DNA of 62,891 bases, the filler included, from Neolecta irregularis DAH-3 (lineage: Eukaryota): NCBI GenBank assembly GCA_001929475.1. It is 8 parts of 8 records of this genome, joined end to end, with 100 filler letters (N's around TTAATTAATTAA, not from the genome) between each part and the next. Parts side by side here need not be neighbours in the genome. Positions count along the whole stretch, not along the records: positions 44,981 to 62,891 come from LXFE01000941.1; 7 more parts are not named here. One strand, 5' to 3'. The translations under genes were made by a program, and so were the position numbers. Each line of letters starts with the position of its first letter. The stretch's first letter is position 1. Shown one piece after another: positions 1 through 62,891 of this stretch. The notes below the pieces were generated by a model. That model did not search any database. It was not told the DNA's origin and saw nothing but the letters and a program-made list of their open reading frames with translations.

Positions 1-168
1 TCCAAAATGAGCAAGTAAGCAAGTCCAAAGGCTAGACTTGGACTTACTTACTTGATAGCAAGTCTGCCCATGGACCTTGGGCCGGGCTCTTTTTATAGTC
101 CAGACCATGGACTTTATCCATGAACTTTTAATGGACTGCATTAAGTCCATGGTCCATCCGCAACACTG
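1..168. repeat. Nested non-autonomous DNA-transposon-like ends (CAAGCAAGT family ending CAAGTCTG at ~66; CCATGGACT family ending CAACACTG at ~168)
   Basis: The same motif arrays recur at 705-800, 5335-5445, 38855-38923 (CAAGCAAGT) and 40775-40896 (CCATGGACT...CAACACTG). Termini read CAG- on the reverse strand, as in hAT TIRs. Confidence 0.55.
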
Positions 169-689
169 TGGGAGGATTAGTACGCCGGCCGCCTGCCGGA
201 AAAATCTGAACTGTCAGGCCGCTGGAGCCTCTCTGGCGGGTGGGGCCTCTCAGGCCAGATTTTTATGCCTCCCGCCTTCACCAAGAGATCCAACCATCCA
301 CCTGGAGAATGCTCTGGCAGGCTGATAGGTTGTATGGTGGCTTGGTAGTTTCCTTCATGTGATGCTTCTTCAAAGGCCCCCCTTGGACTTTCTTGTATTG
401 AATATATTGGCAGACCATTAGTATTGCCTTTAAACTCTGATCCCGATAGTGTTTGTTTCGTTTGAATACGTTGGTTGGTTGTTCAATTGTGAATTGATTG
501 CCATTTGCTCAAAGTTACACCCGCAAGATTTGTCACGGATCACGTGACATTGATCAGGATGATACGACATGAACTTGGTATGTGCAGCATACTTCACCAA
601 TGAAAGAAATGGCCAGGTAGAAATCATTTTATGATAGCAATTTCGGTTATTTAGTGAATATTGTATTGCACCTATCCTAATTGTCAAAA

Positions 690-1130
690 AAGACGAGCCG
701 CCCACCTGCCCAAGCAAGTCCAGACAAGCAAGTCCAAGTTTGCAAGTAAAATAGCAAGAAGTCCAAGCAAGCAAATCCAAAGGCCAGAAATATGCAAGCA
801 AGCGAGTCTGTGTATAATCCTTTAAATTTATCTAAATATTAGCAAGAAGGAACTGACAGGTGGGTTGGCATGGCGGGCAAGCCAAACAGACCAAACGGGC
901 TAGACGGGCGCGCAAGGTGGGAAAGATGGGTGCGCCAGGCGGGAAAGACAGGCGAGACAGAAGTCAGAGGTAGGAGAGACAGGCAAGTGGGAGAGGCGTG
1001 CGAGAAGGGCGAGGCGCGCGAGATGGGAGAGGCGGGCAAGATGGGAGAGGTGGGCAAGGTGGGCTGGTGAGGCGGGCAGACGAGGCGGGCAGGAAGTAGG
1101 ATAGGGAGGAGACATGGGTGGAGAAAGGCT
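690..1130. repeat. Composite dispersed repeat: CAAGCAAGT array plus purine-rich GA/GGC tract
   Basis: TATCTAAATATTAGCAAG(A/G)..GAACTGACAGG at ~830 recurs at ~37826. GCAAGTCCAGACAAGCAAGTCCAAGTTTGCAAGTAAAATAGCAAG recurs at ~38860. Confidence 0.7.
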
Positions 1131-1956
1131 GCAAATACATGGACTGGTCAGGTTGTTTTGAACTTTTAGTTTTCCTTCCCTGTCTTCAGTTCTGTAATTA
1201 TTTCCATAAACAGTGGAAATACAAGGGGCCCGAATAGGGGTGTGTATACATTGCATATTTATGCTCGTTGGGAAAGCAAAGCATGCTGGCTATTGTTGGA
1301 TTGAGGAATGTTTTTCTGCTGTTGCAGAGGATAGCACTGCCCTGATGCTGAAGAGTAAGGTTGAGTTGGAAAGGGTAAGCTCAATCTACAAGTTCCAAGC
1401 TTAATGAAGAAGGACGGCGTCTTAGAATGGCTCGCGGATTCCATTTTGACTATCACAGGCAGACATTTTGCGCGCCAAATCTTTAATGGGCGCGTGGAAC
1501 ATACTTTTTAGGGCCACCTTTCTCCGCTATAACAAACTTGAGCTCGCACAACTCAATTCTGGTGAGTATGTTCGTCTATAAAGATCTGCGTGAAAAGCGA
1601 TATTTTGGGCTGTTGCTTGGATTACCCAGCCAATGGCACTTGAATGCTCCTGCAGAGTGATTAGGAAATACGATGGAACGTTATGCCCTGCATTTCTAAT
1701 GCCCATAGTCAATATTTACTCGACAAGATGTAAAGTCTCTCACATTTCTAACAAATATAATGACGTCATTTTACTGCAATATTCTTGGATCGTATCTCCT
1801 TCTTGGGGACCTTTCCAATCATGAGCTGACGGTTGCCGTCATAATGACCATTGGCAATATTCATTATTTTGAAGGGACCGAGCAATTAGAAATCTATATA
1901 AACCCGGCATATTCTCTCCTAGTCTTCTGTTGCAAGATCCATCAATCCTTTCCGCC

Positions 1957-2576
1957 ATGCCATTCGCTTCAGTGTTTTTCACAACTCTATTCGCTGCTAC
2001 AGCCTTCGCGTCCCCACTCAAGACCCGTCAGAGTGACTCAGTTCAAAACCTCCCTAGAGTACGCCTTTTTTGGATTAATATTAATAAACAGCTTCTTGTT
2101 CCCCTTGTTGAAGACCAACCGGACACAAACTTTGGAACCCTGTTTACTGGAAACATCAGTGCACAGGGCGGGCAACATCAAATATCAATGTTGACTTCGT
2201 TCGACATTGAAATAACACGCCCAATCTGTGCCCTTTCATTTGTGGCTTCTGGAATTGAAGAAAACTATCAATTCACTGGCACCCAAAGATTTGAAGTCTG
2301 GGATATGCCACCTTTCAACTATAAAGAAGTCACTTGGAATACACATGATCAACCGACAAAATACAATGGTATTATTAACATTAACCCCCAAGGTGAGAGC
2401 AATTCCCTTGTATTCCCGTGCAGATATCCTTACAACGAACTGATGGTGAAATCAGTTGATGGCGATGATGTCTACGTTTGTGTCTTAGATGTGTAATAAA
2501 TGCTGACGTTTAGATTGATTGGTTTGAATTGGCTCACCCAATTCTGGGTCTTCTCCTGACTCAAAGCTATGAGTGA
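1957..2576 (+). CDS. Secreted But2 C-terminal-domain-like protein (1 intron, 2476-2513)
   Basis: Signal peptide MPFASVFFTTLFAATAFA; motifs CALSF, YQFTG, VTWN, FPC. A GT..CTGAC..TAG intron gives the terminal exon IDWFELAHPILGLLLTQSYE*. Confidence 0.65.
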
Positions 2577-3238
2577 GAGCGCACCTATTCCAACCACGAC
2601 GCCATTAATTTCATTGACAGTGATGTCATATGTAGATGAATGAACATTAGTTTCGTTTTGTACAAGTATTATAACTGAAATCTCCAAATCAATTGTTCTT
2701 TTGCCTCGATTATTCTATGCAGTATTTCATCTCATTCATCAGGAAGATGTTATCTCAGATACTGTAAGTGTTGGAGCTCGAGTACACAACATGATCTTTT
2801 CCTTGTCCTATTTGTGCAGGTCTGGAAAATGTTTTAAATAATCGAGCAATTGTTTGGACGGAATTTCTAGCGAGCGGAGTCTCATATCCATTACCCTGGA
2901 CAAGTCCGTTTATCAAGCGGAAATACGCGCTAAACGCTCAGCGTACCTCAAACCCCCTTCGAAGCTTTGCATGTCTGCCGGTCCGATCATTGCTGATCAC
3001 TGCTGCTGCCCTGCTATTCATCGATCCGTGTAGCGGAGATTTGGTATCCAAGCATAATCGATGTTGTGCTAAATATTTCTCTCCATGATGAACTATCGAT
3101 GAAAGAACCAAAAAGAGGTCATTTCTGCAAGAAACTCGTCATTCTTTATGTCTGGACTTCTGGACTAATATGATTTCTGCACAGAATATTCCATTGTATA
3201 ATTAAGTATCTGAATTTACACTTCCCTCTGCACCGCTG

Positions 3239-4586
3239 TCAATCATTCGAAAAGAAAAATTCCACATCTCTATCAAATTTTCTTGACACACCAATTTGAT
3301 TATGATCAATATTATTTGCACTCAACCCGAGTCGTTGCATCAAATCATAAGCAATCCAAAGTCTAAAATCATCTGGAATTTCCACGTTGAGAGAGTCATC
3401 AAATTCAGAATTAGAAATTGCGTTGATAAACATCACACAAAAAGCCTCGTCACCCTGCGGACACTTTGTGAACACGAAGGAATCTCCAGTTTTTGTCGGC
3501 GGCTTTATTCCAAGGGCATTTGAAACGTTTTCCAAATACTGTTTGATGACTGAAATGTTAAGGACTGACCCATCAACTGTGTCAGTTGAGACAAATGTCG
3601 GATAATTCGTGGCACTGTTGCGGTAATTAATCTCCCAGTTCAGAATGATCCAGTGGCCGTTCGCTAGCTGGAAGGGTTGTCGTATCATCTGGATTTTATC
3701 TTTCCATTTTGTAATGTCTTCTACATTTACTGCTTTTGGGACAGCGGAGTAGAATATGTTCGAGGGGAATGTAGCGGCTGCGTGTGCGTAAACCATTGAA
3801 GCATCGAGCGGTTCCTTGTTGAGAATGCGCCGGACCATCCTGACAATTTCAGACATCCTCCATTCGATATTGTTAACCGAGAGAGACGGAATAGCGTCTC
3901 CCTTTGGTTGAAAAAAAGTGCCTTGTATCAACCGTCTAAATTGAGATAAGAATTCGGGATCCCCTCTATCGACCCAAAGGGAACGCAATGATTTCTGCCA
4001 ATCATCTAACGATTCAAAGTCATTTATATCACAAATAATGTTGAGACCTTTTGGTGGAATCTTTGATAGATGCAATTTGTGCTCTTTAGGAAAGGAAGGA
4101 ATGGCTATGCTATTGCGGTTAGTTATTAATAGAAAATGAAGAATACTTGTAAGCGTAATATTTTCCATTTCGAATGTCTTTATACAGGGCAAGCTTGATT
4201 GCATCATTAAGAATGGTGGTACTAATGTCAGGAGAGAATGGCGGTGCTCCCAGAACTTGTTGCTGTGAAATTTCCAATTTGGTTATTGTTGTGGCATCCT
4301 GATCAAACCCCAAAAATCTTTGATGAGACATAAAACAAGCTGGCTGTTTGTCGTGGTAAAAGGTGATAGCCGAATGGCATTCTGTATATACTGAGCACCA
4401 CTGGAGGCAGACAACAGCCCCATCTTCAAGCGAGAAATCTGGTAAAGAGGTAAAACAGCCCCAACGTCGGGAGGGCGTGTTTTCAGAGTTAAAACACCCT
4501 TCCTTTAGTCCGATTTGGTTAAACCTATCTCTGGCTGCGACGAGTACAATCGTGCATGAGAGAATGATGCCTAGATTTGAGAACAT
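3239..4586 (-). CDS. Secreted protein, N-terminal PAN/Apple-like domain plus Ulp1/C48-like cysteine peptidase domain (~436 aa; intron 4110-4146; 3' end uncertain)
   Basis: ORFs 4119-4586 and 3239-4207 join in frame via a GTATTC..CTAAC..TAG intron. Signal peptide; CLQWC..C...CFM pattern; motifs NGHWIIL, TD, CPQGDEAFC, FRLWIAYDL. Confidence 0.65.
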
Positions 4587-5039
4587 TTTTGAAAAAGCGG
4601 CAGGGAAGAGGAACTGGTTTAATGATTTTCAACAGAACCAGTGGCGCTGTTTTACCTCAACATTGAAGCCGGAATCTACAGGTGAACCTGGTTACGCTGA
4701 ATGTGGCGTTCATGGGTGTTGAATTTGTTATGAGCACTCGTTTTATCGTGATATCACGTTGCGCCTTATCTTTTGATTTTGGAAGGCAGTCAGGTTCGTT
4801 ATAACGAGGAATTCTATGTACGGAGGTTCCCTATAGCCAGGATCTACTGCAGTGTGGTTGGGTGGGGAGCACCAAGCGCCACAGCCGCCACACGGCAGCC
4901 CAGGCTGCATTAGGACTGAGATTGGCCGAGGACGGGTGGCACTCACTCAATCCGGGAGAAGCCGGATGGGAAATGAAGCCGGAGGAGGATACGCAGATGG
5001 CTTGGACAGGTGGCTTGTTCCGGAGCAAGTGACATTTCC

Positions 5040-5220
5040 ACTTCTGAACACTTTCCCGTTCAGTGTCTCACTTTCAACCCCATATATTTCTGTCCGAGGT
5101 GTCAGCGGTGACCCACCACTTTGTCTCTGTAGTGTCTTCCTTATTTCCCTCCACATAGGCCTGTAGGCCCGCCTTGCCATAAAAGGAGACCGGTTTCCTC
5201 ATGTTAGATAGCCAATCGTA
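5040..5220. mobile_element. LTR-like dispersed repeat (family B); left boundary uncertain
   Basis: Shares ACACTTTC..GTCTCACTTT, CTCCACATAG.CCTGTAGG, ATAAAAGGAG and CTCATGTTAG.TAGCCAATC with 61953-62293. Confidence 0.55.
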
Positions 5221-5334
5221 ATACTATCGATTGGAATTGACATTACAATATGATAATATCTCCTGGGATAGCGCAGACAATCTTTGGTAGATGTATTACG
5301 AAAATATTCAATGTCTCATTAAAAGTCTTAAACT

Positions 5335-5445
5335 GTCAAGTCTATCAAGTCCAATCAAGCAAGTCTACATTATTGTACTTGCTTACTTGCCAATTTTTTT
5401 CCTCCAGACTTGCTTGCTTACTTGCGTATAAACAAGCAAGTCTGT
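5335..5445. repeat. CAAGCAAGT-family transposon end fragment
   Basis: Inverted and direct CAAGTC/GACTTG motifs ending CAAGTCTG, as at 1-66. Confidence 0.55.
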
Positions 5446-5552
5446 ATATATTGCTTTGCAAAATGCCATAGAATTGCTCACATACTCTAGATGCAATGGA
5501 ATTAACCAGACAAGGAAACTTGCAGCAAAGATAGAGAAAATAACGCAACAAT

Positions 5553-8428
5553 CTATCCAACTACTTTCAGAACCAATTCACAACCAATCTCCCCATCACT
5601 TTTCCCACAAACTCGAACTGCTACACCCGTCTTGGAACTCCACGCTAGCCGGATGACAACCAAAACCTTTTCGCCAGAAACGACCTTTCCAGCAAGTTTC
5701 AAGGTATGCGTATTCTTGTTGGTAGGTTGATCTGTTCCTTCGATCGGTTGAAGTGAAAACATGTCAATCAGAGTAGAATTGGCTTCTACAACCATAAGTC
5801 TAAATAGATTAAAAGGAAGTTACCGTGAATAGATTTCATCTCGCCTAATGCAAAAGTAGCACTTTTTTCAAATTGAAGGGACTCCCATAAATCTTTGAAT
5901 CCGCTGATATAAATCGGCACAAAGTAATCCTTGGCTTCAACATCGACATCTTCAATCTACTGTATCAAAGGAATATTCAAGTAAAACCATACCTCGTACT
6001 CATCGTCATAACCAGCTTGATCTAATTCTCCAGTAGTGGGATCAACTTCCTTGCTAGTAAACTTTAAAGAATTCGAAAAGTTCCCCATCGGAAACCCAGT
6101 TTTCGAAAAGGCGACGTATATGGTCCCAGCGATTTCAGGAGTGATTTTTGGCGCAGGAATGATGAATAGTTCTTGAAATTCCTCAGAAGGAGAGGCAACA
6201 ATACTGACGTTTTCTAAAACAGTATCTGGGATAGTGTTCCTGACGGTGTACTATATATCAGTCATGATTCCAAGAGGCGCACCTGAATGACGAGATGATC
6301 TTGAAAAACGTGTTTAACGGCACCAACAACATACTCCATTTCCCGTTCTGTCAATTCTGCGTCCAGGCTGCTCTTCAAGAGAGGCCCAAAAGATTTTAAT
6401 TCGGGGACAGAACTTAAGAGTTCGGAATACTTGATTTTTTCTTCTTCCTGTTGCTTTTTAGGTTCAGAAATTGCGGATGTAATGCGAGTCTTTGCTTTGA
6501 GACTTTCGGTCAGGGCTTCTGCTCGGGAGATGATGGGTATAGAGGATATATTGAACTCTTGGTCGAAATTTGATGAGGAGATATAGGTGACAAGTTGCGA
6601 TTCAAGCATAGGCAGAGAATAAATCCCGTCTAAAAATCAGCATCAAAAGACATGTGAAACCAACCAGAGAAAGAAAGTCCGGATTTCTCCCAAACCGCGC
6701 GATCACGAACTTCATCGTCACGATCATCGAGACATCGTTCCAAAAGTATTGCAACACGGGTTTGTAAGCCGTCTACCTTTGCGAATTTTCCAAGGGCAGA
6801 AACGGCAGCTGCTCGAACGATGCTATTTTCCAAGACGACTCTGTTATAAATATATCGAATATATCTGGAAGGATGAGGGGTAAGCGGACCCTCGACTCCA
6901 AGAAGATGAAGAACCCTGACCGCAAGGGTAGTAAATTCACAATCTTCAATGAATTCACAAAGATGGCTTAACGCTGAAAGAATCAGGACAAGATTGTAAG
7001 AGCAAAAAGATACCATCTGCTTTGACACCAGGCACAAATGAACATAAATCCATTAAACCTTCAACAACGCATTCTTTTACTTTTTCCCCTCCTTCTTCTC
7101 TGAGACAGCTAGCAAAAAAGCCGAGCATAACGTCTTTCTTCTCTGGGAATTTAATAGCCAGGCTTCGAATTGCGGAAATGACGATTATGCGAAATTCATC
7201 CGAGAGGTCAGACATGAAAGTTGCCAAAGTCTTCATGAGACGATCGACGCTACTTGATGTGCCTGTTTTCAAAAGAGTAGTAATGGCAAAGGTGGAGATG
7301 GAACGATTGGTGTCTGTGATTAAAGCCTCGAGGTCAGTGTTCAAGGGCGATAACAACGCACTCTGAGTTTGCGAAAGGGTGCTCAAAAGTCTGAGAGAGG
7401 TAAATCGGATGATATATCTAGGCGACGAGAGGAACAATTGAAGAACTATCTGTCAGAGCGCAATCTTGAGAGGAATAACGAGAAATCACGGGGGACAGTT
7501 CATCTTGAGTGGTGTTTGGTAGCCCGATCAACATTTTTGCAGCTTCGAGGTTGACCATGTCTGATTTATGTTTTAAAAATCCGATCAAAAGCTGGACCAT
7601 GGTATTTCGCATACTTCAGAGGTTACACAGTCAATCAAGACAAGACTAATACTTTGAATCATCGCGGGCGATTTTTTCTGCGCAGCGAACGAGGAATACT
7701 ACAGCCATGGGATTACGCAGGCTTTTCTCAAAGCCCTGGATAATTTTGATGACTGCGATCCTGTCATGGCAGCGCATGGAATAAAGAAGGCCGATTGCAT
7801 GGTACTGGGAGCAGAAGCTTACATTCTCTAGGCTGTTGCGTGCTGAGACTGAGAAGGAGAATATCGCTGGAGTTTTGCCGGATATTGATTCCTGGGTTTC
7901 ATTTGCCCAGCGGCGGACAACGTCTTTGGCGAAAGGGAAAAGATGGTACGAGGCAACGAGACCGGCGGAGCAGACGCTTGGTGTTTTGTCGACAATCGCA
8001 GTTTTGAGCAGCCGCTCGACAGTCTGGACGGTTGCGGGATCGACAACACGCGCCAGGGCGCGGATCGCGTTTGGGCGATAGATGGGTTCGCTGGCAGCCG
8101 CAGCGTCTTTCATGACGGAGGAGGTGACCATGATGGTGTCCTCGGCCATTTTTGCCAGGGCGCCAATAACCACATACACCATCTGGCGCAGCGCAGGGTC
8201 TTTGCTCTGGAACAGCCGCGTAATGCCGAAAAACAGCTGCGTCGCCTCGCGGGTCGGGAACCGCTCGCCGCGATCGAGCAGGTAGATCATCTTGGTCAAC
8301 AGCACCCGGCACCTGCGCGCATTGACGGGCGCCGCGTGGAAAAGCCCGCTGTCCTGCACCACTTGCAGCCGGTCGACCGCCGAGAACGGAGAGATTTCTG
8401 CATCTTCGTCGCGTTTGGAGCGTGACAT
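5553..8428 (-). CDS. SEC21: Coatomer gamma subunit (multi-exon)
   Basis: Motifs [71 protein letters not shown]; about 7 GT-AG introns join the ORFs. Confidence 0.95.
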
Positions 8429-8907
8429 TCGGGGCAATTCACACGCGACTGGGGGAGAGAAAGTGGGGAGTGGCAGTACGGCAAGTGACTTTTGCCAGGA
8501 GATGTCACGTGACATCATGGAGTCGCATTGAGCGGTCAGTCTTCCAGTTGTTGCCTTTGGTCCTTTCTCCCTCTGCAGCACTATTCTCTGTGGGAAAATA
8601 CTGGTAGGGCAGTCTATTTGGCCGGCAATGTTTTCGGCTGCCGCTACTCTCTCTGGGCCAACCCTTGTTTCTCTCTGGTGGGTCCTTTTTCCGTTCAATG
8701 CCCTTTTTCAAAATACACCCAGCAGCGGGCGGCTGTTCTACCTCACAAACTGCCCCTGTCGAGATTCGGGCGATCAAGGTGATAGGTAATAGTCCCGTGC
8801 AGATCCCTCAGTGTAAAAATAGAAGGCAAATCCAACTTTTAGTGCTAGGCTCCTTTGCCTGTATTTTTCCAACCTATCCTGCAACTTTCTCCTCCTACAA
8901 AACCTCC

Positions 8908-9171
8908 ATGGCAGATCATATTCCACTCGTAGATGCTCCCAAAGTCCCTCCATCCCCGCCTCCTGCATATCCCCACATGCCGGCCGCGCCAGCCTACTCT
9001 CCATATCCTCCAATACAACCCCAACCCGTCGAGGCGCAGCAACTCTATGCTCAAAACGCAGCAGCTCGAGAGCTTCACAGGCGATTCCTCATCGGCATCT
9101 TGGGCTTAGTGATCATGATTAGTTTCCTTGGTCTGCTGAAATATTTCATTTACGGAGACATAAACGCATGA
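8908..9171 (+). CDS. Small proline-rich single-TM protein with PPAY motif
   Basis: 87 aa ORF with PPPAY and a C-terminal hydrophobic segment FLIGILGLVIMISFLGLL. Confidence 0.55.
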   Translation: MADHIPLVDAPKVPPSPPPAYPHMPAAPAYSPYPPIQPQPVEAQQLYAQNAAARELHRRFLIGILGLVIMISFLGLLKYFIYGDINA

Positions 9172-9854
9172 ATGGCCGGATAACTTGTGTACTGGTGGAG
9201 TTTTGTTTTTATCTGTTTCCGACGAATTTGTTTGCAATTATATCGATGGTATCATGTAATAGGGAAACACCATCCCCTGCTTTTGGTACCCCAGTCCAAG
9301 AAAATGTGACTTTAAAAGGTCAGAAACAGTCCAGGATGTTTTGGTAAATAACTCCTGTGAGGGGATAAGGCTTGCGATGCAGGATTACAGTAAGCTGACG
9401 TATTACGGGTTCGCTTAACACCGGATTTGTGTAGTGAACACAGACTTATAGGAACACAGAGGCCGGAGGAGGGACACAGAGACAAGAAGAACAAAGACTG
9501 AAGATAAGTATATTGCACATATTCATATAATAAACTAGGGTAATTTAGCAATGTCTCCTGATCCATGACAAATCTCTCAAGCTATGTTGGCAAGCAATGG
9601 AAGTCAATTCCCACAAGGCCACAGGAAAGATTCAAATCGAAATGAACATAGTCGGATTCAAGGAATTCAATTCCAAGAACAAGGACCACTGGAGAGATTC
9701 AATCCAAATCACCATAGTTGGTGTAAGCGTTCAGGTGTTCCTTTTTGTCGTTCGTGGACTTAGGCTGGTATGATGATGGTATGACAGCTACTTTGCGTGA
9801 AGGTAAGTACGTTTATAATCAATATACGCGACTAAAGTCCCCCTGCTAGCCAGA

Positions 9855-10300
9855 TGTGGACCTAATTAAATAGTAATTCCTTGACACATTTCGCTGCTGC
9901 CTATTCGCTCCTTCCTCTACGGACCCCCATCCGTTCCGCACATCTCCTTATTGAGCTCGTTAGCTCTTTTTGTGGAGCATTCGATCGATCGCTCTGTGAG
10001 GATATTGCTGCTCTTTTTGTCAGTGAAGAGGTTGACTTCTTCGTTGAGCTTTAGAGCTCTTCTTGCGAACAGAGAGATCGATCGAGTGTCAACGGTATTG
10101 CCACTCTTTGATAGGGATGATGAGGCTGACTTCTTTATTGAGCTTCCTAGCTCTTCTTGCGGATGGAGAGATCGATCGCGCTTTGAGGATGTCGCTTGGC
10201 TTGCCTGTGGCGGTGGGGTGGAGGTTTGTCCCTGGTGCCTGTGGGGTCTCCGCGAATCCCCACAACTGGATTCAAAATCACAAGGTGAAACTAATAGTGG
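9855..10300 (+). mobile_element. LTR-family A copy with internal ~105-bp degenerate repeats
   Basis: High similarity to 60570-60850 and, inverted, to 62500-62891. Confidence 0.65.
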
Positions 10301-11139
10301 TCTACCCAAGTAAAAATTATCGTTGGAGTGATTTAAACGTAACCTCACTCTGGGTCGCCTCTCTGCGGGATAGATTGATTGCATTTATACATAATAGCCT
10401 GCTATTAGGTAGTGGTCTTATAACCCAGCAAGTGCATACAATTAAAAGGCTCCTACTGAAAAAAGAACGCCATTCTGAACATACAGACAAATATACCAAA
10501 ATAATCCTCATCTGGGTCCCATTACCTATTCTGGAGAATCGATTCTGGGAACTGTACTACTATCAACCGTGCCTTCTCGATAAAAATCACCAATGTTCAA
10601 TAACTGAGATCGAGCTATAGTGAATCTAATGTTCTTCCCATATACTTTAGAAAGCACTGATGTCACCATGTCACTAAGACATTTCCGGTTATCAGTGTCT
10701 TTGAAGTAGTATTAGCTGAAACGAGTAGGCTGCAACAGGATGTCTGCCGTCTCACGCATAACAGCTAACGCTGATTCTTTATTACCATCGTATTTCCGGA
10801 ATGCATTCGAATGCCGCAAATCGCAACATATCACTCCAGCGCATTTCCGTACGGTCCTCAGATCTTGCAGTGAAATAAAACGTATCCGGGGTTACAGATA
10901 CCTATAAGCCGTTTTGAATCACAATGCGATTCAGAAAAAGAGACTTCAGATCATAGTGCAACGATATCTGTCGTAATTCGAGAGCCGGGATCGTTGCAAT
11001 TTTATCAATCTAACAATAGTATTGCTAATCAAGTGATCGACCCACACGGCCGCCACGTCGGTCGTGAAATTCAATTTGTCATCTTCTCCGTTTTGGGCTG
11101 TATAAGAGTCCATTATTCCTGCATCGATCTCTTCAAGTC

Positions 11140-13002
11140 ATGGTTGATATCAAAATCCAAGCACAGCTCGTATGGCTTTGCCTTTTCATCTCGGTAAGTT
11201 TAGAGTTCGATATTTTTTCTGATAGTCAGATATTGGCAAAAGTAATATATACTCTCTATTTGCACCCTCTTGCATCATATCCTGGGCCATTGGTTGCTAA
11301 ATTTACAATCTTGTGGAGGGTATATCAAGTATGGACTGGGAAGCGACACCTCAAACTGCAACAGCTTCACAAAAAATATGGTATAGCTATAACCCACGAT
11401 CTCGATTTCACGCTCAGGGGACTTTGTCCGGATTGGTCCCAATGTCCTTTCAATATGTAATGCTTCTGCTCAGAAAGGTACCCTACTCAAGCTCACTTTG
11501 CAAGACCTCATGAAAGATATCTATGGCAAGCAATCCACAATGATAAAATCCATCGGCTATGACAAGCTTCGTCATGATGAGCGATATTCAAACATCGTTT
11601 TTGAAAGAGATCACAGAGTCCATTCACAGTTCAAAAGGGAATTAGCTCCCGCTTTGTCTTCAAAATCTCTCAATGATATGGAAGTCTATATTAAACAAAA
11701 TCTCGATCGTTTTCATCAATCAGTCCTGAAGTTCGGGCAAAATGGAGGAAAAGCAATTGTAAATGGCGTTCTTAAAATCTTGACAAATTTGTAGAACATG
11801 ACGAAATGGATGACCTACTTCACTTTTGACGTCCTCGGAGATTTCTGCTTTGGAAAGCCGATCGGATTTTTAGAAGCCGGTGATGATCATGGCTGGAAAG
11901 ATCGAACCAAGGCACATTCGTTTTTTGGTGCTATTGTGCGTCCCTATATTGTAGTTAACGCTTCTAATACATTCCTTAAGGGCAAGGTTGCTCCAGAATA
12001 TGCCTGGTTACGCAAATATGTAGTCCCGAAAACTGTGGTAGAAATGACAGAGGCTATGAACAAGGTATTCCTTTTTGTCCTTGCTTGATAATTCAACATT
12101 AATACAGGATACAATTCAGAAGATTACCAATCGCTTATCCTCGCCAAACGATCGAAAAGACTTTTTTTATTACTTCCTACAAAACCTTGACAAGGAAGAA
12201 ACCCAAAAAGAGCTTCAACAACGTCTCTTCGCTACTTATCAAGTGGTCATGTATGTTACATCCGCTAAAAACGAGCATTGATACTCATGTTAATAGAATT
12301 GCTGGTGGCGAAACAATCTCAAGTACTATAGAACCCTTGAATTAGGTAAACTAACCACAGCCGCTCTGAATGCTGCAATATACCTCCTAGCTTCCAATCC
12401 TCGTTGCTATAAAAAACTTCGTTCCGAAGTCGAAAGCCATTTCTCCTCTTCCCATGAGATGGAAAGTCACCAACTTGCGCAGCTCTCTTATTTGAATGCC
12501 GTGATCAATGAAACATTAAGAATTCGACCACCGTTAGTCGGAGAGCTTCCTCGGGAAGTTGTTGAACCATCTTATGTTGTCGGCAAGAAGATTCCGGTAG
12601 GAACAGAAATTTCCGTCCCATATTGGGCATTGTATCACGACGCGCGATATTTCACTGCACCCGAAGATTTCATCCCGGAGAGATGGATCGATGAACTTTT
12701 CGAAAAGGACAAAACTAAAGGTCGAGAAGCATGGTACATTTGTTGAAAGATTTCTTGCGATTGATTCTTTTAGCCAGCCTTTCTCACTCGGATCGCGAGT
12801 CTGTCTAGGGAAGGGGTACCACTTTCTTCATGTCCAAAAACTGATTGAAAGCATGGCTTACATAGAGATGCGTTTAGCTCTTGCACGGTGGATCATTGAA
12901 TTTGACTTTGAACTTGCGGATCCGAACTCTACCTTTGACGTTGAAGACTATACCATCACCATAAATCCAGAAAGTCTCATCGTCGTTCGCAGTAGACAGT
13001 AG
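11140..13002 (+). CDS. Cytochrome P450 (about 10 introns)
   Basis: HPLASYPGP, AGGET I-helix, INETLR (ExxR), FIPERW, heme motif FSLGSRVCLG. Confidence 0.93.
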
Positions 13003-13186
13003 TTGAGGTCATTCAACAGAAACCCTTTGAGACAAACGAAGATAGATAGTGAATATTACAATAGTTATGAATATAGAATTTCCGACGAACGTCATATTGT
13101 AGTCTATTGCAATTTGCAGATCCATCCACTTGAATTTTGATTCACTAGCGAACCAACCTTCATAGACGTTTGATTAATAATCCTGA

Positions 13187-13340
13187 TGTAAGGGTATATC
13201 CGGGGTATTACCGGATATATCTTACCAATGGAGCAAGTGGCGGAAAGGAAATAACGGCAATTGTATTTAGAACGTATAAAGACTTAGCGGGCATACCTTA
13301 ACCTAAGCTCATAAAGTCTACAAGCTTAGATTAAGGAATA
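13187..13340 (+). mobile_element. LTR-family A copy lacking the internal repeat block, cut by gap
   Basis: Starts TGTAAGG; matches 60541-60569 joined directly to 60850-60980. Confidence 0.7.
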
Positions 13341-13440
13341 NNNNNNNNNNNNNNNNNNNNNNNNNNNNNNNNNNNNNNNNNNNNTTAATTAATTAANNNN
13401 NNNNNNNNNNNNNNNNNNNNNNNNNNNNNNNNNNNNNNNN
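13341..13440. other. Artificial contig join (also ~20740, 33394, 36399, 38924, 40897, 44881)
   Basis: N-run, TTAATTAATTAA (stops in six frames), N-run; each about 100 bp. Confidence 0.97.
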
Positions 13441-13536
13441 TTATGAAATTTAGCGCGAACCAAACGCACCCTTAATTAAATGTAAATACAAAGTACCTAG
13501 GCCCCTCCTGCACAGCGACATTGACCATTATTTCAC

Positions 13537-15043
13537 CTAATCTTCTACATCCACCTCAACTTCAACCTTCTTCTGCAAAACCCCACAAAGCCTATGAAAA
13601 AAACTCCCAGCTTGGTCCCTATCAAACTGAATTTCTTCAACAAGATAGTCAGGCAACAAGTCAATCAACTGCTTATCCCTATTGGTGTCCAATAAGGGTA
13701 CATATTCAGTCTGATTAGTCGTATTGTTCAATGACAGCTTGAAGTGAATTGCTATCAGTGTTAGAGAAGAGAGAGGAGAAGTATACTCCTATTCCGACCA
13801 GTTTGAATGCAATCATATATCGTCTTCTCCGGAGAATGTTTAACGTCCCGGATGATTAGCCCTGTTAAATCTGCATAAAGATCCTCTTTAAATCCAGACA
13901 ATCCAGTACTTCCATTATTCTCCTTCCGATTAGCCAATTTAGCAGTCGCGATTTGTAAAGTATTTTTTGTTTGCAACAGTTCTTCCCGCAATGAAGAAAC
14001 TTGGTTTTGAAGATTTTGGATTTCTGCTTTTTCCGCCTTTGATGCCTTTTTGGCGGTTTTTATATCTTCTGTAACCGCTGATTTAGAGACAACTTGAGCT
14101 TCCAGGGATTTAATCACTTCGTCAGATGCTGACGTCAGTATCTCAAGTAAGTAGATGCGGTACCCTGAAATCGTTGTTCTGAAAGTTTCTTGTACTTTGC
14201 AAAGTTTTTTTCGGTTTCAGTTTCTTTGAGTTGTTTGAGCGTATTATATCGGTTTTCCATCATGGTATATTTTGCCCTCAGCTGTTTTCAATCAATTCAC
14301 TCTCATATACCACTTTATACCTCTTCCAACTTTGTTGACTCGTCATCTTGCTTAACAGAAGCTACATGCTTTCCTGGCTTTGGTCTTGGGACTTCGAGAT
14401 CCTCAATCTCTTCATCAGAAGTCTTGTCCGGAGGAGGAAGCTGAGTTTCGGCAACTTCCTTTAGATTTTTTCCCTTTCGTCCTCTGATAGGAGCGGCTTT
14501 CTTCCTCTGAGCCGCCAGATCTTCTTCAGATCCATCAATGTCCATCGGGATTTGAGGTTCTGGCACTGTTGTCTTACCTTTTGCTACCACTGCTTTTTTC
14601 ACAGGTGCCTTTTTCACAGATTTCCGCGGTTCTTGTTCTTCCTCACTTTCATCCTTCCTCTCAGCCTTCTTTGCTCGGGCAATGGGTTTTCTGGGGGGCT
14701 CAGAAATAATGCCCATATCGCCTTCTTCTGCAATCACTGGTTTTGATATGTTTGTCCGTTTTCTTATAGGATTTTTAGGCTTCTTGACGACTGTGGATTC
14801 AAGGTCTTCATCAGATTCTCCTGACTCGCGTTTCTTGGTAGCAGCTAGAGAATAATTAGATCAATTCAAGTTGTAAATTAACTTACCCTTGGAAGTTATC
14901 ATTGAGGATTTTTTCATTGTTTTCGGAGCATGCTCTGGGGTGTCTTGAATGTTACTCGCAAAATTCCTCAAGATCATACCTTCTATCTCCTCTTCTTCAG
15001 ATTCTGCCATCGACATAATACTTGTTTTCTTTGGACGTCCCAT
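13537..15043 (-). CDS. CSM1: Monopolin subunit Csm1/Pcs1
   Basis: KEDLYADLTGLII, YDCIQTGRN, YVPLLD..RD..L...LPDYL.EEI.F; coiled coil and low-complexity N-terminus. Confidence 0.85.
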
Positions 15044-15238
15044 TATAAGGTTTATGTAAAATGGCTGAAATAAAAGGACCTGGCTGGCTGGAAGTTTTTG
15101 TTTTGAATCGAGGCTGATTCTGGGGGTGAACAAGTCACATGACGCGTTTCGTGTTTAATTTAGATAAGACAGCAAAGCTTGAATGGAGATATTTACTCTG
15201 CAACGTATTCTTTTGAATACCCTTATCCAGAATAGAGA

Positions 15239-16232
15239 TTAGACATCCCTGACAATCATGCCGTTCTCATTTCTCGCCCGGTCAGCATACTCACTCCACG
15301 ATCCTATTAAAATTAGCGGCATTGTCATGGAGAACTTTGCCATCATAGACAGAGAGCGATCCACTATGTCCTGCAGAAACCAATGCAGTGAAAAGTGCAG
15401 AAGCGGTCACTCCACTTCCACAACTTAGAACAGTTTCCTTGGATAAATCGATCCCCTTTGCTGTAAAGAGATTCTTCAAATCCTCTGAAGGCAGAAATTC
15501 ACCCAAAGACGGATCGACGACAGTACTAAATGGGATCGAAATTGAACCAGGAATATGACCCGAGGATATATCAGGTCGCGGCTCTTTAGCTGCACCGATG
15601 AAACGATCACTTGGCCTCGCATCGATAATTTGAACATCTTTTTTCCCTCGCACTATCGCAACAACATCTTCATACGTCGAGAGCAAGTCAATTTGAACGT
15701 GGGGAACATTATACTCCGTTGCTTCAAACTCCTTTGGTTGTCCAGAATCAATATCATACTGTTCCTTCAGCCATCTCGGAAATCCTCCATCCAGAATAGA
15801 ACATTGCTGATGTCCAAAGTATCTCAACATCCAGAAAACCCTTGGGGCAGAGAAAATCCCAAGAGTGTCGTAGACGGTAATGTGATCTTCCTTCTTGATG
15901 CCCAGTCGACTCATCTCTTTCATGAAATCGGCTCTTGTGGGAAGCATGTGGGGATACGCACTTTCACCTTTGACCTTGTCCAAATCGAAGAATCGAGCAT
16001 GTGGAATTCGTCGTTGTTGGTATTCTTTCTGCGGGTCTCGTTTACTTCCTGGCATAAACCATGAACAATCCACAGGAACGACCTGGGATGGTGAATTAGA
16101 TTGCAGAGCGGCCGAAAGCGATTTTGGAGAAACAAGGATTGATTCAAAGCGATTCATATTTATTGAAACGTTGTGGAAACGCGCCGTGAGCAGGTTTACT
16201 GGACGCGCGAGAGAAAAGCTTATTAAACGCAT
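15239..16232 (-). CDS. TUM1: 3-mercaptopyruvate/thiosulfate sulfurtransferase (tandem rhodanese)
   Basis: RIPHARFFDLD, SAPRVFW, LDGG, SGHIPGS, active site CGSGVTA; YDGSWSEY is restored by GC-AG intron 15304-15340. Confidence 0.92.
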
Positions 16233-16673
16233 GAGGTTTCGTTGATGATTTTGATTCTGGTTCACCGGTACAATCAGAATATTACCCTGTTTTTCATAGA
16301 TCGATTCTTGTTATCGGCCTTCGCAATTCTACCAGTTAAGAATTCAGAGGAGAGTGGACGGATGACCAAACTGAGTGCAATACATATATGTAAGAACAAG
16401 AGTTCTTACGGGACAAGGGATTGAGTACGAATTATAGTTTGGAATGATTACGCATACCTAACCGAGATCACTGACTTGCGTTTGACAGGCTGTCAATAAA
16501 CCGGGGCTTTTTCGTAAGTTTGTTACAACCTTACAACATACGTCTTGAATCTGGATGTTCAATTCAACTATATGTAGAGAACATGCAACTATGTTCATCC
16601 ATCCTCTTCCACAATAAAACTGGTTGGAACGCTAATAAAAAAAAGCCTGCCGCAAAAATTGACTTATTTGCCT

Positions 16674-17144
16674 TTAAACTTCAACCATTTCTTCTTTTTT
16701 CGACATATAGGGAGATTTCTTACAGTCATGACATTTGTCTTTTTCAAAGTTCTTCAAGAACATCTTTCGAAAGTAATTCCACGGGAGCGGCATCGCAACA
16801 TAAACTCGCCGAGAGAACCAGTTAAATGCATCTGCTTCAAGATACGTGGAAGCAATAAACACCCTTTTCGAATCTGGGACTGAATGTATGTCGAAGAAAA
16901 TTTCCATTCTGGTTATCCAGTTGAATGTCTCATGAGGGTTTCCCGAGAAGGTTGGCGGCTCGCGACATACAAATGTTGGTAAGGGACCGCTGGGAGAGGC
17001 TGGAGCAGTGACAGTGTTCCAATATTCGAAATCTTCCGAATTTTGTCTCTCGACTTGTTTGATAGATGGAGTTTGATTTGTCATTGATGATTCCTTGACA
17101 GGAGAGTTTGGAAGAGTCTTGATGCCAGTCCAATAGTTGTTCAT
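16674..17144 (-). CDS. Stand-alone Ty3/gypsy-type Gag capsid-domain protein
   Basis: PPTFSG....NWITRMEIFF......KRVFIASTYLEADAFNWF...W..F...FLKNF is the typical retrotransposon Gag pattern; no pol or LTR is adjacent. Confidence 0.7.
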   Translation of the reverse strand: MNNYWTGIKTLPNSPVKESSMTNQTPSIKQVERQNSEDFEYWNTVTAPASPSGPLPTFVCREPPTFSGNPHETFNWITRMEIFFDIHSVPDSKRVFIASTYLEADAFNWFSRRVYVAMPLPWNYFRKMFLKNFEKDKCHDCKKSPYMSKKEEMVEV

Positions 17145-17473
17145 TCTCTGGAATAGATTGCGCACGAGGATCTCGGCGACTTGATGAATTTATACATTTC
17201 CCAAGTGTAACGTGTGACAGAATTGGTAGCACACGTCCTTGAATGACATGCTCGTCATACAGACTGATACATACATATTTAACCGGTCATTGTATGAATT
17301 TCCCCAAATTTGGCCTTGACCACCTTATCTCATGTCCTTTATAGAAACTGGGATAAACCAGATGCGAGGAAAGCTTGCTACAAACATTCCATACCCAGAT
17401 GAAGCAGGAATCCCTAGGAACACTAAGATGACGAAGGTATATATTAAATTAATACTAATGTAGGTTAAAAGAT

Positions 17474-17545
17474 GGGCGCGTAGCGCAATGGTAGCGCGTC
17501 AGATTTCGGTTCTGAAGGCTGTGTGTTCGACTCATACCGTGCTCG
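17474..17545 (+). tRNA. tRNA-Arg(TCG)
   Basis: 72-nt cloverleaf: acceptor GGGCGCG/CGTGCTC, anticodon stem TCAGA/TCTGA with loop TT-TCG-GT, T-loop GTTCGA, followed by T-runs. Confidence 0.9.
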
Positions 17546-17767
17546 TTTCGTTTTGTTTTGCTACTTCGCAACAACTAGTTCACGCAACTCAAGTATAATA
17601 TCTACTTAGCAAAAAACTTGAACAAATGCGCTCTTGCGTGTCCAAATTTCCTGAAATTGGCCAATAAATAATTGACTGCCTTAAATTACTATGCTTGTTC
17701 TTCCACGCAACAATAATATTTGGCATGTGACATAGACAACCTTTTGAACTGCAAATAAATCGCTCAA

Positions 17768-18687
17768 ATGGCACGAATAGGAAATCTGTATATCTCCCCT
17801 CCACTTTTGCCATCCAGTAGTTACTTCATATCCACAAAACAAGATTTTTTAGCTTTCTACAACACTCGTTATACTGGCTGTATAACGACGCGGACTTGTC
17901 AGTTGGATGGATTCCTAGAGGACGGGGAAAGGCGCCGGGTGGAGTATACACGGGACGGCAGTTCAATTAATAATTTCGGCTATAGTCCGTACCCGCTTCG
18001 TCAGTGTTTAAGTTGGATTGAAGAAATTGAAGGCGAGAAACCTGTAATTGTAAGTGTTGCGGGAGGACGCACTCAAGATCTCTTGGATTGTATTGAAATG
18101 ATTCAAGAGACGAGGATGAAACTCCAATCAGGTGGAAATTTTTGAAGGGGATATTGGTTAATTTTAGTTTAGGGGAATCAAGATTTGATATTGGAATCGA
18201 AGTTAATACATCTTGTCCGAATCTTGGAAATGTTCCAGCTGGCTTCGATTTCGTTCAGTTGGCTGAATATCTTACTGTGATCGCCAGATATACTGCAAAT
18301 GATCCTACTCTTACTGTTGGATTAAAATTACCTCCCTATACGCACGACGGTCATTTCGACAGTCTTATCTCTGTTCTCGAGAGAACGTGTCCGATTAGGT
18401 TTATCACGTCTACGAATACACTTGGGAACGGTCAACATCCAGAATCGAGACTTGTAGGAGGGATTGGCGGGTCGGGAGTACATTACTTAGCGCTGGGGAA
18501 TGTATATACTCTTCGAGCAAGACTCAACACGGCTGGCCTTCAACATGTGAAGATTATTGGTGTAGGGGGTTGTTTTGACAATAAGAGTTACCAAAATTTC
18601 CTTAATGCAGGAGCAGATGCCGTAGGATTGGCTACAGCTATCGGAGTCGTAGGAAGGGATGTCTTTTCAAAGATTTTAGAGCAATAG
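17768..18687 (+). CDS. Class-1A dihydroorotate dehydrogenase-like flavoprotein (possibly dihydrouracil oxidase); 1 intron ~18132-18172
   Basis: EVNTSCPN, LKLPPY, TSTNTLGNG, GGIGG...LALGNV, IIGVGG; no N-terminal membrane anchor. Confidence 0.85.
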
Positions 18688-18799
18688 ATGATATATGCGA
18701 ATTAAATGATAATGAGCTATTGCTACTGGAAATCATTGCTACAATGCCATGAGCTCCAAAGAAGAAACTTCGCAAGAAGCAACCACACCCGCGTGCATA

Positions 18800-20410
18800 T
18801 TAAGGCAGAACCATACCATCTCTTGCCATCTTTGCTGAAATTCTTCAGGGTTAGCATTTGCACAGGCGGCACGACATACAAAGCAGCATAAGACCAAGTG
18901 AGATCCCTTGCACCTCTTGGTTCACCTGTATTTCGATCGAATTCTTCGGATAAACTGCCATTTCTCGCGGAAAATTGTCGAACAACGTCGAGGAACGTAT
19001 CTGCATAGTTTGAAATTCCATCAACTATATGTTTGAATTCTTGTGAGTCGGATGAATAGGATCTTCCAGGTTCAGCCTTGTCGAAGAATTGCTGGAAAAA
19101 TTTGACATTTGCGGCTGTTACATTGACGCTTTTAGCTTTTGTGAATTCAAAGTTTGCTGTATATAAGGATTCTGCAACGATAGTTGTACAGAGATACCAG
19201 GGATTACCCCTGGACTTGGAAATTCCTTCGGACAAGTTAGGCTCGGGATATATGCAGTGGTATACCATCATAGACGTCTTCAGGATACCGGCCACATGCG
19301 ATTCCATTCGCATTCGCATTGATATTGTAGAGATGCTTGAAAGAATCTACAAAAGCTTGAAGAGTGACAAGGACCTTTTCATCGCTTGGCTGGAAGAGGC
19401 CATAGCCTGTACGTCCGTTGCCATGTACGGAGCCGAGCAAAGTTCCACAATCAAGGCCAGAACGACTCGAGTTTTGTGTACTGAGTAAGAAAGTTGATGA
19501 GGTAAAAGGGCGATATACGCGATAATATAGCCTTTTGAGGAAGACCAAAAGGAATAGAGTGAGTCTTCCATCTCGGCCGCTATGGTAGTAAAAATGGAAG
19601 CAGAGGAGTTGTCATTATTATCTTTGGCAAATTGAATACCCTCAATGAGAGCTCGTCGTTGGACCATCATGGTGAAGAAGTGCTGCTCTTAGTAGTCACC
19701 CATTCACAAGATAATACTGTTCCCTTGACTTCTTCCCACAAGTCGAAACTCTGACTCTTCCAGTATGTCGCCACATAATGCAAATCAGCCTTGACGACTA
19801 CAGCTCAGTTTGGCCGAGTTTTCGAAGGAACATACTGGGCCAAATTGTGTCGCTGATATAGGTCTTGCTTGAACCGTCTGTCTTGAGATACTTTTGGCAG
19901 TACTGTATCATTGCGGTTGCTCTCAATGCGGGACCGTCAGCCTGCGGCCGTCCCCAGTCGCCTTGGAAGGCTGTGCCGTTTGGGTAGAACCTGCATAGTC
20001 AGACTTGGGGGCAAAAGTGTGGAGGAATGCTTTGGTTCTCCAAGGCCGCCTGTGTCGAAACCGCCACTCGGGTTGTCTACGTGCTGCAACTTTGTCATTT
20101 CTGCAATCCAGCTCTGGACGAGACTGTTGTAGCCTGCGGGTTCCTGTGCAATGATGACCTTGTAAGTGATGGCGGAGTCGCGAATCCATTGGTAGAAGTA
20201 GTCTGGGTCTGCAGTACTGGGACTGGCCAACACCGCAGCAGAATCGACAGGACCCCCAGTGGTGCCGATGTTTGATTTGATTTTGAGGCTCGCCAGGGCG
20301 GTTTCGACAGAGAGCCACGCATCGAGGGTGGTCGCAGGAAAACAGGCAAGCAGCGAGAGCGCGGCGGCAAATATAGCCAGCATCGGGGCCGCAGAAAGTG
20401 CAGGGGCCAT
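18800..20410 (-). CDS. Secreted glucoamylase, GH15, no starch-binding domain
   Basis: PDYFYQWIRDSA, GLGEPKF, WGRPQADGPALRA, WEEV, GRYPEDVYDG, GNPWYLCT, LSEEFDR, DLTWSYAA. Confidence 0.93.
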
Positions 20411-21236
20411 GCGTGCACTGCAGCTCTGCCATCAGCAAGATGCGCTGCTTTGTTTGTGCTTGTGTCTTGTGTTCCGCGACACTAGCCACCTGCGCCACAG
20501 ATCCGTTAGGGCTCAGATGTGTCTTCGAATACGTCCGTCAGGCGCCACTCCTTCTGGATTGCCTGCGACGCTGCTAGACTCAGCACTGCAAGGCTCCTTT
20601 GCCCACTCGACTCACCCGCTCGCTTCCTCTAGATTCCTCTCGCCCCCCTGCCTGGCACCCCCACACACCTCACCCACCCCTTCCTCTTGCTCCCCTTCCC
20701 TTCACCACCCCTTCCTCTTGCTCCCCTTCCTTTCACCACNNNNNNNNNNNNNNNNNNNNNNNNNNNNNNNNNNNNNNNNNNNNTTAATTAATTAANNNNN
20801 NNNNNNNNNNNNNNNNNNNNNNNNNNNNNNNNNNNNNNNGAGTCAGAAAGAAAAGTCTATTTGAACAAGATGAGGTACGAGAGAAGTCGTATGACATTGG
20901 ATCTGGAATACGTCAATGGCCGTAGCTGTTTTATTTTTATCGCCAACCTTGACCTTCAGTGATTAAGGCTCGATTTGAAACTTAGAATACAGCAGCAAGC
21001 GCAACTATATCACAGAACCTTCCGACAAGAGTATTCATCGCGTAATCCAGTCGCTTATTTAAATTCTCTGTGCGATCTGCGATCAATTGTGCAGAAGTCA
21101 TCGTGTTGGGCTGGCTGATCAGTTGATGGATGGTTCCCTAATTATACCAAAAAGGGAAATTGGGATGACCATTAATTATGGCTTCTTCTGGCAGACAGTC
21201 ACCATAAGGAATCAACCGCCAAGATTATATACCACA

Positions 21237-21652
21237 ATGTCCAAAAGAACTAAGAAAGTCGGTACGTACTCTTTCGTATCGATGCGATAAGGTATTAACA
21301 GTATACAGGTGTTACCGGTCGATATGGGTATTTTATTACACAATCAGTTGAAAATGTCTAACATCAAGAACACGATATGGTGCCTCCCTTAGAAAACAAG
21401 TGAAAAAGATGGAAATCAGTCAACACGCTCGCTATATTTGCACATTTTGTGGGAAAAACTGCGTTAAACGAAAGGCTGTTGGAATTTGGCATTGTTCTGG
21501 TTGCAAGAAGACTTTAGCGGGTGGTGCTTGGACTGTATCGTAAGTCTTTCCTAGATTTGGCAAATATTAGATATCTAATTGGTCATAGTACGAGTGCTGC
21601 TACGACTGTTCGATCTACTATTCGACGGCTGAGAGAATTGGCTGAAGTATAA
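21237..21652 (+). CDS. RPL43: 60S ribosomal protein eL43 (3 introns)
   Basis: [41 protein letters not shown]...GIWHC..C...AGGAW. Confidence 0.96.
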
Positions 21653-21893
21653 AGTCTTGTAGAAAATGTAATGGATATCCTTCCAACCAATTCTTTACAT
21701 CATTTCGGGCCCCACTTCTTAAAGCTGTCGATTTGAGCTGGAGCCCTGAGAGAGGAAATACGACTGCAGAGCTTTTCTTCTGTGTAAGGTCAAAGTTTTA
21801 CATTTACCTCCTGCGTTCAAATCTTTCGGCCGTTCCGGATGAAATCGTCAAATCTTCCAAGGCCCATCCATATACATACACTTTATTTCTAAT

Positions 21894-23008
21894 CTATATT
21901 ATGCCCTTTTCCTTGATCGGCCCTCTCAATTGTCCCAGGGTGATCAAAACAGCCTCTTCAGTTCGAATAGTCCTACTACCCTGTTCAGGACACGTATTGA
22001 TCCAAAGATCAAATAGTTCTTTCGCATCTGAACCCTGTATCTCCAAAGCAGGATCATTGTCTATAGCGTATTCAATCCCTGCAAGACCCCCAAACACAAC
22101 CAACATATGTGAAAACTCTGGTATTGAAATCGACGAGATTTCATCACCACGCTCAGAAGTTCCGAGAGTAATATCATAGCCATTCTTTCATGAGAATATG
22201 AAAGCAAGGGTAGGAGGAGTTACCGTGTAAGGAGATTCCGTGAATACAGCAGATATGGAATCTGCTATGCGGACTTTATAGCCCCAATACAATCCCACTT
22301 CCTGCTTTGGTGTAGTGGAGGGAACGATTTCCCCTTCTATATATTCCCCATAATTTTTCTTAATTCGCACGGTCACTCGTGTGTTTTGGTGAATTCTTTT
22401 TCCTGGTACAAATACTCTCAAACGAAGACCGGCATCGACTAAAGTCCCATTCTTTGCGAAATCAAGGAGAGTTATTCCTTCGCGAAAGGGTAGATCGTCA
22501 TCTATCCGCAGATGATGAGGACAATCCAGCGGATTTAAAAGTCCAGCGAATTTTAAATCTCTATGCATCGGAAAGATGGATTTGCGAAGATACTGAGGAG
22601 TCTCGAGGTATTGCAATATTTTGGCTAGAAAAATGTCAGAGGCACTCAGGCCGGCATGTTTCTCCATATACGGATGTTGGTCGTCTGACTTTTTAGGAGT
22701 ATCATCATATATCACGATTTCGTCGACGTTGAAAATAGCGAGGGACCGAGCTATCTTGTTGATCAATGAAAAGGTCTCCAAGGGAGGGGTTACAGAACCA
22801 GCGAGGGCAGTTTTGAGTTCTGGGGTTTGTGAATTTGCGATTATGCTGCCAGGCAGGGCGACAGAGAGTGTATACTTTTGGCCGTGGTCTTTGAGAATGG
22901 GATTTGCAGAAGGCTTGGAGGTGTCAATGTGTCCTGGGTTATAGTGTTTTCTCTTTGGTTCAGAATGGGATGGCGGTGGTAGTGGGATACCTTTTTTTGT
23001 GGGGGCAT
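21894..23008 (-). CDS. SPOUT-family RNA methyltransferase (C9orf114/SPOUT1-like)
   Basis: TLSVALPGSII, LQYLETPQYLRK, GLLNPLD.PHH, YWGY.VR, QGSRTIRTEEA. Confidence 0.92.
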
Positions 23009-23156
23009 GGTGGTGGGAGTGGCAGGAATTTGGGGAGAGGACTGCAACAGACCCTAACTTCCTTCCATCGTCCACCACAAAAAGCGGTAGTGAAGGGATT
23101 CAATCACCGATTGCAGACTGACGGGCTAATTGATAGGAGCGACGCAGAAGGTGACG

Positions 23157-23784
23157 ATGTATGGCGATCTTGCTGCAAAATTGGTTAGCGATGCGAAGCG
23201 CATGCAACAGCTCGTGACGCTGCCGGCGTACCAGCAGGAGCTTGTGCGGGAGATCTGCCGCGAGGTGCAGCACCTAGATGAAGAGGCGAATGTACATTTG
23301 GAGGCAGCAGGTGGAAGCGATATCCGCCAGCAGAACGAGGCCGCGGCGTGTACTGTGCTCGTCCAATATCTGTGCATGCGCCGCAACAAGCGTTGTCTGC
23401 TGGCATACCATCGCGCGCGCATGGAGCGACTCGAGCAGGCGTGCTGGAGCGCTGTAGGCTGGGAGCAGACAGGCGGCGGAGGATTGTCTGCGTCAGAACA
23501 GGAATATGCGCGGCGGTACACGGAGCTGGTCGCGGGTTGTGCGGGTCGATGGACGGAGATTGATCTTGCGGGTCCACTACTGCCACCCCGGGAATTGTTT
23601 GTGGATGTGCGAGTGCTGCGGGATGCGGGGGAGATCCAGACTGAGTATGGGTGAGTCGATCGATTTTTGGTGGTGAGCCGCTGATGGACAGGGCGGTTGC
23701 ATTGACGCGCAACAGCCAGTTCTACGCGCGACACGCCGACGTCGAGCGGCTTGTACAGCAGGGTTTTCTCGCACGTGTTCCCTA
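23157..23784 (+). CDS. PSF1: GINS complex subunit Psf1
   Basis: MYGDLA.KLV, RNKRCLLAY, LLPP.ELFVDVRVL.DAGEIQTEYG; last exon VERLVQQGFL. Confidence 0.95.
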
Positions 23785-23862
23785 ACTAACCACCACTGTT
23801 TCTATTCATTGCCATATCACAGCATACACTTGCTACACTCTCCCCATACCAGACTTCCATTT

Positions 23863-24303
23863 ATGCCTTGTTCAAAGTGCGAAAACAAACTTGCCTCTCT
23901 TGCAACACCCAGGTCTTGCCTCACCCTCTTCCTCGAACCCATTTGACTCCCCCTCAGCGTAAAAAAGGCATCAGACCTCTATGGCGGTGTCGGTGCTCCC
24001 AGATCTGCTGGTCCTACTGCTCCCGAACGCAAGATTGGCGAGAACAAGATGCTCTCTAAACCTGCCAAGAAAAGGTGAAGCTACAGGCCATCTTTCAGAA
24101 CTGACCATATAGGTTCACGCCTTATGCCACAACCTGCAGCGACTGCGGATTGCGGACACATCAGGGCGGTAAGTACTGTCAGAGTACTCGCTCCTCCGTC
24201 CTCGTGAACTAATCTTGCAGAATGTGCATACAAACGCGGAGTCTGCGGGATTTGCGGAAAGAAGATCCTCGATATATCAGCATACAAGATGTCTGTCAAG
24301 TAG
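23863..24303 (+). CDS. CRIPT: Cysteine-rich PDZ-binding protein homolog (3 introns)
   Basis: Spliced product MPCSKCENKL..LATP...RKIGENKMLSK..K.RFTPY...C.DC.....GGKYCQKCAYKRGVCGICGKKILD. Confidence 0.88.
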
Positions 24304-24846
24304 TTCATCTAATGAGAGCTTCATGGTACTCCGTTCAGGACTAGGGCAGAGTATACTACTGGTTCCAAACATTATCTTGCTTTCCTTATCAAGGTTTACA
24401 TTCATGCTAAAATGGCTTATCTAATACGTACTCATCATTCAATGTCAAAGATTTATTCTGGCATGGCATCACTAATGGACTGACTATGATTCTGGAAAGC
24501 AGGAGTTAGACTGTTGGGCTAGACTAGTTGGGCACGGATGTTTCAACTAATTAATAAATCAGGAAACAGAGTAATATGTATAATAACAGTCCATGCTGCT
24601 GCGTTGAATCATAAAGCACTTAGTAGCATTGGTCTTAAGACTACAATCCAAGTTAGAAATACAAAGAGCATTACTGGTAATACAAAAGGCCGGCTATAGT
24701 GGAAATAAAGAAATAGTTGTGCTACCAAGGGTCCACTCACCATTCATTGCATTGACCGGACAAAAAGTTCACTAGACATTCATATGTTGGCTCCAGAAAT
24801 TATCTTTTTCAAATACCAAAACATAACGTTACATACCCATCACCGG

Positions 24847-25938
24847 TCACCGATCACTCAACGCGTGCCGAATGCCCAGCCAATAGTCCGGCGCAACATA
24901 TTCCTTAATCTCTTCCTTGGTCAACCACATAAAATCCTTGACATCCGATCCATTCGGAACAGCCTGTCCTGCGAAAATATGCGCACGAAGGAAAAATATC
25001 TGCAGTTCAACACATTTGATGATATCCTGGAATTTACCCTTGCCCCACGTAGAAGAGTTCGGTTTTGTTTTGCTTCAGGGTACGAATACCGATAATGACA
25101 AACTGGTGTCTCTCCAACAAACCATGTATTCATATTCTTTCCAACAGCAGTGTGTAGTGCTATTTCCGCAGACTACCACAGTCAGAAACCCTTTTTCCTC
25201 TCGAGGGAATCACCGTGTGTAATACGCCTCCGTTGGCAACAGAAATCTGAGGAAATCTCCATGCATTCTCTTCCCGGTTCTTCTGAATTAAAAGATATAA
25301 CCGTCTATCCAACTTTCTATCCAAACTCCGTGTGTCGTTCGTTCTATCAGCTTCGGTGATCCTATCGTTCGGAACAACAACATCGTCTTCCCGCAATACA
25401 GACTCCTCATCTTTACTCATCTCCGTTTTCTCCTCCTCTCCAACCTTTGTTTTTCGGCGACCTAGTAATTTCTTTTCATCCAATACGGCATAACCGCCTT
25501 GAATCCATCGCTTCTCGGCGATCGATCCTTTTCTAAAGTAGAAATTCGCTGAAAATCTAGCTGCGAGTCGTTGCTCTAAACTCAACTGGTAATCGTAAAA
25601 GGCTTTTTCAAAAGGTGTAGGTAATTTTATAATTTGTGGGACTCGTGTTAAGATTACTCCTGCTTTGATTCCCCAGGGATATCGGGACCCTTTTCTTTCT
25701 GGTTCGATAAGATGCTCATCTGCTGATTCCAATAGTTGATCTACTGCGATGTTTGATCTTTTATTTGATGTCGAGAAGTTGGAGCATTGATTCAGACGCC
25801 GAAAGGCTTTACGGGCACCTTTAACAGTTAGAACCCTCTAAAATAATGGACAGAGATACGTTTGGGCGAGACTTGGAGATCTTTTACAGTCTGGGAAACA
25901 GAATGCTCAATTCGGTAATACTGACATCGTGACAGCAT
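24847..25938 (-). CDS. Mitochondrial ribosomal protein mL46 (yeast MRPL17-like); start approximate
   Basis: FEKAFY.YQ, FYFRKGS, RITEAD..ND.RSLDRKL.R.LYLL, NMNTWFVG, DF.WLTKEEI. Confidence 0.88.
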
Positions 25939-26156
25939 TAGGATTTCCGACACCCTTTTTTTTCTCGGCAGGAAGGATCAAATCAAAAGATAATGACTGA
26001 AATATGACAATGTACAATTCAATATCGGTGAATTCGATGCTGATAGTTATTATCCTACAAGATGTTTTCTTGGGGCAAAAATGGCCAGAAATTGATTCAG
26101 ATTAATTAGCGGTGATTTCCCAGAAACGAAATTCCAGGCTATTTTAATATTTATTA

Positions 26157-27013
26157 CTACTTCGCTATTTTCTGAAGAATCAAAATTGTTTCCGCGCAAT
26201 CGCGAATAAATCGGAGGGATTCAGAGGGATCTGAACTGGTTGGTATTTTTGAGCTTTCGGTTTCGAGAAACTGTGATATTGCATTGATGGTTTTTTCTAC
26301 TGAGGATGTTGCATTCAAAGACATACGGTCATGGCCTGGAAGGTTTGCAGGAGTCTGTTGAGGTGTTTCTAATACAGTTGGTGGGTTTAGTGGGGTATTG
26401 TTAGCGTCGTAGGTATTGTCGCAGAGTACACATAGTCTTTTCGATCGATCTTGAGGAAGTCGAAGTAACGGAACCTAGAGATTTTCAGATAGACATGAGA
26501 GAAGGAGCATCATACTGCAAAACATGACGTGTTCGGACAAATATCGCCGAGAAGAGCATATCCCAAAAGCATTTTCTCGCCAAGGGCTTCAGAAGCCCGA
26601 ATTAGTTGTTGTCTGCGAAAATCGTCTGCGTAATCAACTAAAGAGAAATCCTGACTCAACATACGATCAGTGTTACTCGCCGTTTGCGGGCCCGCTGCCA
26701 TTCCGTTGACCTGGCAATATTCTCCCGGAGAGTCCTTCTCGTCATCATCCATACTATTCTCCGACCGAGCGCGGTCATTCAACATTGGTATATCCACAAC
26801 TCCTGGTGGATTTTGGTTCTGAGCTTCACAATATGCACATCGATCTGGCCCTTCGTTGTTTGGAGGTCTCATATACGGAGAATAGCAGGTGGTACAGCTC
26901 TCTTGCAGCATGGTCCAACCTGGCGAGCTCAGTATTGAGGGATTTATTGATAGCTTACCCGCTAATAGAAGTGGACTGAGTATGGTTGAGCGATCCTGTG
27001 GCATCAGTTGCAT
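26157..27013 (-). CDS. SSSCA1/ZNRD2 (autoantigen p27)-like zinc-ribbon protein
   Basis: Two units GWTML.ESC..C..P and LGEKMLLGYALLGDICP...C...PL; C-terminal IRDCAE helix. Confidence 0.75.
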
Positions 27014-27066
27014 GAAATTGTTAAGGTGGCGTTATAGCGATTCCCCAACTTGATATTTCGACCTCC

Positions 27067-28250
27067 ATGAATCAATCTGGCATAACAGGAAATTCACCCA
27101 ACATTTCGCATCTTCCCCTAATGTCACAGCTTCTCCCAATCTATCGAGTGCATTCGCGGATTTCATTTCAAACAAAGGCATTAGGGCGCTCAAGATATCA
27201 ATTGTCAATGGTATGAGCTTTGGGACAACCCCATTTTAAAATCTCAGAGAATCTCGAACCGAACGGGACACTGTCTATGCAGTCAGATTTTCAAAAGGAC
27301 TTTGACCAGTTACAATCATTTACCACAGATACCGACCCTGCTTACATCTTGTACAAGATAAATGAATCAGATCTCCTATTTCTCCCCTATGTTCCTGCCT
27401 CAGCCAAGGTCCGAGTAATCGTGACATAAATGCTTATTGCAGGTTCGGGATAAAATGGTCTACGCATCTACCCGAAACACATTGTACAAAGAAATAGGAA
27501 CTGAGAAATTTGCGGTCACCATCTTTGCGACATCGAAAAACGACCTGACCTATCAAACTTATGACAGCCATATGAAAAGCGAAGCCGGCGAGAAACCTGA
27601 GAGCGAGAAAGAAAAGGCTTTAAGATTTGTCAGGGAAGCAGAAACGGAAGCTCACGGAACTGCTACGAGAAGACAAATTAGTAGTGGAATTTCGTTTCCT
27701 ATGAGTGACGAGGCCCAATCGGCGCTTGAAAATCTCAAAACAACCAACGAACAAACGTTCTTGGAACTTGTATGCATTGAATTTGTAGAAGGGCTAAACA
27801 ACAGCGTATTAACACCGAAACTGAGATGATAGAGCTTGGACAGCAGGCCTCGATTCCACCTTCTCAGGTTGCAACTGCTCTACCTGCAGAATCACCTCGA
27901 TTCTCTCTGTTCAAGTCCGATTCTTTGGTCTGTACGTGACATTTGTACATCTTATTTGACACTAGCGTTTATCTATACGTGTCCAGGTACATCAAAAGTC
28001 AAGGAAAGAATGTTGTATTCGTCTTCTCGGGGAGTTCTCCTGAACTACCTTACAACACAGCTTGGTTTGCAAATCGATCGCAAGGTACTTGACAATCCTC
28101 TATCAAAATTCTTATTCTAATGGACAGATTGAAACTAGTGATTGCGTAGACGTTACCGAAGAACTTGTGCAACAGCCAATCCTCCACGAAGTGAAGCAAA
28201 CCCCCGGATTCGCCCGTCCGAAACCTCCTGCATACCGACGAATACCATGA
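27067..28250 (+). CDS. TWF1: Twinfilin (two ADF-H domains)
   Basis: QSGI, YVP..AKVR.KMVYASTR.TL, FIYTCP..SKVKERMLYSS, C-terminal FARPKPP. Confidence 0.93.
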
Positions 28251-29063
28251 AAAGTATATACGCGTGGCCCTATCTCCCCGCCAATGGCCCGGGTGTATAT
28301 AATCCGGCGCTTATTGCCACATAGGAATCTCCTCTTGTGTACCCCGTCTGACTTTCCCTCATTTCCCTTAATGTCGTCTGTGACTTTTGTATTCTGCGTC
28401 ATCTCTTCCACCTACCGGCTACCCTATGCTTCCTCAACAGATTGGAAGGATCGGTAGAAACCAAAGTTATGCTGTAAATGCTGTGGAACTGGACTTCACA
28501 AGTCAAAATGACGGTCAACGGAGTAAATCTAAGACGCCGGCTGTATATTGTACATCAAATATTTTAAAACATTGCATGCAGAGTCCGAATGACAGATAAC
28601 TTGTTGGATTTTCTCCATCTTTCAAATTTGCAGTTCTAGCACGATGTGATATCAGGATATATAGATATTTTGACGTGTGCCATACTAGAGGGATTATCAT
28701 GTCTATTCGCATTGTTTAGGGCATAGTAGTGGCAATGGTATCAACTATCAAACCAGCAAGGAAATATAATGTGAACTATCAATTTGGATGAGATCGCCAT
28801 GAATACACTGCTCCTTACAGCTCACGATTCCATAACTTTGAGGAACCGAAATTAACAATCCTCAACGCTGAGTCTTTAGGGTTGTTGTGTAACCTCTGAT
28901 AGTTAAGCAATAAAATTGGTGTGATTTGATGATTTAGGTGTTTAATAAAAGGGTACAGGATAAAGACGTAGAAGTACATAGTCATCGTTAGCTCTCAACC
29001 GTTGCGGTAGATGCTGCAGGTTACGAATCACCATTTGATTCCACATACATTTTCTCCAAATCT

Positions 29064-31131
29064 TCACATCCCCGCATTAGGCGGTCTGTAGACGGGATGA
29101 AGAGGCGGGTGAGATGATCGTGGTCTTGGGACTACCATTCGCCCAGGTACTTGACGAGATGCAAGTTGGCGCAAACCTGTTTGATGACGGGGCAAGTTCA
29201 GATGTTGATAAGCTTGGATAGGAGGCAGTGGATTCGTATGATTAGAAGCATATGAATGATGTACATTGAGTGGAGGTAATTTCCAGAGAGCACGTCCTCT
29301 GTTAGGCCATTTACCTTTGCAATCCTTATCATTTCTAGAGGTTTGACGACTACCATTCAGGGCATAAATCTCTAGGCCTTTGTTCCTCAGAGTGTCCCGT
29401 TGCGATAAAACGGACGCATTAATTGGCCGAGCTAGAAGGAACCTTCGTGCAATGAACTCTTCAGCATCAACATGTCCTTTTGACTTACGTTGAACTGAGC
29501 TTGCCCTTTTGCAAATATCAAGAATACCAATTCCAGTTGTTCCGTTTAAAGACAGCATGTTGGAATAATTTCCCCAAATCGGATCTCCGAAAGGGCGAAT
29601 AGGATTTGCCAATGACTTTGATGCAAAGGAGTTTGTTTGTTGTGATTCGTCACATTGGAATTGAATCTCGGGAATATCTTGATCATTAGTAAACCGACAT
29701 GGTTGAAATATCTTGCCTCGGTGACCGGGCAACTCACTATGAGGTAAAGTAAGTGCGGGAATCCGGCTGCTCAAACGCACGAAGATTTTTGCTGTCATTA
29801 GTGCGTCGTATCCTGCCTCATGATCCCGCTGAAAGCAAGAATATTGCAAAAACTCCGGATGACACGCTAATGGTCAAAAACGACGGGTTGGTGAGATACT
29901 GAAGCTCAGTCCTTCACGATCCAAATCATTTGACCATGTCACAATGTCTTGGAGGGATGTTCCCTTTGAATTGTCACCAAGAACGTTCTCTTTGTGAGCC
30001 AAGAACTTTGTGTCTAATATTCTTCTAATGAGCAGATGAAATGAACTGTGGCTTACATAGGAAATGTTTCCAATATTGCTTTACAGAACTCTGCTAGCGT
30101 TGACGGTAGAGATCCTTTCATGAGACTGCAATATATGCGCATTATGTCCCCGAAAACATTGCTCATTCAATTAAACTGGAAAAAGAGGGCAATTTACTGT
30201 CCAACGAGAGGCTTTCTCGATTTGCTGAGATAGTCGAGTATAGTTCTGAGGCCTAAAATGAGCACAGATGGTCGTGGCTATTATGCCTTTTGCCTTGTCA
30301 ATTTTTCCCTCGAAGCCTCCTATCATCCTTAATTTCCTATCATTTTCAACAGCTTCATTGCCCTTGGATGTCACTTGAATGAAACCTTACAAGGTCACAT
30401 CTCAGCTAAGTGACTCGTACCAGGTCTCGTTTCAAAAGTAAACTCTGCATTTATCTCTAATTCCTGACAAAGAAGTCTTCGAAAGAAACCATTAGGTGTA
30501 TCTACGTTGACAAAAGGGAGCTTCCATTCAGAAGTATCGTGTTTCCATGTGTAAATTTCCTTGCTAAGACGATAAATGGCTTTAGTGGTGATGAGACATA
30601 CAATGCTTTGTGAAGGAACTCATACCCTTGGCGATCAGCTTGAATGATCTCCCTTTTTCTCAGGAAATCCTCCCGTAATTTTCCTTCTTCCTGTTCGTTC
30701 AGGTAGAAGACACCTTGCCTGAACAGCTTCGAGAAATCGAAATTGTGCTGCAAGAGAAATCTGATATTCTTAGGAAACAATCATGTATACTCATACTCAA
30801 TGGCAGCGGCTTCAAATTCAATCTTTCGGCAAAGGACATTCTCATTGAACTGAGAGAAGAGAGTTGGACTGATGAAAAAGTTGTATGGAGAAGCCTCGTA
30901 CTGCTGGAGCTCATGATTCCATCTTGTTGGACAAAGACCCATTTGAATGACAGCAAAGCACTCAGCTGCAGCTTTTGTTTCTGTATACCGCTGGTCAGGG
31001 GATTGTGGAATCTTTGATTTGGATATCCTCATTCCACTAAACTCACAATCAACTGCTATGAAATCGGCTTGATCAATTGAGTCAAGGATTAACTTTGTTG
31101 ACTCTGGGAGCTTATCGCGGGTAATTTCCAT
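29064..31131 (-). CDS. PARN/CAF1-family DEDDh 3'-5' ribonuclease, paralog A (with R3H-like insertion; 3' end uncertain)
   Basis: FIAVDCEFSG, VIQMGLC, YNFFISP, FDFSK, GHNVFGD, DTK, HEAGYDALMT. Confidence 0.88.
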
Positions 31132-31832
31132 AGCCGTTGGTTGAGTGAAAAGCAATTACAACAGGCACGGGAAATGGGTAACTGTGACGTTGTAGTATGA
31201 AATTATCAAATCTGTGGTCCTATCTTGGCTTCGTATGTGGGTTAAATTACCGGTGCTCTAATAAGGATTTGCTACAACGTTTTACTAAAGGAACTGACTA
31301 GAAAAGAGGGCTCCTTTTTATACCTGACATGTCTTGGCCCCATTCCCATTCCGGTTCTGTCGGCAATTGTGAGCGTTACAAACACAAACTGGCTACAACG
31401 TCGCATCATTCTTTGAATGCAATGGTTGCAATATCATATCGACAACCTGGTCGAACGAATGTCCAACAGGGGGTGTGATTGGAGCGAGTATAGGTGAGTG
31501 ATTGTATGTGCAAAACCCCGACTTTGAACTGCAGATGGAGATAGTTATAGTATACATGTCGTCAAGGACACATCTCAATATTTCATGTAATTGATTCTTA
31601 CCTTTCCAAGAATAATATGAAGTGTACCACACAAATATGTTACGTGAATCTTTATCCACAATACACTATACCTCCGGAATTGTGTCATACCTCTCTCATG
31701 GATTAAAGGGAGTGTTTGTACATGACGCTGGATATCAGCCTATTCAATAGTCACTCGTGGGGAAATATAGCGGATATAATAGCCACGAGGAAACGTATAA
31801 GATCACTGTCATGCCCACCTAATCTATAGTCG

Positions 31833-31988
31833 ATGAAATTTCTCGCTATCCTCGCCGGCTTCGCTTTGACGTTCTGTATTGCACCAAAACCTGGAGCTCC
31901 AGCTCCATCTCCATCTGCAGTTGATGCATCTGGACTCGACAGAGTCTTGCGATTTAAAAATATCGATGGAGGAATTTTGGAGCACTAA
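31833..31988 (+). CDS. Putative small secreted peptide (51 aa; may extend to ~32068)
   Basis: MKFLAILAGFALTFCIAPKPGAPAPSPSA... has a classical signal peptide; the frame stays open past the TAA. Confidence 0.4.
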   Translation: MKFLAILAGFALTFCIAPKPGAPAPSPSAVDASGLDRVLRFKNIDGGILEH

Positions 31989-32366
31989 TTGATGAAATTG
32001 CCTCAGCCTGATATCAGTCGGAAGATCGCGGAGACAAGACCAGGGTTTCTTCCACGTCTAGCTCGTTGAAACCCACAGGATTTCAACTTGTTGAATGACT
32101 ATCCTTGGGTTTCTACATTTCATGGATATCTTGAGTACCTACCACAAATAACATTTTTTTTAAAATCACCTGTATAATCTTGGTGAGGTATTCTATAGCT
32201 TGCTCTCGGATGCTCTGGATGTTTTCGGTCAAAGATCTTCGCTCGATAGGATCAAGACGGCTAAAGAAACGATGAATCCCCTAAAGACGCTAACCATTTC
32301 GTTTCCATACAGTATTTTATTTTTGGCTTGTTTCTTCGGTTTTTGCCCTGTCAACTCCCTTTCAAA

Positions 32367-33393
32367 ATGGAAGTCACCCGAGAAACCTTTCCTGAATTGC
32401 TCAAATCAATTCTCATATCTATCGAGGAAGCTGAGTTTGTCGCAATCGATTGTGAATATAGCGGTATTTGTATAGCGAGGTCAAGTTCCTTGCAAACCCC
32501 AGCAGAGAGATATTTGCAAACCAAGGAGGCTGCCGAACTGTTTACTGTAGTTCAGTTCGGTATTTGTCCAGTCAAATGGATCTCGGAAAAGAATGAATTT
32601 CAGTGCTCCCCTTACAATTTTAACATTTCGCCGACTCTGTTCGATCGAATCAAAGATCGTGGTCTTAATCGTCATTACTCAAATCAAGCTGGGTCCATTG
32701 AGTAACTTGGCACGATTGTTAACTTTTAATGAACTAGTTTCCTCCTCCAGCATGGATTCGACTTCAACAAGCAACTTACAGAAGGGTTGTACTATCTAAA
32801 TGAACAAGAGGAATCACTCCTCCTCAAATATGGAACGGCTCAAAAGACAGAACTGCAACACGATCTCAAGGCGGCACGAGGTATTTCTTCAACGCTCACC
32901 CAATCTAAAAGAAGGCATACGGATCGTTCTCGAACACATCAGCAAAACTAAAAAACCGATTATTGGCCAGTATTGTTCGTGTCAAGACTGTGCTAACTAA
33001 AAGCAATGTCTTTGGTGACATAACGAGAATCTATTGTAATCTTATGAAGGGAACTCTGCCGGATACTCTACCTGATTTTTGCCTCAGGATCACCAATGCA
33101 TTTCCGACGTAGGCTTTACATAGCGCTAAAATTGATTTCTAGGATCATTGACACAAAATACCTTGCTCGAAGAGAGGCGCGTTTAGGGATATCTGATGAT
33201 ACTTCTTTGTCCCGGCTTGCATCTTGGGTTGATGAGCATGGGGTATCTGGTCCTCGGCTTGGTATTGCAGAATTCCTTGAAACATATTCCGATACAGTAG
33301 CTATACGTGCAAGTTACCTTCGATACATAAATCAACAGAAAGACCATGAGGCTGGCTATGACGCTCTCAATACAGCAAAGGTCTTCATTGGAT
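32367..33393 (+). CDS. PARN/CAF1-family ribonuclease, paralog B (short form, truncated by gap)
   Basis: MEVTRETF, FVAIDCEYSG, VQFGIC, GHNVFGD, IDTKYL, HEAGYDA; intron positions are shared with paralog A. Confidence 0.88.
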
Positions 33394-33838
33394 NNNNNNN
33401 NNNNNNNNNNNNNNNNNNNNNNNNNNNNNNNNNNNNNTTAATTAATTAANNNNNNNNNNNNNNNNNNNNNNNNNNNNNNNNNNNNNNNNNNNNGACATCA
33501 AGGGCGCCAAAGCAAAAGACTCTACGAGCATAAGTAATATCCAATAAAAAGGGAGTACGTTAGAAACAACATGTCAGTTTATATGTGGGTTTAAACGTGG
33601 GAGGCTTGTGAAAGAATTGGATCTCCAGTCTTTTAAAGAAAATGTAATTAGTCTTGCCATATGTCAATGTTCCAAACCGCAAAGGAGATGTCAAACCATC
33701 TCCAAATATTTGACAAGGGTCTGAAACATTTTTTCAGCTGAGACCACTTTTGATTGTCTGTGGAACTGGCGAGGAGGGCATGGAGCAATATCAATTAGGT
33801 GTTTGATTAAGCACAGCACTGTCTTTGTTAGGTGAGAC

Positions 33839-34010
33839 TGTAACATTAGTTCTTACCAGCCACGTGATAGAGGTTGTCGGAGTGGCAAGTATATAAACGA
33901 GTGAGGTTACGTATATACAATTACTTGGGTTAGGCATGCCTCTGTAAGTGAAGTACAATTACTTTGGTTAGAATATACTGGGTCTTATTCGTACTTTGGC
34001 GATCCTTACA
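33839..34010 (+). mobile_element. Short solo-LTR-like element
   Basis: TGTAAC...CTTACA termini, TATATAAA box; 3' end AATATA..GGTCTTATT resembles 36600 and 60980. No TSD seen. Confidence 0.45.
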
Positions 34011-34269
34011 CAGGTCGTGGTATTTTCAATTAACGGTCATTGAAGGAGATTGTGTCAAACAGGTTCCTTCAAAGTGAGTTTTATATAGTTCCCTGTAGGG
34101 GCCTCGCTTGCCACGGTAGCAGTGCTGACTTGTCACCACAGGAGGTCCTTGCGGTGGGCAGTCAGCTCCCGACCTACCAAACCTTGTAACCTCCAGAATA
34201 CCATATCAGGTAACTATGATTTACCAGCTGCATAGCGAGATGCAAAACATCTAGACTATAGAGCAAATC

Positions 34270-34405
34270 ATGCAGTATCATCTTATATATATCATCTTAC
34301 ATTTGACATATATATCATCTTATATTTGACATATATATCATCTTTTATTTGACATATATATCATCTTACATATATGACATCTTATATATGACATCTTACA
34401 TATAG
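34270..34405. repeat. AT-rich ~20-22 bp minisatellite (TATCATCTTATATTTGACATA-like)
   Basis: Directly visible tandem units. Confidence 0.8.
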
Positions 34406-34435
34406 TGCAAATCATCAGCAATTATCTAGCGATTT

Positions 34436-36260
34436 TTAATCAATTGCACTAGTCTCCAAATTTTCTACTCGAAAGATACCATTAGCAAAGCCAGCAGCAA
34501 GCCAAGTCCCACATTCCTCATTTGGATTCCAAGAAACCTGTTGATCAGCATCAATAGCATGAAAGACATACTCGCCGCCCCATGATTTCTACTGGATAAA
34601 GGTGATGATTAGTATCCCTTGTTCCTGTTTTTTGTTCCTAAGAGTTGGAAAAAAACGGGAGAATAGTGGCTTTCCTCTACTTTGAAATTCTCCAAGAGGC
34701 GGTATAGGCTAGTTTTCCGATTATAGTCAAGCATTGCGATTCTTCGAATATGAGTTTTCTAAGATTAGTGGTTATGGCGGGGTATTTGATACGGTTTTAC
34801 TCTTTGCTAATTTTGACGCAATGTTCATGATGATTACGGTTCCATCAGTTGCAGTAGTCGCTATGTATGGATGGAGAGGACTTGTAGCCATGTCAGTGAT
34901 TGTTCCGTCTGTATTGTAAAGATGGGAATGTTCATGGAGTCGTAGTATGGAAGAAAACCGGATTAATGAGCCATCTGAACTGTGCAAGAGACACGGATAG
35001 TGGTGGCAGGTTGCAATTGCATAGTGCATGTCTATCGGTGAGCGGGGAGATATAAATGTGTACATCGGGAACGCGTGCTTGTGCGGATGGTGACACTGTT
35101 GAGATCGGTAATTTTGGTGTAGCAGTCGTACGAGTGTGTTATAACTAGGCCATTGAGTGATGTGACGATTTTGTCAATGTAGCTATCGTGGACTTTATGA
35201 ATTTGTGTTGGTATTTGATTCGGATGATGTTGATTTGGATGATTCGGGAAAATATTGTACTTTGCAATAAAACCTGGATCAATTCATTCGTCAAGATGAT
35301 ATACCATTTGCACAGCCAACACAAATCGACATTGAATCATACCAACAAAAGCACGTGATTGCAGTTTTCGAGAGGTTTATTGTGAGAGCAGGAGTTTGCA
35401 CGAGGACTAGAGTCAGTTAATTACAAAAGGAGAGATACCATATTTTTCCCAATTTTCTGGAATTTTCAGTAGGCGAAAGGAGCCGTCTTGAAAGATTCCT
35501 CCGAGGAGGTGTGGGTATATTGGAGAAAATTGGAGGTCGAGGACGTTTCCCCAGGAGTGGAGGAGGAATGATTTGATGGAGCATGAAATAGTTTTAGATT
35601 CGTCTCGTAATTGCCAGAGCTGAATGTGATTTTTGCAGGAGGATTGAGAGTATATGTTTGTTCCCGACAGGGGTGGTGCGCCAGCGATGGCCAGGGTTTG
35701 GGATGCCGGCAAGGTAGAAGGTGTGACTGACCATGAGAGACAGGAAATGTTGATGCCGGCGTTTGCAACAAAGGCTGATTTATGAGGGTACAGCGAGTCT
35801 GGTGAGTAGATGTATATAGAGTGCATACTTGAGTGGTGGACATGCAGGGGGGGCAAGTTTAGGGGTTGAGATGTGTGAAATATGATGGGGATGGATTGGT
35901 GGGGAAGTGCATAGAGCGATGCTGTTCCGAGGTTAGAATATTTTGGAGCGGGGAGTACTGGTGGTCTACGAGGAGGGATGTTTGTTGAGCGAGACTGGGG
36001 GTTGGGGAGATAATTTTGGGGGCGACGTTGGAGAAAGTAGCACGGGAGGGGCCAGCAGCTGAGGCAGCCCATTTGCGGTCGAGGAGAGAGTAGTGTGCCT
36101 GGATGGCCTCTGTGTTTCCAAACAAGGCCTCGAACAGATCATTTTTTGCTTTTGATCTGGGGGGTTTCTTGGGGCTATTAGCATTTTGCATTGGAGTGGA
36201 GTGGACATGCAACCTCCAAACCTTGCAGCAACTGCTGCTAGACCTGCCGCTGAAAACAAT
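34436..36260 (-). CDS. TFC6: TFIIIC WD40 subunit Tfc6/Sfc6-like (5' end unresolved near repeat and gap)
   Basis: NAG..ISCLSW, IQLW, H.WG.V.DLQF.P, LGGIFQDG; C-terminal WNPN...GTWLAAGFANG.FRVE. Confidence 0.75.
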
Positions 36261-36266
36261 ATCGCC

Positions 36267-36398
36267 GAAAACCACGCTGGCCTTGCTGCAGAACTCGAAA
36301 ACCACGCTGGCCTTGCTGCAGAACTCGAAAACCACGCTGGCCTTGCTGCAGGAACCCTAAACCACGCTGGCCTTGCTGCAGGAACCCCAAACCACGCT
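36267..36398. repeat. 30-bp tandem repeat (AAACCACGCTGGCCTTGCTGCAGAACTCGA), at least 4 copies, cut by gap
   Basis: Directly visible. Confidence 0.9.
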
Positions 36399-36498
36399 NN
36401 NNNNNNNNNNNNNNNNNNNNNNNNNNNNNNNNNNNNNNNNNNTTAATTAATTAANNNNNNNNNNNNNNNNNNNNNNNNNNNNNNNNNNNNNNNNNNNN

Positions 36499-36643
36499 CA
36501 GGCGTTGGTGGAATAAGTAGCGGAGTTTATAGTTATACCTAGCCTGAGTTACAACACTTAGGCTGGGTATGACCTGTACGGAATTACAACACTTGGGCTA
36601 GAAATATATCCTGGTCTTATTTGTAAGTTTGGCCATCAAGGAC
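36499..36643 (+). mobile_element. LTR 3' fragment
   Basis: Internal TTACAACACTT repeat; AATATATCCTGGTCTTATTTGTA resembles 60978-61000. Confidence 0.45.
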
Positions 36644-36857
36644 ACTCTTTGAATGGTAATATGATAATGTAAAGCTCAACAGGTAAGGTAAACAAATGGC
36701 ACAAAAGCGCCATCGGCAAGATCATCTCTAGTTTGCAAACGCGGTATCAACAAATATAATCTTTATTATCAATCTGGACACCCACTACAAAATCTGCAGC
36801 AATAAATATAATCTCTGTACTCCATCCCGACATACACGGCGATTCAGAGCTAAACAA

Positions 36858-37337
36858 TTACGGTAGCTCGCTATCGTATACGAGTCTTATCTTGACAGAG
36901 GAACAATCAGGACGATCCGAGACTGTGAAAATGACAGTACCGAAACATGACTGGAAATCGGTCTGAGTATTGACTGATAGGTAAAACCCGCTATGCGTTA
37001 TGAAAATGGTCTTGAAGTCTGCAGGAATCATGTGCAAGTCTGTCTGTTTGGGATTGGCAAACAACAGGTAAGCGTTCGTATCAGTTTCCCTATCGACATG
37101 CGCCCACATCTTATTACTGTATTGGCCTTGATTGAACTTCACAAGTCCATTACCCTCAAAGTAAAATATGTCATTAGTAGGACCTTGCTCCACTAACCAG
37201 TATGCATCGCGATAGTTTGTGTTTTTCATAAGACTAAGCCTTGATGATGAGCCATCTGAGTGTCCAGACCAAAATTGGTATAATTTATGGGCTGATTCGG
37301 CAAAGGGCAAGACAACAAGAAGAACGGAAAGCTTCAT
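36858..37337 (-). CDS. Small secreted orphan protein (159 aa)
   Basis: Intronless ORF, signal peptide MKLSVLLVVLPFAESA, two C-terminal Cys. Confidence 0.7.
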   Translation of the reverse strand: MKLSVLLVVLPFAESAHKLYQFWSGHSDGSSSRLSLMKNTNYRDAYWLVEQGPTNDIFYFEGNGLVKFNQGQYSNKMWAHVDRETDTNAYLLFANPKQTDLHMIPADFKTIFITHSGFYLSVNTQTDFQSCFGTVIFTVSDRPDCSSVKIRLVYDSELP

Positions 37338-37554
37338 TGGTGACGAGAAAGATGTTGGCCAAAGACGTCTTATACAGATGACTACCCAAATAGCCTTATG
37401 TAATAGCCCTCAGGTCCGGCATTGTTCCATCGGCAGAAATCTCCTTGGTCGTCTAATGAAAACAGGGACAAATATGATTTTCATCAATAAGGAAGATCGG
37501 TGCCGCCACTTGTAGCATGAGACACATTGGTCACAGAGGAAAGGAGAGTCTCCT

Positions 37555-37690
37555 TTCCATCAATCCATCGGATTGTCAATCCGGGATTGATTATTGATTG
37601 CATAATTATTGATTACATAATCAATCAATCCAAAAATTTTCGTCAATCAATCAATCCAGCCCTCCTGGATTGATTGGAGATTGATTATTT
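37555..37690. repeat. TCAATC/GATTGA direct and inverted motif array (transposon subterminal-like)
   Basis: Many copies in both orientations. Confidence 0.55.
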
Positions 37691-37825
37691 TACTCCTTTT
37701 TTAATATATCTACATCAAGCAAAACGGAAGTTAGACATGTAGATGAGATTTCAAGATCATTAGGGCAGAGATGGGCAGGGCAGGAATAGTATAAATTGCT
37801 ATAGTATGTATATAATTCTTGATAT

Positions 37826-38923
37826 CTATCTAAATATTAGCAAGGGAACTGACAGGCGGGTGGGCAGGTGGGCAAGATGGGTGGGTGAGACAGGAGAATG
37901 AGGCGGGCGCACAGGGTGGGAGAGGTGCACAAGGTAGGCAGGATGGGCGCGTGAGTTGGGAGGGGCGAGATGGGTGGGAGAGGCGAGATGGGTGGGAGAG
38001 GCGAGAGAGGCGTGTGAGAGGGCAAGGCGCGTGAGGCAGGCGAGGCGGGCGGGACAGGCGGGACGGGAAGGTGAGGCGCGCGGGATGGGCAGGAGAGACA
38101 GGCGAGACGGGAGAGACGGCCAGGAAGGGAGGGAGAGACAGGCGCTAGGCGAGGGAGAGACGGGCGGGAGGGGAGGGTGAGGCGGGCGGGAGAGAGTGAA
38201 TCCATAATCTTCGATCGCCAAAATGTGAGATTAGCCCTTGAAAAGACAGCTTAAGTTGATTAAGTAGGGCAGTAGCATATTCTCGTGTATCAATCTCAAT
38301 ATATTCATTTGGCGATTGCTCATTTGGTATTCATGTGATTTCATCCGCCTGGAGTTCCACGGATTCATTCCAGAGCTCACCCCAAGCTCGATTACCAACC
38401 GCAGGAATAGACCCGGCGCCAATCGCATCGAGCTACACCATTGGAAAGTGACAAAAGAGAAGAATTACCATGTACTCAGCCAATGTTGGGGACGGGCCAA
38501 AGCGCTCTTCTGGCGGGTGCAGCGGCGATAACGGGTGAAGAGGGCAGGACAGGGCTAGGAGGGCGGGCGGTAACGGGCGAGAGGGCGGGGAGATAAAGGA
38601 CTAGGAGGGGGAGGGAGGGCAGTAACTGGTGAGGTGGGCGAGGCCATAGTAGGCGAGGAGGGCAGGTGATAACGTGTGAGAGGGCGGGGCGATAACGGGC
38701 GAGGATGGAAGGCGATGACGGGTGAGGAGGGCGGGCAGTAACAGGTGAGAGCGCAGAGACGATAACGGACCAGGAGGGGGAGCAATAATGGGCGGGGTGA
38801 TAGCAGGCAAGGAGGGCAGATGATAACAGGCGATAACAGGCGAGTGTAAAAACTTTTAAAGCAAGTCCAGACAAGCAAGTCCAAGTTTGCAAGTAAAATA
38901 GCAAGTAAGTCCAAGCAAGCAAG
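37826..38923. repeat. Composite repeat region: purine-rich tract, GCGATAACGGGCGAG units, CAAGCAAGT array
   Basis: Homologous to 690-1130. Confidence 0.7.
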
Positions 38924-39023
38924 TNNNNNNNNNNNNNNNNNNNNNNNNNNNNNNNNNNNNNNNNNNNNTTAATTAATTAANNNNNNNNNNNNNNNNNNNN
39001 NNNNNNNNNNNNNNNNNNNNNNN

Positions 39024-39990
39024 NGCGCCCTCACCCGCTCCAGCTCCCGCGCCCGCTCCACCTCCGACGCCCGCTCCCGCTCCCGCTCCAGTTCCCGCGC
39101 CCACTCCAACTGCCGCGCCCGCTCCAGCGCCCTCACCAGCTCCAGTTCCCGCGCCTGCTCCAACTCCCACGCCCGCTCCAACTCCTGCGCCCACTCCAAC
39201 TGCCGCGCCAGCTCCAACTCCAGCGCCCGCTCCAGCTCCAGCTCCCGCGCCCGCTCAAACTCCTGCGCCCACTCCAACTGCCGCACCCGCTCCAGCACCC
39301 TCGTCACTCTAATTGCCTCGCACTGCAACTCCCACGCCTGCTCCAGCGCTTTCACTTGCTCCAACTCCGTCACACACTCCAACTCCCTGGCCCGCTCCAC
39401 TGCCATCACCCGCTCCAGCATCATTGCCCGCTCCAGCTCCATCTCCCGCTACAGCGCCCTTGCCAGCTCCAGCTCCATCTCCCGCTCGTCACTCTAACTG
39501 CCTCGCACTCCAACTCCCGCGCCCGCTCCAGCGCCCTCAATTGCTCCAACTCCGTCACCCACTCCAACTTCCTGGCCCGCTCCACTGCTATCACCCGCTC
39601 CAGCATCATTGCCTGCTCCAGCTCCATATCCCGCTCCAGCACCCTCGCCCACTACAGCGCCCTTGCCAGCTCCAACTCCATTGCTCACTCCAACTGCCTA
39701 GTCTGCTGCAGCGCCCTCGCCAGTTTCAGTACCCCCGCCTGCTGAGATACGCTCTCTGGCTGCAACTCCCTCGCCCATGCCCGCTGCAGCACCCTCACCT
39801 GTTGCAGAGCCTTTGTCTGCTACAACTCCCTTGCCCGCTGCAATACCCTATCCCGTTGCAGCGCCCTCTTCAGTTGCAACTCCCTCACCAACTTCAACAC
39901 CCTCGCCTGATGCGATACTATCCTGCTGCAATGCCATTCCTAGCTACAACTCGCTCATCTGCCCCAACTCACTCACCTGCTCCAACTTTG
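39024..39990 (-). repeat. Degenerate ~18-bp repeat encoding (ELERAR)n-like coiled-coil sequence with frame breaks
   Basis: CCCGCTCCA(G/A)CTC units; internal duplication of ~39300-39490 at ~39490-39680. Confidence 0.65.
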
Positions 39991-40774
39991 GTTTGAATTC
40001 CAAGGTTTCTATCTTACTCAGACATTGCAAAATTCTTACCCTTGTAGATGCCAAGTCATGAGCATATCAGAAACGGTGTCCAGCTATACTCATCAGAACC
40101 TGCCGAACCTTATCTCAACAGTCAAAACTAATGTATCTCCCTGTTACAGGATTTTTGCTAACCAGAATAGCTTAGTTGTTCAGTAATTAGGTCATTTGGT
40201 TTGTTGATGATCCCAATGTATACCGAGTCACCATTCACAAAACTGTCCTTGGTTGGCCTTGATGATGATATGAGTCAGCCAAGTTATCACCGAGGGAATA
40301 GATCCTTGCCAAATGTATGACTGCTGAAGAAGTTGCTGCTTTAATCTGATCATTCCGCCTAACTCACTATTCCATCTATGGTGCTCCATCCTCAACTCCC
40401 TCCACTAACCCTTCAGATTCTGCTATATATGGTATAACAGGCAGTGTGGTGTCACTGCCTGTTGCTTCTCCCCAGGCTCCCCCTCTGGGGCACTTTTGCT
40501 GGTATGATCTTATGAGTGCTGCAAACATCATGCTATGGAGAAGAAAGGGGAATGTAGACAGACACAAGTGATAGAAAGTATATCATATAGAAATGTTATG
40601 AATATATCAATGCTTAGAATTTGGAAACAATTACTATTTTACAATTTACTACTACAATTTGTCTTTGTAGTCTACAAAGTTTATATAGTATTATACTTGA
40701 TTGATATACTATTAGTATATCAATCAATGACTTTGGTATTGGAAAGCTCAGATCAGGAAAATGTTAGTTAAATG

Positions 40775-40896
40775 ATATCCATGGATAGTCCATGGACTAT
40801 CCATGGACAGGTCCATGGACTGGACCTGACCGTTGGAAAAGTCCATGGGCTGGACTTTGCCAAAAGTCCATGGATTTTGGTCCAGCCCCAACACTG
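40775..40896. mobile_element. CCATGGACT-family transposon end (terminus CAACACTG)
   Basis: Same motifs and terminal octamer as 67-168. Confidence 0.55.
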
Positions 40897-41009
40897 NNNN
40901 NNNNNNNNNNNNNNNNNNNNNNNNNNNNNNNNNNNNNNNNTTAATTAATTAANNNNNNNNNNNNNNNNNNNNNNNNNNNNNNNNNNNNNNNNNNNNGGGG
41001 GGGGGGGGG

Positions 41010-41849
41010 AAGATAACCCACCTTTAGGTACTTGGCCATTCTAGGTTCCACAAATAATCCCGATGCTTGGGCTAGAATCTGTGGATGCTCTTCCAGTGTT
41101 TCCAAGCGACCTTCCACCCAACACTTTCGGCCTTTTAATTTGGTAGTTTTTGCCCGCAGCACGATATACTGGTTTTCCCTAGTCTGCTATGATCAGTCCA
41201 GGCATTTCTCAAGAAAACTCGCTGGCTTGAGATAGTTTACGGTCAATTGCGCAGTCATTGCGATTTTATTCGGCATTACCGGAAAACAAGTCCGTGCCAA
41301 AACCTCATCAAACATTCTATCTTGATTAGATGTAGTCATTTGTGAAATCTTGTACGTTCTAGCGGATTATAGAGATCGTTTAGGGAAAGCATACGCAATT
41401 ACACCTCCGTGAACAATTCCTTCATATCCACATAATTGATCTCCTAAATGTCCAATAGCAACTGATTCGCCCCACTTTTGATCCTCCTCGCCATCTTGCC
41501 GTCCCTTCCAAAATATCCATGGTGGAACGCTTATTTTTCCAGGACCGGAAAGGACTCCGGCTGAGAAATTGTGTGTGGGGTCGGAAACGAGTAAATGAGG
41601 ACGACTGCCGATCCATTCTTTTGAAGAATGCAGTTGTTGAAATAAAGGCATTTGTTCAATTTCTTTATCTATTTCCGCATCATATGGCATTGAACCCTTT
41701 TTTGAACGAGGTTGGTAGCTGGTGACAAAGTATCCAGCTGAAAAAGCTCCGAGTGCAATACTTGCATACCGAACCAGAGGCATCAATCTTTTTCTAGGAA
41801 TATTCCCATCAGTTGAAAAGAGTCGGATGAGGGGGCGGTGTAATGACAT
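41010..41849 (-). CDS. Mitochondrial PaaI/THEM4-like thioesterase (3' end at gap)
   Basis: HLG..LCG..GIVHGGVIATMFDE, AMTAQLTVNY, GRKCWVEG, A.GLFVEPR. Confidence 0.85.
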
Positions 41850-42080
41850 TGGTTGTGCAGTGTAGAGATCAAAGTTTGCGGTGATTTCTAATTTCCCAAT
41901 CAATGATTGTCTACCAGAAAAGAATATCTAAAACACATCTAATATTTGGATGAAGAGGGTGGCTGCTGGATCAGTATTCTCTTGAGATATTTGTCAGGAT
42001 ATCAATGGAATTTAGTGTTCTGTGCCACGTTCAATTTTATTGATACGTAGCCTATCAAATACAGCGACCGTAATACTGTA

Positions 42081-44374
42081 CTAAATTAAGCTTCCGTCAT
42101 CTTCGACATTCGACTGCGACCGTCTGATAAATGAACCTGGGGGAGGGAGCGTGGGAATGTAAAATGAAGGATTAAAAGATTGGAGCGGGACCGAAGAGCC
42201 AAGTTGCGAATTTGAAGAAGGTTTCCATCCTGTTTGCCTTGCTGACAGAGCGGTGCAACCGGGTGTATTTCCCCATTGCTCATTTCCAGTTAATATTGGC
42301 GTCCAACCACTAGAAGTAATTCTGTAGGGAGCTAAATCTGGCGAGGAATCATTTTTTCCAAGAACGAGGTTTTTAAAATCGGAGACGGGATCGTTGATAG
42401 ACACGGATGATTGGGATGTATCTACATTTCCCATTTCTCCCAGTTTTTTAGAATGTTCTGATTCGATGTTCCCCGAGAGGTGTTTAATCACGTCCATGAA
42501 CCTTTGGAATTGTGAAAGATTGAGCAGGGGGCCTGAGGGAATTAGAGAGGACCTAGATTTTCATACCAAGAGACATGGACCATAATAGGGGTAAAACTTC
42601 CAATGCAACAGTTTCCTTTTCAACTTTCTCTCCTAATTTCTCCAAAACGTCCAACGCGGCGATCATCACGCCTGGTTCTCGCGTTTTTATTCCTTTCAGC
42701 AATGGAATCATTTTTTCGGTTAGGGTGAACTAGGTGTTAGACTAGTAGTGGGAAGAGGATACCTTGTCGAGGAACTCGACTAGTCCGCGGAAACATTGGA
42801 GTGCGACTATTTTGATAGCGAGCATTGTGGTTGTGGAAAAGACTGCTGCGCATTTAGGAAATAATGCGGATTTTATAGTGAGGAAATCTAGTGAGGGACA
42901 AATTGATGGTATTGATTGGAGGGCTTTTTCCTGTACGAAATGGGGTGCTTCGAGGGCTGTGTAGACCATTTTCATGACGTCTAACATTAGATATATTTAG
43001 GATTTGAATACCATCTTTGAATTCATTGGAGGTTGTTTTAGATTGGAGTATTTGTAGGTTGTCGAGGAGGGCGGTTAATGAGCCTGGAGGTTCTTTTACT
43101 GTGAATATCACACAAAGGTGAGGCAGCACATGTTTTGAAAAGGATTGCTGGGATTGCTGTGAGGCTATTGCGAATATATTTGGGATTAAAGATGGGAGTA
43201 GGGAGTGGTCATGAAGAGTTTCCAACAACCCTGGCAGAATCTGGGTATTAGCAAAAGGCAAGACTCTAAATACCTTGTCGTCTTGAACGCGTTTAGAGAA
43301 TTGGGGGAGGATTTTTGGGAGACCGCGTAAGAAGGAAGTTTTCTCTGACTGAGATTTCATGGGAAAGTTTTCCAAAAAAGTGATTGTTTGTAGACGAACT
43401 TGATCGAATTGTCCGGTGGCGGAGAGGGATTCTTTTAATGCGGAAGCGGATAATCTGGTGGATGGGTGTTTAGTGATCAGCTGCTTGAGGATTCCTGATT
43501 GTTGGTAAATAAAAGGGGAGGAGAAACCGTTGTATTGTCCTGGGGAGAATTGTATACTGTCTAGGTGTTGAACTAGTGTGCGAAAAGTATTGATATTTCC
43601 ATTTGTGAGCAAGACGTTTTTTCCCGAACTGATATATTCGACTAGACAGCCCATGGAGAACATATCGAGGGCGGGCGATACATTATGTTCGAGGACATAC
43701 TCTGGGGCCAGATAATCCAAATTGCGCTGGACTGTTTTGGGCAGGCGCGAGTCGTAAGAGAAAGATTCGAAATTTTCGTCGTTCAAGACAAGGCTGAAAG
43801 CAAGGCCGCCTAGTTTCCAGTCGCCCTATGATTATTACGGTGTGAGGAAAAGGGCACCTTTGAGTTTATGAATATTGATTCTGGGGATAAATTTGAATGG
43901 ACAGCGTTTACGCTGTCGTGGAGGAATTCCAAGGCGGTGCAGATTTGAACGAGACCCTTTTGGATTTCGAGTTGGTCTAGATCTGTACCGGAGGACGAAA
44001 GAGAGGCGTTGACGTATTCTGTGACGAAGATGATTTCTGAGCGGGATTCCTGGAAGGGTTCTACGAGATGGAGGATATTTGGGTGGCGGAGTTTTGCTAG
44101 CTGGGAAGCGTCGCGTTTGCATGTGATGTATATTGATTCTAGTGTTTTGTGTGAAGGTTTAAAGATCTGAGCTTCGAGGGAACGTTTTTCCAAGATGAAG
44201 ATGCTGTATTTCTGTGCGCGTTTAGTAGCGGGGATTATTTTCCAGGGGCCTGCGGAGAAAGACTCGTTGTGGTGGAGGTCGTATGAACGTAAAAGGGCGG
44301 ACCCTTGTACTTGAATTAGTCAAAGAAGGCGGAGACCAACCGAGTTTCAAGGCGGACGTGACGGAAGTGAACAT
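42081..44374 (-). CDS. SCY1: SCY1-like pseudokinase with HEAT repeats
   Basis: AGPWKI, LAKLRHPNILHLVEP, LEIQKGL, LEFLH, VH.NL.PESIFIN.KGDWKL, LDYLAPEY. Confidence 0.9.
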
Positions 44375-44571
44375 GGGGATCGAAAGTCACGTTATGAAAT
44401 CATTGATATCGTATTCAATCACATCATCGTATTCATACAATATTCATATAATATTCAAATCATCTCATCATATCATGGTATTCATACAATATTCATATTC
44501 ATATCATGGTATTCATACATTCATTACTTTCATGTCACGGGACGGGTCATGCTTCCCCACCCTTAACCACA

Positions 44572-44880
44572 ATGGTGCCGCGTAATATTCTCCGCGATAT
44601 TCCCCGCAATATCCACAATATTCGCAGTATCCGCAATATTCGCAATATTCACAATATTCACCATACTCACGATATCCCCACTCTCCCCACTCTCCCCACT
44701 CCCCTCACTCCCCGGGGGTACAGCAGCATGGCGCCGACCGTTGCGGCACCGCTCTGTGCGCAAAAGATCCAGATTGAACGGAGCACGCGGCCCAAGGCGC
44801 TGACGCCGTGCGAGGAGCTGGTGTTTGGACACACGTTTACGGACCACATGCTGAGGATCGAGTGGACCGCGGCCGCGGGG
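44572..44880 (+). CDS. BAT1: Branched-chain amino acid aminotransferase, N-terminal part (cut by gap)
   Basis: ELVFGHTFTDHMLRIEW after a presequence-like N-terminus. Confidence 0.85.
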
Positions 44881-45316
44881 NNNNNNNNNNNNNNNNNNNN
44901 NNNNNNNNNNNNNNNNNNNNNNNNTTAATTAATTAANNNNNNNNNNNNNNNNNNNNNNNNNNNNNNNNNNNNNNNNNNNNATCCATATAACTCAAATCTG
45001 AGAATCTCAATCCATATAACTCAAATCTGAGAATCTCAATCCATATGAACTCATAAATATAGATCTGATCTCATGCACCTAATATAACTTGCATGAAAAC
45101 ATAGACTATTTGATATTATGTGTTTGCATACATCCGAGGAAATCCTTTGAAACAGGCATATCCACTAGACAGATTAATCATTCAATATCGAGTCAAATCT
45201 GATAATAACGGCTGATTCTCCAGAGTGCAATGGGATCGAGTGTGCAGATTAGGTTGAGGTTAATTGCCGATGTTGTCTGGGATGATTTATGGCTGTCTAA
45301 TATGCGATTTCGATTA

Positions 45317-46305
45317 CTAATTTGGAAGAGGCTGATTTGCACGAGGCTGTCTGGGACGATTTGCCGGAGGTCTGCCTCTGGACGCGCCTCGTCCTCTGCC
45401 TCTACCGCGAGGAGGTAGAGGGTCAGTGCGAGGGAGCGAATCCTTTCGGGGATGAGAATCAGTGCGAGAAGGAGAATCCGTTCGAGATTGGTCTGTGCGA
45501 GGGCTTTGATCCGGGAGAGCGGAAGTATCAGCATCCTGCTTGTTATCCGCGAGGGCTTGTGATTTTGGATTTTTCAAGATTCTTGGGGTAGTTTTTGGAT
45601 GATGGACGATTGGCTTTTGGACGATATCTGAAGAATGTGGGGCACTTGTTTCTGGGATCCTTTTCCTGCCGCGGGTCTTTTTTGGGAATGGTCTGGGGTC
45701 TCTTTTTGAGATATCCGGGGGGACGCGGGCGCTCCTAGCCTTTGCGGCGATGGCTGCGGCCTTTCTCTCGAGCTGGGCCTTTTTCTGGAGGGTCAGGTAG
45801 TCGAGGAGGGGGGTGGAGTCTGGGGGCGGGGGAGGCGTGTCTTGCTGGAGCGGGGCGAGGGAGTCGAGGGAGGCGACAAAGTGGAGATAGTGGTCGTCTG
45901 GGCGGGGTTAGCGGGGGGAGGCGAGGGGAGGGACCTGTGAGGATGGTGTTCTTGCGGGCATCAGTCTTTTTCGGGGGGCGGGAGGGTTTCTGGAAGATTG
46001 CGGGCTCGGCGACGGGGCGGTACTCGGTGCCGGCCTTGTCTCTGAAGACGTGGCCGCGGAAGGCGTGGAGGAAGCTGCAGAGGAGGGCGTGGGAGGCGAA
46101 GGTGATGTAGGCGCGGGCGGGGCGCGGGTGCCTGCGGGGCCTGCGAGGATCAGGGAGAGCAGCGGGCAGCGGCGTACGCTGCGGAGCCGGGGCGGAAGTA
46201 GTAGTCCTCGACAGCGCCGGGGGCGGCGGGCAGCACGGCGGCGCAGAACACGGCCTCGGGCAGCAGCGGCGGCAGGCGGCGGACGACGGCCTTGCGGGGG
46301 GGCAT
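45317..46305 (-). CDS. UPF3: Nonsense-mediated decay factor Upf3
   Basis: MPPRKAVVRRLPP, RAYITF, F.GHVF.D..G.EY...AE.A.FQK, DAR.NTI; RG-rich tail. Confidence 0.8.
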
Positions 46306-46319
46306 CAGAGGGAGGGGTA

Positions 46320-46498
46320 GTAGGTAGTATGTAGTAGGGTCAGAGGAGTAGAGGGTAGGTCAGAGGAGTAGAGGTAGGGTCAGGAGAGGGTAGGGTCAGG
46401 AGAGGGTAGGGTCAGGAGAGGGTAGGGCAGAGGAGAGGGTAGGGCAGAGGAGAGGGTAGGGCAGAGGAGAGGGTAGAGGTTAGGGTTAGGCAGGTCAG
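46320..46498. repeat. G-rich 15-16 bp tandem array (GGGTAGGG(T)CAG(A)GGAGA) in the UPF3/SIT4 divergent intergenic region
   Basis: Directly visible; includes TTAGGGTTAGG. Confidence 0.85.
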
Positions 46499-46504
46499 AA
46501 CGAC

Positions 46505-47606
46505 ATGCCCGCACACCCCCTCGCCGACCCCGAGCGCTGGCTGGCGACGGTGCGCGAATGCCGCCCGCTGGCCGAACCGGACCTGAAGCGGCTGTGCGAG
46601 CAGGTCAAGGAGCTGCTGATGGAGGAGAGCAACATCCAGCCCGTGCGCGCGCCCGTCACCGTCTGCGGCGACATCCACGGCCAGTTCTACGACCTGCTCG
46701 AGCTGTTTGCCGTCGGCGGCGAGATGCCCGCCACAAACTACATCTTCATGGTACGCCGCTGCCCTTCGCGCTGACGCCAGGGCGACTTTGTCGACAGAGG
46801 CTACTTCTCGCTCGAGACCTTTACCCTGCTCATGTGCCTCAAGGCGCGCTACCCAGACCGCATCACCCTGCTGCGCGGCAACCACGAGTCGCGCCAGATC
46901 ACCCAGGTCTACGGCTTCTACGGTTCCGCTCTCTGCGTCCTGCCGCCCTAATCCCAGACGAGTGCCAGCAGAAATACGGCAACGCAAACGTCTGGAAGTA
47001 CTGCTGCCAGGTCTTTGACTTCCTCACCCTCGCCGCCATCATCGACGGCCGCGTCCTCTGCGTCCACGGCGGCCTCTCGCCCGAAGTCCGCACCCTCGAC
47101 CAGATCCGCGTCATCGCCCGCGCAATGGAAATCCCCCACGAGGGCGCCTTTTGCGATCTCATGTGGAGCGATCCAGAGGGTACCTGCTGCCGCTACCCCG
47201 CTCACCGCCAGACGTCGAAACATGGGCCGTCTCCCCGCGTGGCGCAGGCTGGCTGTTTGGCGACAAAGTCACCTCCGAGTTCAACCACGTCAACGATCTC
47301 TCCCTCATCGCCCGCGCCCACCAATTGGTCCAGGAGGGCTTCAAGGCATGCCCCCCCCGTCTCCCCTCATAACCGTCAGTACCACTTCAAAGACGAAAAC
47401 CTCGTCACCGTCTGGTCAGCCCCAAATTACTGCTACAGGTGCGGAAATGTAGCAAGCATCATGAAACTAGACGACAACCTCCTCCCTGAATTCAAAATAT
47501 TCAATGCAGATACCGTCCCTTGTCCAGAGCTTCAGCTGACCTAGTACTCCCAGACGATCAAAGACAGATACCCCCAAAAGGACAAAGAAGCGAATACTTT
47601 TTATAA
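46505..47606 (+). CDS. SIT4: PP6-type Ser/Thr phosphatase catalytic subunit (Sit4/Ppe1), 5 introns
   Basis: [66 protein letters not shown]-terminal YFL. Confidence 0.95.
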
Positions 47607-47794
47607 CCCTGCGACTGGCGTTTTCCATTTTCCCTTTGTTGGTGTACATATTCATGCGGAGATCAAGATAAGGGAATGACATTTATTTGCGATTTTGAAA
47701 ATTGATATTCGTTGTGCACTAGTTTGATTTGATAGTTCAGCATTTATCTAGAGACGCATTTATCCGTCATGACCAATTGTTAATCAATTACACA

Positions 47795-47869
47795 CTCTAT
47801 GCTCTATGCTCTATGCTCTATGCTCTATGCTCTATGCTCTATGCTCTATGCTCTATGCTCTATGCTCTA
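47795..47869. repeat. (CTCTATG)n 7-bp microsatellite
   Basis: About 10-11 perfect units. Confidence 0.95.
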
Positions 47870-47926
47870 TTCTCGTTCACGCTCAATGCTAATCAATATA
47901 TTCATATATCCTCTGCAACTATCCTG

Positions 47927-48790
47927 TCATTCACCCTCCTGCCGCCAACATATCTCCTCGGCATAGTCATCCACACTACAACTCTTCTCACAGCTATAAA
48001 TATTTAAAACACCCCAGTCTAAACTATCGTGATCTACTTCAATGTCTAGGTAATTCAACAGCGTCGGCATTATCTGCATCTCCAATTCTCGCGGACTATC
48101 ACACCGTGGACATTCTGCGATTTTATCGGGTATTCCAATATCCGAGATCCATAATGCTTGAGGCTGACAGTTTTCTGTCCGGTAGTACCTTTCAATCAAC
48201 AACCTTTCTTCGTTTTACCTCACCGTAATACTTGATCCGGCGCCCTAGACATTCTCTTTTGAAACTTTAAAAACTGGCCATTTTCACACGTTGTATATTC
48301 TTCGCCTCCATTCTCTTCCATCTCTATCCGCCCATTCAAGTTCAATTCGTCAAGAGTTATTTCTTGATCAGCAGGTGGTTCATCTTCACATACAATCTCC
48401 ATTTCCTTCCACTCGCGAAATATACCCAAAGACTGAAATAAAACAGGCGCAGTAGATTGCTCCATTTGTGATCGAAACACTCTAATACTAAAAGGTCAGT
48501 TTGATCAAAAATATCGCGCACGAAGGGGTAATTCCAACAATCTGACACGGTCCATATTCACACATAAAAACATGTATTAACCGATGATGTGCAGAAGGAT
48601 TAACATCATCCGGCGCATACAACTACTCATAAACATCTCAGACACCACAATTATACCTGGAGTAATAGTCTCATCCTCCGACCACAAGAACAAATTAAAC
48701 GATCGGCACTGGGAGGAGGATCAACTATCCATTTTGACTTTCCCCCTATTTTGGATATCGTATAATCATCACTGTCTAGCGGACTGCAAG
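47927..48790 (-). CDS. PDCD2/Tsr4-family protein (5' end unresolved at small gap)
   Basis: F.KFQKR....P.QVLRY, C..C...R..E.Q.MP.LL, DWG....YSC..SC. Confidence 0.8.
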
Positions 48791-49296
48791 GTTCCACAAA
48801 ACCCAGATATACTTTTGCCGACATATTCTCCCTCTATCACTACTCAAAAAAAGATATCCTTTAAACGGCACTGATCCGTGAATATACTTTTGCGTTCAGT
48901 CGATATCGTCTGTTTTCAGGGTTCGCCGANNNNNNNNNNGAAACCCAGATATACTTTTGCCGACATATTCTCCCTCTATCACGACTCAAAAAAAGATAAG
49001 GGAACGGCACTGATCCGTGAATATACTTTTGCGTTCAGTCGATATCGTCTGTTTTCAGGGTTCGCCGATAAACAAGTCAATATTGGAAATTCAGAGAAGT
49101 GCATGTCTCATCGATGCCATACAATAAAAAAAAAGTTTCATTTCAGATAACTATCTTGATTTTTAAAAAGTCTCTGCTAGCGCTTCGTCCAGTATAAAAT
49201 AAATGTACACTGGAAAGAGCATACCTAAAAGTATAAATGCTGCGAAATAGAGAATAATACTATAATTATTACATTGAGCGTGCACAAGTTGTTTAA

Positions 49297-49390
49297 GCCG
49301 CGATGGCCGAGTGGTTTAAGGCGGCAGTCTTAAGTTGTTTAGGCAACTGCTGGGTATCGTCCCGCGTGAGTTCGAACCTCACTCGCGGCA
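49297..49390 (+). tRNA. tRNA-Leu(TAA) with ~10-nt intron
   Basis: Acceptor GCCGCGA/TCGCGGC-A, D-arm TGGCCGAGTGG, stem GCAGT/ACTGC with CT-TAA-G then intron TTGTTTAGGC, long variable arm, GTTCGAAC. Confidence 0.9.
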
Positions 49391-49874
49391 ATATATTTTG
49401 TCCATTCCTAAACTAGTCATTGAAGTGCTTTGTTTTAGCCTTTGTCTTTCTAGAATGATTGAGTGAGATTGATAAGTGAAATTCAGAATTGATTTCTGAT
49501 TCTAACGATTCCTGAATAAAATGTGACTTGAATTTGCTTTGGTAATGAGAAAGTATTCTTCAGCATGTCTTCCAGATTGATGAGGTTAACAGAGGATCTT
49601 TGGTTAAAATTACCACAAATCTTCATTATATTCACTCACCCAGTTCTCCTTGGCAACTTCGTATAGCCCAAATCCGTAGGTTTCAAATCCTCTAGTTGAG
49701 AAATGCTAAGCGAAACGACCACGTGCTGAAGAGGAATACGCTATTACTTCATACACAACTCTAAGATAGCGGACGTTGGAGTATGAGTGACGACTAGGAA
49801 TGTTTCAGGAATCTTATTTTCAGATACAAATAATATTCATATACAGTCAACAGATCCGCTTTATTTCTAACAAC

Positions 49875-50571
49875 TCAAACATTAAGGCAAGAGAGTTTGC
49901 TTTCGTGAACGTGAAGTCTCAAGTCTTGAGATAGCTGGAGGTAATTGGTAAGACATCCCCGAGCTTCGGTGGGAGCCAGATGTATTGTGTTGAGAATATA
50001 AGTTTCGATACTTACTCGAACTGTTTCAAATACAACGACGTTCGTCCTAACTTCCTCTTGCTGAAAGCGGACTGTTTCGGTATATGCCGTAAACGCCTTC
50101 ATGGTCTCGGTAAGCTTCTGTAATGTGGTTGCGACACTGTTAGAGGTAGTCGAGGAAGTATCTAAAACCCGAGAATAAGTAGAAACCTGGGAAAACATAC
50201 CGACATATGTCGTTGTTGATACAATAATATGCAAAACATCACTATAGAAAGTGCTTACGGTTTGGTGGGTTTCCGGGCGTTCACAGATTTCGCAATGCGA
50301 GGGGAGAACGATTGGAGGATTGCCGCATGGTATTTTATGCGCTGGATTCAGGGAACTAACGCAGTTGTTGTTGTCATCCGTCGGGGCAATAGCCAAGGAA
50401 GACGGAGCCACTTTGGGAACTACAGTCGTTGAACTCGGAAGACTGAGAGGCACAAACCATCACGGATCTGGACTCGGAAACTGAAGACTGGCTCTTAGAT
50501 ATGACCTTGAGAGCAAACATACCCGATGAAAGAGCGAGAATCAACGGGAAAACGTTTCGTGAAAATTGCAT
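49875..50571 (-). CDS. Secreted orphan protein (2 predicted 5' introns)
   Basis: Signal peptide MQFSRNVFPLILALSS; two GT-AG introns join it in frame to the 192-aa ORF with a Cys cluster and a helical C-terminal part. Confidence 0.55.
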
Positions 50572-52515
50572 ATTTCTGAAGAATCAAAAGACCAACTAGA
50601 TGAGAATAATAATATAGGAATCTCATTCCTCTTATAGAGTCGCAGTTGAAGACCTTCATTGCAAATAGCAACAGTCTCATCCTATTTTTGTTGCGCTGAA
50701 GCGCCGGGATGCAATGAGTCCGTCCATCGTAGGCGATACAGGGAAGAGTTAAACATAGTTTTCTATTTTTCGCTCTTCCCTCAGGCCAGACTCACCTTAC
50801 TGCTATCATCACCCAAATCTCTCTATTACCGCCTGTCTTTCTCTCTTAGACCCCCAAACCTGATGGGTTCCAAGACTGGCAACATTAATTATACCCTTCC
50901 TTGTCACCACGGCCTCGATGTGACCACAACGCGCCTTCCGGATGTGTCTCGTAGTCTTGCCGAATTTAGGCTTTGGATGGGTCTCGGTCCGCCATAGCTC
51001 TCTCGCACTTCGTGGTGTCGGGCAGGATTAATTTAGAATCATTTGTCTTTTATCAATTTTTTCTTTTTCTCATCTTTCCTACCTGTATTCTGCGGATGAA
51101 ATGAAAAAGGATGTGGATTTTCCTCTATATAGTGTGCCGTTGAATTGCGAGTCAAGTTTTCTCTTTCTTTAAACAATAATTCATTAAAGACACCACCATC
51201 TGGCCAACATCTCAACTCTCCCTCACAAGACCTGGCTAGCATCCTATCATTGACAAGCCTCGTTTCAACCTATGTGCTGACACGCACTTGGGCGTCACAT
51301 TTACGCTTTCTAAGAGTAGAAAAACAAAGGGAAATACTAGAATAATTGACTATGCTTTCCTCTTGTGGATAGACGCGGTGCTGAAAGCTAATTGTGAACC
51401 ATGCTTGCAAGTATCCTTATAGTTGCACATGAAATAAGTTGAGCCTACTGCTGCTAGAATGGTGTCATAAAATAGTCTGATCCTTTGTCAGGTCGCTAGG
51501 TATATTGTTGACAAAATTTCGCGGTTCGTTCTGATGCATGCCCATTCGTCATTTACCGGCGTAAATTGCTAGGCTTCGTCATCCCACTGGTAAAATCCAT
51601 AATTGAACATAGCGCGTCGATACATGTTTGATTGTTTTCTAAAGAAGAAGGCGAGTAGTCGGTTGTCCTGGCTCTCGCATAACGGAAATATTTAGGAACC
51701 GAGTGTGGATGCGGGCAAATCAAGAGTAACATTTGGGCGGTGTTTCCATATCACTTGCTTGGCATGAGCTGCTATTACAGTGATATAGCATCGATATGTA
51801 TTGACACCAATCAGATGAGCTAGATATGTATTCTGCAAGCTAACCAGTTTAAATTGATCTACAAGTCCTCTCGCGCGAATTGCGCGTGCATCGATTCTGA
51901 TAGATAAAAAAGTATTTTTAGTGGTAGCTCGTAGCTTTAGTGGGCGGCATGAAAGATACAGATAATGTTTTGGTGGAGGATACTTTAGGAATCTTTTCAT
52001 TTTGCTATTGATCCTTGTCTGGTTGAACAAGTGTTGCAGCTGATGAGACATAGATATACTGCTTGCAATGGTGTAGATTCGGGAAGAATGAAAGAGACAT
52101 GATAGCGGACATACTCGGTCGGTTCTGAAACATCCGACGGGCTAATATTCATCCCTTTATATTGATGGAGTCTTGTTCATTTTGAGAAAGATTACAAGGA
52201 AAGACAGGAGACAAAAGAATACTATTCGTCATCATAGATAATGGAAAGAGCAAGCATTTGAACTCTTGTGTCAAGAAGAAACCTGTGGCAAATTGTTTGA
52301 CCATTTCAAAAACCGTCATCCAAAGTAAATAGAGAAAGCATCTGCATGGTCAAAGATCACCTCAATATATGGGCATGTTTACGAAACTGACGGTAGGATC
52401 CCCGTCAATTCCGTGATAAAGCCCACTGACTGTAAAAGCCATTCTCAGTCAATGCGGCAGCCATGAAGTCAACCCCTACGAGTAAATATGGTTTGTTCAA
52501 TCAGAAAAATGGTAT

Positions 52516-53000
52516 TTATTTGGTTCCCCGTTCCTTTGCGGCCTTGACGCCGGCTGCACTTCGCTTCAGAATATTCTCACGATCTTTATCCAACTTTAAT
52601 TTTGTGATGACGAGGTTGCTTGAGCTCACGCCAACTGGAACAGAGGCTCCATTGGCTTTTTCCCGGGTAACTCGTTCGATGTGAACAATGAATTTCTTTC
52701 GATAGACTTGTTGGACTTTTCCTTCTCGACCCTTGAATGAGCCTCGAACGACTAGAACCTCATCATCCTTTCGAATAGGAATAGATCGAGTCTACAAATA
52801 GTTAAAGGCGTTCGATGTGACTTGCAGAATACCTTGTATTTGTCACGTAGCTCTTTGGATAAAGCTGAAGACATGATAATCCGTCTAACGGATGAAGGTG
52901 CAGAGAAGTGGGCCTTTCGGCTCTTTCTGCGGGACGATGAGACACCTTGTTTGTGAGCCAACCTATTCATATAGAGCAAGATACTCTCTGATTGCTTCAT
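52516..53000 (-). CDS. RPL26: 60S ribosomal protein uL24
   Basis: [39 protein letters not shown]. Confidence 0.96.
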
Positions 53001-53632
53001 GGGTGGTGAATATAGGGATGTCGCGGACGATTTTTGGTGGTTACTTGGCAATGTAACAGTCACTTGGGATAATTGACTTGGGATAATTGTCGCTAATTAT
53101 TGAGAAGTATTATTAGGGACTCTAAGCCAACGGTCGACCCTCAGGATCTAGACAATTTCTACTGTCGTCTTATTATACAAGTATTTTAAATGTGATACAC
53201 ATCATTTTTTCTTATTCTTACTAAAATGGCAGAATTTCCCTTTCTTGTGGACAAGGTCCACGAACTGGTCACTCTGATCTCGTAGATATCCAAGTCAAAA
53301 CAATCAAGCTAATGCGAATCAAAGAAAATAAGACTCGATCCCCAATTTCTTCCACAGAATAATATAATTCAAATACTACATATACAATCAACTCCCACCT
53401 GCATGACTCTTACACAAACTTATATCCATAAACAGAGCACAATCCCTAGGACAGTGATTCATGATAGCTAGCGTATAAACCAGATCGAGTGCATACCCAT
53501 AAACACACATCTATCTACAAAAGAATAGGTATAAAACTACATATGAGATAAAAAGTGCACACCCTACTGCAAATTTGAAACGCAGAAACATAAAAGTACA
53601 ACATAAAAACGTGGCAATATTTCAAGATATGC

Positions 53633-55667
53633 TTAGGAATCAAACGCCAACCCGTAAAGCACTTGATCCTCTGGAATTTGTTCGTATTGACCAAGAGGCC
53701 CACGTTTGTGAAGATTACCCGCGCCACTCTCGACAGAATCGTCAGAGTAACTCCCTTGAACGATAACGGCTACTTTCATAGTGTTTGGTGGCTCTTGTAT
53801 ATCGATACTTGTAATGGTGTAATTATTAGTTCCTGGATTTCGAACTAAATTGCCTCTATCGGCACTCAACAGTTTTCGAGTCGAAGAAAAGCCGATTGAC
53901 CATTGGTTAAGGGAACTGGATTCTTTGCGTAGTTGGATTACCGCTTGAAAGTTTGTGGCATTAACATTGGAAATGGTAAAAGTGACGCCCGCAGTAGAAC
54001 TCGACATGGCAACTTGGGTAATTTCATCGTCTCGTTTTTCCAAACTCCTTTTCGTTATGGCAGAACAGGCAGAGACTGTTGAACTTCCAGGCCAACCACA
54101 GCTGATTGAACCTCCTAGATACTGGCAAACTGTTCCCGGGGCGCAGGCTCGAAGCAACCATGAACCTATGACTTGAGACCAATCCAAAGAGCTTGTTTAC
54201 CAAAAAGACATTGAGCGTATCCGTAGCCTACACAGGCATATGTTCCGTCCGAACAACTACCCCCGTTAACGGGACAAGTTCCACCCGACGAACCAGCTGG
54301 TGCTTTTGTTGTCGTTGCCTTTGCTGTCGTTGCCTTCGTTGTTTTGGTAAGTACTGCTCCTCCGCAAGTTAATGGACATGTTATTTTAGGCGACGTGAGC
54401 ACTTTCCCACCAAGCTTTGTAGTAGTTTTTTGTTTCAAAGTTGTGGCAGCTTTGGTGGGAGCTGTAGTCTTCTTGGCAGTTGTTATTTTAGGAGGTGAAG
54501 CAGCTGGAATAGAGACGATAGCGTTATTCGTCAAAGCAATTTTTGCAGCTTGCGCATAGTTCATCGTAGAAGTCACTTGATTGCGCCAAGCCTGTGAGGT
54601 ATCCCTACACATGAAATTAAAAAGAGCAAATGCTGAAAACTTGCCACATCATTATACCCCCAAAGGATGAGTATTGTGCTTGAAGAGCCTTTGCGATCGT
54701 GCTTAGTTGAGCAGCCGAGATATACCCTGACCCTGCAGCGCTTGCGGCAGCCGGAACACCTAGAAATATTTTCACCTTCTTGTTGGGACTTGTAGTTTTA
54801 GCGAATGTATCCCAGGTAGCGAAATTGAAGTTGCTTGTTCCATACACATTGACACCACCTAATGAAATCAGTAAAGTATCAAATGTACGTGATTTACAGT
54901 AATTATTATAAAATTGGACAAAAACAAAGTCAAACATGCTTGAAGAAAGTGCTGGGTTAATCTCGTAGTCCGGGTACGGGCATTGAGGAGCGGCGGCGAT
55001 GTAAAATGTTCGACTTGGCATACTTGCGTAATGGACTCTCATTTGATTAACAAAGGCCGCGTATCCAGTAGTAGGGCCACCCTCGATATCGAGATCGAAC
55101 CCATCGACAATAGAACTGTCAAATGGTCGATACATGTACGAACCGCCTCCAAACATATTCCAGAGTTTGTCAGCAAATGCAGAACCCGCTGCATCACTGG
55201 TAAATCCGTAGGCTCCAGAAGCGCCCCCAAGAGATAGCAGAATCTTCTTTCCGGCCGTTTGACATGTTTGAATATCTCTCCTACAAAAATGAAAACAATC
55301 CTGGAAGCACCTATTCGATACCCAATTTGTGGACAATGTAAAAGCTGCGTTCCAGAAAAATAAGCACCGTCATTGCAGGACCCGGCGAAATTCACTCCAG
55401 GTTGTCCATCTGTGTTTGCAAAGATGTTGAGGAAAGCAAGAGGAATGATCTAACATTGTTCAAAACTAGAGACCAAGAAATAGGTAAACGAACATCGATT
55501 GTAGAAGTTTGGCAATAATATGCCAGGTTTTGCTGTGCACCAACGATATTAACTGAATTTTGTCCCCAGTAAACGGCGAGATTGGTGTTTGCCGAGGCGG
55601 AGAAGGCAGTGATCGAACCAGTAAGAATGCAAGTAATAATACATGTAAGCATAACTCTGGAGAGCAA
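53633..55667 (-). CDS. Secreted GH18 class-III (Cts1-like) chitinase with Thr/Lys linker, CBM19-like module and extra C-terminal domain
   Basis: AVYWGQNS, KILLSLGGA, catalytic DGFDLDIE, AAPQCPYPD, FVQFYNN, GIMMWD, C...G.W....CAPGTVC. Confidence 0.92.
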
Positions 55668-56036
55668 GATTGAGAATACGCCCCACGGAATTTAGCCATG
55701 ATTTCCGAGGGTTTATAACAATTGAGCCAAACATATCGGAAAATATGCGATATGCCCGAATTTAGCAATTCTGTCAGCCTCAATTCGCATTTTTGTTCAC
55801 GGTCACGCCAGATCATCGGGAAAATAACAATTCCACATGCGGAATACTCTTAGTGGCGAATATGTATGTAGAAAATATGTCGATCAAGGACACTGATATC
55901 TTGGTCATGTTGTAATATTGACTGGCGAGAGCAACATAGTTGTACAGATAACACAAACACCCACAAAACTCTGCCATAGATGACAGCTGCCCTTCATAAC
56001 TGGAATATTGCTCGTAATAGCATAAACTACATCCAT

Positions 56037-57022
56037 CTACTTTGGTTCAAAATAATCTGCCATCTCTGCGTCCAACTGTTCGACACTCTTGGGTTTCTGG
56101 AAAACTCGTTTTCCTCCTCGACCGCGGCCAGGACCTCCTCTACGATTATTGCTGCCTCCTCGGCCGGTAGTAGCTGCCTTGTTACTAATGAATTAGTGTA
56201 GACTCGGGACAAACGTACGCAGGTAAAGCATTAATTCTTGAGCTCAAAGCGGGCGGAATAGACTGGACCATGGCTGGGTCAACAATGATTTCAATCTAAC
56301 ATGTAAACCCCAAGCGACAAGAAAAGACAAACCTTGAGATGATTTTTATTATCAATCATACGACCATGATAATTTGAATAAGCCTTTTGCGCATCTCCCG
56401 AACGTTGAAAGTAGATAGTGGCAGTACCAGTAGATCGACCATTAGGTCCATAATTAAGGGTACACTTTTTCAGGGGCCCCACTGATTTCTGAAAGAATTC
56501 CTTAACAAGAGTTGAGCGGAGTTCAAGAACGAAAGAAAAAGAAGAGAGGGGAGATAGATGCAGCGACAACGCGAAGGGCAGACATATTGAGCAGCACTAT
56601 TGAAGCTATGCTTCGAGACGAACCATTCGATTTGCCACGACTCGTCTCCAGGCGGATGAACATCGAAAAAAGCAAGGGATATTACAAGCGCAGGCGACGG
56701 TACACATCGAAACTTCCATCGCGTTGTGCACACCTTCTTTGGAGGGAAATATTAATGCGCACATACCTGAATCTGGCCTTCTGTAACGTCAAAGGGCTAT
56801 AGTTAGCATCAAAAAAAGGGTGGAAACATGTACGAAACCGCTGACGATTATCTTGCTGCCCTGCACCGCAGCGCCGAGAACGGTATTTTTCTGGGACGGG
56901 CCGCTGACTTTTCTAGGAACGACTTTTCGGACGGCGCCACGGCCTGTCCCTCTTCCTTGTCGCTTTGCAGTCTTGTTGGTCTGGATAATGTCATCGAGGG
57001 AGCGATCCATGTGGAGAGACAA
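56037..57022 (-). CDS. YRA1: mRNA export adaptor Yra1/Mlo3 (ALYREF)
   Basis: MDRSLDDII N-box, RRM (SKIIVS..P.DV, EFF...VG, G.STG.A...F), C-box KS.EQLDAEM.DYF. Confidence 0.93.
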
Positions 57023-57233
57023 GTAGGTGGAATGGGGAGGTTGGTGGTAAGAAAGAGAAATGGCGGGTGACCTCGACAGCAGACTAGCGCTTTTGTACTC
57101 GTCTCTGACCGCTTTTAGTTTTCTGGCGTATATACATTTATATGAATAGGAGGGTGTTGGATTTTATTTTCATGTATACCTTTGCATGCTAAAGGACTTG
57201 TATTTAATCTCCACATCACTGTTTAACAACAGC

Positions 57234-58762
57234 ATGCCAGTGAATCAAGTCATTTGCATCGATGACTCACCGGTGCGACAACCAGTGAAGAAGCGGCGTT
57301 CGTCAGGATTAGTCGTGCTGGAGAGCGATGATTCATGTATAGTCGATTTACCAGATATCGACGATGCCTTTCGCCAATTTGAACAAGCTCGAATAACCGG
57401 GGATCCCGTCTTTCCAACGCAGACTAAACGCAAGCGCACCTTGTTGCCAAGGGTAGATGTGGATACAGTCTATGATAACATTCCACCTACAGCTCGATTT
57501 TCACCTACTCATGAATTTCCACAAGATCGATGTATTGATACACATCGATATATTCCACATATTACGGAAAAGTCACGCACAACACTATCTCATTCTAATG
57601 AGAATCGCGATATATTGTCATCAGTTGAAATCATCGACTTGGATCCAATTTCTAAACAGAAAAAGGTTAGTTTTCAATATATTTCAGAATTAACAAGATA
57701 GAAGACTAAAACCAAAACACAAAAAGAACCAGGGCGATCATCAAGGGTACTTTATCAATGAAAATGTCTTACTTTAGGATTCAACCGTTTGTAAAGTGGG
57801 GACATCAAAGAAAGATTGTACGCCTGAAATGATTGTCGACGTGAGCACATCGCTTGCCACGCCCTTGCCGCGCTTATGTGAATTTCTGGGAACGATAGGA
57901 GCGCAAATGGAAGCTTGGTCAAGTCCCGTTGAAAACATGATTAAATGGAGACGAAAAGTCAAAAGTCTTGTTCCTGAAATCAGAGATGAGAAACATGTTT
58001 TGGTATACTTTGATGCCAAAGAATTCGTTTCACTTGATTTGGAAAGCTCTGTTTGCTGTATCAAATCTCTTTTCCCGAATGCAAAAGTGTTGTATATGAT
58101 TCAAGGACTCGAACGGTTTATCAAGAATATTCAAAATGCTCGAAATCGAGAATATATAGCGACTGTTCGTGGCGCTATTCAAAATCGAAATGGGGAATAT
58201 ATGCGAGGCGCGTCTGTCAAAAAGAAACAAACCGTCGATTTTAACGAGGAAGAAATTCAGGAAAAAGTAGTTGGATTACAAGTATTTTATGAATGTTTGG
58301 TTATTCATACCAGTTCTATTTTACAGAGTGTGGAATGGATTAGCATTCTTACGGGGGATATTGCCATGATTCCATACAAGTACAAAGATACAGGGAATAA
58401 ACTGACTGTAGACAAACCCATCCATTTGCATCATTTTGCATGGATGCGGGACAAGTGAAAACTGGAAAAGATGTCAATGATACATTTTGTAAAAGTCTGG
58501 AACAGGTTACCAGAGTCACTCGGTATATCGCAACAGCAGTAATGAACAAGTACAACACTCCACAAGCTCTATATCGCGGGTTTACAAGTACGGGCGCAGA
58601 GGCTTTGAGCGATTGCACTGTATGTGACTTTGTGGTTGGATCTGATTGTAGGTTTGTGCGAACATGAATGGGGCGATGAGTAACCGGATGGTAGGGTCAG
58701 CTTTGTCTAGGCGTTTACATCAAATATTCACGACACTTGATCCTGAAGCTATCTTGATGTAA
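57234..58762 (+). CDS. EME1: Crossover-junction endonuclease subunit Eme1/Mms4 (ERCC4 domain)
   Basis: EMIVD, IKWRRKV, Y.IQGL, LQV, EWI...T.DIA.IPY, FCMDAGQVK.G, R.VG.ALS.R...IF. Confidence 0.85.
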
Positions 58763-59254
58763 TCAGGTATTATTATATATATTATTCATGAATAATTCTT
58801 ACCAACGACATGTCAAGCGAGAGCAATGCGGCGGAACGAATTGTATATCAAATTCTATACGGCGAGGGTAAAAGATATGCAGATGAGTATTGGATGAGCT
58901 ATCTTGAAAATAACAAATGTTGACTCAAATTCCAAACAAAGCATATCGTCGGATATGCATGCCATGGACTAAAAACTCGACTCTTGGTGCTAAATCTATG
59001 CAGTCTTAATAACTGAGCGAAAATAACTCCCGCTCTAATTCTCCTTCAATAAAGATTTCTGCTTGACAACAACTCCACCTTATCTCTACTGATTTCAATC
59101 GAATTTCACTGGCATGGTTCAATTCTTGTGGGGGACTGTGGGGACTTTGAGTGTTTACGATCGCAAATCCCCGGGTCGCCACAGTCACCACCAAACCGTT
59201 GGCGATCACTAACGGATTGGTAAAGGGAACCCACCAGCGTCATGGCTTGGGGCG

Positions 59255-59504
59255 GTGCAGGCGGGGGCTGCGGGTGGGCGGCATGGTGGTTGTCAAGGTG
59301 CGCGGCAGGGAGAGCCAGGAGAACGTGAGCGAGGCCGGGCCGGTGTTTGACGCGGGGGACAGCAGCGTGACGCGCAGTGCGGCGGCGATGGAGGCGGCGT
59401 TTGCACAGGCGGGGCGGCGGGTGGTGCATACGCAGCGGCAGCGCGGGTTTCCGCAAGAGCCGGTCCGCATCTGGGCTCTGATGCCGAATCGCCAGTCACT
59501 CTAG
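59255..59504 (+). pseudogene. Fragment resembling the C-terminus of N-terminal methyltransferase Tae1/NTM1
   Basis: RC..GL..GG.VVVK..ENV....FD..DSSVTR......F.QAG..VV....QRGFP..PVRIWAL; no N-terminal SAM-binding half; GC-rich island. Confidence 0.65.
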
Positions 59505-61521
59505 TCCTGTCCCGCTGCACCCAAGTAACTCGACATATCTCCTAAACTCGAGTGGGGTCATCCTTCCATTTGGACAAGGACCCACATCAAATCTTTCAGA
59601 CACCAAGTTTAGTTCAATATCGCAAGTAAGAAAAAGAAAACATATCACTGCTCTCGTGACAAATTCACTCATATTTACGTCTTTTTGCTTCCACATCATT
59701 TTCCGATGGAATCTTTCTCTTTAGGCTGGTTACGTGCTCGCGAGAGTGTGTTTCTGAAGCACCCGCTTCCAGATCTCTGGGAAATGATGCAACACTGACA
59801 TCTGTAATCTCTCTGGTTACGCCAGACACGCCCTCCTGTTAAGAGCCTTGTTCGAAAGTTCCAAGAATACTTTTCGTTTTTGAGAGTCAAAAAGAAATTC
59901 TTCAGTTTCGAGATCTTCTTGACGGTAAACCCATGATAATAAGAATGTCATCATCTCTATGGCCTTTGATGGAAGTGGGTTATTAAAATGTATATGCTCT
60001 GCACTGTCTATTGCGGTCGCAATGTGCCCGATCACTGCAATTGCCAATTTTCGCTGAAGCTCAGGCTGAGAAAATTGCTTTGATGTGAACGTGGTAGTCT
60101 TCATTATCCAAATGCCATTAGCAGCCGAAGCTCTGTTGTCCGTGATTGAAGGTCAAGTAGCCGATCTGACTGCTGTAGGTATATTTTACAACTCATCTGC
60201 CCTCTTTTTTGTTTCGGCAGTATGATCAGCTGTTATGTATGTGATCTCATCATGGGATGAGCCACCTGTTATTGTTACATAGTGGCCTGAATCAAACGGA
60301 ACGACCAATATTCGAGGGGAACCCATAAGTAATACTCGCTGGAATAATATGCATGAGTAACTGCGTATCCATGCAACTTGACAAAAAGTAATACAAGTTG
60401 ATAAAAGGCGGTTGAAGATTGAGGATGTTCAACACTCCACGACTTGAGTGCGGAAATGAGTGGCTTTCGAGCAAGAATATCCGATCGCGAAGCCATAATA
60501 GGACTCGGGGGTATAGGCATTGGTCGTTGACCAGCACGATTGTAAGGATATATTCGGGGTATTACCGGAATTCGATCGATCGCGCTGTGAGGATCTTGCT
60601 GCTCTGTTTGTCAATGACGAGGTTGACTTCCTCTTTGACCTTCAGAGCTCTTCTTGCGGACATCGCGCCGGATCGCGTGTCATCGGTATTGCCACCCTCT
60701 TTGATAGGGATGCGGCTGACTTCCTTATTGAGCTTCCTAGCTCTTGCGGATGGAGAGATCGATCGCGCTTTGAGGATGTCGTCACTTGGCTTGCTGGTGG
60801 CGGTGGTTATTTGTCCCTGGTGGCTGTGGGGGTTCCAGGAACCCCCACACTTACCAATGGAGCAAGTGGTGGAAAATAAGAAACAGCAATTGTATTTAGA
60901 AAGTATATAAAAAAGTCTACAAGCTTAGATTAAGGTAAGTATGTGAAGCTCATAAAGTCTACAAGCTTAGATTAAGGAATATAACCTAGTCTTATTTGTA
61001 CACAAGAGCTCAACACATTACAATGATTGCAGATGCCAAGAAAAGCCCACTGGTGCTCTTCTGGGAGCAGTCTGCCATATGGATCATCTGCCATTTCTCC
61101 CCATTCCACGACGGGATATTGAGGGAAAAGCTTTGGAAATATCGTATTTAGTAGTGCGACTAGAACATTAGACGAGTTTTCAAATCTCGTTGTCATACTC
61201 ATATAGTGACTCCAACACAATTCCCGGACCCAGGTCGTTGTTCTCTGTTCTGACTTCTGATGCTGGTAAAATAAAATAGTAGCAGTTGAGTTGACTTTTG
61301 ACAAGTGCCAAACCGAACGAGTGACAGAAAAATGAGGCATGCAAGCATCCTGTTGCACACTTTTCTTCTGATATATTTTTCGAATCCGGCGAGATAGTCG
61401 TTGAATAAGTGACCATATCTAAGTTGAATCCAGTAGCCTCAGCCTGTTTAAATGAATCGAGGTTCTGCTTTGCAAAGGAAAGCTTTCCGCACAACGCGAA
61501 GACAACCAAAATCGATAACAT
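59496..61521 (-). pseudogene. Secreted PAN/Apple-domain gene disrupted by solo LTR (3' extent uncertain)
   Basis: Signal peptide plus EEKCATGC.....CHSF.......CYY; the frame is restored across the LTR; downstream ORFs are fragmented. Confidence 0.6.
60541..61022 (+). mobile_element. Solo LTR (family A), 482 bp, with near-perfect 5-bp TSD
   Basis: TGTAA...TTACA termini; flanks ACGAT (60536-60540) and ATGAT (61023-61027). Confidence 0.85.
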
Positions 61522-61952
61522 GGTTTGTGAGAAGTAGAAAATAAATTCGGAGCGGATATCTCTCGTTTAAATATCCTTTTGACCAAGACATCACTACGGA
61601 GCTACATAAATGGCTAATGTTTCCTCAACGTGAATGGCCGAATGTGTGAATGTGGCCGTCTGCATTTGGGCAAGAGGCTGAATCAACATCCTACAAAGCT
61701 CTGGATTTGGAGAAGAGAATCCTTTCCACAGACCTCTGAAACAGTTTGCCCCTTGATTCTACTATGTGACCCGTTCCAGACCATTGATGGATGAATTTCT
61801 CCCTTGTATCTTCCATAGTTGTGGTCTTTCATTTTCTGAACAAGTGTGAGATCACGAGTGATTGAGTAGGGGATAAGCGACAAGGGGAGATATAGGATGG
61901 TGACGGTTTCAAGGAAGCAAACTGGGACAATGAGTCTGCTATTCCACTAGCT

Positions 61953-62293
61953 TGTTACGGAGCTAGGGAAATTTACACTTGTTCCGAACACTTTCTTATC
62001 CCGTGTCTCACTTTTCAACCCCCTATATTCCTACTTTCGTGACAGCTCCAGGACGCCTCCACCCCCTCAAGCTGCTTCCGTCTCTCCTCTCAGTAACAGC
62101 TTCTTTCAGTTACTACAATAAATCTCCTACTTCGGAAGTCAGGAGGTGCCACAGCTCTCAGCGGTTGCACTCTCTGACCCGCCACCTTGTTCTTCCCCAG
62201 TTTCTCCTCCACATAGACCTGTAGGGCCGCTTCCAGTGGTGACTATAAAAGGAGGTCCGTTTGTTCTCATGTTAGGTAGCCAATCATATTACA
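61953..62293. mobile_element. LTR-like repeat family B
   Basis: TGTTAC...ATTACA ends; homologous to 5040-5220. Confidence 0.55.
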
Positions 62294-62300
62294 ATTTTTC

Positions 62301-62891
62301 TGATACAAATCTCCAAAGATCCTGAAGCCCAATATCACTATGCTCACTAATAACCAACAAATCTATTACAACTATACTACAACAACGAACTCCCTATAAA
62401 CCTTAGGCTACAATCTGCGGGTATCACATACTTGACTAGGAATATCTAACTGCGTTTATATACTTCCCGTCAAGCCAGGTTGCCGTATTGGTAAGATATA
62501 TGTGGGGAGGAAACCACAAGCACAAGAGACGGATAACCACCGCCACCGGCAAACGAACCAAGGACATCCTCAAAGCGAGATCGCCCTCTCTATCCGCAAG
62601 TAGAGCTAGGAAGCTCAATAAGGATGTTAGCCGATTCCCCATCATTGGGGGTGGTCATACATTGACCCGCGATCGGGCGCGATGTGAGGAGCGCGGCTGC
62701 TCAAAGAGGAAGTCAATCTAGTCATTGACAAACAGAGCAGCGATATCCTCACGGCGCGATCCATCGAATACCCCACAAGAAGAGCTAGGGAGCTCAATGG
62801 GGAGATGTGAGGAACGGTAGAGGCGCCGTAGAGGAAGGAGCCAATAGGCAGCAGCGAAGCGCGCCTCAAGGAATTACTATATAAGTAGGTC
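62301..62891 (-). mobile_element. LTR-family A copy (inverted, runs off window)
   Basis: Reverse complement matches 9860-10250 and carries ATATATCTTACCAAT, as at ~13215. Confidence 0.65.

Follow-up and report, generated by a model that had tools for sequence, protein, structure and literature searches.

Five putative GC-AG introns in nuclear genes of Neolecta irregularis, in a window with short introns and weak 5' splice sites

Introduction

GC-AG introns have been counted in several fungi. Their mean share in 130 fungal annotations is 1.009%, and the values published for other fungi range from 0.8 to 1.9%. In Fusarium graminearum, 20 of 2604 introns (0.77%) are of this type, and the GC donors favour AG^GCAAGT (the caret marks the junction here and below). 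Ganoderma lingzhi has 1706 GC-AG introns (1.85%) and 35 GA-AG introns (0.038%), the latter type being common in Eurytemora affinis and Oikopleura dioica but present in fungi at trace level. Furthermore, weak donors are expected in intron-rich genomes according to extracts of PMC3488318 and PMC2483917, and the extract of PMC2483917 describes 3' intron sequences as variable in all intron-rich species studied. For Neolecta irregularis, a supplementary table of the genome paper lists 4.3 introns for each gene, with intron length averaging 42 bp; the words "intron" and "splice" are absent from the main text of that paper, which mentions RNA reads produced from fruiting bodies. The extracts of PMC5309816, PMC8476143, PMC10878826 and PMC7072748 do not mention GC-AG introns of Neolecta, and the genus does not appear in the main text of PMC7072748 or in one of its supplementary files.

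Here we analyze a 62,891-nt stretch of N. irregularis DAH-3 DNA (the window), a draft sequence of eight contigs joined by linkers. An earlier note had proposed GC-AG introns in TUM1, GH15, PARN-A, SIT4 and a chitinase, the removal of which restores conserved motifs. The proposal was borne out for all five genes: GC and AG are found at the ends of each intron, the junctions are those selected by homology, and each of the five spliced reading frames is intact and follows its homologues collinearly.

Results

Homology favours the GC donors of TUM1 and a chitinase

15304..15340, minus strand: GC-AG intron of TUM1/3-mercaptopyruvate sulfurtransferase, 37 nt, donor atg^GCAAAG
54605..54644, minus strand: GC-AG intron of a class III (GH18) chitinase, 40 nt, donor gtg^GCAAGT
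54647 (start), minus strand: competing chitinase GT donor GTGGCA, used by the public model

The TUM1 intron carries CTAAT at 9 nt from its AG, and ...VYDGSWSEYADRARNENGMIVRDV* is restored once the intron is removed. Against a profile of 119 homologues, the GC-AG model scored 360.6 bits and extended to profile position 336 of 337. Read-through scored 336.9 bits, corresponding to a gain of 23.7 bits for the GC-AG model, and a nearby GT donor scored 336.7 bits. When junctions were scanned without regard to the terminal dinucleotides, the GC-AG product ranked first among 1689, and the best GT-AG alternative (342.6 bits) was 18.0 bits lower. In the protein collection, the TUM1 read-through ORF is present as P0001, which terminates in the read-through sequence.

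Splicing of the chitinase via the GC donor yields ...GGIMMW^DTSQAW... and keeps a Trp that is found in all 113 homologues having a residue in this column (6 of the 119 are gapped). A chitinase with 100% identity is assigned to N. irregularis in a public source. The public model uses the GT donor located 3 nt upstream, by which this Trp is deleted. The profile score was 610.5 bits for the GC donor versus 597.9 bits for the public model (+12.6), and in the dinucleotide-blind scan the GC-AG product topped 1229 junctions, with the best GT-AG product 12.7 bits lower.

GC-AG introns in SIT4, GH15 and PARN-A

47346..47379, plus strand: GC-AG intron of a PP6/Sit4-type phosphatase (SIT4), 34 nt, donor aag^GCATGC
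47522-47553: an intron of the curated set
19991..20030, minus strand: GC-AG intron of a GH15 glucoamylase, 40 nt, donor aaa^GCATTC
30253..30286, minus strand: 34-nt GC-AG intron of the CAF1-family deadenylase PARN-A, donor aag^GCATAA, splitting a Gly codon in phase 1
32881..32914, plus strand: homologous GT-AG intron (34 nt) of the paralogue PARN-B, donor GTATTT, with the Gly codon and the phase shared with PARN-A
29678..29716, minus strand: GC-AG candidate of 39 nt within the PARN-A tail, where conservation is poor; in frame and free of stops

The SIT4 gene has five introns of 30-35 nt, the GC-AG intron being one of them. On the PP2A chain 2nyl_C, its exons meet with both sides at about residue 248 and one extra residue. 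With a profile of 21 PP6/Sit4 homologues, the GC-AG form scored 625.9 bits versus 613.8 bits for the best GT alternative (+12.1). In the dinucleotide-blind scan it was first among 1320 junctions (622.6 bits), and the best GT-AG alternative (47359-47392; 610.5 bits) was again 12.1 bits lower. EG[FY] followed by KYHF was found in 7 of the 21 homologues. Among the proteins listed by the SIT4 homologue search, none was 100% identical. Frame-keeping GT-AG alternatives exist in the chitinase and SIT4, and both forms could be produced from these two genes.

In GH15, CTGAC lies 8 nt from the AG, and the join reads ...GLGEPK^FYPNG.... Exon 1 matches positions 9-104 of Pfam PF00723 and exon 2 positions 106-150; the split codon AA^G supplies position 105, so that the profile is continuous. 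The donor region contains no GT.

The PARN-A junction KAKG^LRTIL aligns to AARG^IRIVL of PARN-B, and the two proteins are collinear across it. In agreement with the earlier note, the PARN-B intron at this position begins with GT. A gene model restricted to GT donors breaks PARN-A into two genes. The candidate in the PARN-A tail (GCAAGA...TACTAAT...AG) was chosen by the gene finder and is required by nothing.

Twinfilin and other candidate non-GT introns

27080..27129, plus strand: twinfilin intron 1, GA-AG (27089-27129) or GC-AG (27080-27129)

Among 415 ORF-keeping junctions for twinfilin intron 1, GT-AG is absent. The GA-AG option is 41 nt long and retains MNQSGIT, and the GC-AG option (50 nt; donor GCATAA) loses GIT; scored against 50 homologous N-termini, they reached 82.2 and 70.1 bits, respectively. 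The intron may be of the GA-AG or the GC-AG type, and the GA donor could instead be a GTAAAT donor with a one-base gap in the assembly. The database model P0361 begins at 27277, downstream of intron 1, and its N terminus is missing.

Three additional candidates were rejected. Two of them, of the GC-AG type, are located past the homology-supported ends of TUM1 (15222-15261) and CRIPT (24466-24502), and the third (45785-45856) is of low confidence.

The share of GC-AG introns in the window

The curated census comprises 94 introns in 27 modelled genes, in line with the 80 to 100 introns estimated earlier; 81 of them cannot be read through. The GC-AG share is 5/94 or 5.3% (95% CI, 1.7-12%), where the denominator comes from our own, partly hand-corrected models and not from transcripts. 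The suggested excess over a rate of about 1% holds against the fungal mean of 1.009% (p=0.003) but fades if 2% (p=0.04) or 3% (p=0.15) is taken for comparison. The view that introns are tightly length-limited was confirmed, as 88 of the 94 measure 30-45 nt, with a median of about 36 nt. The five GC-AG introns measure 34-40 nt.

The gene finder, which works by dynamic programming, over-spliced at a low intron penalty, with false introns inside the single long TUM1 exon and SIT4 exon 1. Two of the five GC-AG introns escaped it, as it preferred nearby GT donors, and it accepted 8 GC, 14 GA, 14 AT, 20 AA, 11 TT, 8 CT, 6 CA and 2 GG donors. Because decoy dinucleotides were accepted as often as GC, and because of the over-splicing, it was kept for the denominator alone, after hand corrections. 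Counting XY...AG segments by splicing signals only (threshold 12) did not single out GC either: there were 82 segments for GT, 35 for GC and 28-58 for each of the other 14 dinucleotides. Since GC is not enriched in this count, homology is the sole basis of the case for GC-AG introns.

Local GC content was at least 0.50 for two of the five GC-AG introns versus 6 of the 89 GT introns (Mann-Whitney p=0.10; hypergeometric p of about 0.06). The idea that GC-rich islands drive T-to-C changes at +2 is only suggestive.

GC donors are close to a weak local consensus

The 89 GT donors begin with GTA in 75% of cases, have G at +5 in 37% and contain 2.07 bits outside the GT. Their consensus is (A/C)xG^GTA(T/C)G(T), i.e., GTAYG and not GTAAGT. 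This agrees with the degeneracy of GT donors noted before. Among the weak examples named at that time, GTTCCG, GTCTTG and GTCCGA are in the curated set, GTGGAA appeared in looser runs only, and GTTATT was not located.

All five GC donors start with GCA, and G precedes four of them, versus 52% of the GT donors. As the earlier note had pointed out, GCAAGT is missing in four of the five (GCAAAG, GCATTC, GCATAA and GCATGC). The weakness attributed to the GC sites on this ground did not hold by local standards: on the local GT profile, they score at percentiles 100, 93, 74, 66 and 51 of 89 (Mann-Whitney p=0.02), near the GTAYG consensus. Thus, they obey the usual compensation rule, by which C at +2 goes with a good match to consensus in the rest of the donor.

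Of the 66 introns carrying a YTRAY motif, 48 have it 6-9 nt from the AG, a spacing that may be a consequence of the 36-nt median length. Of the five GC-AG introns, three have YTRAY at 8, 9 and 12 nt from the AG, and those of SIT4 and PARN-A have CTCAT only. U12-type (minor spliceosome) introns have donors of the [AG]TATCCTT type and branch sites of the TCCTTAAC type. The five GC donors do not fit this pattern. An Rfam scan of the window detected no snRNA genes and two tRNAs only.

Discussion

We consider TUM1, GH15, PARN-A, SIT4 and the chitinase to be nuclear genes with genuine U2-type GC-AG introns, at a probability of roughly 0.78, in an ascomycete that diverged early and is rich in introns. 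The analysis shows the junctions, the frames and the agreement with homologues; excision in RNA, most likely by the ordinary major spliceosome, is what we infer from them. Each GC donor would have arisen by a change of T to C at +2, with the remaining donor positions matching the weak consensus of the species at or above the median level and with the intron keeping its usual short length of 34-40 nt. The odds that the genome-wide GC-AG share is at least 3% are roughly even. If it is, relaxed selection on the donor positions of tiny, length-limited introns would be a sufficient cause.

The genome-wide share could be that of an ordinary fungus (about 1-2%), with five cases happening to fall in a 63-kb window. 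This is a serious contender, with odds somewhat below even: the sample is small and its confidence interval wide (1.7-12%), curated fungal values reach 1.85% in G. lingzhi, the excess over 2% is marginal, and the finding was selected for follow-up since it looked unusual. Chance is harder to reconcile with p=0.003 against the mean of the 130 annotations, and with twinfilin as a further non-GT intron besides the candidate at 29678-29716. The same two observations, the excess and a sixth intron that has no GT-AG solution and is best fitted by GA-AG, would also fit a 5' splice-site recognition that is permissive in the whole lineage. Then, introns would be defined chiefly by length and branch point, the reading of +2/+5 by U1, U6 or Prp8-type components would be altered, and several per cent of donors would be non-GT (GC-AG and some GA-AG). 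The low donor information, with G at +5 in 37%, the narrow lengths and the tight spacing of 6-9 nt between branch point and AG are consistent with such a change. Yet the GC donors score at or above the local median, and a truly permissive spliceosome would not need this compensation. Moreover, intron-rich genomes typically have weak donors, the excess is marginal against 2% and not significant against 3% (p=0.04 and p=0.15), and the GA donor could be the assembly gap mentioned above. Altogether, an altered recognition appears unlikely.

It is far less probable still that assembly errors turned T into C at the GC donors or that the genes are copies in decay. The window consists of joined draft contigs, the public chitinase model bypasses GC, the TUM1 read-through call may do likewise, and the model of twinfilin has its start past intron 1. 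However, five independent errors would be needed, each hitting exactly +2 in an intron without which conserved protein is recovered; the five spliced frames are intact and match their homologues collinearly; and the genome paper gives 199-fold coverage.

Genuine U2-type GC-AG introns, our preferred reading, have consequences for annotation. Gene models show faults at non-GT donors in the chitinase (loss of an invariant Trp from the active-site region in the public model), TUM1 (read-through) and twinfilin (N terminus missing), where the last two may be models of the public annotation. More tentatively, and with odds well against it, N. irregularis might have about 4-6% non-GT donors genome-wide (GC-AG with occasional GA-AG), its introns of about 36 nt being read via G+1, A+3 and a fixed branch-point distance, with +2 and +5 nearly free. 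If so, no intron-rich fungus known would use its 5' splice sites more permissively, and a sizeable share of the public gene models would be mis-spliced. In this species, a very high number of introns coincides with a median intron length of about 36 nt and with donors that are very weak. A GC-AG share of 5%, if it holds genome-wide, would make it a natural test of how little 5' splice-site information suffices under tight intron length.

The low information outside GT and the many introns per gene are shared with the intron-rich genomes described in the extracts of PMC3488318 and PMC2483917. In contrast to the variable 3' sequences of the species in the latter extract, YTRAY is found here at a narrow distance from the AG in most introns carrying it. 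Twinfilin intron 1 resembles the GA-AG introns of E. affinis and O. dioica in that GA-AG is its best fit, but it is one candidate case, for which a GC-AG or assembly-gap reading is possible. The chitinase GT (54647) and GC (54644) donors resemble tandem alternative donors, as they are 3 nt apart, in frame and differ by one codon; they differ in that only the GC form retains the invariant Trp. Most closely, the five introns resemble the U2-type GC-AG introns of other fungi: they start with GC, end with AG, occupy ordinary positions in housekeeping genes and have donors otherwise near consensus. They differ from those of F. graminearum, where AG^GCAAGT is favoured, since four of the five lack AAGT and the local consensus is of the GTAYG type, and from fungal GC-AG introns generally by their length of just 34-40 nt and their share of 5.3% in the window. 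In summary, each of the five is an ordinary member of the GC-AG introns, a minor class that is already known.

Protein evidence for the GC-AG introns

All five segments proposed in the earlier note as GC-AG introns have GC at the 5' border and AG at the 3' border, at the positions given there.

GC donors (slash, exon-intron border) with their percentile of GT donors
15304-15340 (-), TUM1 (3-mercaptopyruvate sulfurtransferase): atg/GCAAAG, percentile 51
19991-20030 (-), GH15 (glucoamylase): aaa/GCATTC, percentile 93
30253-30286 (-), PARN-A (CAF1-family deadenylase): aag/GCATAA, percentile 74
47346-47379 (+), SIT4 (PP6/Sit4-type phosphatase): aag/GCATGC, percentile 100
54605-54644 (-), class III chitinase: gtg/GCAAGT, percentile 66

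For TUM1, chitinase and SIT4, every donor/acceptor pair near the site was enumerated irrespective of its dinucleotides (1689, 1229 and 1320 junctions, respectively), and the products were scored against homologue profiles. In all three genes the top-scoring product was that of the GC-AG intron; the best GT-AG junction scored lower by 18.0 bits (TUM1), 12.7 bits (chitinase) and 12.1 bits (SIT4). A few shifted boundaries yield the identical mRNA, and GC-AG is the sole known splice-site pair among them.

In TUM1, a 272-codon exon ending ...SVYD is followed by G/GCAAAG...AATAG/GA. Excision of the intron gives ...VYDGSWSEYADRARNENGMIVRDV and then the stop; the C-terminal sequence of homologues is ...YDGSWTEWAQRV.... 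Against a profile of 119 homologues, this product scored 360.6 bits and aligned to position 336 of 337, versus 336.9 bits for read-through and 336.7 bits for a nearby GT donor (GTTCTC), with alignments that stop at about position 318. Entry P0001 of the protein collection (288 aa, identical) is the read-through ORF, 15291-16157 (-), which ends ...GKVLHDNAANFNRIVE and lacks the conserved SW(S/T)E(W/Y) tail.

The GH15 exons were translated one by one and scanned against Pfam. They matched PF00723 at 9-104, 106-150, 152-176, 178-232, 239-308 and 312-421, leaving exactly one position free for a split codon at the GC-AG junction and at each of the next two. Save for that position, the profile is continuous across the GC-AG intron, and a GT looked for in the donor region was absent.

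The spliced PARN-A protein aligns over the junction with the neighbouring paralogue PARN-B (KAKG/LRTILDYLSKSRKPLVGHNVFGD versus AARG/IRIVLEHISKTKKPIIGHNVFGD). As previously proposed, the PARN-B intron at this position (32881-32914, 34 nt) has a GT donor (GTATTT); its Gly codon and phase are identical to those in PARN-A. Four intron positions, this one and three further, are common to both genes. PARN-A (29198-31131, -) and PARN-B (32367-33392, +) are divergently oriented; as modelled, PARN-B misses about 90 residues of the PARN-A middle and is truncated where its contig stops. The PARN-A tail holds another candidate GC-AG intron, 29678-29716 (-), of 39 nt, in-frame and stop-free, with the donor gag/GCAAGA and TACTAAT 8 nt ahead of AG.

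In SIT4, where five introns were traced (30, 35, 32, 34 and 32 nt), residues 4-43 of the 44-residue exon preceding the GC intron align with positions 208-247 of PP2A chain 2nyl_C, and residues 4-41 of the following exon with 251-288; the flanking exons thus meet near residue 248, with a single residue in excess. Against a profile of 21 homologues of 290-360 aa, from 120 matches listed, the GC-AG product scored 625.9 bits. A GT alternative that also keeps the frame (47359-47392) reached 613.8 bits, a GT donor lying upstream 598.0, and read-through 525.7. Furthermore, KYHF follows EG[FY] in 7 of the 21 homologues, matching the GC-AG product, and KACP in none.

The chitinase gene has tandem donors 3 nt apart on the minus strand, GT at 54647 and GC at 54644. 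The public model, P0121 in the collection, uses the GT donor (GTGGCA) and reads ...GGIMMDTSQAW; the GC donor gives ...GGIMMWDTSQAW. Only the latter keeps a Trp shared by all 113 homologues that are ungapped at this column (6 of 119 have a gap), and it scored 610.5 versus 597.9 bits. Indeed, the GC-AG intron restores the motif MMWD, as suggested. A public 605-aa protein, "Chitinase 1", is 100% identical to one exon of this gene.

Intron census and splice signals

At a low intron penalty our gene finder cut too many introns, accepting the donors GC (8), GA (14), AT (14), AA (20), TT (11), CT (8), CA (6) and GG (2). Since decoy dinucleotides were taken as readily as GC, ab initio counts are not evidence for GC-AG introns. 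Likewise, counting intron-like XY...AG segments by their splice signals alone (threshold 12) did not single out GC (GT 82, GC 35, others 28-58). A stricter run, giving 94 introns in 27 genes, therefore served as denominator only, after hand corrections: the TUM1 and chitinase donors were swapped, two PARN-A introns added, two unverified introns past the CRIPT domain end removed and the last SIT4 intron re-placed. The total, again 94, agrees with the 80-100 introns estimated before; 81 of the 94, all in modelled genes, are impossible to read through.

The GC-AG share in the modelled genes was 5/94 (5.3%; 95% CI, 1.7-12%). The available parts of PMC7072748 (Table 1) give a mean of 1.009% over 130 fungal annotations; curated values are 0.77% (20/2604) for Fusarium graminearum and 1.85% for Ganoderma lingzhi. 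The claimed excess over about 1% held against 1.009% (p = 0.0027) and weakened against 2% (p = 0.041) and 3% (p = 0.15).

Median intron length was 36 nt (30-45 nt in 88/94). YTRAY occurred in 66 introns, in 48 of them 6-9 nt from AG, and acceptors were CAG (39), TAG (38), AAG (16) and GAG (1). The GT donors proved as weak as claimed, with 2.07 bits of information beyond GT.

GT donor preferences (n = 89)
Position -1: G, 52%
Position +3: A, 75%
Position +4: T or C, 78%
Position +5: G, 37%
Position +6: T, 46%

In the GC donors, position +3 is A in all five and position -1 is G in four; comparison of GC with GT donor scores gave p = 0.02 (Mann-Whitney). GCAAGT is indeed absent from four (GCAAAG, GCATTC, GCATAA, GCATGC).

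An intron of the SCY1-like kinase gene, 42730-42762 (-), 33 nt, starts with GTATCCTC, resembling the minor-spliceosome donor motif. Because an ordinary CTAAC branch site lies close to its AG, the likeness is probably due to chance.

Twinfilin intron 1 (27067-27129, +), a candidate sixth non-GT intron, gave no GT-AG among 415 ORF-keeping junctions. The best junction was GA-AG, 27089-27129 (41 nt, 82.2 bits, MNQSGITASPNL...), and GC-AG at 27080-27129 (50 nt, 70.1 bits) loses GIT; the 12-bit lead comes from a profile of 50 homologues picked for the N-terminal motif, a choice that favours the GA model. The N terminus MNQSGI... is as in homologues, 50 of 58 full-length-like matches starting M.{0,4}[ST]G[ILFV]. 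Possibly, the GA donor is a one-base assembly gap, GTAAAT being read as GAAAT. P0361, the representative twinfilin of the collection (275 aa), begins at 27277, downstream of the intron.

Window composition

Linkers, each N44-TTAATTAATTAA-N44
13341-13440
20740-20839
33394-33493
36399-36498
38925-39024
40897-40996
44881-44980

The linkers introduce stop codons into each of the six reading frames. As the window (62,891 bases) is a pseudo-molecule made from eight draft contigs, the order of genes on either side of a linker is without meaning; contig ends adjoin GH15 and PARN-B. No snRNA gene was found in the window, only two tRNAs: 17474-17545 (72 bases) and 49297-49390 (+), which probably contains an intron, since its match spans 94 bases versus a 71-position model.

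GC-rich islands (about 1 kb, 0.54-0.67 GC versus a background of 0.40-0.45)
8001-9000
20001-21000
23001-24000
38001-40000
46001-47000

Intron GC tracks local GC (r = 0.76). Introns within the islands are also GC-rich, so the bias is regional rather than codon-driven. The islands contain 2/5 GC-AG introns versus 6/89 GT introns. Within SIT4, the 5' end has 67% GC whereas the 3' end is AT-rich, and the most GC-rich stretch carries a long open frame of low complexity, rich in Ala and Pro (APAPAP...), 38981-40000 (+).

Discussion

On the simplest account, the five belong to the ordinary U2-type GC-AG introns, in a genome rich in introns. The accessible parts of the genome paper, PMC5309816, describe 14.5 Mb (N50 16 kb, 44% GC, 5,546 genes) sequenced, like the RNA, from fruiting bodies; its supplementary file 1 gives 4.3 introns per gene with a mean length of 42 bp, and a MAKER annotation fed by AUGUSTUS, SNAP, GeneMark-ES and PASA/Trinity transcripts. 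The main text lacks the words 'intron', 'splice' and 'GC-AG', and in the available parts the tiny intron size is given only in a supplementary table. Within the partly accessible literature searched, we found neither donor logos nor a description of GC-AG introns from this species.

The earlier note had asked whether the spliceosome is permissive. Putatively altered 5' splice-site recognition would fit the raised GC-AG share and weak donors, and we consider it unlikely. According to the available parts of PMC3488318 and PMC2483917, low donor information accompanies high intron density, so degenerate donors alone need no changed U1 or U6. Moreover, the GC donors match the organism's own consensus well, as GC-AG introns usually do. 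Returning to ordinary GC-AG introns, we see about even odds that their whole-genome share is at least 3%.

Judging from the accessible parts of PMC2483917, so tight a spacing between branch site and AG is unusual where introns are many; it may follow from the 36-nt length. The window's GC-AG introns belong to a well-known class; four of the five lack the GCAAGT of mammalian or Fusarium GC donors.

Follow-up and report, generated by a model that had tools for sequence, protein, structure and literature searches.

A 38-nt AT-AC intron, most probably spliced by the major spliceosome, in the Neolecta irregularis gene for the phosphatase PP6/Sit4

U2-type AT-AC introns have already been documented and are very rare, with 24 of them among the 610,067 introns of five species, none fungal, in the table of Sheth et al. 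(2006, PMC1557818), a paper that also mentions xylanase genes of filamentous fungi as hypothesised AT-AC cases. The class called 'AT-AC II' is described there as AT-AC introns whose donors agree with the U2-type consensus everywhere but at +1. Human SCN4A and SCN5A contain introns of this kind (Wu & Krainer 1997, as cited in PMC1557818 and 10.1101/226894), for which the dependence on snRNPs is experimental, and the metazoan donor consensus is quoted as /ATAAGT in PMC5029451. In fission yeast, Chen et al. (bioRxiv 10.1101/226894) ascribe the removal of an AT-AC intron of S. pombe lea1 (SPBC1861.08c) to the major spliceosome; according to this preprint, the intron had been mis-annotated until cDNA gave the joint, it is confirmed by RT-PCR and backed also by RNA-seq and by spliceosome-bound intermediates, and its other signals are strong U2-type ones. 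In S. cerevisiae, a nested AT-AC splice in RPL30 is described by Gould et al. (2016, PMC5029451) as the first reported in this yeast; it is an endogenous splice found in 1-2% of transcripts, a by-product formed within another intron from a donor that resembles no consensus. The same paper cites an engineered AT-AC intron that was spliced in yeast (Parker & Siliciano 1993). In fungal annotations, AT-AC introns are rarer than CT-AC introns, the latter being probably a wrong-strand artefact (PMC7072748). Our literature search turned up nothing on AT-AC introns for either Neolecta or Pneumocystis, and the main text of the Neolecta genome paper (PMC5309816) does not contain the words 'intron', 'splice' or 'RNA-seq'.

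The intron reported here (intron 5 of the gene, positions 47510-47547) lies in a window of DNA from Neolecta irregularis DAH-3 (assembly GCA_001929475.1), where the window is the whole stretch that was analysed, 62,891 nucleotides long with filler included. It adds a well-supported case to those known, and it is very probably a genuine 38-nt AT-AC intron of the PP6 gene that is removed by the U1/U2-dependent spliceosome. As in S. pombe lea1, the host belongs to the Taphrinomycotina and is, from what is reported for its phylum, without a minor spliceosome, the intron lies within a coding region, and the remaining signals resemble those of U2-type introns. It differs from lea1 in gene and genus, in having its terminal AC closely flanked by an in-frame AG on each side, and in being backed by one assembled contig. 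With the human 'AT-AC II' introns it shares a donor that is of U2 type except at +1, but unlike the metazoan introns it measures only 38 nt, its donor /ATACCG matches the GTAC-type donors of its own genome rather than the metazoan consensus, and its dependence on snRNPs is suggested by sequence and phylum. As in the case of RPL30, an endogenous AT-AC splice takes place in an ascomycete, S. cerevisiae having no minor spliceosome and Neolecta being predicted to have none; in contrast to RPL30, the Neolecta joint makes a conserved protein and is the only form found in the contig. The U12-type AT-AC introns have the same terminal dinucleotides, with donor and branch consensus sequences from which intron 5 departs.

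The gene occupies positions 46505-47606 of the plus strand and is composed of six exons and five introns, as determined from the reading frame and from a spliced contig, the introns measuring 30, 35, 32, 34 and 38 nt from first to last. Judging from its Pfam domain and its named relatives, it is the catalytic subunit of PP6/Sit4/Ppe1, a PP2A-like phosphatase of the PPP family. Pfam PF00149 (Metallophos) matches positions 46960-47178 in exon 3 with an E value of 2.7e-13, and the translation of exon 5 (43 aa) is 63-84% identical to the 120 matches listed, many of which are named PP6/Sit4 and which include fungal SIT4, Ppe1 and PP6 proteins. No Neolecta protein containing exon 5 is found among these 120 listed matches, none of which exceeds 84% identity.

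Contigs of two public sequencing runs of one study, X1 and X2, were aligned to positions 46400-47900. X1 contains 0.97 of the sampled words, carries the organism label A, may be the source of the assembly and is not on record as RNA. X2 contains 0.60 of the sampled words, carries the organism label B, amounts to approximately 11-12 million letters in 20,248 records, and is recorded as 'DNA?', not as RNA. Record 10 of X2 (1006 nt, depth 632), referred to below as the spliced contig, matches positions 46447-47620 with 0 other letters and with all five introns missing. The features of the gene are as follows, all on the plus strand.

46505..46750 (+): exon 1, with the ATG at 46505; in frame and covered by the spliced contig
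46751..46780 (+): intron 1, 30 nt, GT-AG, donor GTACGC, branch-like CTGAC; the 30 nt are left out at 46750 in the spliced contig
46781..46922 (+): exon 2, covered by the spliced contig
46923..46957 (+): intron 2, 35 nt, GT-AG, branch-like CTAAT; the joint in the spliced contig skips 35, cut +1
46958..47179 (+): exon 3, core of the Metallophos domain (Pfam PF00149), covered by the spliced contig
47180..47211 (+): intron 3, 32 nt, GT-AG, donor GTACCT, branch-like CTCAC; the joint in the spliced contig skips 32, cut +1
47212..47345 (+): exon 4, covered by the spliced contig
47346..47379 (+): intron 4, 34 nt, GC-AG, donor GCATGC, CTRAY-like motif ATAAC; absent from the spliced contig
47380..47509 (+): exon 5, 43 codons and the first base of a Val codon, covered by the spliced contig
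47510..47547 (+): intron 5 (AT-AC), 38 nt, defined by the joint in the spliced contig; in frame, with a conserved product
47510..47515 (+): donor of intron 5, /ATACCG, a local donor of the GTACCG/GTACGC/GTACCT type with its first base G replaced by A
47536..47540 (+): branch-like CTGAC of intron 5; its A (47539) precedes the final intron base by 8 nt; same motif as in intron 1
47543..47544 (+): in-frame AG that is passed over, 5 nt past the predicted branch A; not the joint of the spliced contig
47546..47547 (+): AC that forms the 3' end of intron 5, at the joint of the spliced contig (both=0)
47548..47606 (+): exon 6 (...VPDD...YFL), with the stop TAA at 47604-47606; the spliced contig continues to 47620
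47552..47553 (+): next in-frame AG downstream, inside exon 6, unused in the spliced contig

Every intron of the gene carries a CTRAY-like motif near its 3' end, the one of intron 4 being ATAAC. For intron 4, the joint in the spliced contig was placed at 47343->47378, skipping 34 with both=2, and a shift by 2 gives the GC..AG borders. Non-GT donors are found in two of the five introns of this gene, GC in intron 4 and AT in intron 5.

Intron 5 is excised exactly at positions 47510 and 47547. In the spliced contig, position 47509 is followed directly by 47548, which skips 38 positions with AT..AC borders (both=0, side 73), and the intron removed in this way starts with ATACCG and ends with CTGAC followed by CTAGTAC. 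Across this joint, the G at 47509 and the TC at 47548-47549 are brought together and the reading frame continues as ...FNA-VPDD...YFL up to the stop codon, giving a protein of 310 aa. Across the joint, the product has an identical stretch of 15 residues in common with Saitoella complicata P0243, and its A-VPD...YFL tail matches the PP6/Sit4 orthologues that were compared. The terminal pattern was also looked for on its own, in a loose scan of the window for ATA...AC with a branch-like motif bridging open frames, which returned 60 raw candidates; the pattern alone is therefore no better than chance and was dropped as evidence. The AT-AC intron is held to be real because of the spliced contig and of the exact fit of its product to the orthologues.

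Three other joints would keep the frame, and each of them adds or removes residues within the A-VPD...YFL motif. Joining the AT donor to the AG at 47544 inserts a leucine (A-VLPDD), joining it to the AG at 47553 deletes Val-Pro (A-DDQR), and the pair GT 47522...AG 47553, which delimits 32 nt and is not used in the X2 contig, gives ADTVPY-DQR. Both GT-AG options that start from the GT at 47515 are out of frame. When set against the tails of the orthologues, the conserved C-terminal ...AVPD...(E)YFL of PP6/Sit4/Ppe1 subunits is obtained only with the AT-AC joint. These results agree with a preliminary description of this DNA, made from the sequence alone, in which the removal of 38 nt (47510-47547) was said to restore the YFL tail and an AT-AG alternative 3 nt upstream was said to be in frame; its statement that the sole GT-AG option gives the wrong frame has to be corrected, given that GT 47522...AG 47553 is in frame.

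When intron 5 is retained, the translated protein stops at 302 aa and is without YFL, and the preliminary description saw in this a possible regulatory switch that removes the C-terminal Leu. More generally, the intron could be kept for a regulated retention or a shift between AGs that yields a phosphatase whose methylated C-terminal Leu is missing or whose tail is altered, a reading that we regard as improbable. Use of the two AG acceptors would lengthen the tail by one residue or shorten it by two while keeping the frame, which would allow an escape from nonsense-mediated decay, and the YFL tail on which such control would act is conserved in the orthologues compared. However, no retained or otherwise joined form is present among the aligned contigs, which by their nature cannot show absence or reveal rare forms, and the switch is left unsupported. 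The flanking RNA is also without special structure, with the fold of 47495-47565 having an energy of -5.2 kcal/mol and a z of +1.09.

The site in relatives likewise speaks against such a role. A search with exon 5 retrieved 80 metagenome loci, of which 76 are continuous from WSAPNYC to the YFx stop, while the other four comprise two that are cut by contig ends, one with an earlier stop and one without the motif. The comparison of the orthologous site proposed in the preliminary description was in this way carried out on metagenome loci, and no intron was found at the site in any of the 80, some short contigs among them being perhaps cDNA. Many short single-ORF proteins of relatives also read through the site, and most fungi would appear, from these sequences, to have no intron there. 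Given that most relatives are without an intron at this position, any control of this kind would not be general to PP6.

It is very improbable that the AT-AC joint is an artefact, whether through a sequencing or assembly error behind the A at 47510, or because the contig arose by template switching or mis-assembly or represents a processed copy, free of introns, in the DNA of organism B. Such doubts arise since X1 is perhaps the source of the assembly, hence not independent, and since X2 is labelled 'DNA?' and organism B; a joined form in a DNA run exists as DNA. Nonetheless, a base-call error at 47510 would leave GT...AC, which is still non-canonical. Moreover, the read-built Logan contig of X1 (record 5, 1378 nt, word depth 421) matches positions 46447-47824 with 0 differences and has A at 47510. 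This excludes the G-to-A error raised in the preliminary description as far as the assembly stage is concerned, within a sample that is not independent. The A at 47510 is read from X1, as the X2 contig is without intron 5; cover of X2 is zero at 47624-47827, no X2 contig includes intron 5, and such gaps were not counted as evidence.

The joint itself is documented by X2. The spliced contig drops the other four introns at GT-AG or GC-AG borders, with 0 differences in the exons and with the conserved protein restored. Since all five introns have been cut out of it exactly, four at standard borders, we infer that it is a copy of spliced mRNA, that is, of cDNA nature. The absence of any common letter at the joint (both=0) makes a template switch of the reverse transcriptase unlikely, and a processed DNA copy in X2, if that is what the contig represents, would itself still record the 47509|47548 splice. 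The junction proposed in the preliminary description is thus found in an assembled contig, from a run labelled 'DNA?', and the support for it consists of one spliced contig from one study, of a kind that cannot reveal minor isoforms. Another X2 contig, record 11 (4739 nt), aligns with exon 1 over 112 nt (46591-46702) at 20 differences and is probably the transcript of a paralogous phosphatase of the PPP family.

With regard to the spliceosome that removes intron 5, its signals can be compared both with those of U12-type introns and with those of its neighbours. The branch consensus of U12-type introns is TCCTTAAC. The branch region of intron 5, ...CAGCTGAC, contains an ordinary CTRAY motif, CTGAC, which it has in common with intron 1 and which is 8 nt away from the 3' end, and no TCCTTAAC-like site is found 10-15 nt from that end. 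The donor is normal save for its first base, being /ATACCG where intron 1 has /GTACGC and intron 3 has /GTACCT. Among the 58 predicted GTA...AG candidate introns that bridge ORFs in the window, 12 start with GTAC and two with GTACCG. Their median length is 38 nt, the same as that of intron 5, and the distance from the branch A to the intron end is mostly 5-9 nt, a range that includes the 8 nt of intron 5. Judged against these local donors, predicted candidates included, /ATACCG is a U2-type donor except at +1, which places the intron in the 'AT-AC II' class of Sheth et al. (2006). Against the U12 donor /ATATCCTT quoted in PMC5029451, the intron 5 donor /ATACCGTC agrees at 5 of 8 places and differs at positions 4, 6 and 8.

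A phylum survey (PMC10639083) reports no convincing minor introns in Ascomycota and the loss of most or all minor snRNAs. Because neither the donor nor the branch site is U12-like and because Ascomycota are reported there to be without the minor spliceosome, intron 5 is assigned to the U2-type AT-AC introns. The ascomycete host and that survey likewise point to a dependence on the major spliceosome (U1/U2/U4/U6). The preliminary description had come to the same assignment, a rare U2-type AT-AC intron in SIT4/PP6 with a donor that departs from the U12 consensus and a CTGAC branch site, and it is upheld by the exact joint in the contig, the donor and branch comparisons and the ascomycete host. 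Removal of intron 5 by the minor spliceosome, as a U12-type AT-AC intron, is hardly credible: AT-AC ends are typical of a U12-type subclass (353 U12-type versus 24 U2-type AT-AC introns in the table of PMC1557818) and the donor shares ATA with /ATATCCTT, but this donor is highly conserved and is departed from at three places, the branch motif is not of the U12 kind, the size and layout are those of the four U2-type neighbours, the phylum is the one reported without minor introns, and an Rfam scan of the window, a small part of the genome, gave two tRNAs only.

If intron 5 is handled by the major spliceosome, the choice of its AC end could be explained in the following way. The donor and the CTGAC branch site would be recognised in the usual way, and in the second catalytic step, when the first and last intron bases would touch, an A in the first position would be tolerated together with a C in the last. 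Parker and Siliciano are said to have found in 1993 that the first and last intron bases are in contact and that an A in first place is compatible with a C in last place. Such an A-C pairing would account for the use of the AC at 47546-47547 in preference to the in-frame AGs that lie 3 nt before it and 6 nt after it. It may also be that the upstream AG (47543-47544), at 5 nt from the predicted branch A, is too close to be used, but this same spacing is present in 8 of the 58 predicted candidate introns of the window, which counts against the idea. The z of +1.09 given above for the fold of the region means that there is no RNA structure hiding the AG that is passed over. As for how a G could have become an A at 47510, a RIP-like origin was considered and rejected, since the changed base follows a G and is not in CpA/TpG. 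CpA/TpG is the typical context of RIP.

In the PP6 model of Pneumocystis jirovecii (P0026), the protein runs to ...FSA and continues with D, seven unrelated residues and a stop, without a YFL tail. The model ceases to follow the PP6 pattern at precisely the codon that the AT-AC intron interrupts in Neolecta. Its C-terminus looks like the read-through of a gene caller into an unrecognised intron that would start with A: the Ala is followed by Asp (GAY) and not by Gly (GGT), so that an intron of the same phase there would start with A. One could suppose from this, although we consider it unlikely, that the AT-AC ends of this intron are ancient and conserved among Taphrinomycotina instead of having come about by a recent accident. 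No further Pneumocystis or Neolecta PP6 is found among the 120 matches listed for P0026. If the ends were nevertheless old, the YFL tail of PP6 would have had a U2-type AT-AC intron standing guard over it for hundreds of millions of years, and such conservation would point to selection, for example through regulated variants of the tail made with the flanking in-frame AGs.

The surroundings of the gene in the window contain the following features.

45936-46139 and 46180-46305 (-): UPF3/Smg4 gene, Pfam PF03467, divergent from the PP6 gene
22188-23099 (-): SPOUT methyltransferase ORF, 97% identical to a protein of Neolecta irregularis DAH-3
17474-17545: tRNA gene (Rfam)
49297-49390: tRNA gene (Rfam), 94 nt

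A sharp GC-rich island extends over 45800-47400, with 61-74% GC compared with 29-36% just outside and approximately 42% in the window overall, a background that fits the 44% given for the Neolecta genome in PMC5309816. The island takes in the promoter that the divergent PP6 and UPF3/Smg4 genes share, together with the 5' parts of both, and the GC content drops toward each 3' end. Raised GC is also seen in the 1-kb bins 8001-9000, 23001-24000 and 38001-40000, which overlie ORFs that may have their 5' ends in them; one idea is that such islands arise from biased gene conversion at promoters. The SPOUT methyltransferase ORF has its next match at 56% identity, and Pneumocystis proteins match it at 46-53%; these values assign the window to Neolecta irregularis or to a fungus very closely related to it, within the Taphrinomycotina (Ascomycota).

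Two repeats flank the PP6 coding region. A 17-nt tandem repeat of 7.8 copies at 46346-46476 lies just upstream of the ATG, and the spliced contig has its 5' end (46447) inside this repeat; a (CTCTATG) microsatellite of 11.4 copies at 47795-47874 lies approximately 190 nt past the stop codon. Further downstream, the loose scan mentioned above picked up a 34-nt string at 48854-48887 (+) that opens with ATATCCTT, the donor consensus of U12-type introns, and has AC as its final two letters. The last 24 nt of this string recur 142 nt downstream (48996-49026, +), upstream of the tRNA gene at 49297-49390, and in an ascomycete this U12-like string is probably due to chance. The 94-nt span of that tRNA gene indicates that it probably contains an intron. 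Introns seem to be very short across the window, the five confirmed ones having 30-38 nt and the 58 predicted candidates a median of 38 nt.

The AT-AC intron of Neolecta PP6 leaves the understanding of splicing unchanged. It carries a warning for annotation, given that a gene caller limited to GT-AG cannot build this essential gene past intron 4, introns 4 (GC-AG) and 5 (AT-AC) being both unacceptable to it. For Neolecta, it adds to the picture of extremely short introns, and since its AC end is chosen with one in-frame AG 3 nt before it and a second one 6 nt after it, it offers a natural case in which to test how the first intron base pairs with the last in the choice of splice site.
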